Shown piece by piece: positions 1-64,000 of a stretch of 64,000 nucleotides of DNA. The DNA is taken from assembly GCA_020184695.1 (NCBI GenBank), contig JAANOX010000034.1, forward strand, positions 248,001-312,000, read 5' to 3'. Source of the DNA: Histomonas meleagridis 2922-C6/04-290x (Eukaryota > Protista > Parabasalia). Numbering within the stretch: position 1 is the first letter of the stretch; the number at the start of each line of letters is the position of its first letter. Below the pieces are notes generated by a model. It saw only the letters and a program-made list of their open reading frames with translations. It was not told the origin of the DNA and ran no database searches. The translations under genes were made by a program, and so were the position numbers.

Positions 1-388
1 AAATTCTGTGGATTTCGCTTTTTCTGGATTGTTGGTTGATTTTTGTGAAAATAATGAAATATTTCATGAAACCCATTTAAGGGAGAACAACTTAATGCAA
101 TTGATAGAAGAATAAATGTGAGAAAAATTAGAACACATAAACCAACTACAAACATTCAGTTTTTGCCATTTTCTTTTTGTCACAATTTTTTATGCCATAG
201 AAAAATAATGGTTATTTTAACAATTAACGTTTATCTTTACATTATATCTATAGGATATATAAACAGAGCATCATGGAATCATGCACTTTAACATAGCTCA
301 CATTTATTTAATTGGATAAATGATATAAAACATTTGTTCTTATGCTAAAACATTGTTGTGAATCTTTATTAAAAAAAAATTTCATTTT

Positions 389-3041
389 TTATTTAGTAAG
401 CATTTGAATAATATCAGCGTATCCATTATTGGATGCATACATAATTGCTGTTTTGAATAATTTAAAAAAATTCCAAACATTTTCATGAAATATTAAATTA
501 TCAAAATAGACAAAAATTAAAATAAACAAATATCTTTAGCATTAATATCAATTCCTTTTTGCTTAACAAGTAATTTAACGATTTCTGTGTTACCACAACG
601 AGCTGCATAAATAAGTTCTGTCCAAAATAATTAAAATAATTTCCAAATATTATATACAAATATTATATTTTCAAAATAAACATTTAATAAAATTAATAAA
701 TATCCTTGGCATTAATATCAATTCCTTTTTGCTTAACAAGTAATTTAACGATTTCTGTGTGATAAAAACGAGCTGCATTATTAAATGCTGTTCGCAATGA
801 TTATAAAGGATTTCATTAATTATTTTGAAATATCATATTATTAAAAGAAATTTTAAATGAAATAAATAAATATTTTTAATATTAACATCAATTTTCTCTT
901 GTTCAAGAAGTAATTTAACTGTTTCTATGTGACCATTTCGAGATGCCCAAATAAGAGCTGTATCAAATATTTTCAATAATTTCCAAAATTTATTTTGAAA
1001 CATTAAATTAATGTTGAAAAAATTATATATAATAAATATATATCTTTTGCATTGATATTGATTCCTTCTTTTTCTAAAAGTAATTTAACGATTTCTGCAT
1101 AACCTTGAGAAGATGCCCATATAAGTGCAGTGGAAAATATTTTATATAATTACCAAATATTATTTTGAAACATCAAATTAATAAATTGAATTTTAAATAA
1201 AACAAAAATATATCTTTAGCATTAATATCAATTCCTTCTTGTTCAAGAACTAATTTAACAATTTCTGTATAATCAAATTGAGATGCTCTCATAAGTGCTG
1301 TATCAAATAATTTAAATAATTTCCAAATATTATTTTGAAATATCAAATTATCAACACAAATCTTAAATAAAACAAATAAATATCTTTAGCATTAATATCA
1401 ATTCCTTCTTGTTCAAGAAGTAATTTAACTATTTCTGTATAACCATTTAAAGATGCTTTAATAAGTGCTGTTTTAAATAATTTAAATAATTTCCAAATAT
1501 TATTTTGAAAATTTAAATAATTAAAATAAATATTAAATAAAACAAATAAATATCTTTAGCATTAGTATCAATTCCTTCTTGTTCAAGAATTAATTTAACT
1601 ATTTCTGTATGACCATTTTCAGATGCATATATAAGTGCTGTATTAAATAATTCAAATAATTTCCAAATATTATTTTGAAATATCAAATTATCAACACAAA
1701 TCTTAAATAAAGCAAATAAATATCTTTAACATTTACATCAATTTCTTTTTGGTCAAGAATAAATTTAACAAGTTCAAAATTTTCTGATTCTATAGATTTA
1801 AGCAAAATATCCATAGGAATATTATTATTTTTGAGGAAATGTTTTACAAGATATAAGTTTCCTATTCTTACACACTCATTGATAGTAAAATCATCAATAT
1901 CCAGACCTTCTTTTTCTAAAAACGAAAGAATTTCATAACTTCCATTGATGATACACAAATAACCTAAGTCATTAATATTTTGGTACATTTCATCATTTTG
2001 CTGGTCGCGAAATAAATATGATAATGAACGTCTATATATTATTGAATTATTTTGAATATTTTCACTAAATTTTTCTAATTCTTTTTCATAAATATATTTA
2101 AAGACATCATTTCGATGATATTCAATTGCTGCTCCATATGAACCATAAAATGATGAATGATTTTGTTCACATAAATGAATAATTGCAATGTTTCCTCCTG
2201 CAACTGCATATTTACCTGTGTTATATACTTCAGCACCATTCATAAGCAAATATTTAAAACATTTTATCGATCCAAAAAATGCTGCATAATCAATTAATGA
2301 AACATTTTCTTGATTTATAAAATCACATCTTTCATAAAGTGATGGTTCAATTGTTTGATTAACATCAAAATCTTTTTGTGATATTATTTCTTGAAGTTTT
2401 TCTATTTCATCATTTCGAATTATTTTTGCAATTTCATTTGGATTATGCCCTTCTTTAACATATTTCTTATGAAGCTCAAAATTATTCTGTGAAAGTTTTT
2501 CATAATTTTTTATAAATGATCTTTCAATTGGATCATGTATCACAAAAGCAAATCTAGAATTTCTGCATTGTTTGATTTCTTTATTTTCTTTATATTGCGC
2601 AAAATATTTTGATTTAATATTTTTTGTTATATCTTTATCAATTAAATTTCTTTCAATCATGTTCTCTATAAGATAAAATGCTTCATGAGTACTAATTTTT
2701 GTTGTGTGATTGATAAAAAAGTCGATGATTTTATAATTATTTTTACAAGTTTTTTCTTCTTTCTTTTGAATCGTTTCAAAATAATGTAAGTAAAAATTGA
2801 AACTTGAACTTGTTATATTCTTTTGAGATGAAATTGAATAATAAGTCAAATAACTTATTATAAAATTAAAAGAATACGAAAATATTGGATCATATAAATT
2901 CATTGTTTTTTGAACTGATGATTCAAAATTTTCTTCTGATAAATTAAATATGATTTGTTCAAGCAAGATAAGTTTTTCCATTTCTGGGTCATTCCCTTCT
3001 CTCTTTTTGAAAAAAATACGATTCCTATTGTTAGAGTACAT
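389..3041 (-). CDS. DUF3447-type ankyrin protein; first segment 3041-1716, then 7 internal 102-nt ankyrin cassettes and a terminal half-repeat (457-389), split by eight 68-nt inserts
   Basis: ORF 1683-3041 has LIDYAAFFGSIKCFKYLLMNGA (DUF3447-like) and ends DVNVKDIYLLYLRFVLII*. Downstream, TALxxAxxxGxTEIVKLLLEQEGIDINAKDI cassettes recur every 170 nt. The last reads FKTAIMYASNNGYADIIQMLTK* with the stop at 391-389. Confidence 0.85.
458..1715 (-). repeat. 170-nt period array (102-nt ankyrin cassette + 68-nt insert); inserts at 458-525, 628-695, 798-865, 968-1035, 1138-1205, 1308-1375, 1478-1545, 1648-1715
   Basis: Hand alignment: the period is exactly 170 nt in all units despite sequence divergence. 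Confidence 0.92.
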
Positions 3042-3049
3042 ATTTAAAA

Positions 3050-3055
3050 AAGTGA
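3050..3055 (-). promoter_or_regulatory. Inr-like core promoter (TCACTT)
   Basis: Minus strand reads TCACTTTTTTAAATATG, 8 nt before the ATG at 3041; fits the trichomonad initiator TCA(Y)(T/A). Confidence 0.65.
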
Positions 3056-3277
3056 TCTAACAAATATATAAACGTGCTTCTAATATTAAAATTTAAAAAC
3101 ACAAATATTAAAATATAAAAAAATTATCATAATATAAATTAAGAATGTAACTTCATACTAATGTAAGGAAACATATTTGATAATTTTTTATATTAATCAA
3201 TGATTAAAAAAAAAAATCTAAAATACAATTTACAATTAAAATTTAATAAAAATTATATACTTTTATATAATATTTAA

Positions 3278-5647
3278 TTAAACGAAAATTCCCAACAATT
3301 TTTTAGCGTTTTCTTTACACTTTTCATCACCATTTTCCGCCGCCATTTGTAGTAATCTTTTAACTCCATTTATTTTGACCAAAAAGTCCTTCTGTTCTTG
3401 CTGACATACAGTCAACACAACTATTAACAAATCCACGAATTCATACAACAAATTTAATGACAATTCTGTTAATTTGACCACTTCATTAATTATTTTAAAA
3501 GCGATTACAATCATTTTACTTCTAATTTCTATGTTATCTATTTTTAATAAAGAAGTACAACATTCGACAACTGAAACAATGAAAGATAAATTTGGTTTAT
3601 CATCATCCGAAGTTTCCATCATTACTTCAGACGCAGAATCCACAACATCAGTCAATGTTAAAGTATAATTTAATATTAAATTTGGATAATAAAATAAAAT
3701 GGAACTAATTGTATCAAGTGTCGCAGGCATTATTTGTTGAGACAAATCAGGATTAGCCAATAAAATCAAACAATGTTCGATAAATGTCGGAACAAATTTA
3801 GAGATATCAAATCTTCGTATGATAAATGTTAAACAATTTAATGCGGATATAACTTCATTAAAGTTATTACCTTCGATAAGTTTATTATTAATAACTTCTA
3901 ATGTAGTTTGTAAAAATGGTAAAAAGTTTTGATTCAAAACTACACTTAAAACTCCTATTAAATGTAATCCTGCTGAAGATGAAAAGGTATTAATTGCCGC
4001 CAAAGAAATTTGAAAAATTTGTTTGAAGTCAATTAAATTCATATCCATTTTTTCACATGAATGAATTAATATCGATGAAAGTAAATCTAATGAAAAAGAT
4101 AAAACTTCATCATTTGGACATTTCTCTAAAAATATCGAAGTAAATTGTATAACATAAGGTAATATTGATAAACATAAATCTGGATCAGCCATTATACGTA
4201 TATAAGAGATTAAAAATTCGATTAAAGTTATTGATAAAAATGAATTTTCATATGATGCTATCATTGATATAATTGATGGTAATAAAGGTGAAATATTTAC
4301 AAGTGTTGTAAGTTCTAATAAAGCTTCAGATGCATTATGAACTAATATTTCATCATTACTTGATAATGCCTTTAAACATATCTCAATATATTCACTTGGA
4401 TTATTTAAATATTTCACTATTTCTATCAGAATTAATATTCCATAATTCATGATGCGTGGAATCGGACTTTGAAGTGATATTTTTGTGACTTGTAAAGATA
4501 ATTCAAGAATAAATTCAATGACGTTTTTGTTTTTAGTTAATAATAATGAATATATCGAATGAAGTGTTATTATGATGTTATCTTTGTTTTGTTGAATAAA
4601 ATTAAATAAAAACTTACAACAATCTTCAGGACATACACGACAATATGAGATAATTGCGGTATATGAAGCTGATGTTAAACTCCATTCTTCTTCAGGAAAA
4701 CAATTTTCTCGTTTATCTTCAATTAGAATTTGAAAAAATAATGGAATCATTTGCATATAACTATTTAATATAAACTGATGTGAATTGTTTTTATGACTTT
4801 GCTCTGTTTTCGATAATGTAATACAAAAGCGTAAAATGTTAAGCGTTAAATTAGAATTAATGCTTTTATAATTAAGTAATAAATTATATGAAATTTCAAT
4901 AATTTGTGTGAAATTTTGGAGATATGAATAACATTTAGGTACAATCTCTGACCATAAAAGAAAACATGAATCAGAGAGAAGTGGAACCGTGGTAAAATGA
5001 AGAAGATTTAGAAGATAAAATTGTGGATTTTCTGATAGAATTTGGAAAAACTCATTTTTGAAATCGGAAAAAATTGGAAGACAAACGCCACGACTAAAGT
5101 CAGATGTGGTTTCAAGACACATGTACTGAAATATTGAGCGGAATATAAATTGTTTTTGCTCAAAACTAAGATAAAGATCATTTGTAATGATTTCTAAGGC
5201 CATAACAGAACATACTATTAATGGCTCAGGCGAATTGTTTTGAATTGAAACAATAAGTTGATTAAGATCAGGACATGCTGGATTAGCATGGAGTCGAAAA
5301 ATTGCAAAACGTCCATATGATACAGCAGCATGAAAACGGACATTTTCATTTGGGTGGTTAAATAAGTTATAAAGTGTGGCAACTATAGCGTCCAATAAAG
5401 TTTCATTAAAAATTGCAATTGGATTTCCATGAAGCGGGATTTTAGATGGAAGAACTTTGCGTAATAAAATTATTGCGAGGTTTAATGCCGACTCATGAAG
5501 CTTATTTGAATTTATTGCGTTTAATAAATACTCTAAATAAATCGGTGGACTTTCTTGATAAAGTTTAATAAATATTTGATCTGCTTGCTGAGAGGTACCA
5601 TTTGGGTTATATGAATTTAGAGCAAGAATTATTTGATCAAATTCCAT
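3278..5647 (-). CDS. HEAT/ARM-repeat protein, importin-beta-like
   Basis: 789-aa Leu/Ile-rich helical ORF; the N-terminus (QADQIFIKL...LNLAIILLRKVL...NENVRFHAAVSYG) resembles karyopherin-beta HEAT repeats. Confidence 0.55.
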   Translation of the reverse strand: MEFDQIILALNSYNPNGTSQQADQIFIKLYQESPPIYLEYLLNAINSNKLHESALNLAIILLRKVLPSKIPLHGNPIAIFNETLLDAIVATLYNLFNHPNENVRFHAAVSYGRFAIFRLHANPACPDLNQLIVSIQNNSPEPLIVCSVMALEIITNDLYLSFEQKQFIFRSIFQYMCLETTSDFSRGVCLPIFSDFKNEFFQILSENPQFYLLNLLHFTTVPLLSDSCFLLWSEIVPKCYSYLQNFTQIIEISYNLLLNYKSINSNLTLNILRFCITLSKTEQSHKNNSHQFILNSYMQMIPLFFQILIEDKRENCFPEEEWSLTSASYTAIISYCRVCPEDCCKFLFNFIQQNKDNIIITLHSIYSLLLTKNKNVIEFILELSLQVTKISLQSPIPRIMNYGILILIEIVKYLNNPSEYIEICLKALSSNDEILVHNASEALLELTTLVNISPLLPSIISMIASYENSFLSITLIEFLISYIRIMADPDLCLSILPYVIQFTSIFLEKCPNDEVLSFSLDLLSSILIHSCEKMDMNLIDFKQIFQISLAAINTFSSSAGLHLIGVLSVVLNQNFLPFLQTTLEVINNKLIEGNNFNEVISALNCLTFIIRRFDISKFVPTFIEHCLILLANPDLSQQIMPATLDTISSILFYYPNLILNYTLTLTDVVDSASEVMMETSDDDKPNLSFIVSVVECCTSLLKIDNIEIRSKMIVIAFKIINEVVKLTELSLNLLYEFVDLLIVVLTVCQQEQKDFLVKINGVKRLLQMAAENGDEKCKENAKKLLGIFV

Positions 5648-5982
5648 AATTTTTGCGATTTTAGCTCTCGACCAGAAACGAAAACGTTTATTTTCTAATG
5701 GGGTGCCTTATATTACAACGTTGAGACTTAACGGCTGATAAATGAAAAATTATGGTTTTATCTTATTCACAATCAAAGATAAATCAATTTTAACTATGGT
5801 ATTAAAATTTAATTTTATAATAAGTATTATGTTTCAAATTTAAACATTTTCAAGTTTGTTTTCAATAAGAAATGACAAGAAAAACATTGGCTTTGCTTTA
5901 ATCATAAATGTAAACTATTGTAAAATTTCTTCCTCAATATTCGGTTTAATTCAATTGAAATCTATCGTATATAAATAATCGA

Positions 5983-6615
5983 ATGGATTGGTTCAGATCC
6001 AAACAATCAACCTTCAAACCAATGAAGAAATTCTTTTCCAACCCTAAGCGCCAAGCACTACAACAGCATGCAATGGATACTCTCGGATTCGGAAATATGA
6101 AAGAAGCTGTTCAACTTCCAGAAGGAGAAGATCTTAATGAATGGCTTGCTGTTAATGTTGTGGATTTCTACAAACAACTATCAATGCTCTATGCAACAGT
6201 CACTGAATTTTGTACTCCAGAAACATGTCCACAAATGACAGCTGGTCCTGGCTACAAATACCTTTGGTCAGATGGTCGTTCTAAACCAAGGGAAGTTCCT
6301 GCATGTGAATATATTAGACTCCTCTTTGAATGGGTTGAAAATCAACTTGATGATGAAACAATATTCCCATCTATGATAGGCGTTTCTTTCCCAAAGAACT
6401 TTGAATCAATCGTTAAAAACATAATGAAGAGGTTATTCCGAATTTATGCACATTGCTATTATCATCATTTGGAAAACTTCAAAGAATTGGGAACAATGGT
6501 GCACTTGAACACATCCTTTAAACAGTTTATATACTTCACAAAAGAATTTAACTTGATACCACAAGAACAACTTGATCCACTGAAAGACATAATTGATGGA
6601 ATTTTGAAAGGTTAA
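5983..6615 (+). CDS. MOB1: MOB kinase activator (Mob1/phocein family)
   Basis: LPEGEDLNEWLAVNVVDF, CTPETCPQMTAGPGYKYLW, KRLFRIYAHCYYHH are the conserved Mob1 motifs. Confidence 0.95.
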   Translation: MDWFRSKQSTFKPMKKFFSNPKRQALQQHAMDTLGFGNMKEAVQLPEGEDLNEWLAVNVVDFYKQLSMLYATVTEFCTPETCPQMTAGPGYKYLWSDGRSKPREVPACEYIRLLFEWVENQLDDETIFPSMIGVSFPKNFESIVKNIMKRLFRIYAHCYYHHLENFKELGTMVHLNTSFKQFIYFTKEFNLIPQEQLDPLKDIIDGILKG

Positions 6616-7701
6616 AAGTGGCCTTTGTTTTACTTTTTTCTTTAATATTTTTGTTTTTTACTATATATTCTTACAAATTAGTTAGTGTTGATCAAAGAAA
6701 AAGGTTGAGAAAATTGGTCAGCATTTTTGCTTTTGTTTAAAGTGAGTATCTTCTTAAGTATAAATACAAGCATGCAAGGTAGTGTATTAAACAGTGGGAT
6801 TTAATTGTTTTTCTCATATATTTGGAAACACTCAACATAGATATTAACACAAAATATTTATATAACATGAAATTGATTCATCACAGTGTTTTTATTAGAA
6901 AATAAAAATATATCTTTATTTGATATATTTAAAAGTTTGAGTTTTTTTCTAAAAGTATAATATAAAAACATCATACAAGAAGTTTAACAATATCAATGTT
7001 ACCGCTTTCTGATGCTATTGCAAGTGCATTATTAAATATGTAAAACAAACTCCAAAAATGATGAAATTTAAATTTAGTATTTTAATACTAAAAATTATAT
7101 TAAAAAAAAAATCAAATCAATCGCTTGCGTACATTTCAACAAAAAATCCAATTTTTACCTTTTTTTTACAAATATGTTACTCTTTAGTATATTTATTATT
7201 ATACATAAAAGAAGCGAGTTCATATGAAAGACAATTTCTCATATATCTTCAATATATAATTGTCTTTACCAAATAATGTCAAACAACCATCCTCTTCACG
7301 AAATATTTTGAATCATTACCACATATTATTTGAACCATTAAGATATCAAAATAAGCGTTCAATGAAAGAAAAGTAATGAGTAAGGATTAATTTAGCAGCT
7401 GGTGCACCAAACCGGACCTGAATGTATCACACTAGTCACTTTTCTCGAAAAAGTAAAAAGTTCATTTTACACTTTTTGTAAAATAAACAAATATTGTGAT
7501 TGCATCAAAAAAGTGAAAAGAATCGGACATTTGATATGAAAAATACTGTTCGCCAGTTTAATAATTTTTGTGTACTTTATTTCGGCCGTTAAGCAAAAGG
7601 CTTCATTTTTTGTTGTTCCCCGGTTTATCTCATTTATGTTTTAGCTAACACAGTTTCTACTTAAAAAGGCAAGAAAATTTTATGTATTAGATTCCATTTT
7701 T

Positions 7702-8430
7702 TTAAAAGTTATTCATAATTACGTAATGAAGAGCTTCTGATGCTGGAATTCTTTGAAAAGGATTTAGACAAAGCATTTGTGAAATCAGGTTGACTAACAG
7801 TGGGTCTGTATTCTTATTATTTTGTTGCAAAAGCAATTCTATCCTATATTTGGTCTCATTAAACGTTTCACCAACGATTCTTTTTATACGATTGAGGGTA
7901 CAGTATTCGTCTCTTTCTAAAAACAAAGGCTTTCTAAAGATCATCTCAGCGATGATGCATCCCATACACCAGATTTCTGATGAAAATGTATACAGTGCAT
8001 CTGGATTTTCAATGAGTTCTGGTGCTCGATAAAGCAACGGTACATAATTATGTGCACCACCGAATTTTACATAGTGGAATGAAGATATTTTAATATTGTT
8101 ATTTTCATCGATAAAAATTGTTGCTGGGCTTAAGTTACAATGAAGAAGTTGGTTGGAGTGAAAGGTATACAAACATGAAAGCATTTGACGTGCATAATGT
8201 TTGATTTGTTCAGGACGTAGTTCACTCATAAGGTAAAACTGACATATATTGACAGGAATTTGCTCATATTCTATAAAAAATTTCCCATTATTGTATTGAA
8301 CATTGAATCTAATAATGTTTGGATCATTGAATTTAGCCAAAATACAAAATGCAGAAATTGTTTGCATATCTTCATTGCTTATGTTGTTTTCATTTGTGAA
8401 TGTGTGATTTGAAAAAGACAAGTTAATCAT
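7702..8430 (-). CDS. CMGC/CDK-like protein kinase fold, probably a pseudokinase
   Basis: YRAPEL and IWCMGCIIAEM are retained; HRD is replaced by HCN, DFG by SFH; no Gly-rich loop. Confidence 0.8.
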   Translation of the reverse strand: MINLSFSNHTFTNENNISNEDMQTISAFCILAKFNDPNIIRFNVQYNNGKFFIEYEQIPVNICQFYLMSELRPEQIKHYARQMLSCLYTFHSNQLLHCNLSPATIFIDENNNIKISSFHYVKFGGAHNYVPLLYRAPELIENPDALYTFSSEIWCMGCIIAEMIFRKPLFLERDEYCTLNRIKRIVGETFNETKYRIELLLQQNNKNTDPLLVNLISQMLCLNPFQRIPASEALHYVIMNNF

Positions 8431-8560
8431 TTATATTAAAATTTGACGTTCATCTCTACAAAAAGTAAAAAATATAAAAGTGACTAAGCATTTCAATTAC
8501 GCTTGCATGGGACACCCCAAAAGATAAATTATTTTACCTCACATTTCCGAAATTGTTCTA

Positions 8561-9730
8561 ATGTCCAACAAGCTCCAAGAAGCATTCGTAGCATTCATTA
8601 ATACATTTGAAGGACATGGAATTAAATGCGAAGATTTTAATTCTTTGTTTGGTGGCGTTGCCATTGTCGGCTTATTTCAATATTTACAAGGAATTCCAAT
8701 TAACACTGAAGTAATCCAAACAGCAGTTGCCAAAAATGATTGGTTTCCAAGGCTCAAAGAAATCAGAGCTGTTTATACAAAATTAAATGAAATATTTAAA
8801 GGCACACAAACCATCGAAGTTACTGCCATTGTCAGAAGAAATGATGCGACCCAACTCGAATCTCTTCTTCGGCTTCTTGTTTTGTATGCATTTCAGTCAC
8901 CAAAGAAGGATGAAGTTGAACAAAATATCAAAACCTTACCATCTGATATTCAAGAAACGCTCAAATCGCTCCAATCTTCCACTCCATCGTCCCTTTCATC
9001 CAGCACTACCACCACACCCACGAAAACGCCCACCAAACCCAAATCCACAGATCTTTCGTCATCACAAATTGTTCATTCTGATGTCGCTGACACAGAAATT
9101 CGTGAACTTAAGTCACAAATCGAAACTTTACAGAAATCTAACAGCCAACTCAAACAAGAAAATGAAAAACTCAAATCACAGATCAAAGAATTAGAAGACT
9201 CATTCGAGATAATCGATGACAAAATCATTGCTAAGACTGCGCAGATGAATGCCGAACTTTTTACCCTTGAAGTAGCCAATAAATCCAAAGAAGAAAAGAA
9301 GCAACAACTCCTTAACACGCAAAAGCAACTTGAAACACTTCAGAAAGAAATTGACGAAGCGAAATCGAAAGCCAAATCACTTGAAACAGAAGTTTCATCA
9401 CAAGATAGCACTGGTACGAATTATTCTGTTCTCACTGAGCGTTTACAAGAACTACGAATTGATCCACAGCAACAACTTGTTACCGAATTACAAAACAAAA
9501 TTAAGGCTCTCGGAAAGAGAATTAGAGCCGACAAAGCACAGAAACAGTTACTGGAGGCGAAACTCGCCGGAAAACAAGGAATAATTGTGCTGGAGGAGAG
9601 AAGAGAAATGCTGAAGCAGATGAAGGAAATTAATGAGAAAAGAAGACAAAGAGCAAAAATGGCATTGAGAGGAGAATTGAGAACAATGAGAATCGAGGCT
9701 TTCCAGAAGGAAATGCAGACAATTGTCTAA
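8561..9730 (+). CDS. Coiled-coil protein with a HOOK/CH-like N-terminal domain
   Basis: 389 aa: globular N-terminus (LESLLRLLVLYAFQSPKKDE), S/T/P linker, long heptad coiled coil. Confidence 0.5.
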   Translation: MSNKLQEAFVAFINTFEGHGIKCEDFNSLFGGVAIVGLFQYLQGIPINTEVIQTAVAKNDWFPRLKEIRAVYTKLNEIFKGTQTIEVTAIVRRNDATQLESLLRLLVLYAFQSPKKDEVEQNIKTLPSDIQETLKSLQSSTPSSLSSSTTTTPTKTPTKPKSTDLSSSQIVHSDVADTEIRELKSQIETLQKSNSQLKQENEKLKSQIKELEDSFEIIDDKIIAKTAQMNAELFTLEVANKSKEEKKQQLLNTQKQLETLQKEIDEAKSKAKSLETEVSSQDSTGTNYSVLTERLQELRIDPQQQLVTELQNKIKALGKRIRADKAQKQLLEAKLAGKQGIIVLEERREMLKQMKEINEKRRQRAKMALRGELRTMRIEAFQKEMQTIV

Positions 9731-10024
9731 AGATATTTTTAAACATCGATTTCTTTAACAGTCGAATTGAATAAGAAACGATCAAATTTTTCACAAATAT
9801 GTTTGAATGAAAGACGATAAATTATGTGATGGGAAATATGTTTCGGCGTCTTACAGTGAATCCAAGCAAATTTAGACTTAACAAATGTGTTAATGGAATA
9901 CCCTATGCAAGGCCATTTGGAAAGTTGCATTTAAAAGAGTATAATTTGTTATATTATAAAAATGAATTTCAATTTCCATTTTTATTTTGTGCTTACATTA
10001 AAGATTATAACAAGAGCTGGTTAA

Positions 10025-10087
10025 ATAATAATACTATCATATAAAATAATAATACTATCATATAAAAATAATACTATCATATAAAAT
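10025..10087 (+). repeat. ~20-nt tandem repeat x3 (AATAATACTATCATATAAA)
   Basis: Three near-identical copies visible in the intergenic sequence. Confidence 0.85.
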
Positions 10088-10171
10088 AAATGCATACCTC
10101 ATGCGATTAAAAAATGATATTATGGAAGAATATATGTGAATATTTAAAGCTACTTTTAATGAAAAACTGTT

Positions 10172-10738
10172 TCAGTTTGTAGTTCTGGACGCTTCGAGTG
10201 ATGCATCTTTAAGAGCAGCAACAAGTGCTGTCATTTCTTCTTCATTGCATGTAAAATTGATTGAGTCACCACCCTCGAGATTAAGTTTAATGAAAAACAA
10301 AGGAGCTAAAATGGAACCGCTTTCAGAATTTGATACATTGTAATCAAGTCTCCATTCACATCCAATAATACGTGGGTAAGTAAATCCTACATTAGCTAAT
10401 TTAGCCCTTAAGAGATCTACATTTGCCTTGTATAAATCTAAAATATAATTTACAGATGCATCTGGAATTCCATTATGTTGGAGAATCGGCTTAAGAGAAT
10501 CAGGAGAAGAAGCTTGACGTACAAAAATTGCAATCAACGTGGCAAAACCAATTTGTGCTTTGCTTTCTGCTTCATTCAAATCAGACTCGGTTTCTTGATT
10601 TACAAAAGATTTGAAAGTAAGATCTACAATTTTCTTGATAGTTTTTTCATCAAACTTTGATAATGATTTTAGTGCAGCTGCATTAGAAGGAGACAAAGTC
10701 GATCCCATTCTAATATGAACAGACCTTGTCAAAAACAT
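10172..10738 (-). CDS. COMM-domain protein (COMMD3-like; start may be the internal Met at MGSTLSP)
   Basis: C-terminal PRIIGCEWRLDYNVSNS...PLFFIKLNL...INFTCNEEEMTALVAALKDA matches the COMM domain. Confidence 0.85.
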   Translation of the reverse strand: MFLTRSVHIRMGSTLSPSNAAALKSLSKFDEKTIKKIVDLTFKSFVNQETESDLNEAESKAQIGFATLIAIFVRQASSPDSLKPILQHNGIPDASVNYILDLYKANVDLLRAKLANVGFTYPRIIGCEWRLDYNVSNSESGSILAPLFFIKLNLEGGDSINFTCNEEEMTALVAALKDASLEASRTTN

Positions 10739-11061
10739 TTATATCAAATTTTTAACTATGCACACAATTCCACTTGCGATTAATAAAAGCAACATTGTGT
10801 TTTATTAGCTGGCCATAGTATCAGTTCCAGCTCCATAATCCTGTTGCATACAATTGGACTTAATGCAGAAAAAAGTACTATAAATTTATAATTGTATCAC
10901 TAAGTAAAATAAAATTAACATAAAATAATTTTTTTATCATCGAAAAATATAGCAAGCTGGCATAACACAATAAATGAATCTAAGGATTTATACTTTGAAA
11001 TCCAAATAAAAATAATTTCACATAGCATGTCACTTTAAAAAAAAAAGAGCTATTATTGACT

Positions 11062-13084
11062 TTATTTAATAGCATTTTCAAGAAGTTCAATAATTTCAGT
11101 GTTTCCTTTATCTTTTGCAATTTCAAGTGCAGTTTTCAATAAAGTAAATAAACATGAATTATATATTTGAAACCCAAAATTGTAAATATAAGCACACAAT
11201 AAGAGATATATTCATTTATAGCATTAAGATTAATGTCATCATGTTTAAGAAGTGCTTTAATTATCTCAACATTTTCACGTTCAGTAGCAAATAAAAGTGC
11301 TGTTTGGAACTTTATGAATAAATTCCAAATTTTAATGTAAAATATTAAATTATTGAAATAAGCCATAATTAAAATTAAGAAACATCTCTAGCATTTATAT
11401 CAATTCCTTCTTGTTCAAGAAGGAGTTTAGCAGCTTCAGTGTGATTTTTTGCACAGGAAGACATAAGAGGAGTCCAAAATATTTATTATATATTCCAAAT
11501 ATTATATTGATATCAGAAACTATTTAATTAATTTTCATATGTACAAAACAAATATCTTTTACATTAATATCAATTCCTTCTTGTTCAAGTAATATTTTAA
11601 CAATTTCTATATTACCAAAAAAGGATGCACAAATAAGTGGAGTATTAAACAATTTTATGAAATTTGAAAATAATTTATCAAATAATAAATTATTAAAATA
11701 ATCATTAAAATAATAATAAAAATATCTTTAGAATTAATATCTATACCTTTTTGCTCAAGAAGTAATTTAAAGATGTTTGTATATCCATATTCAGATGCAA
11801 TATGAATAGCTTTCCTAAATAATTTGAATTATTTCCAAATTTTATTTTTAAATATTAAATTTCTTGAATTAACTTTAATCAATTCAATAAAACATCTTTA
11901 GCATTTATATTTATACCTTTTTGATCAAGAAAATATTTCACAAGTTCAATATTTCCTGAAGATGTTGAGTAAGCTATAATATTACTTGGGATTTCTGTTT
12001 TTTCCATAAAATATTTAGAAAGATAAAGGTTTCCGTTACTTGCTGCTGTATTAAACATTGATTCATTAATATTTATTCCTTCATCTAGTAAAAATGAAAG
12101 AATTTCATAATTATCAAAAAAAACGCATTTCATTCCTAAATCAGTTAGATCAGGTACTTCAATTATCTTATTATTATACAAATATTTAAAGATATCATTT
12201 CGATGAAATTCAATTGCTGCTTCATATGAACTATATTTTAATGAATGATTTTGTTCACATAAATGAATTATTTCAGTATTTCCTCCTGCGATTGCATATT
12301 TACCTGTGCTTTCTAATTTTGCTCCATTCAACATCAAAAATTTAAAACATTTAATTGATCCAAAAAATGCTGCATAATCAATCAATGTAACATGATTATA
12401 GTTAACAAATGAACATTTCTCATAAAGTGATGGAATAATTCGTTGATTAAAATCAAAGTTCGCTTGTGATGATATTTCTTGAAGTTTTTCGATTTCATCA
12501 TTTCGAATTATTTTAGCAAGTTCATTTGGATTAATTCCTTCATGCATTAATTTCTGATGAAGTTCCCAATCATTCTGAGAAAGGTCATTGATGTTTTCTA
12601 CAAGATTTTTCCAAAACAAACTTTTGTTTTCATAATCAAAAAATTCATCCATCATTGGTGTTTTGTTTTTTATTGAGTTTGCTGTTTTTTCAATTCTATA
12701 TTGTGCAAAATAAATTGAATTCTTACTTTTTATTATATCTGATGATATTAAGTTTTCTTCATACATACTCCAAAGAAGATAATTTGCTCCATTTTTAGAA
12801 AAGAAATGACATATAACATAAAGAAAAATTTCTATAATATCAATGCCTTTTTCATTAATATGTTTTCTTAATTCTTTTAAAAAAAGCAAAAGCTGATTTT
12901 TATCATATCCTGTAGAGCAATAAAAAGAAAAGGCAATTCTGCATATATTAAGAGAAAAAGAATATGGATTTGTTTTATCAAATAATGAAATGATTTTATG
13001 AATTGATGAATCGATGCCTTCTTTTACAGAATTAAAAATAATATGTTCAAGAGATAAAATTGTGCTAAGGTTTTGCTGTGACAT
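11062..13084 (-). CDS. DUF3447-type ankyrin protein; first segment 13084-11888, four 102-nt cassettes and a terminal half-repeat (11139-11062), split by five 68-nt inserts
   Basis: ORF 11879-13084 ends GININAKDVLLN*. The cassettes read FRKAIHIASEYG, FNTPLICAS, FWTPLMSSCAKN, FQTALLFATERE; the last reads LKTALEIAKDKGNTEIIELLENAIK*. Confidence 0.85.
11140..11887 (-). repeat. 170-nt period array; inserts at 11140-11207, 11310-11377, 11480-11547, 11650-11717, 11820-11887
   Basis: Hand-counted: all five inserts are 68 nt and all internal cassettes 102 nt. Confidence 0.9.
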
Positions 13085-13089
13085 TTAAA

Positions 13090-13095
13090 AAATGA
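13090..13095 (-). promoter_or_regulatory. Inr-like element (TCATTT)
   Basis: TCATTTTTTAAATG directly precedes the start at 13084. Confidence 0.6.
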
Positions 13096-13849
13096 CATGT
13101 CATATATACAATTTTTTATATTCTATGGTCATATAGAATTATTTGAATCACCAAAAATTGAAAGAGAGAATGACAGTGAATGTCATTTTTTCTTTCAAAA
13201 TTTCTATGACATGTTCTAAGGTTGCTGTAGCTTCACATAGTGTAAGAAAAGAGAAAGTATTAATGGTCAAGATAATGATTGCAATGGTTTTAAATCGCGA
13301 TTATTATTGAAAAGGTGTAAACTACATGGAATATAGAAGAAGCAGTACTTTTTCTTTCCAAATCATTCATATCAAATGTTATCTTAATTTAATTGAAGAA
13401 TAATAAAAAACGAATTAAACTATTATAAAAAATTTCAACTCGCATAAGCAAATTAAAAATTGGTTAAGCTAATGATTTTGCTGAATTACAACAAAAAATT
13501 GCAGAACCGAATCAATTCTCAATAAATTTAAACTCAATTGGTTATTTTTGATTAAGATGCTATCTAGCATGTTTTTTGGCTTGATTTTACGTTTGGATCG
13601 ATGATAATTTAAATTAGTAAAATTTATACATAAAAGCAATTATTTCATTTGAATTTTTTCCGATGCCATCTACTAAAACTTATTCATATAACATTGTGGA
13701 ACATATTTATTCTTCTTATTAATAAAGAATAACATAATTTCATCATATTTGAATTGAGGATCATTTAATCGCCCTTCCAAAATATTATCAAATTTTTTAC
13801 GAACGATACATATGGAAACCGATGATTTATATTGAAAATATCATAATAA

Positions 13850-13857
13850 AACGGTTA
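13850..13857 (+). promoter_or_regulatory. M3-like (Myb-type) core promoter motif AACGGTTA
   Basis: 7 nt before the ATG at 13865; matches the T. vaginalis M3 consensus DRCSGYTD. Similar AACCGTT/AACGGTT motifs precede starts at 23926, 48232 and 52162. Confidence 0.55.
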
Positions 13858-13864
13858 GTTTCCA

Positions 13865-16800
13865 ATGTCGCACGAAGCACATGCAAACCTGAAAAATATT
13901 ATGAATTTGCTTGAAGCATTTCCACCAGACACAGTACAATGTAGTAAACTTAGTGCGCTAAGGAATTTTTTGGATTCTCTTCTCAGTTTTTTCTTAATTA
14001 GCAAATCGAAAACTAGCTCAATTGAAATCAGGAATCATTACCTTAATCGCCTTGAAAGTACATGTCCAAAGATTGAAAGAATTCTTATCAGATATAAAGA
14101 TTCTTTAGAATCTCTTGATGATGATGAATCAAAACGAAATGTCATTGCGTGTGGTGCATGTCTCTTTAACAGTCAAATTCCTTATAAATATTTTTCTACA
14201 TGTGAAAAAGTTGCATTTTTATTGCTTAGCATTGGTGTAACTTTTGATCCCGATCAATATAATGTATTTTCTGAAATTCTTCCCAACACAGAAGAGTCAC
14301 GAGTCTCTACCATTTTCCAACAATTATTATCAGGTGTTGATAATAAAGTATTTACATTATGGATCCATCATCTATCAGTCTTCATAATGTCAGATTCGTC
14401 AACGAAAATCGAAGATTCCTTTATCCTTAACTTTTTTGAGAATTCGGTTGAGAAGCAATATTCGTTATATGATAATGAGCAAGCGCGAGTATTAGTTCTT
14501 GGTTTTTTATCACGAAACACAAAACATGCATTACCCACAGTCATCAAATGTTTCACTGATTTTTTAAATCGACAATGGCGATATCCACGATTTGAAATTA
14601 AGCCAGCCATATTACTTCTCGTTAAGTTAATTAAAGAGTCATCCAGTCAATACATTGGTCAACTCTGTTTCCGCCAATTATGGTTTGGTACAAAGATACC
14701 CGAAAACTTAAGTTTCATATCGAACACATTTAATATGTATTCGAAGAATCCTATTGTATATATCAATTGGATTTTCTTATTTTATGACATTATGGTCTTA
14801 GATGATACATTATGGAGTAACATTTTAACAAAAGTCGAAGGTGAACATCTTGAAATTGTTAAACAATTTTCAGTATTTGCAGCGACTGATTTATTTCCGA
14901 GTTTCTTTGGGTTAAACAAGAAGAAATATTTAGAAATTAAATTCGATTTATCATCTACATGTTTATTATCATTATCACAACAAAATGGATTATTCATACA
15001 GAACTTATCATTATTCTTTGAGAAGCCATGGAGCTTTGCAAAAGCGTTAAATTATTTCGATTTATGTACACCAGTACAAATCCTTGATGAATTTACATTT
15101 GATTTACCTAATAAACCTAATAACTCAATGCCAATTGAAACAATGACCAAATTATTCTGTTGTAAGAGGCCACAATTATTTGGTTCGTTTTTATTAGCAA
15201 TGAAATATTTAATTAAAGTTATTCCTCCAGTATTTCCATTCGATAATTCAAAGTTATTAACAGACGTTTTCTTAATGGAATTACTTCAAGGTTTAAATTC
15301 ATTAGAAATTTTAGAATCGAAATTATTACTTGAAGCATTAATCGAAATTTTGAATGAACCTATAGTTAGGAAATCATTTCCATCGAATGTTTTTTCTTAT
15401 TATCATCAAATTTGTATATGTTATTGTTGTTCGAATGATAATAATTTACAAATTTTAGCATTTAAAGGTATATGTAATTCAATAATATATGCATTTCCAG
15501 GATTTGAATATTCATCGACGGCATTTTTATGTTTATATAAGAACTTTTATAAGAACTTTGATATTAATTTAATATCAAATACATTTTCATCATTAATTAC
15601 ATTATATAAAACTTATCCAATGAATTTAAACTCATTAAAGAGTTATCTTGAAACACGATTTAAATCAAATGGATCATTCTTTAATTCACGAATTATACAT
15701 CGTATTCTTAAAAAGAAGAAAATTGAACCCATTAAATCATATATTAAATTCTGTGAGAAATTTAATGATTCGAATGTCTATTTATCATTATTCCATTCAT
15801 TAATTGAGTTACGATTATTACATGAAGATACAAATTCTATTATTAAATTCATTTTAAAAAATATTTCCATAATTAAGAAATGTGATTTTAATATTTTTAC
15901 ATTATTATTTACATTTTCTGATTTAACTAAAGATATATTACCATTAATTTCTAATTCATTATTAAATTTACAATTAGAAAAACCCGAATTAGAATTATTA
16001 ATATCGAATATAATATCAACGCAAAATGATTGTGATTATAAATCAATAAATGATACATTATATAAGACATTAATTAAACCTGATAACATTGATTTACAAA
16101 AGCGATTTTTATCAGATAATTTACGTTATCCATATTATATGGGCATATATTTTGATTCATCATATATTAATCCATTTGACCTTAAAGAACATCCATTTAC
16201 ATTAATCACTGATGAGAATGTATTATATTCATCGATTAATGAAGGTAATAATATATTATTAACACAAACATCAGAATATTGTATATCGACAACTAATGTT
16301 CGTCAATATATTCAACCTCATAATCGTAGAGCTTCATCATTCTCTATCCCAATGTTTACTGCTATGCCACCATTAGATAGTGATGAAGTATGGCCCACAA
16401 AAGAAAGTTATAAATTAAAATGTTTCGAAGATATTACTGAAGAACAATCAGATGTAATACTTGCACGGATTCAAACTCCGGCACAAAATCAACAAAATTA
16501 TTCAATATCTGCAGCATTTGATCAATTAGGAATTATCGAAAATGAAAATGTTCAAACTCCTTATCCACGATTAATTCAAACCAAGAATAACTTAAATAAC
16601 ATTAACTTATGTAAGAAAATATTCGATCAACATTTACGGAAACAAGAAACTATTAGTATTATATATATAAATATTGGTCAACATGATGAAGATAAAATTT
16701 TAAGTAATAATATACAAAACGTTTCAACAAAATTTTATAACTTCTTAAAACGAATCGGATTTTTAGTCGACTTAAATACACATATTGGATTTAATGGGAA

Positions 16801-17305
16801 TTTGGATCTAACAAAGAATGAAACGTCGGTATATTTCGCAGATTATTTAATAGAAGTTATGTTTAATGTTGCGCCTTTAATAGGACAAAAGATGGAAAAT
16901 GATGAAGTAATATTAGAAGAAAGAAAGAAAATCATTTCAAATAACTCAGTACATATTGTCTGGTGTGAAGATGACCAAACATTTAAACAGTTTTCATTGA
17001 TTTCGATGTTAAATCATTTCCATATTGTAATATATCCTTTTGATGATAACTTTTATGCAGTTCAAGTTTATGCCAAAGATACAATGCCAAAATGCGCCGG
17101 AATGAATGGTACTAAAATTGTAAGTCAAGGAGCATTAGCTGGATATGTTCGATGTTTAGCTACAAGAGCTCAAGCTGTATCGAACTATAAAATGTTGGCA
17201 GAAAATGCTAAAATTAAGGAAAAAGTGACACTGGAACAAATTCATGAAATACCGATAGAAACAAGTGAACAACTTTTCGTATCGTCGCTTATATATGAGG
17301 AGTAA
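13865..17305 (+). CDS. Large Rap/Ran-GAP domain protein (tuberin/RalGAP-like)
   Basis: C-terminal ISIIYINIGQHDEDKILSN...FYNFLKRIG...FNGNLD...SVYFADYLIEVMFNV...RKKIISNNSVHIVWCE is a RapGAP domain; the N-terminus is helical. Confidence 0.85.
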   Translation: MSHEAHANLKNIMNLLEAFPPDTVQCSKLSALRNFLDSLLSFFLISKSKTSSIEIRNHYLNRLESTCPKIERILIRYKDSLESLDDDESKRNVIACGACLFNSQIPYKYFSTCEKVAFLLLSIGVTFDPDQYNVFSEILPNTEESRVSTIFQQLLSGVDNKVFTLWIHHLSVFIMSDSSTKIEDSFILNFFENSVEKQYSLYDNEQARVLVLGFLSRNTKHALPTVIKCFTDFLNRQWRYPRFEIKPAILLLVKLIKESSSQYIGQLCFRQLWFGTKIPENLSFISNTFNMYSKNPIVYINWIFLFYDIMVLDDTLWSNILTKVEGEHLEIVKQFSVFAATDLFPSFFGLNKKKYLEIKFDLSSTCLLSLSQQNGLFIQNLSLFFEKPWSFAKALNYFDLCTPVQILDEFTFDLPNKPNNSMPIETMTKLFCCKRPQLFGSFLLAMKYLIKVIPPVFPFDNSKLLTDVFLMELLQGLNSLEILESKLLLEALIEILNEPIVRKSFPSNVFSYYHQICICYCCSNDNNLQILAFKGICNSIIYAFPGFEYSSTAFLCLYKNFYKNFDINLISNTFSSLITLYKTYPMNLNSLKSYLETRFKSNGSFFNSRIIHRILKKKKIEPIKSYIKFCEKFNDSNVYLSLFHSLIELRLLHEDTNSIIKFILKNISIIKKCDFNIFTLLFTFSDLTKDILPLISNSLLNLQLEKPELELLISNIISTQNDCDYKSINDTLYKTLIKPDNIDLQKRFLSDNLRYPYYMGIYFDSSYINPFDLKEHPFTLITDENVLYSSINEGNNILLTQTSEYCISTTNVRQYIQPHNRRASSFSIPMFTAMPPLDSDEVWPTKESYKLKCFEDITEEQSDVILARIQTPAQNQQNYSISAAFDQLGIIENENVQTPYPRLIQTKNNLNNINLCKKIFDQHLRKQETISIIYINIGQHDEDKILSNNIQNVSTKFYNFLKRIGFLVDLNTHIGFNGNLDLTKNETSVYFADYLIEVMFNVAPLIGQKMENDEVILEERKKIISNNSVHIVWCEDDQTFKQFSLISMLNHFHIVIYPFDDNFYAVQVYAKDTMPKCAGMNGTKIVSQGALAGYVRCLATRAQAVSNYKMLAENAKIKEKVTLEQIHEIPIETSEQLFVSSLIYEE

Positions 17306-17368
17306 ACGGTTATTTAATCTGGAAAAAAAAAATGTTTTATAACATGTGAACAACAATTAATAAATTTT

Positions 17369-19422
17369 TTATTTTGTGTATTCTTCTTCAGTATATTCTT
17401 CTTCGTCATAGTAATCAGAATAATCTGATACTGAGTAATATGATACACTTTCATCATCAAGTTCTAATGTTTTAAAATAATTTATTTCATTGTCTTTGGT
17501 TTCACGTACATTTTTAAGTAATAAATTTGCAATTGTATAATTTTTCATTTTATAAGCAATTGAAAATGTTGAATCAAATTATTAAAATAAACACCATCAA
17601 ATTGTAGAAATTAAATTTTAATATGATATAAAAACATTTTTTGCATTAGTATCAATATCTTTTTGTCTTAAAAGTTTTCGAACTATTCCATAATGATTAC
17701 ATCGTGACACTTTTATAAGAACTGTATTAAATTTATGAAATAAATATAAAATTTTCTTTTGGAACAGAAAAAAAATCATATTAACAAGAAAACTTAAAAA
17801 TAAATATCTTTACAATTAATATCGGTATTTTCATTTTCAACAAGAAATTTAACAACAGTATAAAATCCTTTTTCAGATGCTTCCATTAAAGCTGTATAAA
17901 ATTAATTTGAAGAACGCCAAATAATAAAACAAAACAAAGAATTTTATATTTTAATATTATAACAATCAAAAAAATATCTTGATTATTTATTTCAAGATCT
18001 TTATGTTGAAGTAAGACTTTAACAGCTTCAACACTTCCATTTTCACAAGCAAATGCTAATGCAGAACAAAATCATATAAATAAATTCCAAATCAAAAAGA
18101 AAAATATCACAAAATAATTTATAATAACATTTCTTTCATTTAATAGTTTTGGATATTTTTTAAGTATATAATTTATAACTTCAACTGATCTCTTTGAACG
18201 AGCACTCATAAGAACTGTAAAAAACAAAATGAATAAATTCCAAAAATATCATAAAAACATCAAAACAAGAAAAAAAACTGGTAAAAAAACTAAAAAACAT
18301 TAGGATTTGAAGCCTTACCATCTTTTTTTTAAGATAAATATTTAATGAATTCAAGATTCTCTGATACGCCACACATATAACCTATTTTTCTTGAGATATT
18401 TTTATTTCCTATATAACTCTTTAAAGAAATGGATTTCCATTTACCAATTATTTTCTTAGAAGTCATTTTTAATCCATTATTAATTAAATAAGTAAGAATT
18501 TTACAACAATAATTTTCAATACATTCATTAACAACTCCATCATTAAATTCTTCGAGATTATTTTCATAAATATAATTAAATATTTCATTTCGATGATATT
18601 TAATTGCATACATATAAGAACGTTTAAAACTTAATCCTCGTTTAGCACATAATTTAAGAATTTCAATTTGATTTCCAGCAACTGCAAATAAAACAGAACG
18701 AGCAAAATGCATTTCATCTGATTTCTCAGCAAAATATTTAAAACATTTCATAGCTCCAAAATATGCACAATATTCTATTAAGAAATTTGGACTATTCTTT
18801 AATATAAAGTTATTTCTTTCATAAAGGAAAAATCCAATTGCATTAACATTTTCTTTTTGAATTATTCCTTTCAGTTTTTCAAGATTATCTTTACAAATTG
18901 CATCTACAATTGGTGATGGTTTTCTTCCTGGATGAATAAATGTAATATGTCTTTCCCAATTATTTCTTTTAAGATTTTCAATTCCAACAGCCAATTCTTT
19001 TCCATAAGGATAATCATAAAGATTAAATTTTTCTTTCCGATGTGCAAAATATAATGAATTTATATCTGCAACAAACTCTGATTGAATGAGATGCTGTTCT
19101 ATCATTGTTTCTAAAAGAAAATATGCTTCTTGTGGATTTAAACCATAAAGAAATTGACTAAATTGTTGAATTAATGAAATATTAACATTATAAAGTTCTT
19201 TTTCCTTAGATTCAACTAATTGTAAATAAACTAAATATACTTTTTCATTTTTTGTAACTGAAGCATATCCATCATAAGTTAATTTAATAAGAATTTTATT
19301 GAATGAATATGGAAAGACAGAATTATAGTTTCTTGTACAGAAGTTCCAATATTTTCTTGCTTATATAAATCAATTGTGATTTTTTCAGATGTTTGAGTAA
19401 CTTGATTTCCAGCAATCCACAT
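17369..19422 (-). pseudogene. DUF3447-type ankyrin gene with five inserts (68, 51, 68, 68, 51 nt) and an acidic C-terminal tail; frameshift near 19320 and in-frame TAA at 18331-18329 (pseudogene or sequence error)
   Basis: Starts MWIAGNQ at 19422 and continues into ORF 18329-19105 (IEYCAYFGAMKCFKY). Inserts at 18225-18292, 18072-18122, 17902-17969, 17732-17799, 17579-17629. The last cassette reads FDSTFSIAYK...DDESVSYYSVSDYSDYYDEEEYTEEEYTK*. Confidence 0.72.
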
Positions 19423-21069
19423 TTTTAAGCTAAAACGAATATTTCTTCGATCCTTCTCAATTGACTTGTTTTCACACAAACAACTCCAACCGCCAAAATA
19501 ACCTCATTTAATATTAAACAACTGTTTAATTGTTATTAAGATTTGGGAAAGTGGTTACGTCTAATTATTTTCACAAAAAATTTTTTAGCTTCTCTTTGTT
19601 TTTCCATTGGTAAAAAGTGACGATATATTTCTTTTTCAACGAAAAACACATTATTTAAATCAAGAATAAAAAAATCGACTCTTTTTTCTATCATTTTCAG
19701 ATATGATTGTGACTATGATTTGATTGAAATGATATTAAGGTTTCATTAAGATTCTTCTGCTGAGTTTTGAGAAAAAGTTGTTAGAATATGCATATAAAAC
19801 ATGTTTTCTTATACCAACGAGTATTTTCTATCCAAAAAGTTTATAACCATAAAATATTTGAATAATAAATTACGGTTTCTAAACCGTCGTACAAAATACT
19901 AATTTTTTATCGAAATTCAGCAGAAAAAATCTTTAAATATTTCGAATTAATGAAATATAGCAAATGTAAATTATTATATGAAATTTTAAATAGAAAAAAA
20001 AGTGAGTTTCTAGAGTCTTAATGATCTTTCGGCATGTAAATTTTCATAATAAATTCACTTTTTCTCAAAATCGATAATATTTATTTTAGAAAAAACCTAA
20101 TAGCATATTTAGCAATGTTATTGTGCATATTAATATATATAAACAATCAAAAAATTATTTCATAATTTGTTGATCAAATTTCGAAATATTCAATTCATAT
20201 AAATAAAAGTCATATGCTCAAATAATCCGAATCTAGCCAAATAATTTTTACTACAAAATTCTTTTAATGTTTTAAGTGTATATACTTGAAAAAGTAATTA
20301 CAAATTTTCTGAAGGTACATCTCCGAGTCTGAACAATCTGATTTGGGTTCAAACGATTTTCGGTTTAACCACAAAAAGTGATTGTTCCTGTTTGAATTCC
20401 TTGGGGTTGAACAGCCCATGGTCTCCATTAATCTATGTGTAACAAATATTTTTAATTCTAAAGTTTTGAAAAGAAAATATTATTTAAATATATATCATAT
20501 GTTATATACTATGAAAATGGATGGTGTTAGTCCAAATTTTTGGAGAATTTAATTTAGAGATTGAAAATTGAAGAAATATAAAATAAGTCGTGTAAACTAT
20601 CATAAAATTAATATCATGATTATACTCATTTTTTTATGAATAGCTTTTATATAAAATTTCATATGGAAATTATTTATTATCTTTTATTTTGGATCATTTT
20701 AATATATTTAAAAAATAATTCAAGTATTATTTTACTTCGTGGATACATGTTGCCATATAAAATTAATAATTTTCACAATAAATACAACTTATGTCATAAA
20801 ACCTTTTTTATTTGACTTTAAGAAAGCATTATAAAATCATATTTAACAGATTTTATATCATTCTAGTGGACATATCAAAAAAATTTTGACTGTATTTGAT
20901 ATAATTTACTTAACCTTAGGTATAACATACATTTTATTATAAATGTCTAACTACCCCCACGAATTTGAACAAAAGATTTTTACAGGCACCTCCCAATTGG
21001 TGATATGTGTACTTTACATCAAATTCGAATATTATCGGAATTGGTCTGCGGTTGTGCAATTTACCCATT

Positions 21070-23149
21070 AATAATTTCCAAATATTATTTTGAAAATTTA
21101 AATAATTAAAATAAATTTCAAATAAAACAAATAAATATCTTTAGCATTAATATCAATTCCTTCTTGTTCAAGAAGTAATTTAACTATTTCTGTATAACCA
21201 TTTTCAGATGCATACATAAGTGCTGTTTTAAATAATTTAAATAATTTCCAAATATTATTTTGAAATATAAAATTATCAACACAAATCTTAAATAAAACAA
21301 ATAAATATCTTTAGCATTAATATCAATTCCTTCTTGTTCAAGAACTAATTTAACTATTTCTGTATGACCATTTGAAGATGCTCTCATAAGTGCTGTATTA
21401 AATAATTTAAATAATTTCCAAATATTATTTTGAAATATTAAATTATTAAAATAAATTTCAAATAAAACAAATAAATATCTTTAGCATTAATATCAATTCC
21501 ATTTTGTTCAAGAACTAATTTAACTATTTCTGTATGACCATTTCTAGATGCATAAATAAGTGCTGTATTAAATAATTTAAATAATTTCCAAATATTATTT
21601 TGAAATAAGAAATTATTAAAATAAATTTTCAATAAAACAAATAAATATCTTTAGCATTAATATCAATTCCTTCTTGTTCAAGAAGTAATTTAACTATTTC
21701 TGTATGACCATTTTCAGATGCATATATAAGTGCTGTTTTAAATAATTTAAATAATTTCCAAATATTATTTTGAAATATAAAATTATCAACACAAATCTTA
21801 AATAAAACAAATAAATATCTTTAGCATTAATATCAATTCCTTCTTGTTCAAGAACTAATTTAACTATTTCTGTATGACCATTTCTAGATGCATACATAAG
21901 TGCTGTAAAAAATAATTTAAATAATTTCCAAATATTATTTTGAAATATTAAATTATTAAAAATAAATTTCAAATAAAACAAATGAATATTTTTAGCATTA
22001 ATATCAATTCCTTCTTGTTTTAAAACGTATTTAACAAGTTCAATATTTCCTGATCCAGATGAAAATACCAATGTGTCATGAGGAATTGCATGCTCTTTTA
22101 GAAAATATTCAACTAAAAAAATATTTCCAATAATTGCTGCTTCATTAATAATATCATCATTGGTTTTCATTCCTTCTTTAACTAAAAATGAAAATATTTC
22201 ATAATTATGATATAAAATACAAAGCTTTCCTAATTCTTCTAAATTATTAATTTCTTTTAATTTATTTTCATAAATATATTTAAAGATATCATTTCGATGG
22301 AACTCAATTGCTGCTTCATATGCATCTTCAAATGATGAATGATTTTGTTCACATAAATGAATGACTTCAAGATTTCCACCTGCAACTGCATATTTACCTG
22401 TGTTTATTACTTTTGCACCATTCATAAGTAAATATTTAAAACATTGAATTGATCCAAAAAATGCTGCATAATCAATTAATCTAACATTTCCTTTATTAAC
22501 TAAAGAACACATTTCATAAAGTGATGGAACAATAAATTGATTAAAATCAAAATTTGTTTGTGATGATATTTCTTGAAGTTTTTCTATTTCATCATTTTCT
22601 AATTATTTTTGCTATTTCATTTGGATTATGTCCTTCTCTGATTAATTTCTTATGTAATTCCCAATCATTCTTTGAAAGTTCTTCATAATTTGGTAAGACA
22701 TGTACAAATAAATGTTTCCTTAAACCGATTGATTCTTTATCTTTAGACACATGATGCCCAAAATAAGCACTCTTGTTGTTTTTTACAATGTTTGGTTCAA
22801 GAAAATTATGTTCAATCATAGCTTCAAGAAGATAAAATGATTCATATGTATGTTTATTATTAAGAAATCGCCCAAATATATCAAATATATTCGATTTGAT
22901 TTGATTATTCTCTTCAAATGTTCTTATTTCTTTTATAATATTTAAAAATAAATCCACTTTATTATTTTTAATCACAAAGGAATAATATATCATTTGAATA
23001 ATAATTAAATCATAAGATAAAGGATGGATTTTATCAAATTTGTTGACTATTAAATTTAAAGATTTAGAGGAATTCTCTTCATTCAAACTAAAAATTGCTT
23101 GATTTATTGATATAAATGTTTCCCATTTGCAAAGTTCATTTGGCCTCAT
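21070..23149 (-). CDS. DUF3447-type ankyrin gene; 5 complete cassettes, 6 inserts, truncated inside the last insert; 1-nt frameshift near 22600
   Basis: ORFs 22592-23149 and 21694-22512 join. Inserts at 21913-21981 (69 nt), 21743-21810, 21573-21640, 21403-21470, 21233-21300 (68 nt each) and 21070-21130 (partial). Confidence 0.8.
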
Positions 23150-23903
23150 GTGGAAAATATTAATAACGGATATACCAATTCAAATTTGAATTAAAATTTG
23201 AGAGTATAAACCAGTGAAAAAGTTGAATTTATCAAGCAAAAATGAAAATGCCATATTTCATAAAATAAAATAATAAAAGTAAGCTTATTATTATCGCCAA
23301 TTAAAAGTACATTCCAAATTATTAAAACATATTATAAAATATTCAAAATAATAAATTTTGGATTAACATCAATTCCTTCTTTATCTTAAAGTTATTTTAT
23401 TATTTCTAATTGATATATAAAGTGCTGTTTCAAATTATTAAAACAGTCAACGAACGATCCTCTTTCCAGAATTCCTTTTAATTATTAATTTATATGCACA
23501 GTCAATACTACTGATCAGGCTATCCTAAAAAACTTTCTAACACAATTCTACATCAAAATATTTAAGGGAATCGTTTATTCCGTCGGACAGACCTAGTCAA
23601 AATCTATGATTCAAAAATTTTGGCGGGCAATAACAACAACAGAAACCATGGCAAACCGACAAGAAATTAAAGCAAAATATTGTACTTTGGGTAAATAAAA
23701 AATTACCTAAATCAATAAAATAAATACAATTTGAGTAATTAAAAAAATGTTAAAATATTCAATAATATCAATTATAATTCTAATCTTTCATCAATCTGAT
23801 TTTTTATTGCCAATTTGCAAGTGTGTGTTTGGCGAAACAATAACGGCCACCACGTAAAGTTATGAAAAAATGGTACGATAGAGCATCACAGAAAAGTATT
23901 TGA

Positions 23904-23911
23904 AACCGTTA
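23904..23911 (+). promoter_or_regulatory. M3-like motif AACCGTTA
   Basis: 14 nt upstream of the ATG at 23926. Confidence 0.5.
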
Positions 23912-23925
23912 ATCTAATTTCTTTT

Positions 23926-26570
23926 ATGATAAACAATCCAACTCATCTTCAAATAGTAGACACTGAATTCTTGCAAAATGAAATTGAAAGACAACAATCT
24001 TTTTTGTTATATAAAACAATATTTTCATTAAATGAAACGAATATAAAAACTTCAGTCAAAACGACGATTTCTTTAATTGATTCAGAATATACATTTTCTT
24101 TTAATAAAATGATTTGTAGATTAATATATTCTGCTTTTTTATCAAGAATGAATCAAGAAGAAATATATTTTCAATATTTAAATCTTCTTCAAGATCAAAT
24201 AAAACAAATAAAACGAAATGACAAAGGAATTTTTGAAATATTATCAGAAATACTTCTAAATATACATTCGAATGAATCTTATTATCTTCTTGAAAAGATG
24301 ATTCAACAAAAATACATTAAAACAAAAATGATTCAAGAACAAGATTTCCCTATTTATAAAGAAGTTTCAAATAATGATAATGAAATTCATAATCAATTAA
24401 TTGAAAATATTCCATTAATTAATTATGCAGCATTTTTTGGCTCAATTGAATGTTTTAAATATTTATTATTGAATGGTGCAAAATTAAAAAACACAGGAAA
24501 ATATGCAATTGCAGGTGGAAATCTTGAAATCATTCATTTATGTGAACAAAATCATTCATCATTTGAAGATGCATATGAAACATCAATTGAGTTTCATCGA
24601 AATGATATTTTTAAATATCTTTATGATAATAACATTTTAAGTCAATATAATTTAAATGAAATGAGTTATAAAAGTATTTTCTATAATAATTATGAAATTT
24701 TACTATTTTTTGAAAGAGAAGGGCTCAAAATAAACAATCGAATAATTCGAAAGTTAATCATGAATGATAATATAATTTTGATTAAGTTATATCTTAAAAG
24801 AAAAAACAAATTCAATTTCATGAAATTATATCAATATCAAAAACTTGAAATCATGAAATTAATTCTATCACAAGAAGGAATTGATATTAATTTACAAGAT
24901 ATTTCTTATATTATTTTAAAATTTCATTGAATAATATAAAATTTCAAAATAAACATTGGGGATTAAGTTTAATATTTAATACATCACTTATGCAAATAAT
25001 TAAAGATAATCGTAAAGGAATATTTAACTTTCTTGTTGAACAAAATAAAATTGATTTTAATATTCAAAACATGAATTTCTTTTATATAATTTTTCTTTTA
25101 ATGTAATAATATTTCTTCATAATAATTGGAAATTCTTATAAATATTTGAAACAGCATTAATGATAGCGTCACAAAAAGGAAATATTCAATTTTTGAAAAA
25201 AATTCTTGAATATAAAACAATTGATATTAATATTAAAAATATATGAAATTATAATATTTAAAATAAGTTTTAATAAAAAATGATGTTTCAAAACAATATT
25301 TGGAAATTAATATAAAAATTTGAGACAGCATTTATGATCGGATGTAAATATAATCAATATAATATTGTTAAAGAACTTCTTGAACAAGATAAAATTGATA
25401 TTAATTCTAAGAATATTTATTTGTTATAAATAACATTTATTTAAATAAAACATTTTTTCATTTTTATATTTGGAAATTATATGAATTATTTACGACAGCA
25501 TTAATGATTGTATGTGACTATAATCATTATAATATTGTTAAACTAATATAAAAAAAAAACAAATAGATATTAATGCCAAAGATGTTTCTTTATTATAATA
25601 AAATGATATTTCAAAATAATATTTGAAAGTTAAGCAAATTATTTGAAACAGCACTTATTTATGCAGTATTTAAAGGAAATACAGAAATTGTTAAAATTCT
25701 TCTTGAACAAAAAGGAATTGATATCAATAATAAAAATGATTTTTTTTTTATTATTTAATATTTATTTCAATAAATTTATAATATAAAATTTTATTTGGAG
25801 ATTAACTAAATCATTTGAAACAGCATTAATGATTTCATGTAAGTATAATCATTATGATATAGTGAAAATACTTATTGAACAAAAAGAAATTGATATTAAT
25901 GCTAAAGATATTTATTAATTATATATAAAATTTAATTATACTAAATGATATTTCAAAATAATATTTGGAAATAATTAAATTTATTTGAAACGGCACTTAT
26001 TTATGCAGTACTTAAAGGGAATATAGAAATTGTTAAAATTCTTCTTGAACAAAAAGGAATTGATATCAATTATAAAAATAATAATTTGTATTATTTAATT
26101 TAATCATAATATTTTAAAAAATAATATTTGGAATTTAATTAAAATATATAAAACAATACTTTTTATAGCATCATGGAAAAGTTTTGATAAAATATTTAAA
26201 TTACTTCTTGAACAAGAAAATATTGATATTAATTCACAAAATATTTCAACATTATCATTAAAATATCATTTAATAATTACGAATTTCAAAATGAATTTTG
26301 GTGATTCTAATAAATATTTAATACATCACTTATGGTTGCATGTAAAAATGGACATTTATCGATTGTACAAATTCTTCTTAAACAAAAAGGGATTGATATC
26401 AATGCAAAAAATATATCTTTTTTGATCACAAAACATCTTTTAAATATTTAATACATAAAATTAATATTTGGGGATTAAACGAAACATTTGAAACAGCGCT
26501 TATGATTGCAAATAAAAAGCACCACATTTTAATAGTTCTTGAAATACAGAAGTACAAAGAATCACAATGA
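23926..26570 (+). CDS. DUF3447-type ankyrin gene with 10 inserts and divergent ankyrin cassettes
   Basis: First ORF ends GIDINLQDISYIILKFH*. Inserts at 24907-24974, 25077-25144, 25247-25318, 25421-25488, 25590-25641, 25744-25813, 25916-25983, 26086-26146, 26249-26316, 26419-26486. The last cassette reads FETALMIANKK...ESQ*. Confidence 0.8.
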
Positions 26571-27036
26571 TTATCATAATAAATAATATAAGCCATAAAT
26601 TTTGAGATGAAAAATGATACTAAAATATTTTCATGGTAATATATAAACATTATTAAAACGTAAAATTTTGTAAATTTTTATTCAATAAACATTGTTTTAT
26701 AATAAAATGAAATAGAAATAAAAATAATGATTGAATCAATATCTCATTACTTATTTTTATCATATCTCGAGAAAGTGTTTGAAATGTGGTGAAAATACAT
26801 ATCAAAAAAAATCATAGATATAATTATCTTCAAATTTTTATTTACATTCCTTAACACCATCATAAATTTGAAAATAAGTCTAATAAATGCATAAAGAGTA
26901 AATCGAAATCTGACGAGTGAATTGAATTGAACAACGAAGAAATAACCGTCACCGAGATAAAGTAAAGAAACGATTGAATTGAAAGAAGTTAAGTGTTCGG
27001 TTATTTACAAAACAATTTTTCAACATTAAATAAGTT

Positions 27037-28365
27037 ATGCAACAGCAACAACGAAAGCCAGCGAAAATTCTTCTTATAATTTTAGATGGACTTGGAGATA
27101 CTACACAAGAAATTGAAGGCCGTCAAGGGACATGTTTAGAACTTAGTCGACATCCAACGTTTGATTCTTTTACACGCACAGGTTTAGTTGGATTGATGGA
27201 TTCAGTATCACCAGGGTTACCATGTGGTAGTGACACAGCACATTTATCGTTATTTGGTTATCCACCTTTTACTTATTATAACGGTCGAGGAGCATTTGAA
27301 GCATTAGGAGGAGGTATGCCTATGGAACCAGGGGACATTGCATTTAAATCCAATTTTTCTACTATGTATGGAGATGTCGTTCGATATCGTCGTTGTGATC
27401 GACATTTTGAAGTTGAAGGTCCAATATTATGTCAATATTTAGATGGAGTTAAGATTCCAGAATTTCCTGAAGTACAAGTTTCCATCGCTTATGCCACAGA
27501 ACATCGTTGTGCAGTTCGAATTCGTGCTCCTAACATGAGTGATCACATTACAGGCACTGATCCAATTCATGACAATTTACCATTACTTCGATCAGAGCCA
27601 TTAGATGATGATCCGAAGTCATTTTTATACTTCTAATATTGTTAATAAGTTATCTGATGTTTTACGGGAGAAACTTAATTCACATGAAATCAACAAGAAA
27701 CGTATTGAAGAAGGGAAAGAACCAGCGAATGTTATTTTGCTTCGTGGTCCAGGGATGCGTATGAATGTTGAAACATTTGAAAAGCGACATCAAGTTCGTA
27801 CATTTTTGATAGCGCCGACAGCCATCATTGCCGGCTTAGGGATCAGCGTTGGTTTACCCATTGTTAAAGTCGACGGAGCGACCGGTGACATGGACAGTAA
27901 CTACAAAGCTAAATCCAAATCAGCGAGTGATCATATTATTAGTGAAGAATATGATATGGGTATTGTTCACATTAAAGGTACAGACGACGCTGCGCACGAC
28001 GGGAAACCGAATAAGAAAGTTGAACTTATTGAACGAGCTGACGAAGCCATTGGAGAACTCATTAAGACATTAAGTGCATATGAAGTTGAACACGACGAAC
28101 GCTTTATCATTGGTGTTGTTGCAGATCACACGACGTCGTCGAAGTGGCTTGACCACACATTCGAACCCTATTCCAGTTTGTTTTTACAGAAATCTCTAAA
28201 GCAGCAGAAGCGTTGGGATATCAGCACAAGCGTAACGAGACACCGTACATTCCATCAGATCATATTGAAAGTTATAACGAAATTACTGCCGCGCGTGGAA
28301 GTTTAGGACGCTTTTGTGGATCGAAACTTATGGAACTTTTATTGAAATTGTCCGGAAGGAAATGA
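27037..28365 (+). CDS. apgM: 2,3-bisphosphoglycerate-independent phosphoglycerate mutase, archaeal/ApgM type (small frameshifts near 27632 and 28170-28185)
   Basis: ILDGLGD, GLPCGSDTAHLSLFGY (catalytic Ser), GRGAFEALG, HIKGTDDAAHDG, ADHTT. The full frame can be rebuilt using the mirror copy. Confidence 0.88.
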
Positions 28366-28599
28366 AATGAAACAAAAGCATGAATGAATAAACAAATAAA
28401 TTCCATATTTTATGTAAACATCTGTAAGGGGAAATTCAGTAATCACAACATAAAGATTAAATACATTTCCTCATGCATTATTTATCTCAAATGTAGAGCT
28501 TCAAACTTATCGTGACACTTTTTCTTGAATGAATTTATTTAATGAAATTTCAATGGGATATTGTCAGAAAAACCAAAAAAGTTGAATCAAGGATATCGT

Positions 28600-30142
28600 T
28601 TATACGATCTGTGAGAAGACATACGACAAGCTAGCAGCCGAACCGTAAAAGAATGCCGCAATCGGGAGTGCCACGGTGCAAAGGATGCTATATAATTTTA
28701 ATGTTTTGACACCATCAGGATCTTCCTCAATTTTTATTTTTTCTTCTTCTTCTTTGCTATCATTTCCCTCAGGGTCATATTGTCCAGCCACAACTGTTAT
28801 ATCTTCGTTATTAAGTTCTTCATCATCAAGTTGGTTATCTTCATTTTCTCCTTCATTCTTACCATCTATAATATCTTTTTCTTCACTCATGAAATCGAAC
28901 ACGAAGAATGTATACATATAACCTATTACAGGCAAACATGCAATGACAAACAGAAGGTAAAGGACATTCTTACTAAATGTGATGTTAGGATCTGAATTTT
29001 CATATCCAATTGTTAATGAATTAGAAGCTATCAAAACGAAGGCTTCTATTATATCTTTCACATTATCAGATACTGCAGAGTGTGGTCTACAAATCCCAAG
29101 AACTACAACCCAAACGCATTCAATTACAAGACACCCTATTGGAATGTCAAACCCACCAACGACTGCATAAACAATTTGGTGTGCAGTCGATGCTAACTCG
29201 AACCAACGCCAATTTTTACTTTTATAATCCTCAGCGATACTTTCATGTCCACCTAAAATGAGGCAAACTTTTGTAGCGAAAGGAAAAGCGACATTAAAAA
29301 TTGCATAAAATGAAACTACTGGCCAATATAATCCATATGATGATTGTATTACATCCAAGAAGAGTTCAGTTGTTGGTATCAACAAATAATTTGAAATAGA
29401 TATCACCAAATTTAACATTTTCTTGGCAACAAAAAGGATATTATCTTTACAATATGCCACTACATTAATTATTACTGACAAAACTATTATTATTGCATAA
29501 CATATACAAGCCACTATGGTTAAATTTGTTTTCACACTATAAATAGGTGCAGCTATTATATGAAATATAAATAGTCCCATTATCACCGATGAAAACACTT
29601 GAATTGGAGTAATATGTGGTAATACAGTTGCGTTTGTCATTGATATAATTAGGAAAAACCCAGGGAAGCCAAATATCATGAAGAAGAATATTAATTTACT
29701 TTCACATTTTCCAAGTGCATAAACTAATCCTCCAGCCGCTAACACGCCAATACCGACATAAACGAAAATCATGAAATTAAATGAAATTCCGGCGCCTATT
29801 AATGCTAATGCTGCAGCGCCTGGAACATTAACAAATGAACCTGAAACACCACGACATGTATTAATGACAAAGAAAAGTTGAAATAAAGTCCACGCCATTG
29901 AATATAAAACAAAATTGTCGACGTTTGACATTTGTTCAATTGGCGTAAATTGACTTTTAATTACTTCTATAAGGTTATAAGCCCATGAAAATAGTTGAAT
30001 GGATGACTCACTTACTTTAGAACGAAAGATTTTAGTTGCCGCCATTCTTTGGAATGTTTGAATAACTGATATAGTTTCTTCAAGAAGTGATTTTTGATTC
30101 CTTAAACAGGCCAAAGATTTGACCTAATGCTTCTATCAACAT
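28600..30142 (-). CDS. Multi-pass membrane protein with an acidic loop, function unknown (1-nt frameshift near the 5' end)
   Basis: Many hydrophobic segments and an EDNQLDDEE acidic stretch; start MLIEALG inferred from the mirror copy at 33128. Confidence 0.75.
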
Positions 30143-30248
30143 ATTTCGTAATGATGATAAATTGAAAGAATTATTTCAAAGGATTTAATAACATCGTTGA
30201 AATTTCTTAACAACCGAATTCGATTCAAACAACTCTCTGACAAGTGTC

Positions 30249-30365
30249 ACAATTTCAATTAAATTGTAACGTATTTTAATTCAAATGGTTTCTCAAATCA
30301 AATATTCGTAACGACAATTTCAATTGAATTGTAACGTATTTTAATTCAAATGGTTTCTCGAATCA
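30249..30365 (+). repeat. 52-nt direct repeat x2 (period 65 nt); mirrored near 32900-33030
   Basis: acaatttcaatt(a/g)aattgtaacgtattttaattcaaatggtttctc(a/g)aatca at 30249 and 30314. Confidence 0.9.
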
Positions 30366-30475
30366 GGTTTTCCTATCAAAAAGTTTATAACGACATCACC
30401 TACATCATTTTCAGAACAAAATTTAACTACAATATTTCATTAGTTTTTTATTAAATCTTGCAGAAAAGAGAAACC

Positions 30476-30877
30476 TTAACAATGCAAGAATGTGTGGAAT
30501 ATTTCCATTCCTTTCATTTCGACTTCCCAATCATGTTTACATTCGCATATAGTAACTATAATCATAGTAATTAATAAAATGACGAATGTAACGAAATAAG
30601 CTAAAAAGAAAACACTATCACCACCACCAGCGTCATCAGTATATAAAATTGGATTATTACCCGATGATACGATTGACTGTCTTGGGCCAACTGGTTTATA
30701 TAAGTTATAAGGATTTTGAACATTTTCGTATGTGCCGCAACCTAAAACAAATACATTTGAATGATTTATTGTATATTTTGATTCAAAAATGCTGTGAAAA
30801 GCCATCAAAAAGCTCAATTGAATAATTAACGGCTTCAAAATCTGACATGAGTTCACAAAAACATTGTTCAGCATCAT
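30476..30877 (-). pseudogene. Chimeric ORF: 3' half of the 32188 membrane-protein gene fused at the duplication breakpoint to unrelated flank
   Basis: Identical to 32485-32779 from INHSNVFVLGCG onward; the N-terminus differs. Confidence 0.6.
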
Positions 30878-32064
30878 TAATCATTTTTTACTTTAATTGG
30901 TCTGCAGCAGCACAATTTTTTACACCTACAAAAGCAAATTGCACCGAAAGAAATGAAAACCACTGCCAGCACCACTCCAACAGCAATCAAAAACGTAGTG
31001 AAATCGTTTTTTTCGATTACGATAATTATTTCGGTCTCTGGTGTGTCCGACGGCACGAGCGCCCAGTACGTGCGATTCAAGCAAAACGATTCAATTGTCA
31101 TGTTTTCGACAGCATTTGGATACATTTCGACTTCTTTTTCATTTGTTATTAAAGGGCAATTTTTATTTATAGGAATTTTATCGCCTTTTTTTGTCATGTT
31201 ATGTAAATATAAAATTTTATTATTTAAATTTGTTGTTGTTATACCACAAGGGTTCGTGTTATTATAAAAACAAGAATGAAAAATTTGTTCAATTATTGGA
31301 TTCCCATATATTTCAATTTTATGAGTTTCTTTATTTCCAATAATTGTTAAATTTTTTATTATTAATTTACCGTTATAATTATTTATTGTATGATAATGTA
31401 TTGATGAATCATATTTCGTTACATTCTTAAAGTTTGCAGATTCGATTAAAAAAGAAGAAGAAGATTCATTAAAATGAAAATTCATATCATCAGCAAGAAC
31501 AAAATTTTGAGTAATGAAATTCCCATAAATAAAAAGTTCAGATGTATCTACAAATGTTATTATATTACTAATGTTAATAGGATTTAATGTATTTGATGTT
31601 AAAGAAGATGTTTCTGAAATACGTAATGGAAATGGTGGAACACTATTAACTAAAATGACATTGATAAATAATGGTAAATGATATGGAATTTGTTGTGTTA
31701 TGATATAATTTGTAAATGTTATGTTTTTAATGAATGTACATGAACGACTTATACCTTTTGTTATAGAATTGATTTGTTCTGATAGTGTTTCTTGATTTTG
31801 GTTTTGATTTTCGAAGTAAACACCTTCAAAGTTATTACCGCAAATAGATAATGTAAATTCACTAAAATAAGAATAGTTTCCAGGCAAAACATTAGCAGTA
31901 TAATTATTATCAATGATTGTAATTCGGTCAGAATACATTATAAACTTTGCAAAGGTATCAAATTGAAGAAATTGATCTGTGCCTGAATGATATTCGTAAT
32001 TATAATCATTTAAATCTTTAACAGTAATTTCGGAGGTAAGTTGAATGAGAAAAAGAATGACCAT
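30877..32064 (-). CDS. Type I membrane/surface protein (signal peptide, C-terminal TM, Cys-rich cytosolic tail)
   Basis: MVILFLIQLTS...FLIAVGVVLAVVFISFGAICFCRCKKLCCCR; single copy, in the spacer. Confidence 0.8.
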   Translation of the reverse strand: MVILFLIQLTSEITVKDLNDYNYEYHSGTDQFLQFDTFAKFIMYSDRITIIDNNYTANVLPGNYSYFSEFTLSICGNNFEGVYFENQNQNQETLSEQINSITKGISRSCTFIKNITFTNYIITQQIPYHLPLFINVILVNSVPPFPLRISETSSLTSNTLNPINISNIITFVDTSELFIYGNFITQNFVLADDMNFHFNESSSSFLIESANFKNVTKYDSSIHYHTINNYNGKLIIKNLTIIGNKETHKIEIYGNPIIEQIFHSCFYNNTNPCGITTTNLNNKILYLHNMTKKGDKIPINKNCPLITNEKEVEMYPNAVENMTIESFCLNRTYWALVPSDTPETEIIIVIEKNDFTTFLIAVGVVLAVVFISFGAICFCRCKKLCCCRPIKVKND

Positions 32065-32187
32065 TGTTTAAAAATGGTTTGACGGAATTATATCACAAAT
32101 TCAAATTTTAATCTCAAACGAATTGTATTTGTCTCAAAAAGTTGGATTTCATCTCAATTTTGACTATTTCGTTAAAACCGTCGACAG

Positions 32188-32779
32188 ATGTTTCTTTGCT
32201 TTCTGTTGTCCATTAAACAAATAGATTACATTAGTTCGCATGAATGCCCAATCATTACATCAATATTACCAAGCGATAGTGCAATTTTTAATGTTCCAAG
32301 ATTTGCAGAAGTCTCATTCTGTAATTGGGTTGATGATTTCGAAATATTAATTCAAATCCCAATCAATGATAAAACATAAGAATACGGACCATTCACAAAC
32401 AAAGACAATGTTTTTGGTTTCGATATGTCAAAAGCAGATGTAGAAAGAGAAACAAAATATAAAATCGAAGTGAAAAACACAAACATAAATCATTCAAATG
32501 TATTTGTTTTAGGTTGCGGCACATACGAAAATGTTCAAAATCCTTATAACTTATATAAACCAGTTGGCCCAAGACAGTCAATCGTATCATCGGGTAATAA
32601 TCCAATTTTATATACTGATGACGCTGGTGGTGGTGATAGTGTTTTGCTTTTTAGCTTATTTCGTTACATTCGTCATTTTATTAATTACTATGATTATAGT
32701 TACTATATGCGAATGTAAACATGATTGGGAAGTCGAAATGAAAGGAATGGAAATATTCCACACATTCTTGCATTGTTAA
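32188..32779 (+). CDS. Small type I membrane protein (~196 aa), broken by TAA at 32377 and a +1 indel near 32646
   Basis: ORFs 32188-32379 and 32425-32718 are in the same frame; the C-terminal TM comes from 32531-32779; hydrophobic signal MFLCFLLSI. Confidence 0.6.
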
Positions 32780-33127
32780 GGTTTCTCTTTTCTGCAAGAT
32801 TTAATAAATAAAAAAAAAAAAAAAAACTAATGAAATATTGTAGTTAAATTTTGTTCTGAAAATGATGTAGGTGATGTCGTTATAAACTTTTTGATAGGAA
32901 AACCTGATTCGAGAAACCATTTGAATTAAAATACGTTACAATTCAATTGAAATTGTCGTTACGAATATTTGATTTGAGAAACCATTTGAATTAAAATACG
33001 TTACAATTTAATTGAAATTGTGACACTTGTCAGAGAGTTGTTTGAATCGAATTCGGTTGTTAAGAAATTTCAACGATGTTATTAAATCCTTTGAAATAAT
33101 TCTTTCAATTTATCATCATTACGAAAT

Positions 33128-34622
33128 ATGTTGATAGAAGCATTAGGTCAAATCTTTGGCCTGTTTAAGGAATCAAAATCACTTCTTGAAGAAACTATAT
33201 CAGTTATTCAAACATTCCAAAGAATGGCGGCAACTAAAATCTTTCGTTCTAAAGTAAGTGAGTCATCCATTCAACTATTTTCATGGGCTTATAACCTTAT
33301 AGAAGTAATTAAAAGTCAATTTACGCCAATTGAACAAATGTCAAACGTCGACAATTTTTGTTTTATATTCAATGGCGTGGACTTTATTTCAACTTTTTCT
33401 TTGTCATTAATACATGTCGTGGTGTTTCAGGTTCATTTGTTAATGTTCCAGGCGCTGCAGCATTAGCATTAATAGGCGCCGGAATTTCATTTAATTTCAT
33501 GATTTTCGTTTATGTCGGTATTGGCGTGTTAGCGGCTGGAGGATTAGTTTATGCATGGTTTTTTCCTAATTATATCAATGACAAACGCAACTGTATTACC
33601 ACATATTACTCCAATTCAAGTGTTTTCATCGGTGATAATGGGACTATTTATATTTCATATAATAGCTGCACCTATTTATAGTGTGAAAACAAATTTAACC
33701 ATAGTGGCTTGTATATGTTATGCAATAATAATAGTTTTGTCAGTAATAATTAATGTAGTGGCATATTGTAAAGATAATATCCTTTTTGTTGCCAAGAAAA
33801 TGTTAAATTTTGGTGATCTCTCTTTCAAATTATTTGTTGATACCAACAACTGAACTCTTCTTGGATGTAATACAATCATCATATGGATTATATTGGCCAG
33901 TAGTTTCATTTTATGCAATTTTTAATGTCGCTTTTCCTTTCGCTACAAAAAGTTTGCCTCATTTTAGGTGGACATGAAAGTATCGCTGAGGATTATAAAA
34001 GTAAAAAAATTGGCGTTGGTTCGAGTTAGCATCGACTGCACACCAAATTGTTTATGCAGTCGTTGGTGGGTTTGACATTCCAATAGGGTGTCTTGTAATT
34101 GAATGCGTTTGGGTTGTAGTTCTTGGGATTTGTAGACCACACTCTGCAGTATCTGATAATGTGAAAGATATAATAGAAGCCTTCGTTTTGATAGCTTCTA
34201 ATTCATTAACAATTGGATATGAAAATTCAGATCCTAACATCACATTTAGTAAGAATGTCCTTTACCTTCTGTTTGTCATTGCATGTTTGCCTGTAATAGG
34301 TTATATGTATACATTCTTCGTGTTCGATTTCATGAGTGAAGAAAAAGATATTATAGATGGTAAGAATGAAGGAGAAAATGAAGATAACCAACTTGATGAT
34401 GAAGAACTTAATAACGAAGATATAACAGTTGTGGCTGGACAATATGACCCTGAGGGAAATGATAGCAAAGAAGAAGAAGAAAAAATAAAAATTGAGGAAG
34501 ATCCTGATGGTGTCAAAACATTAAAATTATATAGCATCCTTTGCACCGTGGCACTCCCGATTGCGGCATTCTTTTACGGTTCGGCTGCTAGCTTGTCGTA
34601 TGTCTTCTCACAGATCGTATAA
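33128..34622 (+). pseudogene. Duplicate of the multi-pass membrane protein, frameshifted and with a ~55-60 nt deletion
   Basis: Fragmented ORFs 33128-33466, 33358-33681, 33551-33853, 34161-34622 match 28600-30142. Confidence 0.75.
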
Positions 34623-34856
34623 ACGATATCCTTGATTCAACTTTTTTTTTTTTTCTGACAATATCCCATTGAAATTTCATTAAATAAATTCATTCAAGAA
34701 AAAGTGTCACGATAAGTTTGAAGCTCTACATTTGAGATAAATAATGCATGAGGAAATGTATTTAATCTTTATGTTGTGATTACTGAATTTCCCCTTACAG
34801 ATGTTTACATAAAATATGGAATTTATTTGTTTATTCATTCATGCTTTTGTTTCATT

Positions 34857-36182
34857 TCATTTCCTTCCGGACAATTTCAATAAAAGTTCCATAAGTTTCG
34901 ATCCACAAAAGCGTCCTAAACTTCCACGCGCGGCAGTAATTTCGTTATAACTTTCAATATGATCTGATGGAATGTACGGTGTCTCGTTACGCTTGTGCTG
35001 ATATCCCAACGCTTCTGCTGCTTTAGAGATTTCTGTAAAACAAACTGGAATAGGTTCGAATGTGTGGTCAAGCCACTTCGACGACGTCGTGTGATCTGCA
35101 ACAACACCAATGATAAAGCGTTCGTCGTGTTCAACTTCATATGCACTTAATGTCTTAATGAGTTCTCCAATGGCTTCGTCAGCTCGTTCAATAAGTTCAA
35201 CTTTTCTTATTCGGTTTCCCGTCGTGCGCAGCGTCGTCTGTACCTTTAATGTGAACAATACCCATATCATATTCTTCACTAATAATATGATCACTCGCTG
35301 ATTTGGATTTAGCTTTGTAGTTACTGTCCATGTCACCGGTCGCTCCGTCGACTTTAACAATGGGTAAACCAACGCTGATCCCTAAGCCGGCAATGATGGC
35401 TGTCGGCGCTATCAAAAATGTACGAACTTGATGTCGCTTTTCAAATGTTTCAACATTCATACGCATCCCTGGACCACGAAGCAAAATAACATTCGCTGGT
35501 TCTTTCCCTTCTTCAATACGTTTCTTGTTGATTTCATGTGAATTAAGTTTCTCCCGTAAAACATCAGATAACTTATTAACAATATTAGAAGTATAAAATG
35601 ACTTCGGATCATCATCTAATGGCTCTGATCGAAGTAATGGTAAATTGTCATGAATTGGATCAGTGCCTGTAATGTGATCACTCATGTTAGGAGCACGAAT
35701 TCGAACTGCACAACGATGTTCTGTGGCATATGAGGGAAACTTCGACTTCAGGAAATTCTGGAATCTTAACTCCATCTAAATCTTGACATAATGTTGGACC
35801 TTTAACTTCAAAATGTCGATCACAACGACGATATCGAACGACATCTCCATACATAGTAGAAAAATTGGATTTAAATGCAATGTCCCCTGGTTCCATAGGC
35901 ATACCTCCTCCTAATGCTTCAAATGCTCCTCGACCGTTATAATAAGTAAAAGGTGGATAACCAAATAACGATAAATGTGCTGTGTCACTACCACATGGTA
36001 ACCCTGGTGATACTGAATCCATCAATCCAACTAAACCTGTGCGTGTAAAAGAATCAAACGTTGGATGTCGACTAAGTTCTAAACATGTCCCTTGACGGCC
36101 TTCAATTTCTTGTGTAGTATCTCCAAGTCCATCTAAAATTATAAGAAGAATTTTCGCTGGCTTTTCGTTGTTGCTGTTGCAT
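34857..36182 (-). pseudogene. apgM: Duplicate iPGM (ApgM type), several frameshifts (real or sequencing error)
   Basis: ORF pieces 35687-36226, 35197-35775, 34857-35372 tile the protein; ATG at 36182. Confidence 0.8.
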
Positions 36183-36648
36183 AACTTATTTAATGTTGAA
36201 AAATTGTTTTGTAAATAACCGAACACTTAACTTCTTTCAATTCAATCGTTTCTTTACTTTATCTCGGTGACGGTTATTTCTTCGTTGTTCAATTCAATTC
36301 ACTCGTCAGATTTCGATTTACTCTTTATGCATTTATTAGACTTATTTTCAAATTTATGATGGTGTTAAGGAATGTAAATAAAAATTTGAAGATAATTATA
36401 TCTATGATTTTTTTTGATATGTATTTTCACCACATTTCAAACACTTTCTCGAGATATGATAAAAATAAGTAATGAGATATTGATTCAATCATTATTTTTA
36501 TTTCTATTTCATTTTATTATAAAACAATGTTTATTGAATAAAAATTTACAAAATTTTACGTTTTAATAATGTTTATATATTACCATGAAAATATTTTAGT
36601 ATCATTTTTCATCTCAAAATTTATGGCTTATATTATTTATTATGATAA

Positions 36649-39449
36649 TCATTGTGATTCTTTGTACTTCTGTATTTCAAGAACTATTAAAATGTGGTGC
36701 TTTTTATTTGCAATCATAAGCGCTGTTTCAAATGTTTCGTTTAATCCCCAAATATTAATTTTATGTATTAAATATTTAAAAGATGTTTTGTGATCAAAAA
36801 GATATATTTTTTGCATTGATATCAATCCCTTTTTGTTTAAGAAGAATTTGTACAATCGATAAATGTCCATTTTTACATGCAACCATAAGTGATGTATTAA
36901 ATATTTATTAGAATCACCAAAATTCATTTTGAAATTCGTAATTATTAAATGATATTTTAATGATAATGTTGAAATATTTTGTGAATTAATATCAATATTT
37001 TCTTGTTCAAGAAGTAATTTAAATATTTTATCAAAACTTTTCCATGATGCTATAAAAAGTATTGTTTTATATATTTTAATTAAATTCCAAATATTATTTT
37101 TTAAAATATTATGATTAAAAAAAATATTAAATAATACAAATTATTATTTTTATAATTGATATCAATTCCTTTTTGTTCAAGAAGAATTTTAACAATTTCT
37201 ATATTCCCTTTAAGTACTGCATAAATAAGTGCCGTTTCAAATAAATTTAATTATTTCCAAATATTATTTTGAAATATCATTTAGTATAATTAAATTTTAT
37301 ATATAATTAATAAATATCTTTAGCATTAATATCAATTTCTTTTTGTTCAATAAGTATTTTTCACTATATCATAATGATTATACTTACATGAAATCATTAA
37401 TGCTGTTTCAAATGATTTAGTTAATCTCCAAATAAAATTTTTATATTATAAATTTATTGAAATAAATATTAAATAATATCATTTTTTTATTATTGATATC
37501 AATTCCTTTTTGTTCAAGAAGAATTTTAACAATTTCTGTATTTCCTTTAAATACTGCATAAATAAGTGCTGTTTCAAATAATTTGCTTAACTTTCAAATA
37601 TTATTTTGAAATATCATTTTATTATAATAAAGAAACATCTTTGGCATTAATATCTATTTGTTTTTGATCAAGAAGTAGTTTAACAATATTATAATGATTA
37701 TAGTCACATACAATCATTAATGCTGTCGTAAATAATTCATATAATTTCCAAATATAAAAATGAAAAAATGTTTTATTTAAATAAATGTTATTTATAACAA
37801 ATAAATATTCTTAGAATTAATATCAATTTTTATCTTGTTCAAGAAGTTCTTTAACAATATTATATTGATTATATTTACATCCGATCATAAATGCTGTCTC
37901 AAATTTTTTTATATTAATTTTCAAATATTGTTTTGAAACATCATTTTTATTAAAACAAATTTTAAATAAAAGAATTTCATATTTTTAATATTAATATCAA
38001 TTGTTTTATATTCAAGAATTTTTTTCAAAAATTGAATATTTCCTTTTTGTGACGCTATCATTAATGCTGTTTCAAATATTTATAAGAATTTCCAATTATT
38101 ATGAAGAAATATTATTACATTAAAAGAAAAATTATATAAAAAGAAATTCATGTTTTGAATATTAAAATCAATTTTTATTTTGTTCAACAAGAAAGTTAAA
38201 TATTCCTTTACGATTATCTTTAATTATTTGCATAAGTGATGTATTAAATATTAAACTTAATCCCCAATGTTTATTTTGAAATTTTATATTATTCAATGAA
38301 ATTTTAAAATAATATAAGAAATATCTTGTAAATTAATATCAATTCCTTCTTGTGATAGAATTAATTTCATGATTTCAAGTTTTTGATATTGATATAATTT
38401 CATGAAATTGAATTTGTTTTTTCTTTTAAGATATAACTTAATCAAAATTATATTATCATTCATGATTAACTTTCGAATTATTCGATTGTTTATTTTTGAG
38501 CCCTTCTCTTTCAAAAAATAGTAAAATTTCATAATTATTATAGAAAATACTTTTATAACTCATTTCATTTAAATTATATTGACTTAAAATGTTATTATCA
38601 TAAAGATATTTAAAAATATCATTTCGATGAAACTCAATTGATGTTTCATATGCATCTTCAAATGATGAATGATTTTGTTCACATAAATGAATGATTTCAA
38701 GATTTCCACCTGCAATTGCATATTTTCCTGTGTTTTTTAATTTTGCACCATTCAATAATAAATATTTAAAACATTCAATTGAGCCAAAAAATGCTGCATA
38801 ATTAATTAATGGAATATTTTCTTTGTTAATAAATGAAAATCTTTCATAAACTGATGGTTTAATCATTTGATTAAAATTAAAATTATTTTGTGATGTTATT
38901 TCTTGAAGTTTTTCTATTTCATCATTTCGAATAATTTTTGAGATTTCATTCGGATTAACTCCTTCTAAAATTAATTGATTATGAATTTCATTATCATTAT
39001 TTGAAACTTCTTTATAAATAGGGAAATCTTGTTCTTTAATCATTTTTGTTTTAATGTATTTTTTTGTTGAATCATCTTTTTCAAGAAGATAATAAGATTC
39101 ATTCGAATGTATATTTAGAAGTATTTCTGATAATATTTCAAAAATTCCTTTGTCATTTCGTTTTATTTGTTTTATTTGATCTTGAAGAAGATTTAAATAT
39201 TGAAAATATATTTCTTCTTGATTCATTCTTGATAAAAAGCAGAATATATTAATCTACAAATCATTTTATTAAAAGAAAATGTATATTCTGAATCAATTAA
39301 AGAAATCGTCGTTTTGACTGAAGTTTTTTTATATTCGTTTCATTTAATGAAAATATTGTTTTATATAACAAAAAAGAATGTTGTCTTTCAATTTCATTTT
39401 GCAAGAATTCAGTGTCTACTATTTGAAGATGAGTTGGATTGTTTATCAT
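36649..39449 (-). CDS. Mirror copy of the 23926-26570 DUF3447-ankyrin gene with 10 inserts; several homopolymer frameshifts
   Basis: ORF 38456-39226 etc.; retains a 49-codon segment missing from the left copy. Confidence 0.75.
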
Positions 39450-39986
39450 AAAAGAAATTAGATTAACGGTTTCAAATACTTTTCTGTGATGCTCTATCGT
39501 ACCATTTTTTCATAACTTTACGTGGTGGCCGTTATTGTTTCGCCAAACACACACTTGCAAATTGGCAATAAAAAATCAGATTGATGAAAGATTAGAATTA
39601 TAATTGATATTATTGAATAATTTTTGAATCATAGATTTTGACTAGGTCTGTCCGACGGAATAAACGATTCCCTTAAATATTTTGATGTAGAATTGTGTTA
39701 GAAAGTTTTTTAGGATAGCCTGATCAGTAGTATTGACTGTGCATATAAATTAATAATTAAAAGGAATTCTGGAAAGAGGATCGTTCGTTGACTGTTTTAA
39801 TAATTTGAAACAGCACTTTATATATCAATTAGAAATAATAAAATAACTTTAAGATAAAGAAGGAATTGATGTTAATCCAAAATTTATTATTTTGAATATT
39901 TTATAATATGTTTTAATAATTTGGAATGTACTTTTTAATTGGCGATAATAATAAGCTTACTTTTTATTATTTTATTTTATGAAATA

Positions 39987-42712
39987 CTTTATCTTATGAT
40001 TTAATTATTATTCAAATGATATATTATTCCTTTGTGATTAAAAATAATAAAGTGGATTTATTTTTAAATATTATAAAAGAAATAAGAACATTTGAAGAGA
40101 ATAATCAAATCAAATCGAATATATTTGATATATTTGGGCGATTTCTTAATAATAAACATACATATGAATCATTTTATCTTCTTGAAGCTATGATTGAACA
40201 TAATTTTCTTGAACCAAACATTGTAAAAACAACAAGAGTGCTTATTTTGGGCATCATGTGTCTAAAGATAAAGAATCAATCGGTTTAAGGAAACATTTAT
40301 TTGTACATGTCTTACCAAATTATGAAGAACTTTCAAAGAATGATTGGGAATTACATAAGAAATTAATCAGAGAAGGACATAATCCAAATGAAATAGCAAA
40401 AATAATTAGAAATGATGAAATAGAAAAACTTCAAGAAATATCATCACAAACAAATTTTGATTTTAATCAATTTATTGTTCCATCACTTTATGAAATGTGT
40501 TCTTTAGTTAATAAAGGAAATGTTAGATTAATTGATTATGCAGCATTTTTTGGATCAATTCAATGTTTTAAATATTTACTTATGAATGGTGCAAAAGTAA
40601 TAAACACAGGTAAATATGCAGTTGCAGGTGGAAATCTTGAAGTTTTAGTTGAATATTTTCTAAAAGAGCATGCAATTCCTCATGACACATTGGTATTTTC
40701 ATCTGGATCAGGAAATATTGAACTTGTTAAATACGTTTTAAAACAAGAAGGAATTGATATTAATGCTAAAAATATTCATTTGTTTTATTTGAAATTTATT
40801 TTAATAATTTAATATTTCAAAATAATATTTGGAAATTATTTAAATTATTTTTTACAGCACTTATGTATGCATCTAGAAATGGTCATACAGAAATAGTTAA
40901 ATTAGTTCTTGAACAAGAAGGAATTGATATTAATGCTAAAGATATTCATTTGTTTTATTTAAAATTTATTTTAATAATTTTATATTTCAAAATAATATTT
41001 GGAAATTATTTAAATTATTTAAAACAGCACTTATGTATGCATCTAGAAATGGTCATACAGAAATAGTTAAATTACTTCTTGAACAAGAAGGAATTGATAT
41101 TAATGCTAAAGATATTTATTTGTTTTATTTGAAATTTATTTTAATTATTTAAATTTTCAAAATAATATTTGGAAATTATTTAAATTATTTAATACAGCAC
41201 TTATGATTGCATCTTCAAATGGTCATACAGAAATAGTTAAATTACTTCTTGAACAAGAAGGAATTGATATTAATGCTAAAGATATTTATTTGTTTTATTT
41301 AAAATTTATTTTAATAATTTGATATTTCAAAATAATATTTGGAAATTATTTAAATTATTTAATACAGCACTTATGTATGCATCTAGAAATGGTCATACAG
41401 AAATAGTTAAATTAGTTCTTGAACAAGAAGGAATTGATATTAATGCTAAAGATATTTATTTGTTTTATTTGAAATTTATTTTAATTATTTAAATTTTCAA
41501 AATAATATTTGGAAATTATTTAAATTATTTAATACAGCACTTATGATTGCATCTTCAAATGGTCATACAGAAATAGTTAAATTACTTCTTGAACAAGAAG
41601 GAATTGATATTAATGCTAAAGATATTTATTTGTTTTATTTAAAATTTATTTTTAATAATTTGATATTTCAAAATAATATTTGGAAATTATTTAAATTATT
41701 TAATACAGCACTTATGTATGCATCTAGAAATGGTCATGCAGAAATAGTTAAATTAGTTCTTGAACAAGAAGGAATTGATATTAATGCTAAAGATATTTAT
41801 TTGTTTTATTTGAAATTTATTTTAATAATTTGATATTTCAAAATAATATTTGGAAATTATTTAAATTATTTGATACAGCACTTATGTATGCATCTAGAAA
41901 TGGTCATACAGAAATAGTTAAATTACTTCTTGAACAAGAAGGAATTGATATTAATGCTAAAGATATTTATTTGTTTTATTTGAAATTTATTTTAATTATT
42001 TAAATTTTCAAAATAATATTTGGAAATTATTTAAATTATTTAATACAGCACTTATGATTGCATCTTCAAATGGTCATACAGAAATAGTTAAATTACTTCT
42101 TGAACAAGAAGGAATTGATATTAATGCTAAAGATATTTATTTGTTTTATTTGAAATTTATTTTAATAATTTGATATTTCAAAATAATATTTGGAAATTAT
42201 TTAAATTATTTAATACAGCACTTATGTATGCATCTAGAAATGGTCATACAGAAATAGTTAAATTAGTTCTTGAACAAGAAGGAATTGATATTAATGCTAA
42301 AGATATTTATTTGTTTTATTTGAAATTTATTTTAATAATTTGATATTTCAAAATAATATTTGGAAATTATTTAAATTATTTGATACAGCACTTATGTATG
42401 CATCTAGAAATGGTCATACAGAAATAGTTAAATTAGTTCTTGAACAAGAAGGAATTGATATTAATGCTAAAGATATTTATTTGTTTTTATTTGAAATTTA
42501 TTTTAATTATTTAAATTTTCAAAATAATATTTGGAAATTATTTAAATTATTTAATACAGCACTTATGATTGCATCTTCAAATGGTCATACAGAAATAGTT
42601 AAATTACTTCTTGAACAAGAAGGAATTGATATTAATGCTAAAGATATTTATTTGTTTTATTTGAAATTTATTTTAATTATTTAAATTTTCAAAATAATAT
42701 TTGGAAATTATT
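39987..42712 (+). pseudogene. Mirror copy of the 21070-23149 DUF3447-ankyrin gene; start region deleted, 82-codon internal deletion, 11 cassettes and 12 inserts, 3' truncated
   Basis: Junctions at 39986/39987 and about 40645 compared with the left arm; array at 40780-42712. Confidence 0.75.
40780..42712 (+). repeat. Homogeneous 170(171)-nt tandem array of ankyrin cassette + insert, 12 inserts
   Basis: Inserts start at 40780, 40950, 41120, 41290, 41460, 41630, 41801, 41971, 42141, 42311, 42481, 42652. Nine are 68 nt, two are 69 nt (extra T in a T run), the last is truncated. Confidence 0.95.
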
Positions 42713-44751
42713 AATGGGTAAATTGCACAACCGCAGACCAATTCCGATAATATTCGAATTTGATGTAAAGTACACATATCACCAATTGGGAGGTGCCTGT
42801 AAAAATCTTTTGTTCAAATTCGTGGGGGTAGTTAGACATTTATAATAAAATGTATGTTATACCTAAGGTTAAGTAAATTATATCAAATACAGTCAAAATT
42901 TTTGATATGTCCACTAGAATGATAAAAAATCTGTTAAATATGATCTTATAATTCTTTCTTAAAGTCAAATAAAAAAGTTTTATGACATAAGTTGTATTTA
43001 TTGTGAAAATTATTAATTTTATATGGCAACATGTATCCACGAAGTAAAATAATACTTGAATTATTTTTTAAATATATTAAAATGATCCAAAATAAAAGAT
43101 AATAAATAATTTCCATATGAAATTTTATATAAAAGCTATTCATAAAAAAATGAGTATAATCATGATATTATAATTCTATGAGATGATAATTAAATTCTCC
43201 CACTCCAAAAATTTGGACTAACACCATCCATTTTCATAGTATATAACATATGATATATATTTAAATAATATTTTCTTTTCAAAACTTTAGAATTAAAAAT
43301 ATTTGTTACACATAGATTAATGGAGACCATGGGCTGTTCAACCCCAAGGAATTCAAACAGGAACAATCACTTTTTGTGGTTAAACCGAAAATCGTTTGAA
43401 CCCAAACCGAGAAAATTCTCTAAACGGTCGTTTGATACCAAATAGAATAAAATTATCTCGTTGTTCTCATCATTTCAATCCTCAAAAAAATATGGCAAGA
43501 TTAATAATAACATTTAATCAATATTCTCATATCTTTATTAGACAAAAACTTTTATTTAAAAATTTGACATCTAAAAATAAAACTAATATATCTTCATATC
43601 AAATTTATTTATAGATATAATTTTAGGTGTTTTATATATATCATTATATATTATTTTTGGTATTAAAAATAATCAAATTTTTATAAGAGAATTATTGACT
43701 TTCTAGTTAAAATTGAAAAGTCAGAATATTATTTTGCATCTTTATCCTCACTTTTTGAATTAGTAAAACATAATTTCATAATAAGTTGTACAAGAGAATA
43801 CATAAACATGAACCATGTCGCCAACTTTTTGAATGATTCATACAACAGGATACCTCGAAAATTTAGATGATACCACTTTTTGATGTGTAAAGGGAAGGTG
43901 AGATAAAAACACCTTCAAAACACGACTTTCCTATTACGAAAATCAACCAAACTTTTCAATGTTATATATAAGGAGGATTATTGTGGTCAAAACCGAATTT
44001 TTTGGGCAAATCTTTTGCCCTCCAGTGGGCAATATCTAAACACATGGTATCAGAAAAAGTATTAAGTGAACCTGCATTACAAGATAAAAGTACGCAAAAA
44101 TCAACAACAAAATATTGCGGGAGAGCCTCGGAGAATCCAATATTTGGATTATTGAATGAAGGTCAAATAAAAGCATTGGAAGAAAAACAGTGTCCATTTA
44201 GGACAATCAAAATCTACCAAAACATTTTAGATTTAATTAAACATTTATTATAAGCTAGAATATTAAAATTCTTTAATTATATTTTAAAATCTTGAGATAT
44301 TAGAAATTAAAAAAATTTATCAAATTTTTATGCTAAAAAAATGTTGGTTTTTGGATTTTCGGGGATTTTGTCACTTTTAAATTTTTTTTCCGCGAAAAAG
44401 CAATCGATAGAAAAAGTTTGCTTTGTTTCTCGCGCGTCACTTTTTGTCTATTTTAATTTCTTAATAAGGCCTTGTTAATTTTTAATGTAATTGCAGTTGA
44501 AATAGATATGAAATCAAAAATATAAAACAAATGAACCATCCTATTATTCATTCTTTATTTTGGATGTAACTTTATAAAGAGAGTCACTATCCTGAAAAGC
44601 TCAAATTTAAATGAAAAATTACGTCAAATTCGTGACTCTGACTATCTATCGGAGAGGAAATTGAATACATATATCGGTAAAAACCGACTTTTATTAACGG
44701 ATTTTGGTGCCAAAAGAACGATCATTTAGATATTGAATTGCTTTTTTTGGA

Positions 44752-47700
44752 ATGAGTGTGTTGTTCTATGGCAATAAAAATTCTCTTTATCACCTTATAG
44801 TCAAACGTCCAACTTTCCAAAACTATATTGTAATTACAATATTTGGTGGGACCGGCGGTCCTCTTTTTTCAGGAATTCCAAATTGTGATTTTTTCAAAGA
44901 ACAAAAAGATGCAATTGACATGGTAGTAGCTAATTATCAATCAACTCTCATTTTAGAAGCGGAAGCACTTATCGGGATGGTTGAAAATGCTGATCATTCC
45001 TATGTTCTTTGTTTTGTTACTGCTACCAAAACCACATGTAAAATCCCTGGTGGCGCCATAGTTAAAAAAGTCACAGATGTTTCATATATTACAATTACTT
45101 TAAATGGATATCAAGTTGGATCAGAATTTTCTGACTTTACAGTTGCACATTTTCATTATTATTGTGACACATATGACATAACCAATTGTTATCCCAACAA
45201 TAATGATCCCAATTTACCCTCCCCCGAATTTTGTTGGAATCGTCGTTGGCGTCAAATCTTTGAAGAACTAGATTTATCATTTCTTTGTATTGTTTTATTA
45301 CAAGGATACACGTCCACATTAACATTTGACCAATATAATATTAGTTATATAGTTCGTCGATCAGTCCTTAATCCTGGAGTACGTTATTTTGCGCGCGGTT
45401 TGAATGATGTTGATTCGCCAGGGAATGAAGTTGAATGCGAACTTCTGTTTGCGAAGCTTGATCAACCAGATGAATTTTGGGAACATTGTTGGCGTCGTGG
45501 TTCTGTACCATTTTATTGGGAAACAATTTTATCCGGTGCATCAGCACGTATTCATATCAATTCCAATTTTTGTCAAGGGACAATACATTATTTCCAACAT
45601 TTACGCAAACGATTTAATAATTCGACCATTTTTTTATTATCATTATTACAATATTCCGCCAAAAATCCGAATGCACCTGAGAACGAATTATATTTACAAT
45701 ATCAACAAACAGTTGCAGAACTTTTAAGAGAAGGAATTGATTATGTCACATTTTATCCGTTTGATTTAAACGAGAAATTCTCAACAGAAGGAAAAGGCGG
45801 AGTTGTAGATTTATTAAGTTATTTATCACCATTAGCAATATTAAGTGATTTTACTACACACGAACGTAAGCAAGCAGGTTTACTTCGAGTGAATTGTGCT
45901 GATTCATTAGATAGAACTAATTTAGCAACGTTTTATTACGCGTTATTAATTACTGCCGAATGGTGTCGAAGAGTATCATTAGCTAAAAGTAATAATATTC
46001 CATTTTCACCAGAGAAACCTGATCAATATATACCGCCAACAATTCTTGATTTCTTAGCTAAAGCATTTGTTGGAAGTGGCGATGTGATATCTTTAATGTA
46101 TACGAATACTCCATCAATTAAAACATTTCAAATTCGACAATTCTCTAAATCTTTAGGAAGTCAATCATCAGATAAAACAATATCAGTTAAACGACGACTA
46201 ATAAACGTATTTAGTGATCCTCAACGACAAGAAAACATATTAAAATGGACTACAAAAGATCAGCCGAAGAACCATTCGATATTATTAGATAATTTACATA
46301 TTTCTTTTTTGTTTTGTGATTACGCAAGTTCATATTTTAATATTAATGATCAAGCGTTTAATTGCGTTGTTACTAAATCGAAATCAATTACATTAGTTAT
46401 CCCAAATGGTTATTACTTAAGAGCGATTTGGGTTTATCAATTTCCTTCTTTATCTATAGCTACAATCGAAATTAATACGATTGAAATCTTAGCGCCTTTT
46501 GTACATTCGCCTTTATGGTGTCGATATGAAATACCTTATAACTTAAATCGATTTCTTGATATCCAAATTAAATCAAGTGATTTCCGCATAGGAAAAATTG
46601 CTTTAGAATGTGTTAAAAAATCATTTAACTCATTAAATAATGAAAACATTAAAAATAATAATAATTATAACGATCAAAAAAATGTTTCTTCTGCTATTAA
46701 ATCATTTAATAAAAAAAATACGAAATCAATGATAAAGAAAATGATCGAAAAACCTTTTACATTTAAGGATTTGTTATCATTTAAACGATTAATTAATCAA
46801 TTCGAATTAAACTTTTTGGATTTCGTCAAGATTTGTATCGAAGAAAAAATTAATCCTTGGCTATTCAATGCTGAAAACTTCTTTCTACAAGATAAAAATA
46901 AATGTTTAGGATGTTCACAACCAGTAGAAAACCCTTATAAAATATATATCTCCTCTTATTTCCAAGATAAAATTTCTTTTCATAATTTCGATCGTCGATT
47001 TGTCAATGTCTGTTCGAATTGCGTAGATCTATTAACTCAAGAAGCTAATAACACTATAAAAATTGAAGAAAAATTGGATAAAAGTCCCCCGTTTAAATAC
47101 CAATATGATTTTAGGAATTATGAATTCGGTCAAATGGAAAACGTTTCAGTATACCCTTATTCATATATAGTAAAACCTGAACAACCGAATGTAAACCAAA
47201 TAATTTCTGAAGAAGGAGGTAATTGGCCCGTTATAGACAGTTTTTCAACAATGATTTCACTCAATGCAGTTTCAATGGTTTATAAGATATCGATAACATT
47301 GAAAGACCAATATAAACCTTTCATTTTTAATGTGGAATTGAATGGTTATTTCCAAGAAATTTCAAACCCTGAAATTCAAGATAATGAAGTAATATTTACA
47401 TTGCCACAACCAATTGTAACGAAGAGTTTACACTTAATAATTGCAACAAATGAATTAATCGAAATTTATAAATTAAAAGTATTGGGAATTATTACAAAAG
47501 AAAAAACAAATATATCATTCGATGGTGAAAATGATTCCACAAAAATTGTTCACCCTAAAATATCGTATGCTTCATCTCAAACAGATCAAAAAAATCGGAT
47601 GCAAACATTTTCATATAAAGGTCAACCTAATTTACCTTTAGTAATAACAATTCTAATAGATAAGGATTTATCTGCAAAACATTTAATCTTCGCACTTTAT

Positions 47701-47868
47701 CAAAATGATAAATTTATTAATTATCTAATAATCAAAACTCCATCTTTACGTGAACAAGGAAAGATTTCATACATTATGTGCAATACAAAAGCATTTGATA
47801 CAATTGTTTTATATCATTTGACTGTTACTGAAAACTTTTATCCATTATATGTATCATTTTCACAATGA
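44752..47868 (+). CDS. SAC-domain phosphoinositide phosphatase (SAC9-like active site)
   Basis: VRRSVLNPGVRYFARG, GNEVECE, WRRGSVPFYW and the CX5R motif RVNCADSLDRTN. Confidence 0.92.
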   Translation: MSVLFYGNKNSLYHLIVKRPTFQNYIVITIFGGTGGPLFSGIPNCDFFKEQKDAIDMVVANYQSTLILEAEALIGMVENADHSYVLCFVTATKTTCKIPGGAIVKKVTDVSYITITLNGYQVGSEFSDFTVAHFHYYCDTYDITNCYPNNNDPNLPSPEFCWNRRWRQIFEELDLSFLCIVLLQGYTSTLTFDQYNISYIVRRSVLNPGVRYFARGLNDVDSPGNEVECELLFAKLDQPDEFWEHCWRRGSVPFYWETILSGASARIHINSNFCQGTIHYFQHLRKRFNNSTIFLLSLLQYSAKNPNAPENELYLQYQQTVAELLREGIDYVTFYPFDLNEKFSTEGKGGVVDLLSYLSPLAILSDFTTHERKQAGLLRVNCADSLDRTNLATFYYALLITAEWCRRVSLAKSNNIPFSPEKPDQYIPPTILDFLAKAFVGSGDVISLMYTNTPSIKTFQIRQFSKSLGSQSSDKTISVKRRLINVFSDPQRQENILKWTTKDQPKNHSILLDNLHISFLFCDYASSYFNINDQAFNCVVTKSKSITLVIPNGYYLRAIWVYQFPSLSIATIEINTIEILAPFVHSPLWCRYEIPYNLNRFLDIQIKSSDFRIGKIALECVKKSFNSLNNENIKNNNNYNDQKNVSSAIKSFNKKNTKSMIKKMIEKPFTFKDLLSFKRLINQFELNFLDFVKICIEEKINPWLFNAENFFLQDKNKCLGCSQPVENPYKIYISSYFQDKISFHNFDRRFVNVCSNCVDLLTQEANNTIKIEEKLDKSPPFKYQYDFRNYEFGQMENVSVYPYSYIVKPEQPNVNQIISEEGGNWPVIDSFSTMISLNAVSMVYKISITLKDQYKPFIFNVELNGYFQEISNPEIQDNEVIFTLPQPIVTKSLHLIIATNELIEIYKLKVLGIITKEKTNISFDGENDSTKIVHPKISYASSQTDQKNRMQTFSYKGQPNLPLVITILIDKDLSAKHLIFALYQNDKFINYLIIKTPSLREQGKISYIMCNTKAFDTIVLYHLTVTENFYPLYVSFSQ

Positions 47869-47899
47869 GTTAAAAATAAAACATGTCAATACCAAATGT

Positions 47900-48232
47900 T
47901 TAGATTGTACTTGGGAAAAGCATAACGCGAACCTTTTTACCAAGCATGATTGGTGGGAGATTACGATCAAATTTAGCACGAACAACACCACTGTTTCCAT
48001 TAGGTTGTGTGATAACACCCCAGTTAATATGGGCGTCAATCTTCTTTCCATCCTTGCCAACTTTAGCTTTAACATATGATGCAACTTTCTTTCCAACATA
48101 AAATTGTGCTTCTTCTTTTGAATTTACTCCACTGATTTGAAGAAGTGCTTGATTTGGATTGATTTGACGCTTGCTACGACGGAATGATGTGAAAACAGCA
48201 CTAACCCAAAGTTTTGGTTCTTGTGTAGACAT
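47900..48232 (-). CDS. RPL35A: 60S ribosomal protein L35a (eL33), 110 aa from the Met at 48232
   Basis: FTSFRRSKRQINPNQALLQISGV...WGVITQPNGNSGVVRAKFDRNLPP...VRVMLFPSTI. Confidence 0.95.
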   Translation of the reverse strand: MSTQEPKLWVSAVFTSFRRSKRQINPNQALLQISGVNSKEEAQFYVGKKVASYVKAKVGKDGKKIDAHINWGVITQPNGNSGVVRAKFDRNLPPIMLGKKVRVMLFPSTI

Positions 48233-48240
48233 CTGATGAA

Positions 48241-48245
48241 AAAGG
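48241..48245 (-). promoter_or_regulatory. M5-like CCTTT core promoter element
   Basis: GGCCTTTTTCATCAGATG, 8 nt before the ATG at 48232; in T. vaginalis M5 is associated with ribosomal protein genes. Confidence 0.55.
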
Positions 48246-48767
48246 CCGACCAAACCTCCGATAAAGGGCAAAATTTATCCCTTTGTGGTTTTTATTAAAA
48301 AAACAGTTTAACCGTTTATTTGTAAATTACTCAAAAATTCTGGCGAAAGAAAGCTTGCTGTTAACAGTTATTTGACAAATAAATTTCAGCCGGTGTTGTA
48401 ATCTTATCATCAAAAAACAACGAAATAAATAATTGAAATTTTCATAAAAAAAACTGATATATGTGTTCAAAATTTGACAATCTCGAAATTGAATGTTATA
48501 TTCAATTTTTGTCTGACAGGGAAATTCAGGCATCTTGCCCTGCAATTTTCTCTCGTTATAGCTGTAACAAGCCATGATTTTATCCCTATAATTCATTGCC
48601 ATGAAATAGACTATCATTTGCTCAATTTTTGAAGAGGTTTTAGGAATAATATATTTTTAAATTCGAGTAAAAAATTGTTTTTAGACAATAAAAACCATAT
48701 CATTGGCAAGTAAATTTTAACATAAACAAGACTTCATATAAAAAATAATCAATAAAATGATTTTTTT

Positions 48768-49145
48768 TTAGATACAATTTTCAAATGCCTGAATAAACAT
48801 CTGATATGATTGGTCTCCGAAGTCAAGATCAAGCATATTCTGTAACGTTTCGATTGTATGCTGCTTATGGCTATAAATTATACCATTAATAAGAGAATTT
48901 TTTTCCATGGCTATTACGGAAAAAAGTTGAGCAATTTTGAACCTAATTTTCCCCATTATATCATCTGATACGGCGAAAATGAAAAGATCGTTAATTAGTT
49001 TGTTTAAATTTTCTTCATCAAGTGAAGCAATTTGTCTATTAATTCTTCTAATGATCTCGAAGCTCCAAGCCCTATTCATCTGATTTGCCTCTGATATTAT
49101 ATCTTGTCTTATCTTCTCTGTATCAGGTTTTATCACGTAGCACAT
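48768..49145 (-). CDS. Hypothetical 125-aa helical protein
   Basis: Coding-like composition in a gene-dense block; no recognised motif. Confidence 0.55.
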   Translation of the reverse strand: MCYVIKPDTEKIRQDIISEANQMNRAWSFEIIRRINRQIASLDEENLNKLINDLFIFAVSDDIMGKIRFKIAQLFSVIAMEKNSLINGIIYSHKQHTIETLQNMLDLDFGDQSYQMFIQAFENCI

Positions 49146-49345
49146 TAATTTGAATTTGTCAAAAATGTGTTAAAAAACTGATATTGAAAAATTGGATTTT
49201 TCTGCGTTGAAAAAGTGAACACAACCGACGATGAAAGCTGAAAATTTGTACTTGCCAACGACCAACAGAAAAATTGTGAGTTTTATAAGCACAAAAATTG
49301 AACGCTAAAGTCCGGTGTATTGAAAACGAAACCAAATTTGAGTTT

Positions 49346-52162
49346 TTACTCGGTTTCACATTCACGTGACATTTTCAACAAATTATACTCTTTACCTTCC
49401 TCGTCCACACTTCTAAATGAGTTGATATCGCTCACAATTTGTTGGTTAATGTCAAAGTTGATATCCTTTCCCCAATCCTTCAACAAGAACGAGCATGGAG
49501 AGTAATAATACTTTTGCTTCGTGAAGTTAATACCTTCTTCGTTGTTAGGAAGCGTTTTCCTCGTCGGATTACCATCTTCGACAAATGTCATATCTGTCAG
49601 CCATGGTCCGAGATATGGCAGCGTCATATTCACAGGACAACTGTTGAGCGCCGCTTTGTACTTGCCGAACTTACGGAATGGCGCTGTCAGGTCGGAAAGT
49701 TTTGTGTATCGATCTTTCAATTCTTTGTCGATCTTTGACCACGTCTTCTTGAGACGGATAATCGCAGGGTTTGTCAGCGCCCCATCGATTTCGAACAACA
49801 GGTTAAAGTTATTAACATTCAGTGCTGCATCCATAACACTAATCCATCCGCCCAAAATTTTCGCTCGTTCTTTTAGACGCTTTTCAGTCAAAATAGTATA
49901 ACCGACAAGTACAGATGTCTTGTTGAAATGCCTCGTTAGCTCAGACAGGTTTGGCGATATCGTGTCGCGATTCGGCCTGCTCCAGTTACACTTCACAAAT
50001 TCGTATCGTTCTATTGAAACGAACTTTTTCAATTCGACGAACATGAAATGCTTTGCGAGAATTACCGGATCTGTTCGCAATGGGAATGGCTTTGTTGAGT
50101 CGTAAGGTAGATCCAAAAATGTCGGCTGCTTAATTGATCTTGGTGGTTGATAAGTTTTCGTATTATTGAATAAATCAATTGATTTCACAAATGTATCAAT
50201 AGCACCTTCTTGTTTCTTAGACTTATCTAATTGACTGAGTGTATTAAATATCAAGTGCACATTCAATCTCAAATCTTTTGATTCAGGTAACCCCACAAAA
50301 TCATGCGTGAAGTCATATCTCCATGTATAGAAAAAGTTGATCGTATCGTTGACGATAGCGTCCGTTAATTGATCGGTGTTCGGCAACCCGTAGGGGTTGG
50401 AACCGTTTTGGTATTCCTTCAGGAAGCCGTTAATCATTTCAGTCAACAACGTTAACGAAGTACCTGTGTTGTGCCACCCCAAAATGAACTGGTGGTGGTA
50501 ACGGTCTTTGAACACGTGTGGATGAAACAGCAAAGCAACGAGTGCATTCAATGAGGCCACTTCAATGTTAGCCTCGTTTTCATTCGTAAGACTAATCTCA
50601 CACTCATCCGGCATGAAGCCAACAAGTCCTTCGTCGCCGTGGAACAAACTCTCTGACTGCTCCTTGAGTATTCTCTCCGACTGCTGCGAGAAACTCTTCT
50701 CTGGATCGACACTTCTCAGTAAGTCACTCATAGCCTTCTCGAGACGCCGTTGTAATTCTTCAATTTGATTTGTGATGTTTTGTAATGATTTCGCATTGTT
50801 ATTTGCTAAGTCATTCAGTAAGTTATGTTGCTGCTCAAACAAACTCTCTAATTCGCCAACAAGTCGACGGCGCGCAACTGTACTTGTCTCGCTTCGGAAC
50901 CGATTGTAGATGTCTTGGACAGTGGCGATTCCTTGGTCATACTTCTGGATGAACGTTTGGTTGTATGCGATACTGTTGTTCTGATGCTCAATGTTAACGC
51001 GAATGGAATCGATTTTCTCGTTGATGCTTTCGTATTTGGAGATGAGCTTCTTGTTGAGGAATTTGTTTTGGTGTTTGGATTTCGCTTCTTCATCAAGTTT
51101 CTCTGTCTCTTTATGAAGTTGTTGATTAGTTTCTTTGAGTTGATTTTGAATTGTTTCAAGTTCTTTAAGTTCTTCTTGATTATCTGATAGAACTTTAAGT
51201 ACATCGGATTTCTGTTCAATGTGGTCCTTAAGAGTCTGATGGATTAAGACATCAACTTTCTTGTAATGGTTTAAGTAGTCGTCCCGGATTTCGGAATATA
51301 TTTGCTTCACTTCACTTTCTTGTTGCTTGGCTTGTTGAAGCTGGAAATTGGCCGAAAGGAGTTTGCTGTACTCTTCCGAACGCTCTTGAAGTGCTGTTAC
51401 TTCTGATTGGAGTTGTTTGACTAATTGAATATTGGAGCTGGGAATACCCTTCTTGGTAAGACAGAGGTTCAAATCTTCTTGGAGCTTCGAAAATTGGCGT
51501 TGATATTGGTTGTTAAAGAGATTTAATTCGATGGAATCAACATCGGCTTTGATACGTTTCTTCTCGGTTTCAATAAGTTCTTTCTGATAGGTTTCATCAA
51601 GTTGTTTGATTTGTTCTTTATGCTTCATTAATTTTTGCATTCCGGCTTGCGTTTCAGATGCAAGCTTTTCTTCCATTTCATTGGCCCATTTACGGTCTTC
51701 GGCAAGCTGGGCTTGAAGGTCATCTCTTTCATCTCTAAGATTTGTTGATTCACGTTCTAAATAATCTATTGACTTTTTCAATGATTCTTTTCGTGCGTAT
51801 AATTGACGTACGGTCTTTGCTATGCTCTTAAATTCGTTCATTTTTTGACTTTGATAAATTTCAGGGATTTCCATTTTTGTATCTGGAACAAGACGATTAA
51901 GAATTTCTTGAGCTTTTACTGCTTTAGCTTGTACTCCTGCAAGTCTTTTATATTGTACTTGAACAAGTTCTTCTTCATCAGGGCGCACAGGATGTGTTTG
52001 AACATATTGATAAAAATTGTGAATATCTGCTTCAAGTTGATTTTTCTTTTGAACTAATGTTTGATTATAATCAGTATATTGTTTGCAAGCTTGAACATAT
52101 TGACTCAGTTGATTAGTATATTCATTATATTGTCTATTAAGTTCAGCAATGTCATTATCCAT
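49346..52162 (-). CDS. RasGEF (CDC25) domain protein with an N-terminal coiled coil
   Basis: ELTRHFNKTSVLV...RAKILGGWISVMDAALNVNNFNLLFEIDGAL...IIRLKKTWSK...LPYLGPWLTDMTFVEDGNP. Confidence 0.92.
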   Translation of the reverse strand: MDNDIAELNRQYNEYTNQLSQYVQACKQYTDYNQTLVQKKNQLEADIHNFYQYVQTHPVRPDEEELVQVQYKRLAGVQAKAVKAQEILNRLVPDTKMEIPEIYQSQKMNEFKSIAKTVRQLYARKESLKKSIDYLERESTNLRDERDDLQAQLAEDRKWANEMEEKLASETQAGMQKLMKHKEQIKQLDETYQKELIETEKKRIKADVDSIELNLFNNQYQRQFSKLQEDLNLCLTKKGIPSSNIQLVKQLQSEVTALQERSEEYSKLLSANFQLQQAKQQESEVKQIYSEIRDDYLNHYKKVDVLIHQTLKDHIEQKSDVLKVLSDNQEELKELETIQNQLKETNQQLHKETEKLDEEAKSKHQNKFLNKKLISKYESINEKIDSIRVNIEHQNNSIAYNQTFIQKYDQGIATVQDIYNRFRSETSTVARRRLVGELESLFEQQHNLLNDLANNNAKSLQNITNQIEELQRRLEKAMSDLLRSVDPEKSFSQQSERILKEQSESLFHGDEGLVGFMPDECEISLTNENEANIEVASLNALVALLFHPHVFKDRYHHQFILGWHNTGTSLTLLTEMINGFLKEYQNGSNPYGLPNTDQLTDAIVNDTINFFYTWRYDFTHDFVGLPESKDLRLNVHLIFNTLSQLDKSKKQEGAIDTFVKSIDLFNNTKTYQPPRSIKQPTFLDLPYDSTKPFPLRTDPVILAKHFMFVELKKFVSIERYEFVKCNWSRPNRDTISPNLSELTRHFNKTSVLVGYTILTEKRLKERAKILGGWISVMDAALNVNNFNLLFEIDGALTNPAIIRLKKTWSKIDKELKDRYTKLSDLTAPFRKFGKYKAALNSCPVNMTLPYLGPWLTDMTFVEDGNPTRKTLPNNEEGINFTKQKYYYSPCSFLLKDWGKDINFDINQQIVSDINSFRSVDEEGKEYNLLKMSRECETE

Positions 52163-52556
52163 TTTATTTTGTCACTTTTATGCGGGAACCGTTAAATATG
52201 TAACAACTTTCATCAACTCAATTTCTTTCTGCAATCTTCTTCAAAATCGTTCAAATAATAATTTTTCATAAATAAACTTTTTTTATTTATTTTATATTCC
52301 AAATACATTGTATTTGGGATTTATCTGAAAATGATAAAATGTCAAATACTATAAAATATAAAATATAAATTACATAACTAAAATGTTTGTTACATAAAAA
52401 AAGAAAAACCAAAATTAAATGCTTTTAATGTTCACATTTTAAATTTGGTGGAATCAATTTTCATTTTGTTGAATAATATTCATAAATTGTTAACGTGCAC
52501 ATTTACCACTTTTTGAATATTTTCATATATTAACGTATTTATTAGAACGTTTGCAG

Positions 52557-55193
52557 ATGTTTTTCTTGCTTTTACAAATTATTAATTCTGCAGACAATTC
52601 ACCCCTTAACGAAACAACATGTACAGAAGGACAATATTATAGTTGGTATACTTTAGATTGTAAAACATGCCCAGGAACAAATCAAATAGTCAAAGATGGT
52701 TCATGTGCCTGCAATGATGAATCTTTATATATTGATCCAACAACTGGTAATTGCGTTTCATGTGATAGTGGCAAAATATTCAATAATTTTTGTTATGATA
52801 CAAATAATTTTGAAACAACACGAAATTCCATTACTACATATAACAGTATTAGTGTCTCTTTTAACAAAAATAAAATTCTTTCCGATAGATTTGTAACTGC
52901 AACAGCAAGTGTAAATCAAACACAACTTGATAAATTAAAAGATGCTTATGCCTCTTGTTCATTAAGTAATAAACTTGATCAAAAGAGTTGTGAATTGGTT
53001 GCAAATTTTTATGCTTATTCAAGTTATCGAACAGATTCTTTAATATCTCAGTATACCAATATAATTCAACCAACAACAGGAGGACAACATGGAATCATTG
53101 CTTGGCCTGTTGATGAGCCTTTTATTACATATACGATATCATATCAAAGTGCGCTTGATGATCATTACATCAATTCCAATTTTAATTATGACTCACTTAT
53201 TACGCTTTATCTTGCTAAGTTTAAAGCAGATGGAACTTTTATTGGTCTTAGTGAAGTTACAACAGATCTAAATTATTGTAATGAAACAAATCGAAATAGT
53301 CAACTTTGGAGAAGATTTGGTACAAACTTTTATAGCTCTTGTTATTTTAATTTACTTAATGAGCTTACATCACATGAAGATGAACTATTTGATCTTTACA
53401 TTGCTGATGGGGAAATAAACGGTCACCAAATTCTTCGTCCTGTTCCAGTTCTTATTCGTAATTATTATGATAGTTCCATGGGATATGTAAATTCCGTTGA
53501 TAGTAGTTCTTCACGATATAGGCTCTTTCGCCGATTTTTTGTCAAAGATACATTTCTTACCAATGATTATATTCAATATGCGTCTGATATCACACTTCAA
53601 CTTCAAATTGATGATACTGATCCACAAAAAATGATTCCACCAGTATTAATCATTGAATATGAACAATGTTCAATTGCTACACTTACTACAACAGCAACTA
53701 CTCAATCAGAATTAATTAATTCTGTTGATCCTAAAAACATAACGAATGATCATGAAGAAATTGGCATTCCAAGTTTTTCTTTTAATGTTTTATATACGCG
53801 TGATATTTCTAGTTTTTGGCGAAGTGCTATTATAGCATTAATAGTTATATTTGTATTAGCATTTGCTTTATGGGTTGGTCGATCATTTATATATGCAAAG
53901 AACCACAAGAACGATCAAACAATAGTGTTAAAGTTCATAACATTTTTCTGTGTAATTTTTGGATATGCGATTTTATTACTATGTTTTATAATGACCTTCT
54001 TTTTCTACTTTATCTTTTATAAATGGCAATCCGTAGGTTATCGATGTTTACCACCTGAAGATGAATTATGGCTTTTATCATTATTTGTATGGATTGGATT
54101 TGGTTTATTATTTATTGGTTCTATTTTACATATCTTTTCACAAACTAATTCAAGGATATTCATGATTGATTGGGAGAACCCACATAAAGAAGGCGTAAGT
54201 GTATCTGCATGGAGACGTATAATGGTATCTAATGAATGGAATCGAATTATCTCAATTCGAAGTTATTCAATGAGTTTTACTATTTTGTTTTTATTGTTTT
54301 TACTTGAGGGATTCGATTTACAATTATTAGCATCGCCTATACCTCGAACGGATTTAATTGATGTTGGTATAACATATAAAATATTACGTTTTGCTTTCAC
54401 AACTTTTCTTTGGATCCTTTTAATGATTTTCGAATATATTGTTAATATCATTTTTTGGGTAATTTTCGGTAATCCATTTTTGAACTTCATTGATCTTTGT
54501 GCGACTTCAAATATATCCGTTTTAATACTTTCAAGTCCTACAACTGGATTTTATATTCATGGACGTTCGATACATGCACATGCTGATGATGAAATGTCGA
54601 AATTACATGAACAATTAACTAATGAAGCTAAAGATAACGTCGGATTACGTGGTTTAGTACAAAATACTAATGATCAAGTTTTCCATATTTATCTTTCACA
54701 GAATTTCGGGTTATCATCAAAGGCTATGTATGAAGCTATTCGACAAAGATATAGTAAAAAGGCTATAGCTATAGCTAAAGCACAAAACATACGAAGTAAA
54801 ATCGAAGTCGAAGCTATGGCTGCTTATAATGGTTTGAACCAATATTTTAGGCGATTCTTTGAGGCTTCAGAATCAGAACATAAATATATAATACAAAAGG
54901 AATCAATGATGGAAAAAATTTTGGATTGGGGACCACAAGTTAATGAAGAAACTATATTAACGATTAGTGGCGATTACTCGTATAGAAAATCTTTGATGTG
55001 TGGTATAGAATGGACTTTATGTGCAATGTGTTTGTTGTTGTTCGCAGGTATAGAAATGGAAACTCAATCTCCAACTATAGCTGCATTCATGACATTCATT
55101 GTGGATCAGATATTAGTGAGATTCTTTAGATATAGAGCGAAACGAAATTTGGCTGAAAAGGCAATTCTTGATAAGAAATTCCTTATTTCGTAG
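52557..55193 (+). CDS. TMEM67: Meckelin (ciliary transition-zone protein)
   Basis: Signal peptide, Cys-rich N-terminus, RRFF, FMIDWENP, VSAWRRIMVSNEWN, NFIDLCATSNISV, FYIHGRS; ATG at 52557. Confidence 0.92.
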   Translation: MFFLLLQIINSADNSPLNETTCTEGQYYSWYTLDCKTCPGTNQIVKDGSCACNDESLYIDPTTGNCVSCDSGKIFNNFCYDTNNFETTRNSITTYNSISVSFNKNKILSDRFVTATASVNQTQLDKLKDAYASCSLSNKLDQKSCELVANFYAYSSYRTDSLISQYTNIIQPTTGGQHGIIAWPVDEPFITYTISYQSALDDHYINSNFNYDSLITLYLAKFKADGTFIGLSEVTTDLNYCNETNRNSQLWRRFGTNFYSSCYFNLLNELTSHEDELFDLYIADGEINGHQILRPVPVLIRNYYDSSMGYVNSVDSSSSRYRLFRRFFVKDTFLTNDYIQYASDITLQLQIDDTDPQKMIPPVLIIEYEQCSIATLTTTATTQSELINSVDPKNITNDHEEIGIPSFSFNVLYTRDISSFWRSAIIALIVIFVLAFALWVGRSFIYAKNHKNDQTIVLKFITFFCVIFGYAILLLCFIMTFFFYFIFYKWQSVGYRCLPPEDELWLLSLFVWIGFGLLFIGSILHIFSQTNSRIFMIDWENPHKEGVSVSAWRRIMVSNEWNRIISIRSYSMSFTILFLLFLLEGFDLQLLASPIPRTDLIDVGITYKILRFAFTTFLWILLMIFEYIVNIIFWVIFGNPFLNFIDLCATSNISVLILSSPTTGFYIHGRSIHAHADDEMSKLHEQLTNEAKDNVGLRGLVQNTNDQVFHIYLSQNFGLSSKAMYEAIRQRYSKKAIAIAKAQNIRSKIEVEAMAAYNGLNQYFRRFFEASESEHKYIIQKESMMEKILDWGPQVNEETILTISGDYSYRKSLMCGIEWTLCAMCLLLFAGIEMETQSPTIAAFMTFIVDQILVRFFRYRAKRNLAEKAILDKKFLIS

Positions 55194-55258
55194 ATAATTA
55201 TATAAATAATTTGTTTTATTTAAAATTGTTTAAAAAAAAATGTGTGTGAAAAACTTTT

Positions 55259-55822
55259 TTATTCCTCTTCTTCCTTGGAGTATTTAACTTTGTTGGCTTT
55301 GATTGATCCATCTTCGCTCAAGGTGTAAATGTAAGCAATGGCAGTTGTCCCTTGGACATTTAAAAGTATAAATGATGGAACTGGGTGTGATTGTGTTGAT
55401 GTAAAGGCACCTGTTGCTGATCCAGGATCTAAATAAAAACATCCGTCATATATATAAGCAGATGCTTTGTGAGTGCCTCCATGAACAAGGATGTCAACAT
55501 CAAGTTCACGTTGCTTAATTGCGAGTCTTGATTTATCTTCAAGTGGGAAAAGATTATAACTACTAACAAGTCCAACACGAAAACCGCCGATAGTAAGAAC
55601 TGTTTGTTCAATATTGCTAATGCAATCATCATCGTTTTCACCACGAACAACAACAATTTCATTACATATTGTTCTCAAGTAATCCATTTCTGATTTAACG
55701 CAAACATTACCAGTACAAAGAATCTGATGAATCTTTCCTGGGACAAGGTTTTCTCTGAATATTTTGGATATTTCGTGAGCCTTGTAAGGAATATGGAGAT
55801 CGCCAATTATGAGGACAAGCAT
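55259..55822 (-). CDS. VPS29: Retromer subunit Vps29 (187 aa from MLVLIIGDLHIP)
   Basis: LIIGDLHIP, PGKIHQILCTGN, VVRGEND, RELDVDILVHGGTH, DPGSATGA. Confidence 0.95.
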   Translation of the reverse strand: MLVLIIGDLHIPYKAHEISKIFRENLVPGKIHQILCTGNVCVKSEMDYLRTICNEIVVVRGENDDDCISNIEQTVLTIGGFRVGLVSSYNLFPLEDKSRLAIKQRELDVDILVHGGTHKASAYIYDGCFYLDPGSATGAFTSTQSHPVPSFILLNVQGTTAIAYIYTLSEDGSIKANKVKYSKEEEE

Positions 55823-55977
55823 GAACGTGATGGCGGTTTTGACACTGTGTTTTTTTAGATTGACTTGATATTGATCGTCAATGGTTTCAATCTCTCTCAA
55901 CTCAAAAATTTGTAAACAATTGAATTGAGGGGTGCTCCGATTTTTGATAATCTTTATTTGGACGATAAAATTCAAAT

Positions 55978-57249
55978 ATGGACTTTGCTGCTGTTGAAGC
56001 ACAGTATAACCAAATTCAAGCTGAATATGACAAATCGATCAACTATGCTAAACTCTCGAGCTATAGGTTACAAGTAATATATGATTATTTTACATCATTA
56101 ATATCAACTTATAATAATTATAAAAAATTACCACGAATTAAGACTACTAAAGACGAAACAAAATCAAACTCAATCGGATGTCTTGGAAGACAAAATGTTC
56201 ATTTTTCATACTTTGTTGAATTTTCAGAAATGATAAAGAATCAACAGACATCAATGTATGATTTTCTCACCACTACAATAATTGAAGTTCTTAAAAACCT
56301 TATTGATCAACGAGAAAATTTTATTGAGGAAATACGTAAAAATGTTAGTGAAGCCTGTAAGAAACGGAACAACCTTCTGTCAGAAATCAAGAAACTTTAT
56401 TCTAATTATGCCAGTCTTGCAAAAAGCATTGAAAAGCAATATGTAAAATTATCAAAAACCACAGATCAAAAACTCCTTGCAAAACTCCAAGCCGATTTCA
56501 CTGCTTCCATTACTAGTTACAGTAACCATGCGTCTCGGATCAGTAGTACTATACAATTTTTCAATTCAGCAAATCAATTTTACATGTCACAAGTCATTGC
56601 CGCCAAACAAACCATTTATAATCAAGAGCCACAGCGCCTTGTTGTTGTTCAGCAACTTTTGCAACAAATTGTGCCCACATTTCAACAAAGTTCATCATTA
56701 TATAATCAATTTATCCAAAAGATTTCATCATGTCCTGTCACATGGGAGAGTGAATTCTTAGAATTCATCAACGCGAACAAGATCGTACGATTTGAAATGA
56801 CGCCGAAACATTTTCAATCATTTCCATTGACATTTGACGATCCCCAATTCACAATCGAAATCATATATCCGCACGCGTGCATTGATTTCCCATTATACAT
56901 TGCCGAAGTTATCAACGACTGTACCGATAATTCGGAGAAATATCACTTGAAAGTTAGAAAAGGCGAATTTTTGTTTTTGTTCGATTCGCCGAACCAAAAA
57001 TTCGTTCTCGCGAAGAACCCTAAAGACGGAACGAAGGGATATGTTCCGACGGACGTTTTGCAGGTCTCACAAAGGAAAACAGTACTTGTGAAAGCGCCGC
57101 AACTGAAGCTTTCGAAGGACGACTTGGAAGTGCAGACGGGCGAAATGCTGTTTTTGATCAGCGAGAAAGATGATATGTTTATGTGCGAGAACGTTTTTGG
57201 AGATAAGGGTAACGTGAGAAGCGAATTCATATTCATGGACAACATTTGA
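55978..57249 (+). CDS. F-BAR-like helical domain plus two SH3 domains
   Basis: Coiled-coil N-terminus; HLKVRKGEFL...KGYVPTDVL and LEVQTGEML...KGNVRSEFI are SH3-like. Confidence 0.7.
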   Translation: MDFAAVEAQYNQIQAEYDKSINYAKLSSYRLQVIYDYFTSLISTYNNYKKLPRIKTTKDETKSNSIGCLGRQNVHFSYFVEFSEMIKNQQTSMYDFLTTTIIEVLKNLIDQRENFIEEIRKNVSEACKKRNNLLSEIKKLYSNYASLAKSIEKQYVKLSKTTDQKLLAKLQADFTASITSYSNHASRISSTIQFFNSANQFYMSQVIAAKQTIYNQEPQRLVVVQQLLQQIVPTFQQSSSLYNQFIQKISSCPVTWESEFLEFINANKIVRFEMTPKHFQSFPLTFDDPQFTIEIIYPHACIDFPLYIAEVINDCTDNSEKYHLKVRKGEFLFLFDSPNQKFVLAKNPKDGTKGYVPTDVLQVSQRKTVLVKAPQLKLSKDDLEVQTGEMLFLISEKDDMFMCENVFGDKGNVRSEFIFMDNI

Positions 57250-57778
57250 TTATGAAATAAACTTAGGATTCTAATTAAGTTTTGACGCTTTTAATTGGAA
57301 ATATTTACGATCGAAATTTAAGCGGAAATAAAAAATCTGATGATTCCAAAATAATAAAATGATAAGTAACTATCTACTAAAGCATTTAATATTTAGTTGA
57401 AATATTTTATTTAATTACTTTTTAAAAATTCATTGTGAACTTTAATCAAATTTTATTAAAATTTATTATAACACACAATTGTAATTCATGTAATACCAAT
57501 ATAATATTAATCTTCTTTGCAAAACCCTTGTAAAAATTTTGTCTAAACAGCTTTATTATATCTACAAAAATTTGTGTGATGTTATTGTTTTGCTTAATGT
57601 TAAAAAATCTTTAGTGAATTATAATTAATACTTCAAAAATTGAATATTATACTGCAATATAATAATAAAACTTTCCATTTAAATAAAATCCACAATATTG
57701 CATGGTATATTAGGTAATCAGATATTTAAAATAAAAAGAAATATAATTCATTGAATTTTACTTCAATTTGTTTTTAAT

Positions 57779-58633
57779 TTAGTCAGGAAGAGCCATATTT
57801 GTATACATCGCTTCTTGTTGAGAAAGTGACATATTGTAAAATCTTACTCCTTTATCTATAGCCCGGATTTCATTCATTTCTTCTGGTGTTAGTTCGAAGT
57901 CAAAGATATCGATATTATCTTTGATATGTTGAGGATTTGAAGACTTAGGGATAGCAATATTACCTTCTTGAATATGCCAACGAAGGATAATTTGTACATT
58001 GTTTTTCCCATATTTCTTAGCAAGTTTTGTGAAAACTGCTTCATTAATTAACCTATGATTTCCATGTCCAATTGGATACCAACTTTCAAGAATTGTTCCG
58101 TAAGGTGCAATTCGTTTTTTAAGGTCATTTTGTTGATAATATGGATGGCATTCAACTTGGAGAACAGATGGTTTTATAGTAGCAAAGTTAAAAACTTCTT
58201 CCAAACGTTCTGATTCAAAGTTACTTAATCCAATTGATCTAACTTTACCAGCATGTACAGCTTTTTCCATATCTTTCCATGCACCTTTATAATCTCCAAC
58301 TTGTTGATGAAGAAGTAAAAGATCAATGTAATTGGTTTGAAGACGTTGAAGCATTTTATCAATGGCTGCTGTTGTTTTTCCTTCACCATAATCACTTGGC
58401 CAAAGCTTTGATGTAACCCATATTTCTTCACGTGGAATTCCACTTTCTTTAATTGCTGCACCAACGCCGCGTTCATTTTGATATGCATGTGCTGTATCAA
58501 TATGGCGATAACCAAGTGAAAGTGCTTGAAGGCATGCATTCTTGGTATTAGAATCACCATGAATCATAAAAACGCCAAATCCGAACTGAGGAATTTTTGT
58601 TCCATCATTTAGAGTGATATAAGTTTGATTCAT
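57779..58633 (-). CDS. Aldo-keto reductase (2,5-DKG reductase-like, bacterial type); start MNQTYITL at 58633
   Basis: GYRHIDTAHAY, VTSKLW, LLLH, RSIGLSNF, LQVECHPYY, ILRWHIQEG, IPKSSNPQHIKDNIDIFDFELT. Confidence 0.93.
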   Translation of the reverse strand: MNQTYITLNDGTKIPQFGFGVFMIHGDSNTKNACLQALSLGYRHIDTAHAYQNERGVGAAIKESGIPREEIWVTSKLWPSDYGEGKTTAAIDKMLQRLQTNYIDLLLLHQQVGDYKGAWKDMEKAVHAGKVRSIGLSNFESERLEEVFNFATIKPSVLQVECHPYYQQNDLKKRIAPYGTILESWYPIGHGNHRLINEAVFTKLAKKYGKNNVQIILRWHIQEGNIAIPKSSNPQHIKDNIDIFDFELTPEEMNEIRAIDKGVRFYNMSLSQQEAMYTNMALPD

Positions 58634-58637
58634 AAAT

Positions 58638-58643
58638 AAGTGA
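58638..58643 (-). promoter_or_regulatory. Inr-like element TCACTT
   Basis: TCACTTATTTATG directly precedes the AKR start. Confidence 0.6.
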
Positions 58644-59135
58644 AGCGTAGAATTTGAACAATAAATTTCCAAATTAATTCATTTTTCAATGAGTTGATTC
58701 TGAATTACCGATAAATTTTGAATTAACTAAAAGCCGACCAAAAAAAAATTGAAAAATGATAATAAAATAATAAAACCATTTAATTGATTTTTATTGTTGT
58801 GCATTCATTCTTTATTAAATTTAGCTGGTTTAATTTTTATGTTATGTAAAATATTAGGAAGCAATATATATCATGTGTATTTTTTATTTCGAGATCAGAT
58901 CTGTTCCTGCTATTTATTTTACATGAACAATTTTTTCAAATTGTTGTCATTTCTATTGTGTACGCACCTTGAAGTGTTGTAATACATTGTGTCTATATAA
59001 TAATTTATGTTTATATTTGATAAATTACCAGAAATTGGTCAAATCTAGTGCATATTGTAAACAAATTTTCTTTTTTAGAAAACCAAAATTGTAAATCGTT
59101 TCCTTTAGGCTTCAGGAATATGTAACTTAAAGTTT

Positions 59136-59153
59136 ATATATATATATATATAT
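59136..59153. repeat. (TA)n microsatellite
   Basis: A tatatata... run is visible. Confidence 0.85.
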
Positions 59154-60795
59154 AAATTATATGATATCTTATCCGTTGTTGAAAAATATAAATAGTATTT
59201 TACTGTAATTCAATTTAATATTGAATAATAGTCAATATTTTTATTTTATGAAAAACATTTTTTAATAACTAAAATTGTATTCTATATTATTGATATATAA
59301 ATAAATTTGCTCTAATAAAATTAATGTAAAAGATTTATCTATATTGGCATGGCAATACATAAAAAACATTAATTCTAATTTAATGAACATGTTTGATGGG
59401 TGAGTTGTAGCAAATATATTTCTTGTTTTTGTTTCACAAATATTTTCAGGATAAAATAACTAATAATACAAATGATAAAAGCATACATAGATTATATTCT
59501 CACACTATATCTTAATACAATCAGTTATTCACATAAAATACTGGTATCATTTGTGTATATGTTAATATTTTTGTTTCTATCTTTCCTTTCATTATTCTTT
59601 ATTGTTGTTTTTTCATATATTTTTTCCCATTTGATATTCTGTATTGATTAAAATCAAAAATAAGATTCATAAATATTAATTATTAACAAAATAATTGAAC
59701 CTCAAATGTTACAATCAAGAAGATTAAGATTATTGCCATGTATCATATAGCAAAAAATTTTTTATTCGTTGATTTACCTACACTTAATAAAGTTTATTTA
59801 CAAAATAAATATTTCATTGACACATAAATTATATAGATAATATTGAATAATTATATAAAAAATTATCAAAAATTCGAATAGTTGTGATATAATTTTTAGG
59901 AATTTGTAATGATAATTATCATTCTATTTGAAAGCATTTTTTTAACGTTCGAAAACAGATTCCTTTGGTTAATTCTTTTGACAAATGATCGTTAATCTAC
60001 AGAAAAAAATTTATCGTCCAGTAACAACGGCTATGTTTACGATAGGGAAAATTGAATGTATGTATAACCCGTAGTGGCCGTCGTCTTAAGAAAATAACTA
60101 TTTAATGTGAATATGAATCAAAAAGTCTATCGATGTTTTTATAGAGGTTTTAGGTTAAGGATAACATTGATCGGAGATTACAAAAATACCCTTGTTTCTA
60201 AATTTCGACTGTACAATCTTTCGAAATTCGATCTGATTTCTACCATACTTTTTCAGGAATTTTGGAACCTCTGTTTTTATTTCGAACATCTTTATCTCCA
60301 TAAATAAAAATTAAATAATAAAAAGCAATACATAAAATGTATATATTTATGTTGTGTATATATAATAACGAAAAAATAATTTTAATGCAATACCGATATA
60401 TAATTATTAATTGATTGAGGAAATTACTCACATTTTTGAATTTTATATAGTAGTTATACTTTTTGATTAAAAATTTCAATTTAATTTAATGAGTATTTTT
60501 TTGATATCGAAGGGTACTTCCTGTCGGTCGATGAAAAATTCCAATCGGCTCGCTTCAAAACCGAAACAGGAAGATGTCTTTCGGCTTGCGTACGTTTATA
60601 ATTGTAAACCGCTTTCTGACGGGTATTTTCCAGTGGGATTTTTACTTGTCAGGTACTGTAGTTTAAGTGGGTGCGCTAAAGGAACCGCCCGCAATTGAAA
60701 GGAATTGAACATATCGGATTTTCCCGATAGGTTTTGTTCGATTTTTAATCGGCAAAAAGTAATTCCTCGTTGTAAAAAAACGATGGGAAATTTCA

Positions 60796-62102
60796 ATGAA
60801 AATAATTCAATTAAAAATGCTTAACATTTATGACAATGATTTTTGTGTAGATTATGCATTTCATGGTTTGAATAAATTAATAGATTTAACATTTAAATGC
60901 CCTCTTACAACAATTGGATATGGCGCATTTTATAAGTGTCTTGTTTTAAAAGCTGTATTTTTTGATGAGGGCGTTCAAACAATTGGACCTTACATGTTTA
61001 AGAATTGTGCTGATCTTCTAAATGTTACAATTTCAAGCACAGTTTCAACGATATCAACAGCTCCTTTTATAGGTTGTTACTATCTTATATTCTTCAATGT
61101 TTCCAATGAAAATCCCAATTATTTTGAACATGATGGAATTTTATTTGAGTAAAATGTTACAAAACTAATATGTTATCCATTTGGACAAAACTTAAAAACA
61201 TATAAAATACCAGATTCAGTCGTTTCAATCGAAAATATTGCATTTGTATACTGTTACCTGCAAAATATAACATTCGGAATAAGTGTAAAAATAATAAAAC
61301 AATTTGCATTCGCTCATTTTTGTTTACAAGTTTAATAATACCAAGCTCTGTTACAGATATTCAATCACAATCTTTTTATTTTTTTCAAAAATTACAAACT
61401 ATAATCATTGGAGAAAATGTGAAAAATATTGGAAATTATACATTTGATGGCTGCGCTTCATTAAAATGTATTTATTTTTATGGTAAAACTTCTCCAACTT
61501 TTGGAGTTGGTAGTTTTAAAGATGTTTCAGCAAAATCTGTTATGGTATACAAAACGTATCAAAACAAAACTTTTGGAGATTTAAACATAACCAAAGAAAT
61601 AATTACTGGATGCATTCCAATGCCAACACAAACTTTCACAACTGAAACAAATACATTTACACAATCAAATACATTTACACAATCAAATACATTTACTTCA
61701 TATAATACAAATACAATTTCTTTCTCACACTCATTTGTTATCTCATATGTTTTATCATTTACACAATCATTAAACATTTACACTTCATATGCAAATTCAT
61801 TTATTTTGACAGAAATTAATTCAAAATTTACATGTATCCAAACATCAATGATATCTTATGATTATACTGCCACAATTTTTTCTTATTATTTCACATCTTA
61901 TACTGATTTTTATATACCTGAAAATGATAATGCAAAAAATAACAGCAAAACACCTGTTTATATTGGCGTTGGAGTTGCTGCATGTGTAGTTTTCATTGTT
62001 TTATTGATCACTGTGTCATTAATTTTTATTCGAAAAAAACATCAAAAAAGCGATCAGCTCAATTTTAAAGGAGTTGAAACGAATAGCCAAATGGGTGTTT
62101 AA
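60796..62102 (+). pseudogene. BspA-like (TpLRR) surface protein, disrupted (TAA at 61150, frameshift near 61320, 5' end unclear)
   Basis: TTIGYGAFYKC, QTIGPYMFKNC, IPSSVTDIQSQSF, NIGNYTFDGCASL repeats; FTQSNTFT low-complexity stalk; C-terminal TM and basic tail. Confidence 0.8.
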
Positions 62103-62812
62103 TGAAAGATAATGAAGAAATTCAAAATAAAATTTTGTTGTTTACCATATAACATAATCTTTTTTGAATAAACACCAAAATTATTTTCTTAATCTTTTTA
62201 ATTAAATATTGTGAAATATGAAATCACTCATAATTTTCTTGTAAAAGCTATAACAGTGAGATGCTTTGACCATGTAGCAATTTAAAAATTGAATAGAAAA
62301 CAATCGTTCGCTATTCAATTGCTGATCAATTTTCCTATCGGCCAGAAACATCACATTTGCAGGACTGTACAACAAAGAAACATCCCAAATACTATCTTAT
62401 TAATGAAATAACAAAAACACATCAAAAGCTTATATGCATGTATCACCAAATATATACGTGAATTTGAAATTTTATTTGAAAGTAAATTTGGAACAAAATG
62501 CCCATGCACTACATTTGACCAAGTTGACTTTGAGAATGAGATCATCACCACAAATTCGACTCTAGATAACAGTTTATGAATTTCACTCTTTGAAAACAAG
62601 AATTTGTGGAAAAAGTTCTGAAAGTTATTTTACCATACCTCTTTATGAATGTGTTTTCAATTGCTCATTTGACGAGATATACCTGAACGTCCAAACATTG
62701 TTTCAGTAAGTACGAAAAAAAAAAATTTTGTTAATACGCTTTTCACATGTTCATGTGTTTTGGTGTATCGGCATTTTGCCTATCGAATAACGTTCTCCAT
62801 ATTGACCTACAA

Positions 62813-63115
62813 ATGAGTTTTTCTGACGTAGATACAGGCTTACCTAATTATCCTGACTTAATCCCTGGTTACACACCTTATATAGGCGATTCATCACAAT
62901 TGCCCGCCGAACCATTTGTAATCCCATTTGTTGACAATCGAAGTGATGAAGAAATTGATTTAATTCGGCATTCTTTAAGACCAATAATTCAGAAAACAGA
63001 ATTTGACTCTCCAATACCTGTTGCAGATTTTTGTCTTGTTGCAATTCAAAGGTGGGAAGATGATGACGATATTTCAGATTCCGAAATTTCTCTACATCTT
63101 TGTGAAATACAGTGA
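62813..63115 (+). CDS. Hypothetical ~100-aa acidic/Pro-rich protein
   Basis: In-frame ATG at 62813 inside ORF 62747-63115; coding-like composition. Confidence 0.45.
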   Translation: MSFSDVDTGLPNYPDLIPGYTPYIGDSSQLPAEPFVIPFVDNRSDEEIDLIRHSLRPIIQKTEFDSPIPVADFCLVAIQRWEDDDDISDSEISLHLCEIQ

Positions 63116-63823
63116 ATGTTTCAAATGGCAATATGTAAATAATCTCTTTTTGCTCCACTAGGAGTTTGACAATATATTTTTCTAATTTTTGATATTTTAT
63201 ATAAATATGTGTTATTGTAACAGAAACATACGTTTGCTAAATCTTAAATTAATTTAGAGTTTAAACTTGTTCAAGTTTAGGAGAAACTATCTTATTCGAG
63301 ATCTTTGCAAAAATAATATGTTTCAATTTAATCAATATGCATATTAATTTTTTTAGAAGATATTTTTGAACTAACCAATAATACCACTTGAATCAATACA
63401 ATAAAATATAACATTAATGCCATCACTTTTCATATCATCGCTACTTTTGGTGTAAACTTATCAAAACAAGTTTCGAAACGAAGTTGGTAAGTTTACCAAG
63501 ACTTGGTAAAATTCTTTTGCTTTAAGCTGAAATTTTATATTCAAAACGCCAACTTTTTGTTTTAGTTAAAAATTCATTTCAAAACGAGGTTTAAACATTT
63601 GATATTACTCTCAAAGGCGGTGTTTCCTCAACATTTTGTATAAAAATTAGCTCAATAATTTCGGTTGTGACGTGATCACAAATTATCGTTTGGACACCCC
63701 ATATTTCTTTGCTGGAAAAGCGACGGTGCCAAGCAGTTAGCAGTTATCAGTTACCAGTTATAACTGCTTCTGGATGAAAAAGTACAAACCGTGGATTGCA
63801 GCCCTGCAAACTTTATTAAAGTC

Positions 63824-64000
63824 ATGGGCGAATCGTCTAATTCAGAGTTCCTGGTCTCATTGCTTCCGCTCACGCCAAGCGACTCAACAAGAGTACAGGC
63901 ATCAAACAACAACCCAAGCCAGATTGTAAAAGTCCCATTCAACTCTACACTACAGATAATTGCAAATTATTTATCAGCCTTGCTAAAGGCAGGCAACAAT
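63824..64000 (+). CDS. Possible 5' end of a gene running off the window (MGESSNSEFLVSLLP...)
   Basis: The plus-strand frame is open from 63761 to the window end and is less AT-rich than its flank. Confidence 0.3.
   Translation, partial: MGESSNSEFLVSLLPLTPSDSTRVQASNNNPSQIVKVPFNSTLQIIANYLSALLKAGNN

Follow-up and report, generated by a model that had tools for sequence, protein, structure and literature searches.

Short AT-rich spacers splitting the ankyrin repeats of parabasalid DUF3447 genes: a candidate for non-GT-AG excision from RNA

At DUF3447-ankyrin loci of a gut parabasalid, a near relative of the poultry parasite Histomonas, ankyrin repeats are separated by short AT-rich spacers, and selection keeps the repeat cassettes lying behind the spacers intact. 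The best reading of the sequences, given a probability of roughly one half, is an intron-like excision of the spacers from RNA that does not use GT-AG ends; if true, this suggests an undescribed way to join gene segments.

Organization of the loci

Tandem Repeats Finder located 170-172-nt arrays at 432-1769, 21070-22019, 25589-26079 and 40742-42712 of the window (the whole stretch of 64,000 nucleotides analysed), a cassette profile search found 55 cassettes over seven DUF3447-ankyrin loci (L1-L7), and parsing of the arrays resolved open, in-frame ankyrin cassettes of 102 nt alternating with AT-rich spacers. By all three approaches the split repeats of the preliminary description are real, and their confinement to the ankyrin loci held as well, a spacer profile search of the window giving no matches outside the arrays. 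Its count of 56 inserts comes close to the total when terminal and truncated spacers are included; 46 spacers were measurable, with 35 of 68 nt, three of 69 nt, two of 52 nt, one each of 61, 64, 67 and 70 nt, and two of 242/243 nt that each contain a degenerate cassette. L1, L2 and L3 are single-copy, and the 14 spacers that lie between their cassettes (eight, four and two, respectively) are without exception 68 nt long, and the terminal spacer is 68 nt in L2 and 51 nt in L3. The half-repeat and stop codon described as closing the five untruncated loci were found at each of them after a last spacer, and their coordinates were obtained (Table 1).

Since L4/L7 and L5/L6 are mirror copies within a palindrome, the seven loci first reported represent five independent ones. 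Outside the arrays the palindrome arms have 0 mismatches and differ almost only by +/-1 homopolymer indels, which suggests that base-calling noise is the probable source of cassettes of 103 nt, of spacers of 67 and 69 nt and of the first-ORF splits in L4, L6 and L7; the intact first ORF originally assigned to all seven loci needs to be qualified for these three. L7 has the youngest and most homogeneous array, which stops mid-spacer at 42712 and is followed by unrelated, GC-richer DNA.

Table 1. Positions of the ankyrin loci and associated features in the window
Feature	Position	Strand	Remarks
L1 first ORF, 452 aa (N-terminal domain, DUF3447, ankyrin repeats, first cassette 1716-1817)	1683..3041	-	stop inside first spacer; colinear with homologue P0017 as far as the break point
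L1 array: 8 spacers (all 68 nt), 7 open 102-nt cassettes, terminal half-repeat 457-389 with stop	389..1715	-	
L2 first ORF, 401 aa (DUF3447 and ankyrin), first cassette 11888-11989	11879..13084	-	
L2 array: 4 open cassettes, 5 spacers of 68 nt, terminal half-repeat and stop 11139-11062	11062..11887	-	GG shifted in last spacer, length still 68 nt
L3 first ORF, 258 aa	18329..19105	-	DUF3447 match weak
L3 array: cassettes 18071-17970, 17901-17800, 17731-17630; 68-nt spacers	17369..18328	-	most divergent of all; ends in 51-nt spacer (in-frame stops), then 69-codon open terminal segment 17578-17369 with acidic tail and stop
L4, mirror copy of L7; array of 6 cassettes 21070-22083	21070..23149	-	array interrupted mid-spacer by unrelated DNA; first ORF in two parts (22592-23149, 21694-22512), one homopolymer A more than L7
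L5, mirror copy of L6: first ORF 23926-24930, array 24805-26418	23926..26570	+	one indel-broken and one degenerate cassette; last spacer 68 nt; terminal half-repeat and stop 26487-26570
L6, mirror copy of L5: first ORF 38456-39226, array 36800-38418, terminal segment 36732-36649	36649..39226	-	small indels differ from L5, breaking different cassettes
L7: first-ORF remnant 40258-40812 and array of 12 cassettes	40258..42712	+	95% matches
Representative unit: cassette 41358-41459 (codon 34, 41457-41459), spacer 41460-41527	41358..41527	+	codons 1-33 constrained
Invariant GG within TTTGG	41511..41512	+	exactly 15 nt upstream of next cassette
Near-perfect inverted duplication (palindrome, ~22 kb)	about 20879..42903	.	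centre about 31630; contains L4-L7

Constraint on the cassettes and extent of the repeat unit

New stop codons in the ankyrin frame of downstream cassettes numbered three against 23.8 expected (P<0.001), with 26 and 35 in the two wrong frames (35.3 and 35.1 expected). Spacers gain stops neutrally in every frame (21, 12 and 18, with 22.7, 16 and 24.1 expected). It was also found that the ankyrin repeats show conservation at framework positions (1.26 bits) and variation at the surface (2.51 bits), and that spacer distances co-vary with cassette distances (Mantel r=0.80, P=0.0002, slope about 1), from which it follows that the cassettes diverged while already interrupted. The cassettes diverge as fast as the spacers do. 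Pooled cassette dN/dS is about 0.86; a value near 1 had been proposed as a refuting test, but dN/dS is uninformative here because wrong-frame controls give 0.58 and 1.17 in this AT-biased sequence. The cassettes are not decaying, and the combined data strongly, if indirectly, support the view that those downstream must still matter.

In relatives, not one stop is found among the 429 codons at cassette positions 1-33, 7 of 13 junctions have a stop at codon 34, and in one relative (L010) stops of all three kinds fall exactly at codon 34 of three consecutive junctions. Because codon 34 is often a stop there, the unit first described (34-codon cassettes with 68-nt inserts) was revised; the 68-nt class itself is borne out, but a 99-nt exon and a 71-nt spacer fit all species and more likely form the functional unit. 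Deleting codon 34 together with the spacer leaves a stop at 0 of 48 junctions. Of 35 cases in the window species none shows a stop at codon 34, as against the frequent stops there in relatives, so that the cut site may differ between species, or the 33- and 34-codon alternatives may both stand.

The preliminary description had suggested looking for insert-split ankyrin repeats in related parabasalids, and the same anatomy recurs in metagenomic relatives and in Histomonas meleagridis. Spacer length and the position of a GG dinucleotide (see below) are conserved across genera, Histomonas spacers being 35-79 nt, and a cap half-repeat with stop also ends the arrays of Histomonas L003 and L013 and of relative L008. 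In Histomonas L014 a transposase-bearing insertion splits the first ORF and 5 of 13 cassettes are broken, with none broken in the intact L003 and L013; L014 thus decays after transposon disruption, and cassette intactness therefore depends on the upstream gene. The distant homologue P0017 can be aligned as far as the break point; beyond it, ankyrin repeats run on without interruption for about 210 residues in P0017, together with a cap. Only two spacer-less joins were found, fixed in assemblies, one in L002 with 34 codons and one in L014 with 33. Mob1 of the window organism is 96% identical to Histomonas Mob1.

Spacer signals and explanations for the split repeats

The GG of TTTGG is the sole strongly position-fixed spacer signal across species. 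Of 48 distinct spacers, 41 carry it at a distance of exactly 15 nt from their 3' end, a pattern far above chance, with only 52 GG dinucleotides in all across 3200 spacer positions. The 3' half bearing GG-N15 is kept everywhere; the 5' end decays in old arrays, and a conserved donor is absent. The earlier view that these are not ordinary trichomonad introns was upheld, as CTAAC occurs in 0/48 spacers and terminal AG in 1/48, no terminal dinucleotide rule is apparent, and GT..AG pairs would keep the frame at 3/44 junctions, the existing pairs breaking it at 41/44. Judged by these junctions, canonical GT..AG splicing could not join the cassettes. A search of the spacers for conserved RNA structure or a hairpin found none. 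Spacer length is 3n+2 in 41/48 and an early in-frame stop is present in nearly all, as expected if spacer retention must be harmless; 15/48 are closed in all three frames.

With intron-like excision, each locus would be a single gene in which every ankyrin repeat has its own exon. The first ORF, with the N-terminal domain, DUF3447 and the first cassette, would be followed by 99-nt exons (33 codons each), numbering from 3 to at least 12, and finally by a capping half-repeat exon that carries the stop. About 71 nt (codon 34 and the 68-nt spacer, with 51/52-nt classes also present) would be removed from the transcript independently of GT..AG and of the trichomonad ACTAAC branch/3' motif, and the mature protein would be a long ankyrin solenoid, as in uninterrupted homologues of other trichomonads. 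From sequence we infer not only removal at the RNA level but also the exact cut sites and the enzyme: the 5' cut would fall directly after a conserved ATATT ending the cassette, often with an in-frame stop immediately next, the 3' cut at a constant spacing of 15 nt (sometimes 18) beyond TTTGG, and the activity could be a spliceosome with radically relaxed signals or a different one. The missing terminal dinucleotide rule is at odds with known spliceosome chemistry, and the strict 68-nt length is left unexplained by a simple splicing model. Trichomonads are, moreover, reported to have no more than 1-2 introns per gene, with strict motifs (PMC12316389). A precedent is available in the non-conventional introns of Euglena, which are set by internal motifs at fixed distances and not by terminal dinucleotides (PMC12501133).

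It is conceivable, though unlikely, that each downstream cassette is instead an alternative 3'-terminal exon, with its own acceptor (GG-N15), its own stop (at codon 34 or slightly further on, within the spacer) and then 3'-end signals; the sole donor would lie at the first junction, and the mRNA would hold the first ORF and one variable ankyrin repeat. Protection of the cassette ORFs is accounted for equally well, a conserved spacer 3' half beside a decaying 5' end would be natural, as would the consecutive codon-34 stops of L010, and a GT at spacer nt 3-4, as GTTTTATTT, matches the type-B 5' motif GTWYWD (T at +8 and +9; PMC12316389) and is in this form most frequent at first junctions. However, the TTGTTTT enrichment is weak (by eye, about 8/12 first versus 4/10 downstream junctions), the acceptor would still be non-AG, the whole array is contiguous in homologues of other trichomonads, and each array has exactly one cap half-repeat, at its very end. 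A terminal exon needs neither a cassette length in multiples of three nor a kept spacer length, yet both are strict.

Slightly more doubtful is that the cassettes are unexpressed, the protein ending in the first spacer and the arrays being decaying 3'-end duplicates or a silent conversion library. All first ORFs do stop within or at the first spacer, where the public annotation of P0014 and P0015 also ends, and both the dN/dS value and the equal divergence of cassettes and spacers would fit, as would a 170-nt period resembling a satellite. No public protein with joined cassettes was found in the databases searched, from which expression data for this organism are seemingly absent. Against this stand the strong, frame-specific stop avoidance with its proper negative controls, the contrast between framework and surface, the long open terminal segments, and the spacer length and GG position kept across genera. 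In sequence type the first cassette stays apart from the others throughout loci and species, and therefore no conversion from downstream cassettes is seen; together with the retained terminal caps and the decay that follows disruption of the upstream ORF in Histomonas, this disfavours the silent cassette library first entertained.

Programmed excision of the spacers from the DNA of an expressed gene copy, comparable to that of ciliate internal eliminated sequences, is most improbable. The spacers are short and AT-rich, lack splice signals and require precise removal, and with 71-nt boundaries 27/48 start and 36/48 finish with TA, but a TA-to-TA cut keeping one TA would lose 69 nt and break the frame (hand calculation). 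Furthermore, spacers are present in all independent assemblies (metagenomes and Histomonas), the spacer-less joins are only the two fixed ones, and we know of no germline/soma split in parabasalids.

Translational recoding across each spacer, by ribosomal bypass or by frameshifting and read-through, appears effectively refuted: although relatives have a stop directly after the last constrained codon, like the T4 gene 60 take-off site, and the consensus spacer is open in the next cassette's frame and TTTAAAT heptamers are present, take-off and landing codons are identical at no more than 4/48 junctions, spacer lengths cover all three mod 3 classes (51, 52, 68 and 71 nt, and the Histomonas range), spacer frames are neutral or closed, a conserved hairpin is absent, and 8-12 successes would be needed per protein. 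Bypass is thus excluded from the undescribed processing steps originally envisaged. Non-canonical RNA excision remains the best candidate.

Comparison with known systems

Borrelia vls and Neisseria pilS, silent arrays serving antigenic variation, consist of tandem, promoter-less, mostly open cassettes adjoining an expressed gene of the same family, a layout that the present arrays share; the present arrays differ in showing no sign of conversion into the expressed first cassette, in keeping a terminal cap with stop, and in having spacers whose length and motif are conserved. Translational bypassing elements, such as T4 gene 60 and the byps of yeast mitochondria, likewise place a non-coding gap in an ORF, and some copies have a stop immediately behind the last decoded codon, but the spacers lack matched take-off/landing codons or a hairpin, are variable in length and are many per gene. 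The internal eliminated sequences of ciliates, TA-bounded and excised from DNA in the somatic nucleus, are also short, AT-rich, non-coding ORF interruptions that lack splice signals and require precise removal, whereas here TA-TA excision breaks the frame, and nuclear dualism is to our knowledge not known in parabasalids. In repeat-protein genes such as animal ankyrins, each 33-residue repeat corresponds to a 99-nt exon, the introns agree in position and phase in every repeat, and genes of this type expand by tandem duplication of exon and intron. The architecture proposed here, one exon of 99 nt per 33 residues, would be similar, but the introns of those genes are of the ordinary GT-AG kind, vary in length and belong to intron-rich genomes.

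Trichomonad spliceosomal introns, which comprise type A (>50 nt) and the shorter type B (23-28 nt), are also short, AT-rich and located in parabasalid protein-coding genes (PMC12316389); the degenerate type-B 5' motif is matched by the most frequent form of the spacer 5' end (GTTTTATTT, beginning at nt 3), and introns and spacers alike have a signal whose short distance to the 3' cut is fixed. In contrast to these introns, the spacers have no conserved GT and almost never a terminal AG (1/48), lack CTAAC (0/48), number 4-12 per gene as against the 1-2 at most reported (PMC12316389), and are all located at homologous positions within a tandem repeat. Euglenids and diplonemids have non-conventional nuclear introns (PMC6221363, PMC12501133), of a kind stated as not observed in other eukaryotes (PMC6221363). 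They are unlike the spacers in motif, spacing and lineage (here Metamonada), and in Euglena complementary CAG/CTG motifs and base pairing unite the ends, whereas the spacers are without a complementary 5' motif or consensus structure. These introns are nevertheless removed from nuclear pre-mRNA without GT-AG ends, as the spacers would be; their boundaries are likewise "slidable" because of short direct repeats, and both have internal motifs whose spacing from the boundary is fixed (N3-CDG ... CHG-N5-6/R in Euglena and GG-N15/ here, the slash marking the boundary).

Cassette arrays and the 22-kb inverted duplication

The window is AT-rich (GC about 27%) and gene-dense; for the Histomonas genome as a whole, 28% GC and one predicted intron in about 5% of genes have been reported (PMC8529796). 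Tandem Repeats Finder located four 170-172-nt arrays (see table), the best of which alternates a 102-nt in-frame ankyrin cassette with an AT-rich spacer of 68 nt. A cassette profile found 55 cassettes in seven loci (L1-L7), each 3' of a DUF3447-ankyrin ORF and oriented as that ORF is, and Pfam matches assign 7 of 7 first ORFs to the DUF3447 (PF11929)-ankyrin family. Spacer length is exactly 68 nt in 35 of 46 measurable spacers (29 distinct sequences), and 41 of 48 distinct spacers are of length 3n+2. The single-copy loci L1-L3 are the strictest, since all 14 cassette-to-cassette spacers and the L2 terminal spacer are exactly 68 nt despite sequence divergence of up to about 40%; the L3 terminal spacer is 51 nt long and has in-frame stops. 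After the last spacer, a half-repeat runs to a stop in L1, L2 and L5/L6, the L3 terminal segment comprises 69 open codons with an acidic tail and a stop, and the L4 and L7 arrays are cut mid-spacer by unrelated DNA. The preliminary description had the cassette and spacer arrays right, as well as the half-repeat and stop closing the untruncated loci, for which L3 has its 69-codon segment. None of the models weighed below explains the strict 68-nt length.

The same description held that housekeeping genes lack such inserts, and this was borne out: a profile built from spacers matches only the ankyrin arrays of the window, and the Meckelin, RasGEF, RapGAP, SacI-domain and Mob1 genes each occupy one uninterrupted ORF. 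The Mob1 protein is 96% identical to that of Histomonas meleagridis, 80% to that of Tritrichomonas and 59% to that of Trichomonas, values that put the organism in the intron-poor Histomonas/Dientamoeba clade of parabasalids. A conventional intron was sought in the window for comparison in a kinase-domain gene that starts at position 34 of the Pkinase profile and is without the glycine-rich loop; no upstream exon was found, and the gene may encode a pseudokinase.

A near-perfect inverted duplication contains L4-L7. L4 and L7, and likewise L5 and L6, are mirror images in this palindrome, so that the seven loci earlier counted are all present but amount to five independent ones. Over several kb outside the ankyrin arrays the two arms show 0 mismatches; they differ only by +/-1 homopolymer indels and a handful of longer T-runs, differences that look like long-read consensus error, and the duplication itself looks like either a palindrome of very recent origin or an artefact of fold-back assembly. 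First ORFs of the palindrome loci are split by indels (e.g., an extra A at about 22590). Given these differences between the arms, base-calling noise is the most likely source of the 67- and 69-nt spacers, of the 103-nt cassettes and of the splits in first ORFs at L4-L7. The palindrome includes a pair of mirrored segments where genes that are whole or in two pieces on one arm (for instance a 504-aa ORF) are broken on the other into three or four pieces in overlapping frames, a pattern that fits indel errors rather than genuine pseudogenes. An extra T in the first spacer of L4, whose mirror copy in L7 is 68 nt, creates a 272-aa ORF reading through the spacer into cassette 2. The DNA abutting the L4 and L7 arrays is GC-richer and begins GGGTAAATTGCACAACCGCAGACC; it could represent one end of a mobile element responsible for truncating the gene.

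Positions of arrays, duplicated segments, homologous loci and other sequence features
Feature	Sequence	Positions	Remarks
170-172-nt array	window	432-1769	
170-172-nt array	window	21070-22019	
170-172-nt array	window	25589-26079	
170-172-nt array	window	40742-42712	
Inverted duplication	window	about 20879-42903	22 kb, centre about 31630
Mirrored gene segment	window	27037-30114	genes whole or in two pieces
Gene in mirrored segment	window	28600-30114	504-aa ORF
Mirrored gene segment	window	33128-36226	three or four overlapping-frame pieces
L4 first spacer	window	21913-21981	69 nt
GC-richer DNA beside L4	window	20879-21069	
GC-richer DNA beside L7	window	42713-42903	
Kinase-domain gene	window	7702-8430 (-)	242 aa
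Tandem repeat, 21 nt	window	10023-10089	AT-rich, 3.3 copies, 91% matches; unrelated to ankyrin arrays
Tandem repeat, 18 nt	window	61648-61696	perfect, 2.7 copies; unrelated to ankyrin arrays
Cassette join without spacer	L002	1758-1961	34-codon period
Cassette join without spacer	L014	6843-7043	33-codon period
Insertion in first ORF	L014 (WSYJ01000186.1)	4822-5919	about 1.2 kb
L003	JAANOX010000047.1	243184-252470	H. meleagridis DUF3447-ankyrin locus
L013	WSYJ01000138.1	90624-99222	H. meleagridis DUF3447-ankyrin locus

Proposed exon boundaries, selection and related loci

L1, L2 and L5 have a stop as their first spacer codon and L3 has one as its last, and candidate cuts must therefore lie within a few nucleotides of the boundaries first assigned; removal sizes were compared among boundary pairs near these nominal cut sites. 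In related loci outside the window, codon 34, the last of the cassette, is a stop at 7 of 13 distinct junctions (three consecutive ones in locus L010, with all three stop codons occurring), and cassette codons 1-33 are free of stops (0 in 429 codons). The window species has no stop at codon 34 (0 of 35), which is almost always T-N-T there. Over 48 distinct junctions, the smallest uniform removal that leaves no stop is codon 34 plus the spacer, or 71 nt, which would give exons of 99 nt (33 codons, as in the canonical ankyrin repeat); cuts taking out further whole codons are likewise stop-free. The proposed 68-nt insert between 34-codon cassettes thus stands as the commonest spacing, but as a unit of removal it leaves a stop at 7 junctions where the 71-nt/33-codon version leaves none. 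Two cassette joins without a spacer, one of 34-codon period and one of 33 (table), may represent lost spacers and are relevant to where the true cut lies.

Decay of the cassettes had been offered as a refutation to be sought by dN/dS. The ratio between loci is 0.86 and has no power, because wrong-frame controls give 0.58 and 1.17 in this composition. A permutation test was used in which each cassette's substitutions from consensus were moved to random positions of the same original base and new stops were counted. With 21 non-redundant cassettes, the ankyrin frame had 3 new stops against 23.8 expected (P<0.001), whereas the wrong frames had 26 against 35.3 and 35 against 35.1; the cassettes are therefore held open specifically in the ankyrin frame. 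The three spacer frames gave 21 new stops (22.7 expected), 12 (16) and 18 (24.1), and translation of the spacer in another frame was rejected, stop gain being neutral in all three. Pairwise distances of spacers and cassettes are correlated with a slope of about 1 (Mantel r=0.80, P=0.0002); the unit of duplication is evidently cassette plus spacer, the cassettes having diverged while already interrupted. Ankyrin framework positions are conserved (1.26 bits), and hairpin and surface positions are variable (2.51 bits).

A natural control for cassette decay is provided by L014, a Histomonas locus in which a transposase-bearing insertion splits the first ORF: stops or frameshifts have broken 5 of the 13 cassettes there, against none in the intact Histomonas loci L003 and L013. 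This contrast, together with stop avoidance in the ankyrin frame only, sets the arrays apart from a decaying tandem pseudo-repeat or satellite. The L014 first ORF is the closest Histomonas homologue (P0010); its insertion contains an ORF of about 274 aa that resembles a transposase, likely of mariner type, and P0010 as annotated is a chimaera ending inside the insertion.

A homologue search with the L1 ORF returned Histomonas, Tritrichomonas and Trichomonas DUF3447 proteins among its matches, the closest being proteins of gut-type metagenome scaffolds (ENA) and three H. meleagridis 'caskin' proteins. Most of these closest homologues end at '...GIDINAKDI' or a few residues inside a spacer, and the contigs encoding them are genomic DNA with the same cassette and spacer anatomy. 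Spacers of 68 nt and open cassettes occur in six such loci (L001, L002, L004, L008, L010 and L011), with a terminal segment of 43 codons in L008. Histomonas L003 carries ten cassettes that are open but shift in frame, with spacers of 35-63 nt and a terminal segment with a stop; its public gene model, an ab initio AUGUSTUS prediction, ends in the first spacer. The architecture of L013 is the same. Spacers in L014 are of 68 nt (five), 71 nt (two) and 51 nt (two), so that the 68- and 51-nt length classes are common to different genera, and the anatomy extends to other genera. The proteins annotated 'cask-interacting protein' at L003/L013 (P0014 and P0015; GCA_020184695.1 / GCA_020186115.1) end in the first spacer, with 4 to 10 open ankyrin cassettes and a terminal segment lying unannotated 3' of them, and the family is probably mis-modelled genome-wide in Histomonas.

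A homologue of 740 residues in a more distant trichomonad (P0017) is colinear with the L1 ORF up to '...NFNIKD', the exact break point; beyond it lie about 210 residues of ankyrin repeats without interruption, closed by a cap. The window loci therefore look like one-exon-per-repeat versions of the normal family architecture. Joined cassettes were sought in public proteins by phmmer with one cassette; generic giant ankyrin proteins fill the best 150 matches, among which neither a DUF3447 N-terminus nor the junction typical of the family occurs. Searching by word index with the L4 read-through ORF, restricted to cassette 2, returned no candidate, and a scan of JGI metagenome contigs with a 22-nt spacer core gave two unrelated chance matches without cassettes.

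Spacer signals and candidate processing mechanisms

Conventional signals are missing from the spacers, as the preliminary description had stated. GT is at nt 1-2 in 1 of 48 spacers and at nt 3-4 in 22 of 48, most diverged copies lacking it; of the 48 spacers, 1 has AG as its last 2 nt, 1 carries [AT]CTAA[CT] close to its 3' end, and 0 contain CTAAC at any position. Within a search of +/-15-20 nt, frame-keeping, stop-free GT..AG pairs occur at 3 of 44 window-clade junctions and 2 of 8 in Histomonas L003, and frame-keeping AT-AC and GC-AG pairs at 0 of the 44. CAG at cassette nt 8-10 was rejected as an acceptor (present at only 31 of 48 junctions, out of frame, and with codon 2 upstream never a stop in window-clade cassettes). 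No stable fold was found in single spacers (mean MFE z = -0.34 over 29 copies), RNAalifold predicted no pairs in 40 aligned spacers, and the window has no Rfam match. The one strongly position-fixed signal is a GG, mostly as part of TTTGG, which in 41 of 48 spacers precedes the next cassette by exactly 15 nt; all spacers together contain just 52 GG dinucleotides. In Histomonas the interval is 15 or 18 nt, and it remains 15 nt in the 51-nt spacer of L3; the 3' distance is thus fixed and the 5' distance free to vary.

These observations partly support functional cassettes whose joining must be non-canonical. The undescribed processing step proposed at the outset holds up to that extent, through stop avoidance and the absent signals, but its mechanism is inferred. 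RNA-level excision of every spacer is the favoured reading (probability about 0.5), and would fit the architecture of homologues such as P0017, exon lengths kept strictly at multiples of 3 and the presence of just one cap, at the end of the array. The cassettes could instead serve as alternative terminal exons, one donor being joined to any of many acceptors. This would account for why spacer conservation is asymmetric and why codon 34 can be a stop, and is unlikely beside excision of every spacer. DNA excision of the spacers would be a further, improbable reading, whose simple TA-TA version breaks the frame. The first cassette is of a type of its own at all loci and in all species, the arrays have kept their terminal caps, and in L014 disruption of the upstream ORF was followed by decay, all of which makes a silent cassette library unlikely. 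Ribosomal bypass or frameshifting, also raised earlier, is excluded by spacer lengths in all three classes modulo 3 and by neutral stop gain in every frame; for bypass, moreover, take-off and landing codons agree at no more than 4 of 48 junctions and there is no hairpin. The unit as a mini-gene starting at an in-frame ATG (codon 6) was dismissed, methionine being present in only some cassettes.

Excision of every spacer could be carried out by a second, non-GT-AG RNA excision system of the Histomonas/Dientamoeba clade acting on AT-rich elements of about 50-71 nt, a tentative proposal somewhat short of probable. Such a system would measure its 3' cut 15 nt from the TTTGG motif, would require neither defined terminal dinucleotides nor RNA structure, and would act many times per transcript in a lineage otherwise restricted to one or two strictly canonical introns per gene. 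If it exists, it would constitute the first class of non-conventional nuclear introns outside Euglenozoa; if the cassettes are alternative terminal exons instead, programmed alternative processing would have its first example in a trichomonad-like organism. Excision of the spacers would also mean that a whole class of intervening sequences is invisible to motif-filtering pipelines, that Histomonas gene models of this family, and probably others, are truncated at the first spacer, and that non-conventional nuclear introns have a second, mechanistically different origin beyond euglenozoans. The unit is a compact (about 70 nt), repeated and naturally mutagenised substrate for dissecting the mechanism. 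Published trichomonad intron pipelines discard junctions without canonical motifs (PMC12316389), and the absence of earlier reports is therefore not evidence against spacer excision.

Comparison with known intervening sequences

Parabasalids are the textbook case of minimal splicing, a genome having about 60-80 introns and no gene more than one or two, under an intron code (GT...ACTAACACACAG) of unusual rigidity. The spacers differ from trichomonad spliceosomal introns at the 5' end (GT, as GYAYGY / GTWYWD), at the 3' end (AG fused to the branch motif, RCTAACACAYAG / TCTAAC..AACAG) and in that removal from GT to AG seldom restores the frame. Other classes were set aside: tRNA-type bulge-helix-bulge and IRE1-type introns for want of a consensus structure or Rfam match; ciliate-type IESs because TA...TA excision leaving one TA would, by hand calculation, take out 69 nt and break the frame; and an introner-like or MITE-derived family because the spacer profile matches ankyrin arrays only, spacers co-diverge with cassettes, and no terminal inverted repeats were noticed on reading the spacers.

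Non-conventional introns are said to be absent outside Euglenozoa (PMC6221363). Those of Euglena need complementary motifs and pairing that join both ends, of which the spacers show none, and internal motifs define their cut sites at a fixed spacing (PMC12501133). The GG-N15 arrangement of the spacers resembles this fixed-distance logic, although the motif differs and the cut position is a predicted one. In logic, the Euglena intron is the nearest precedent for the spacers.
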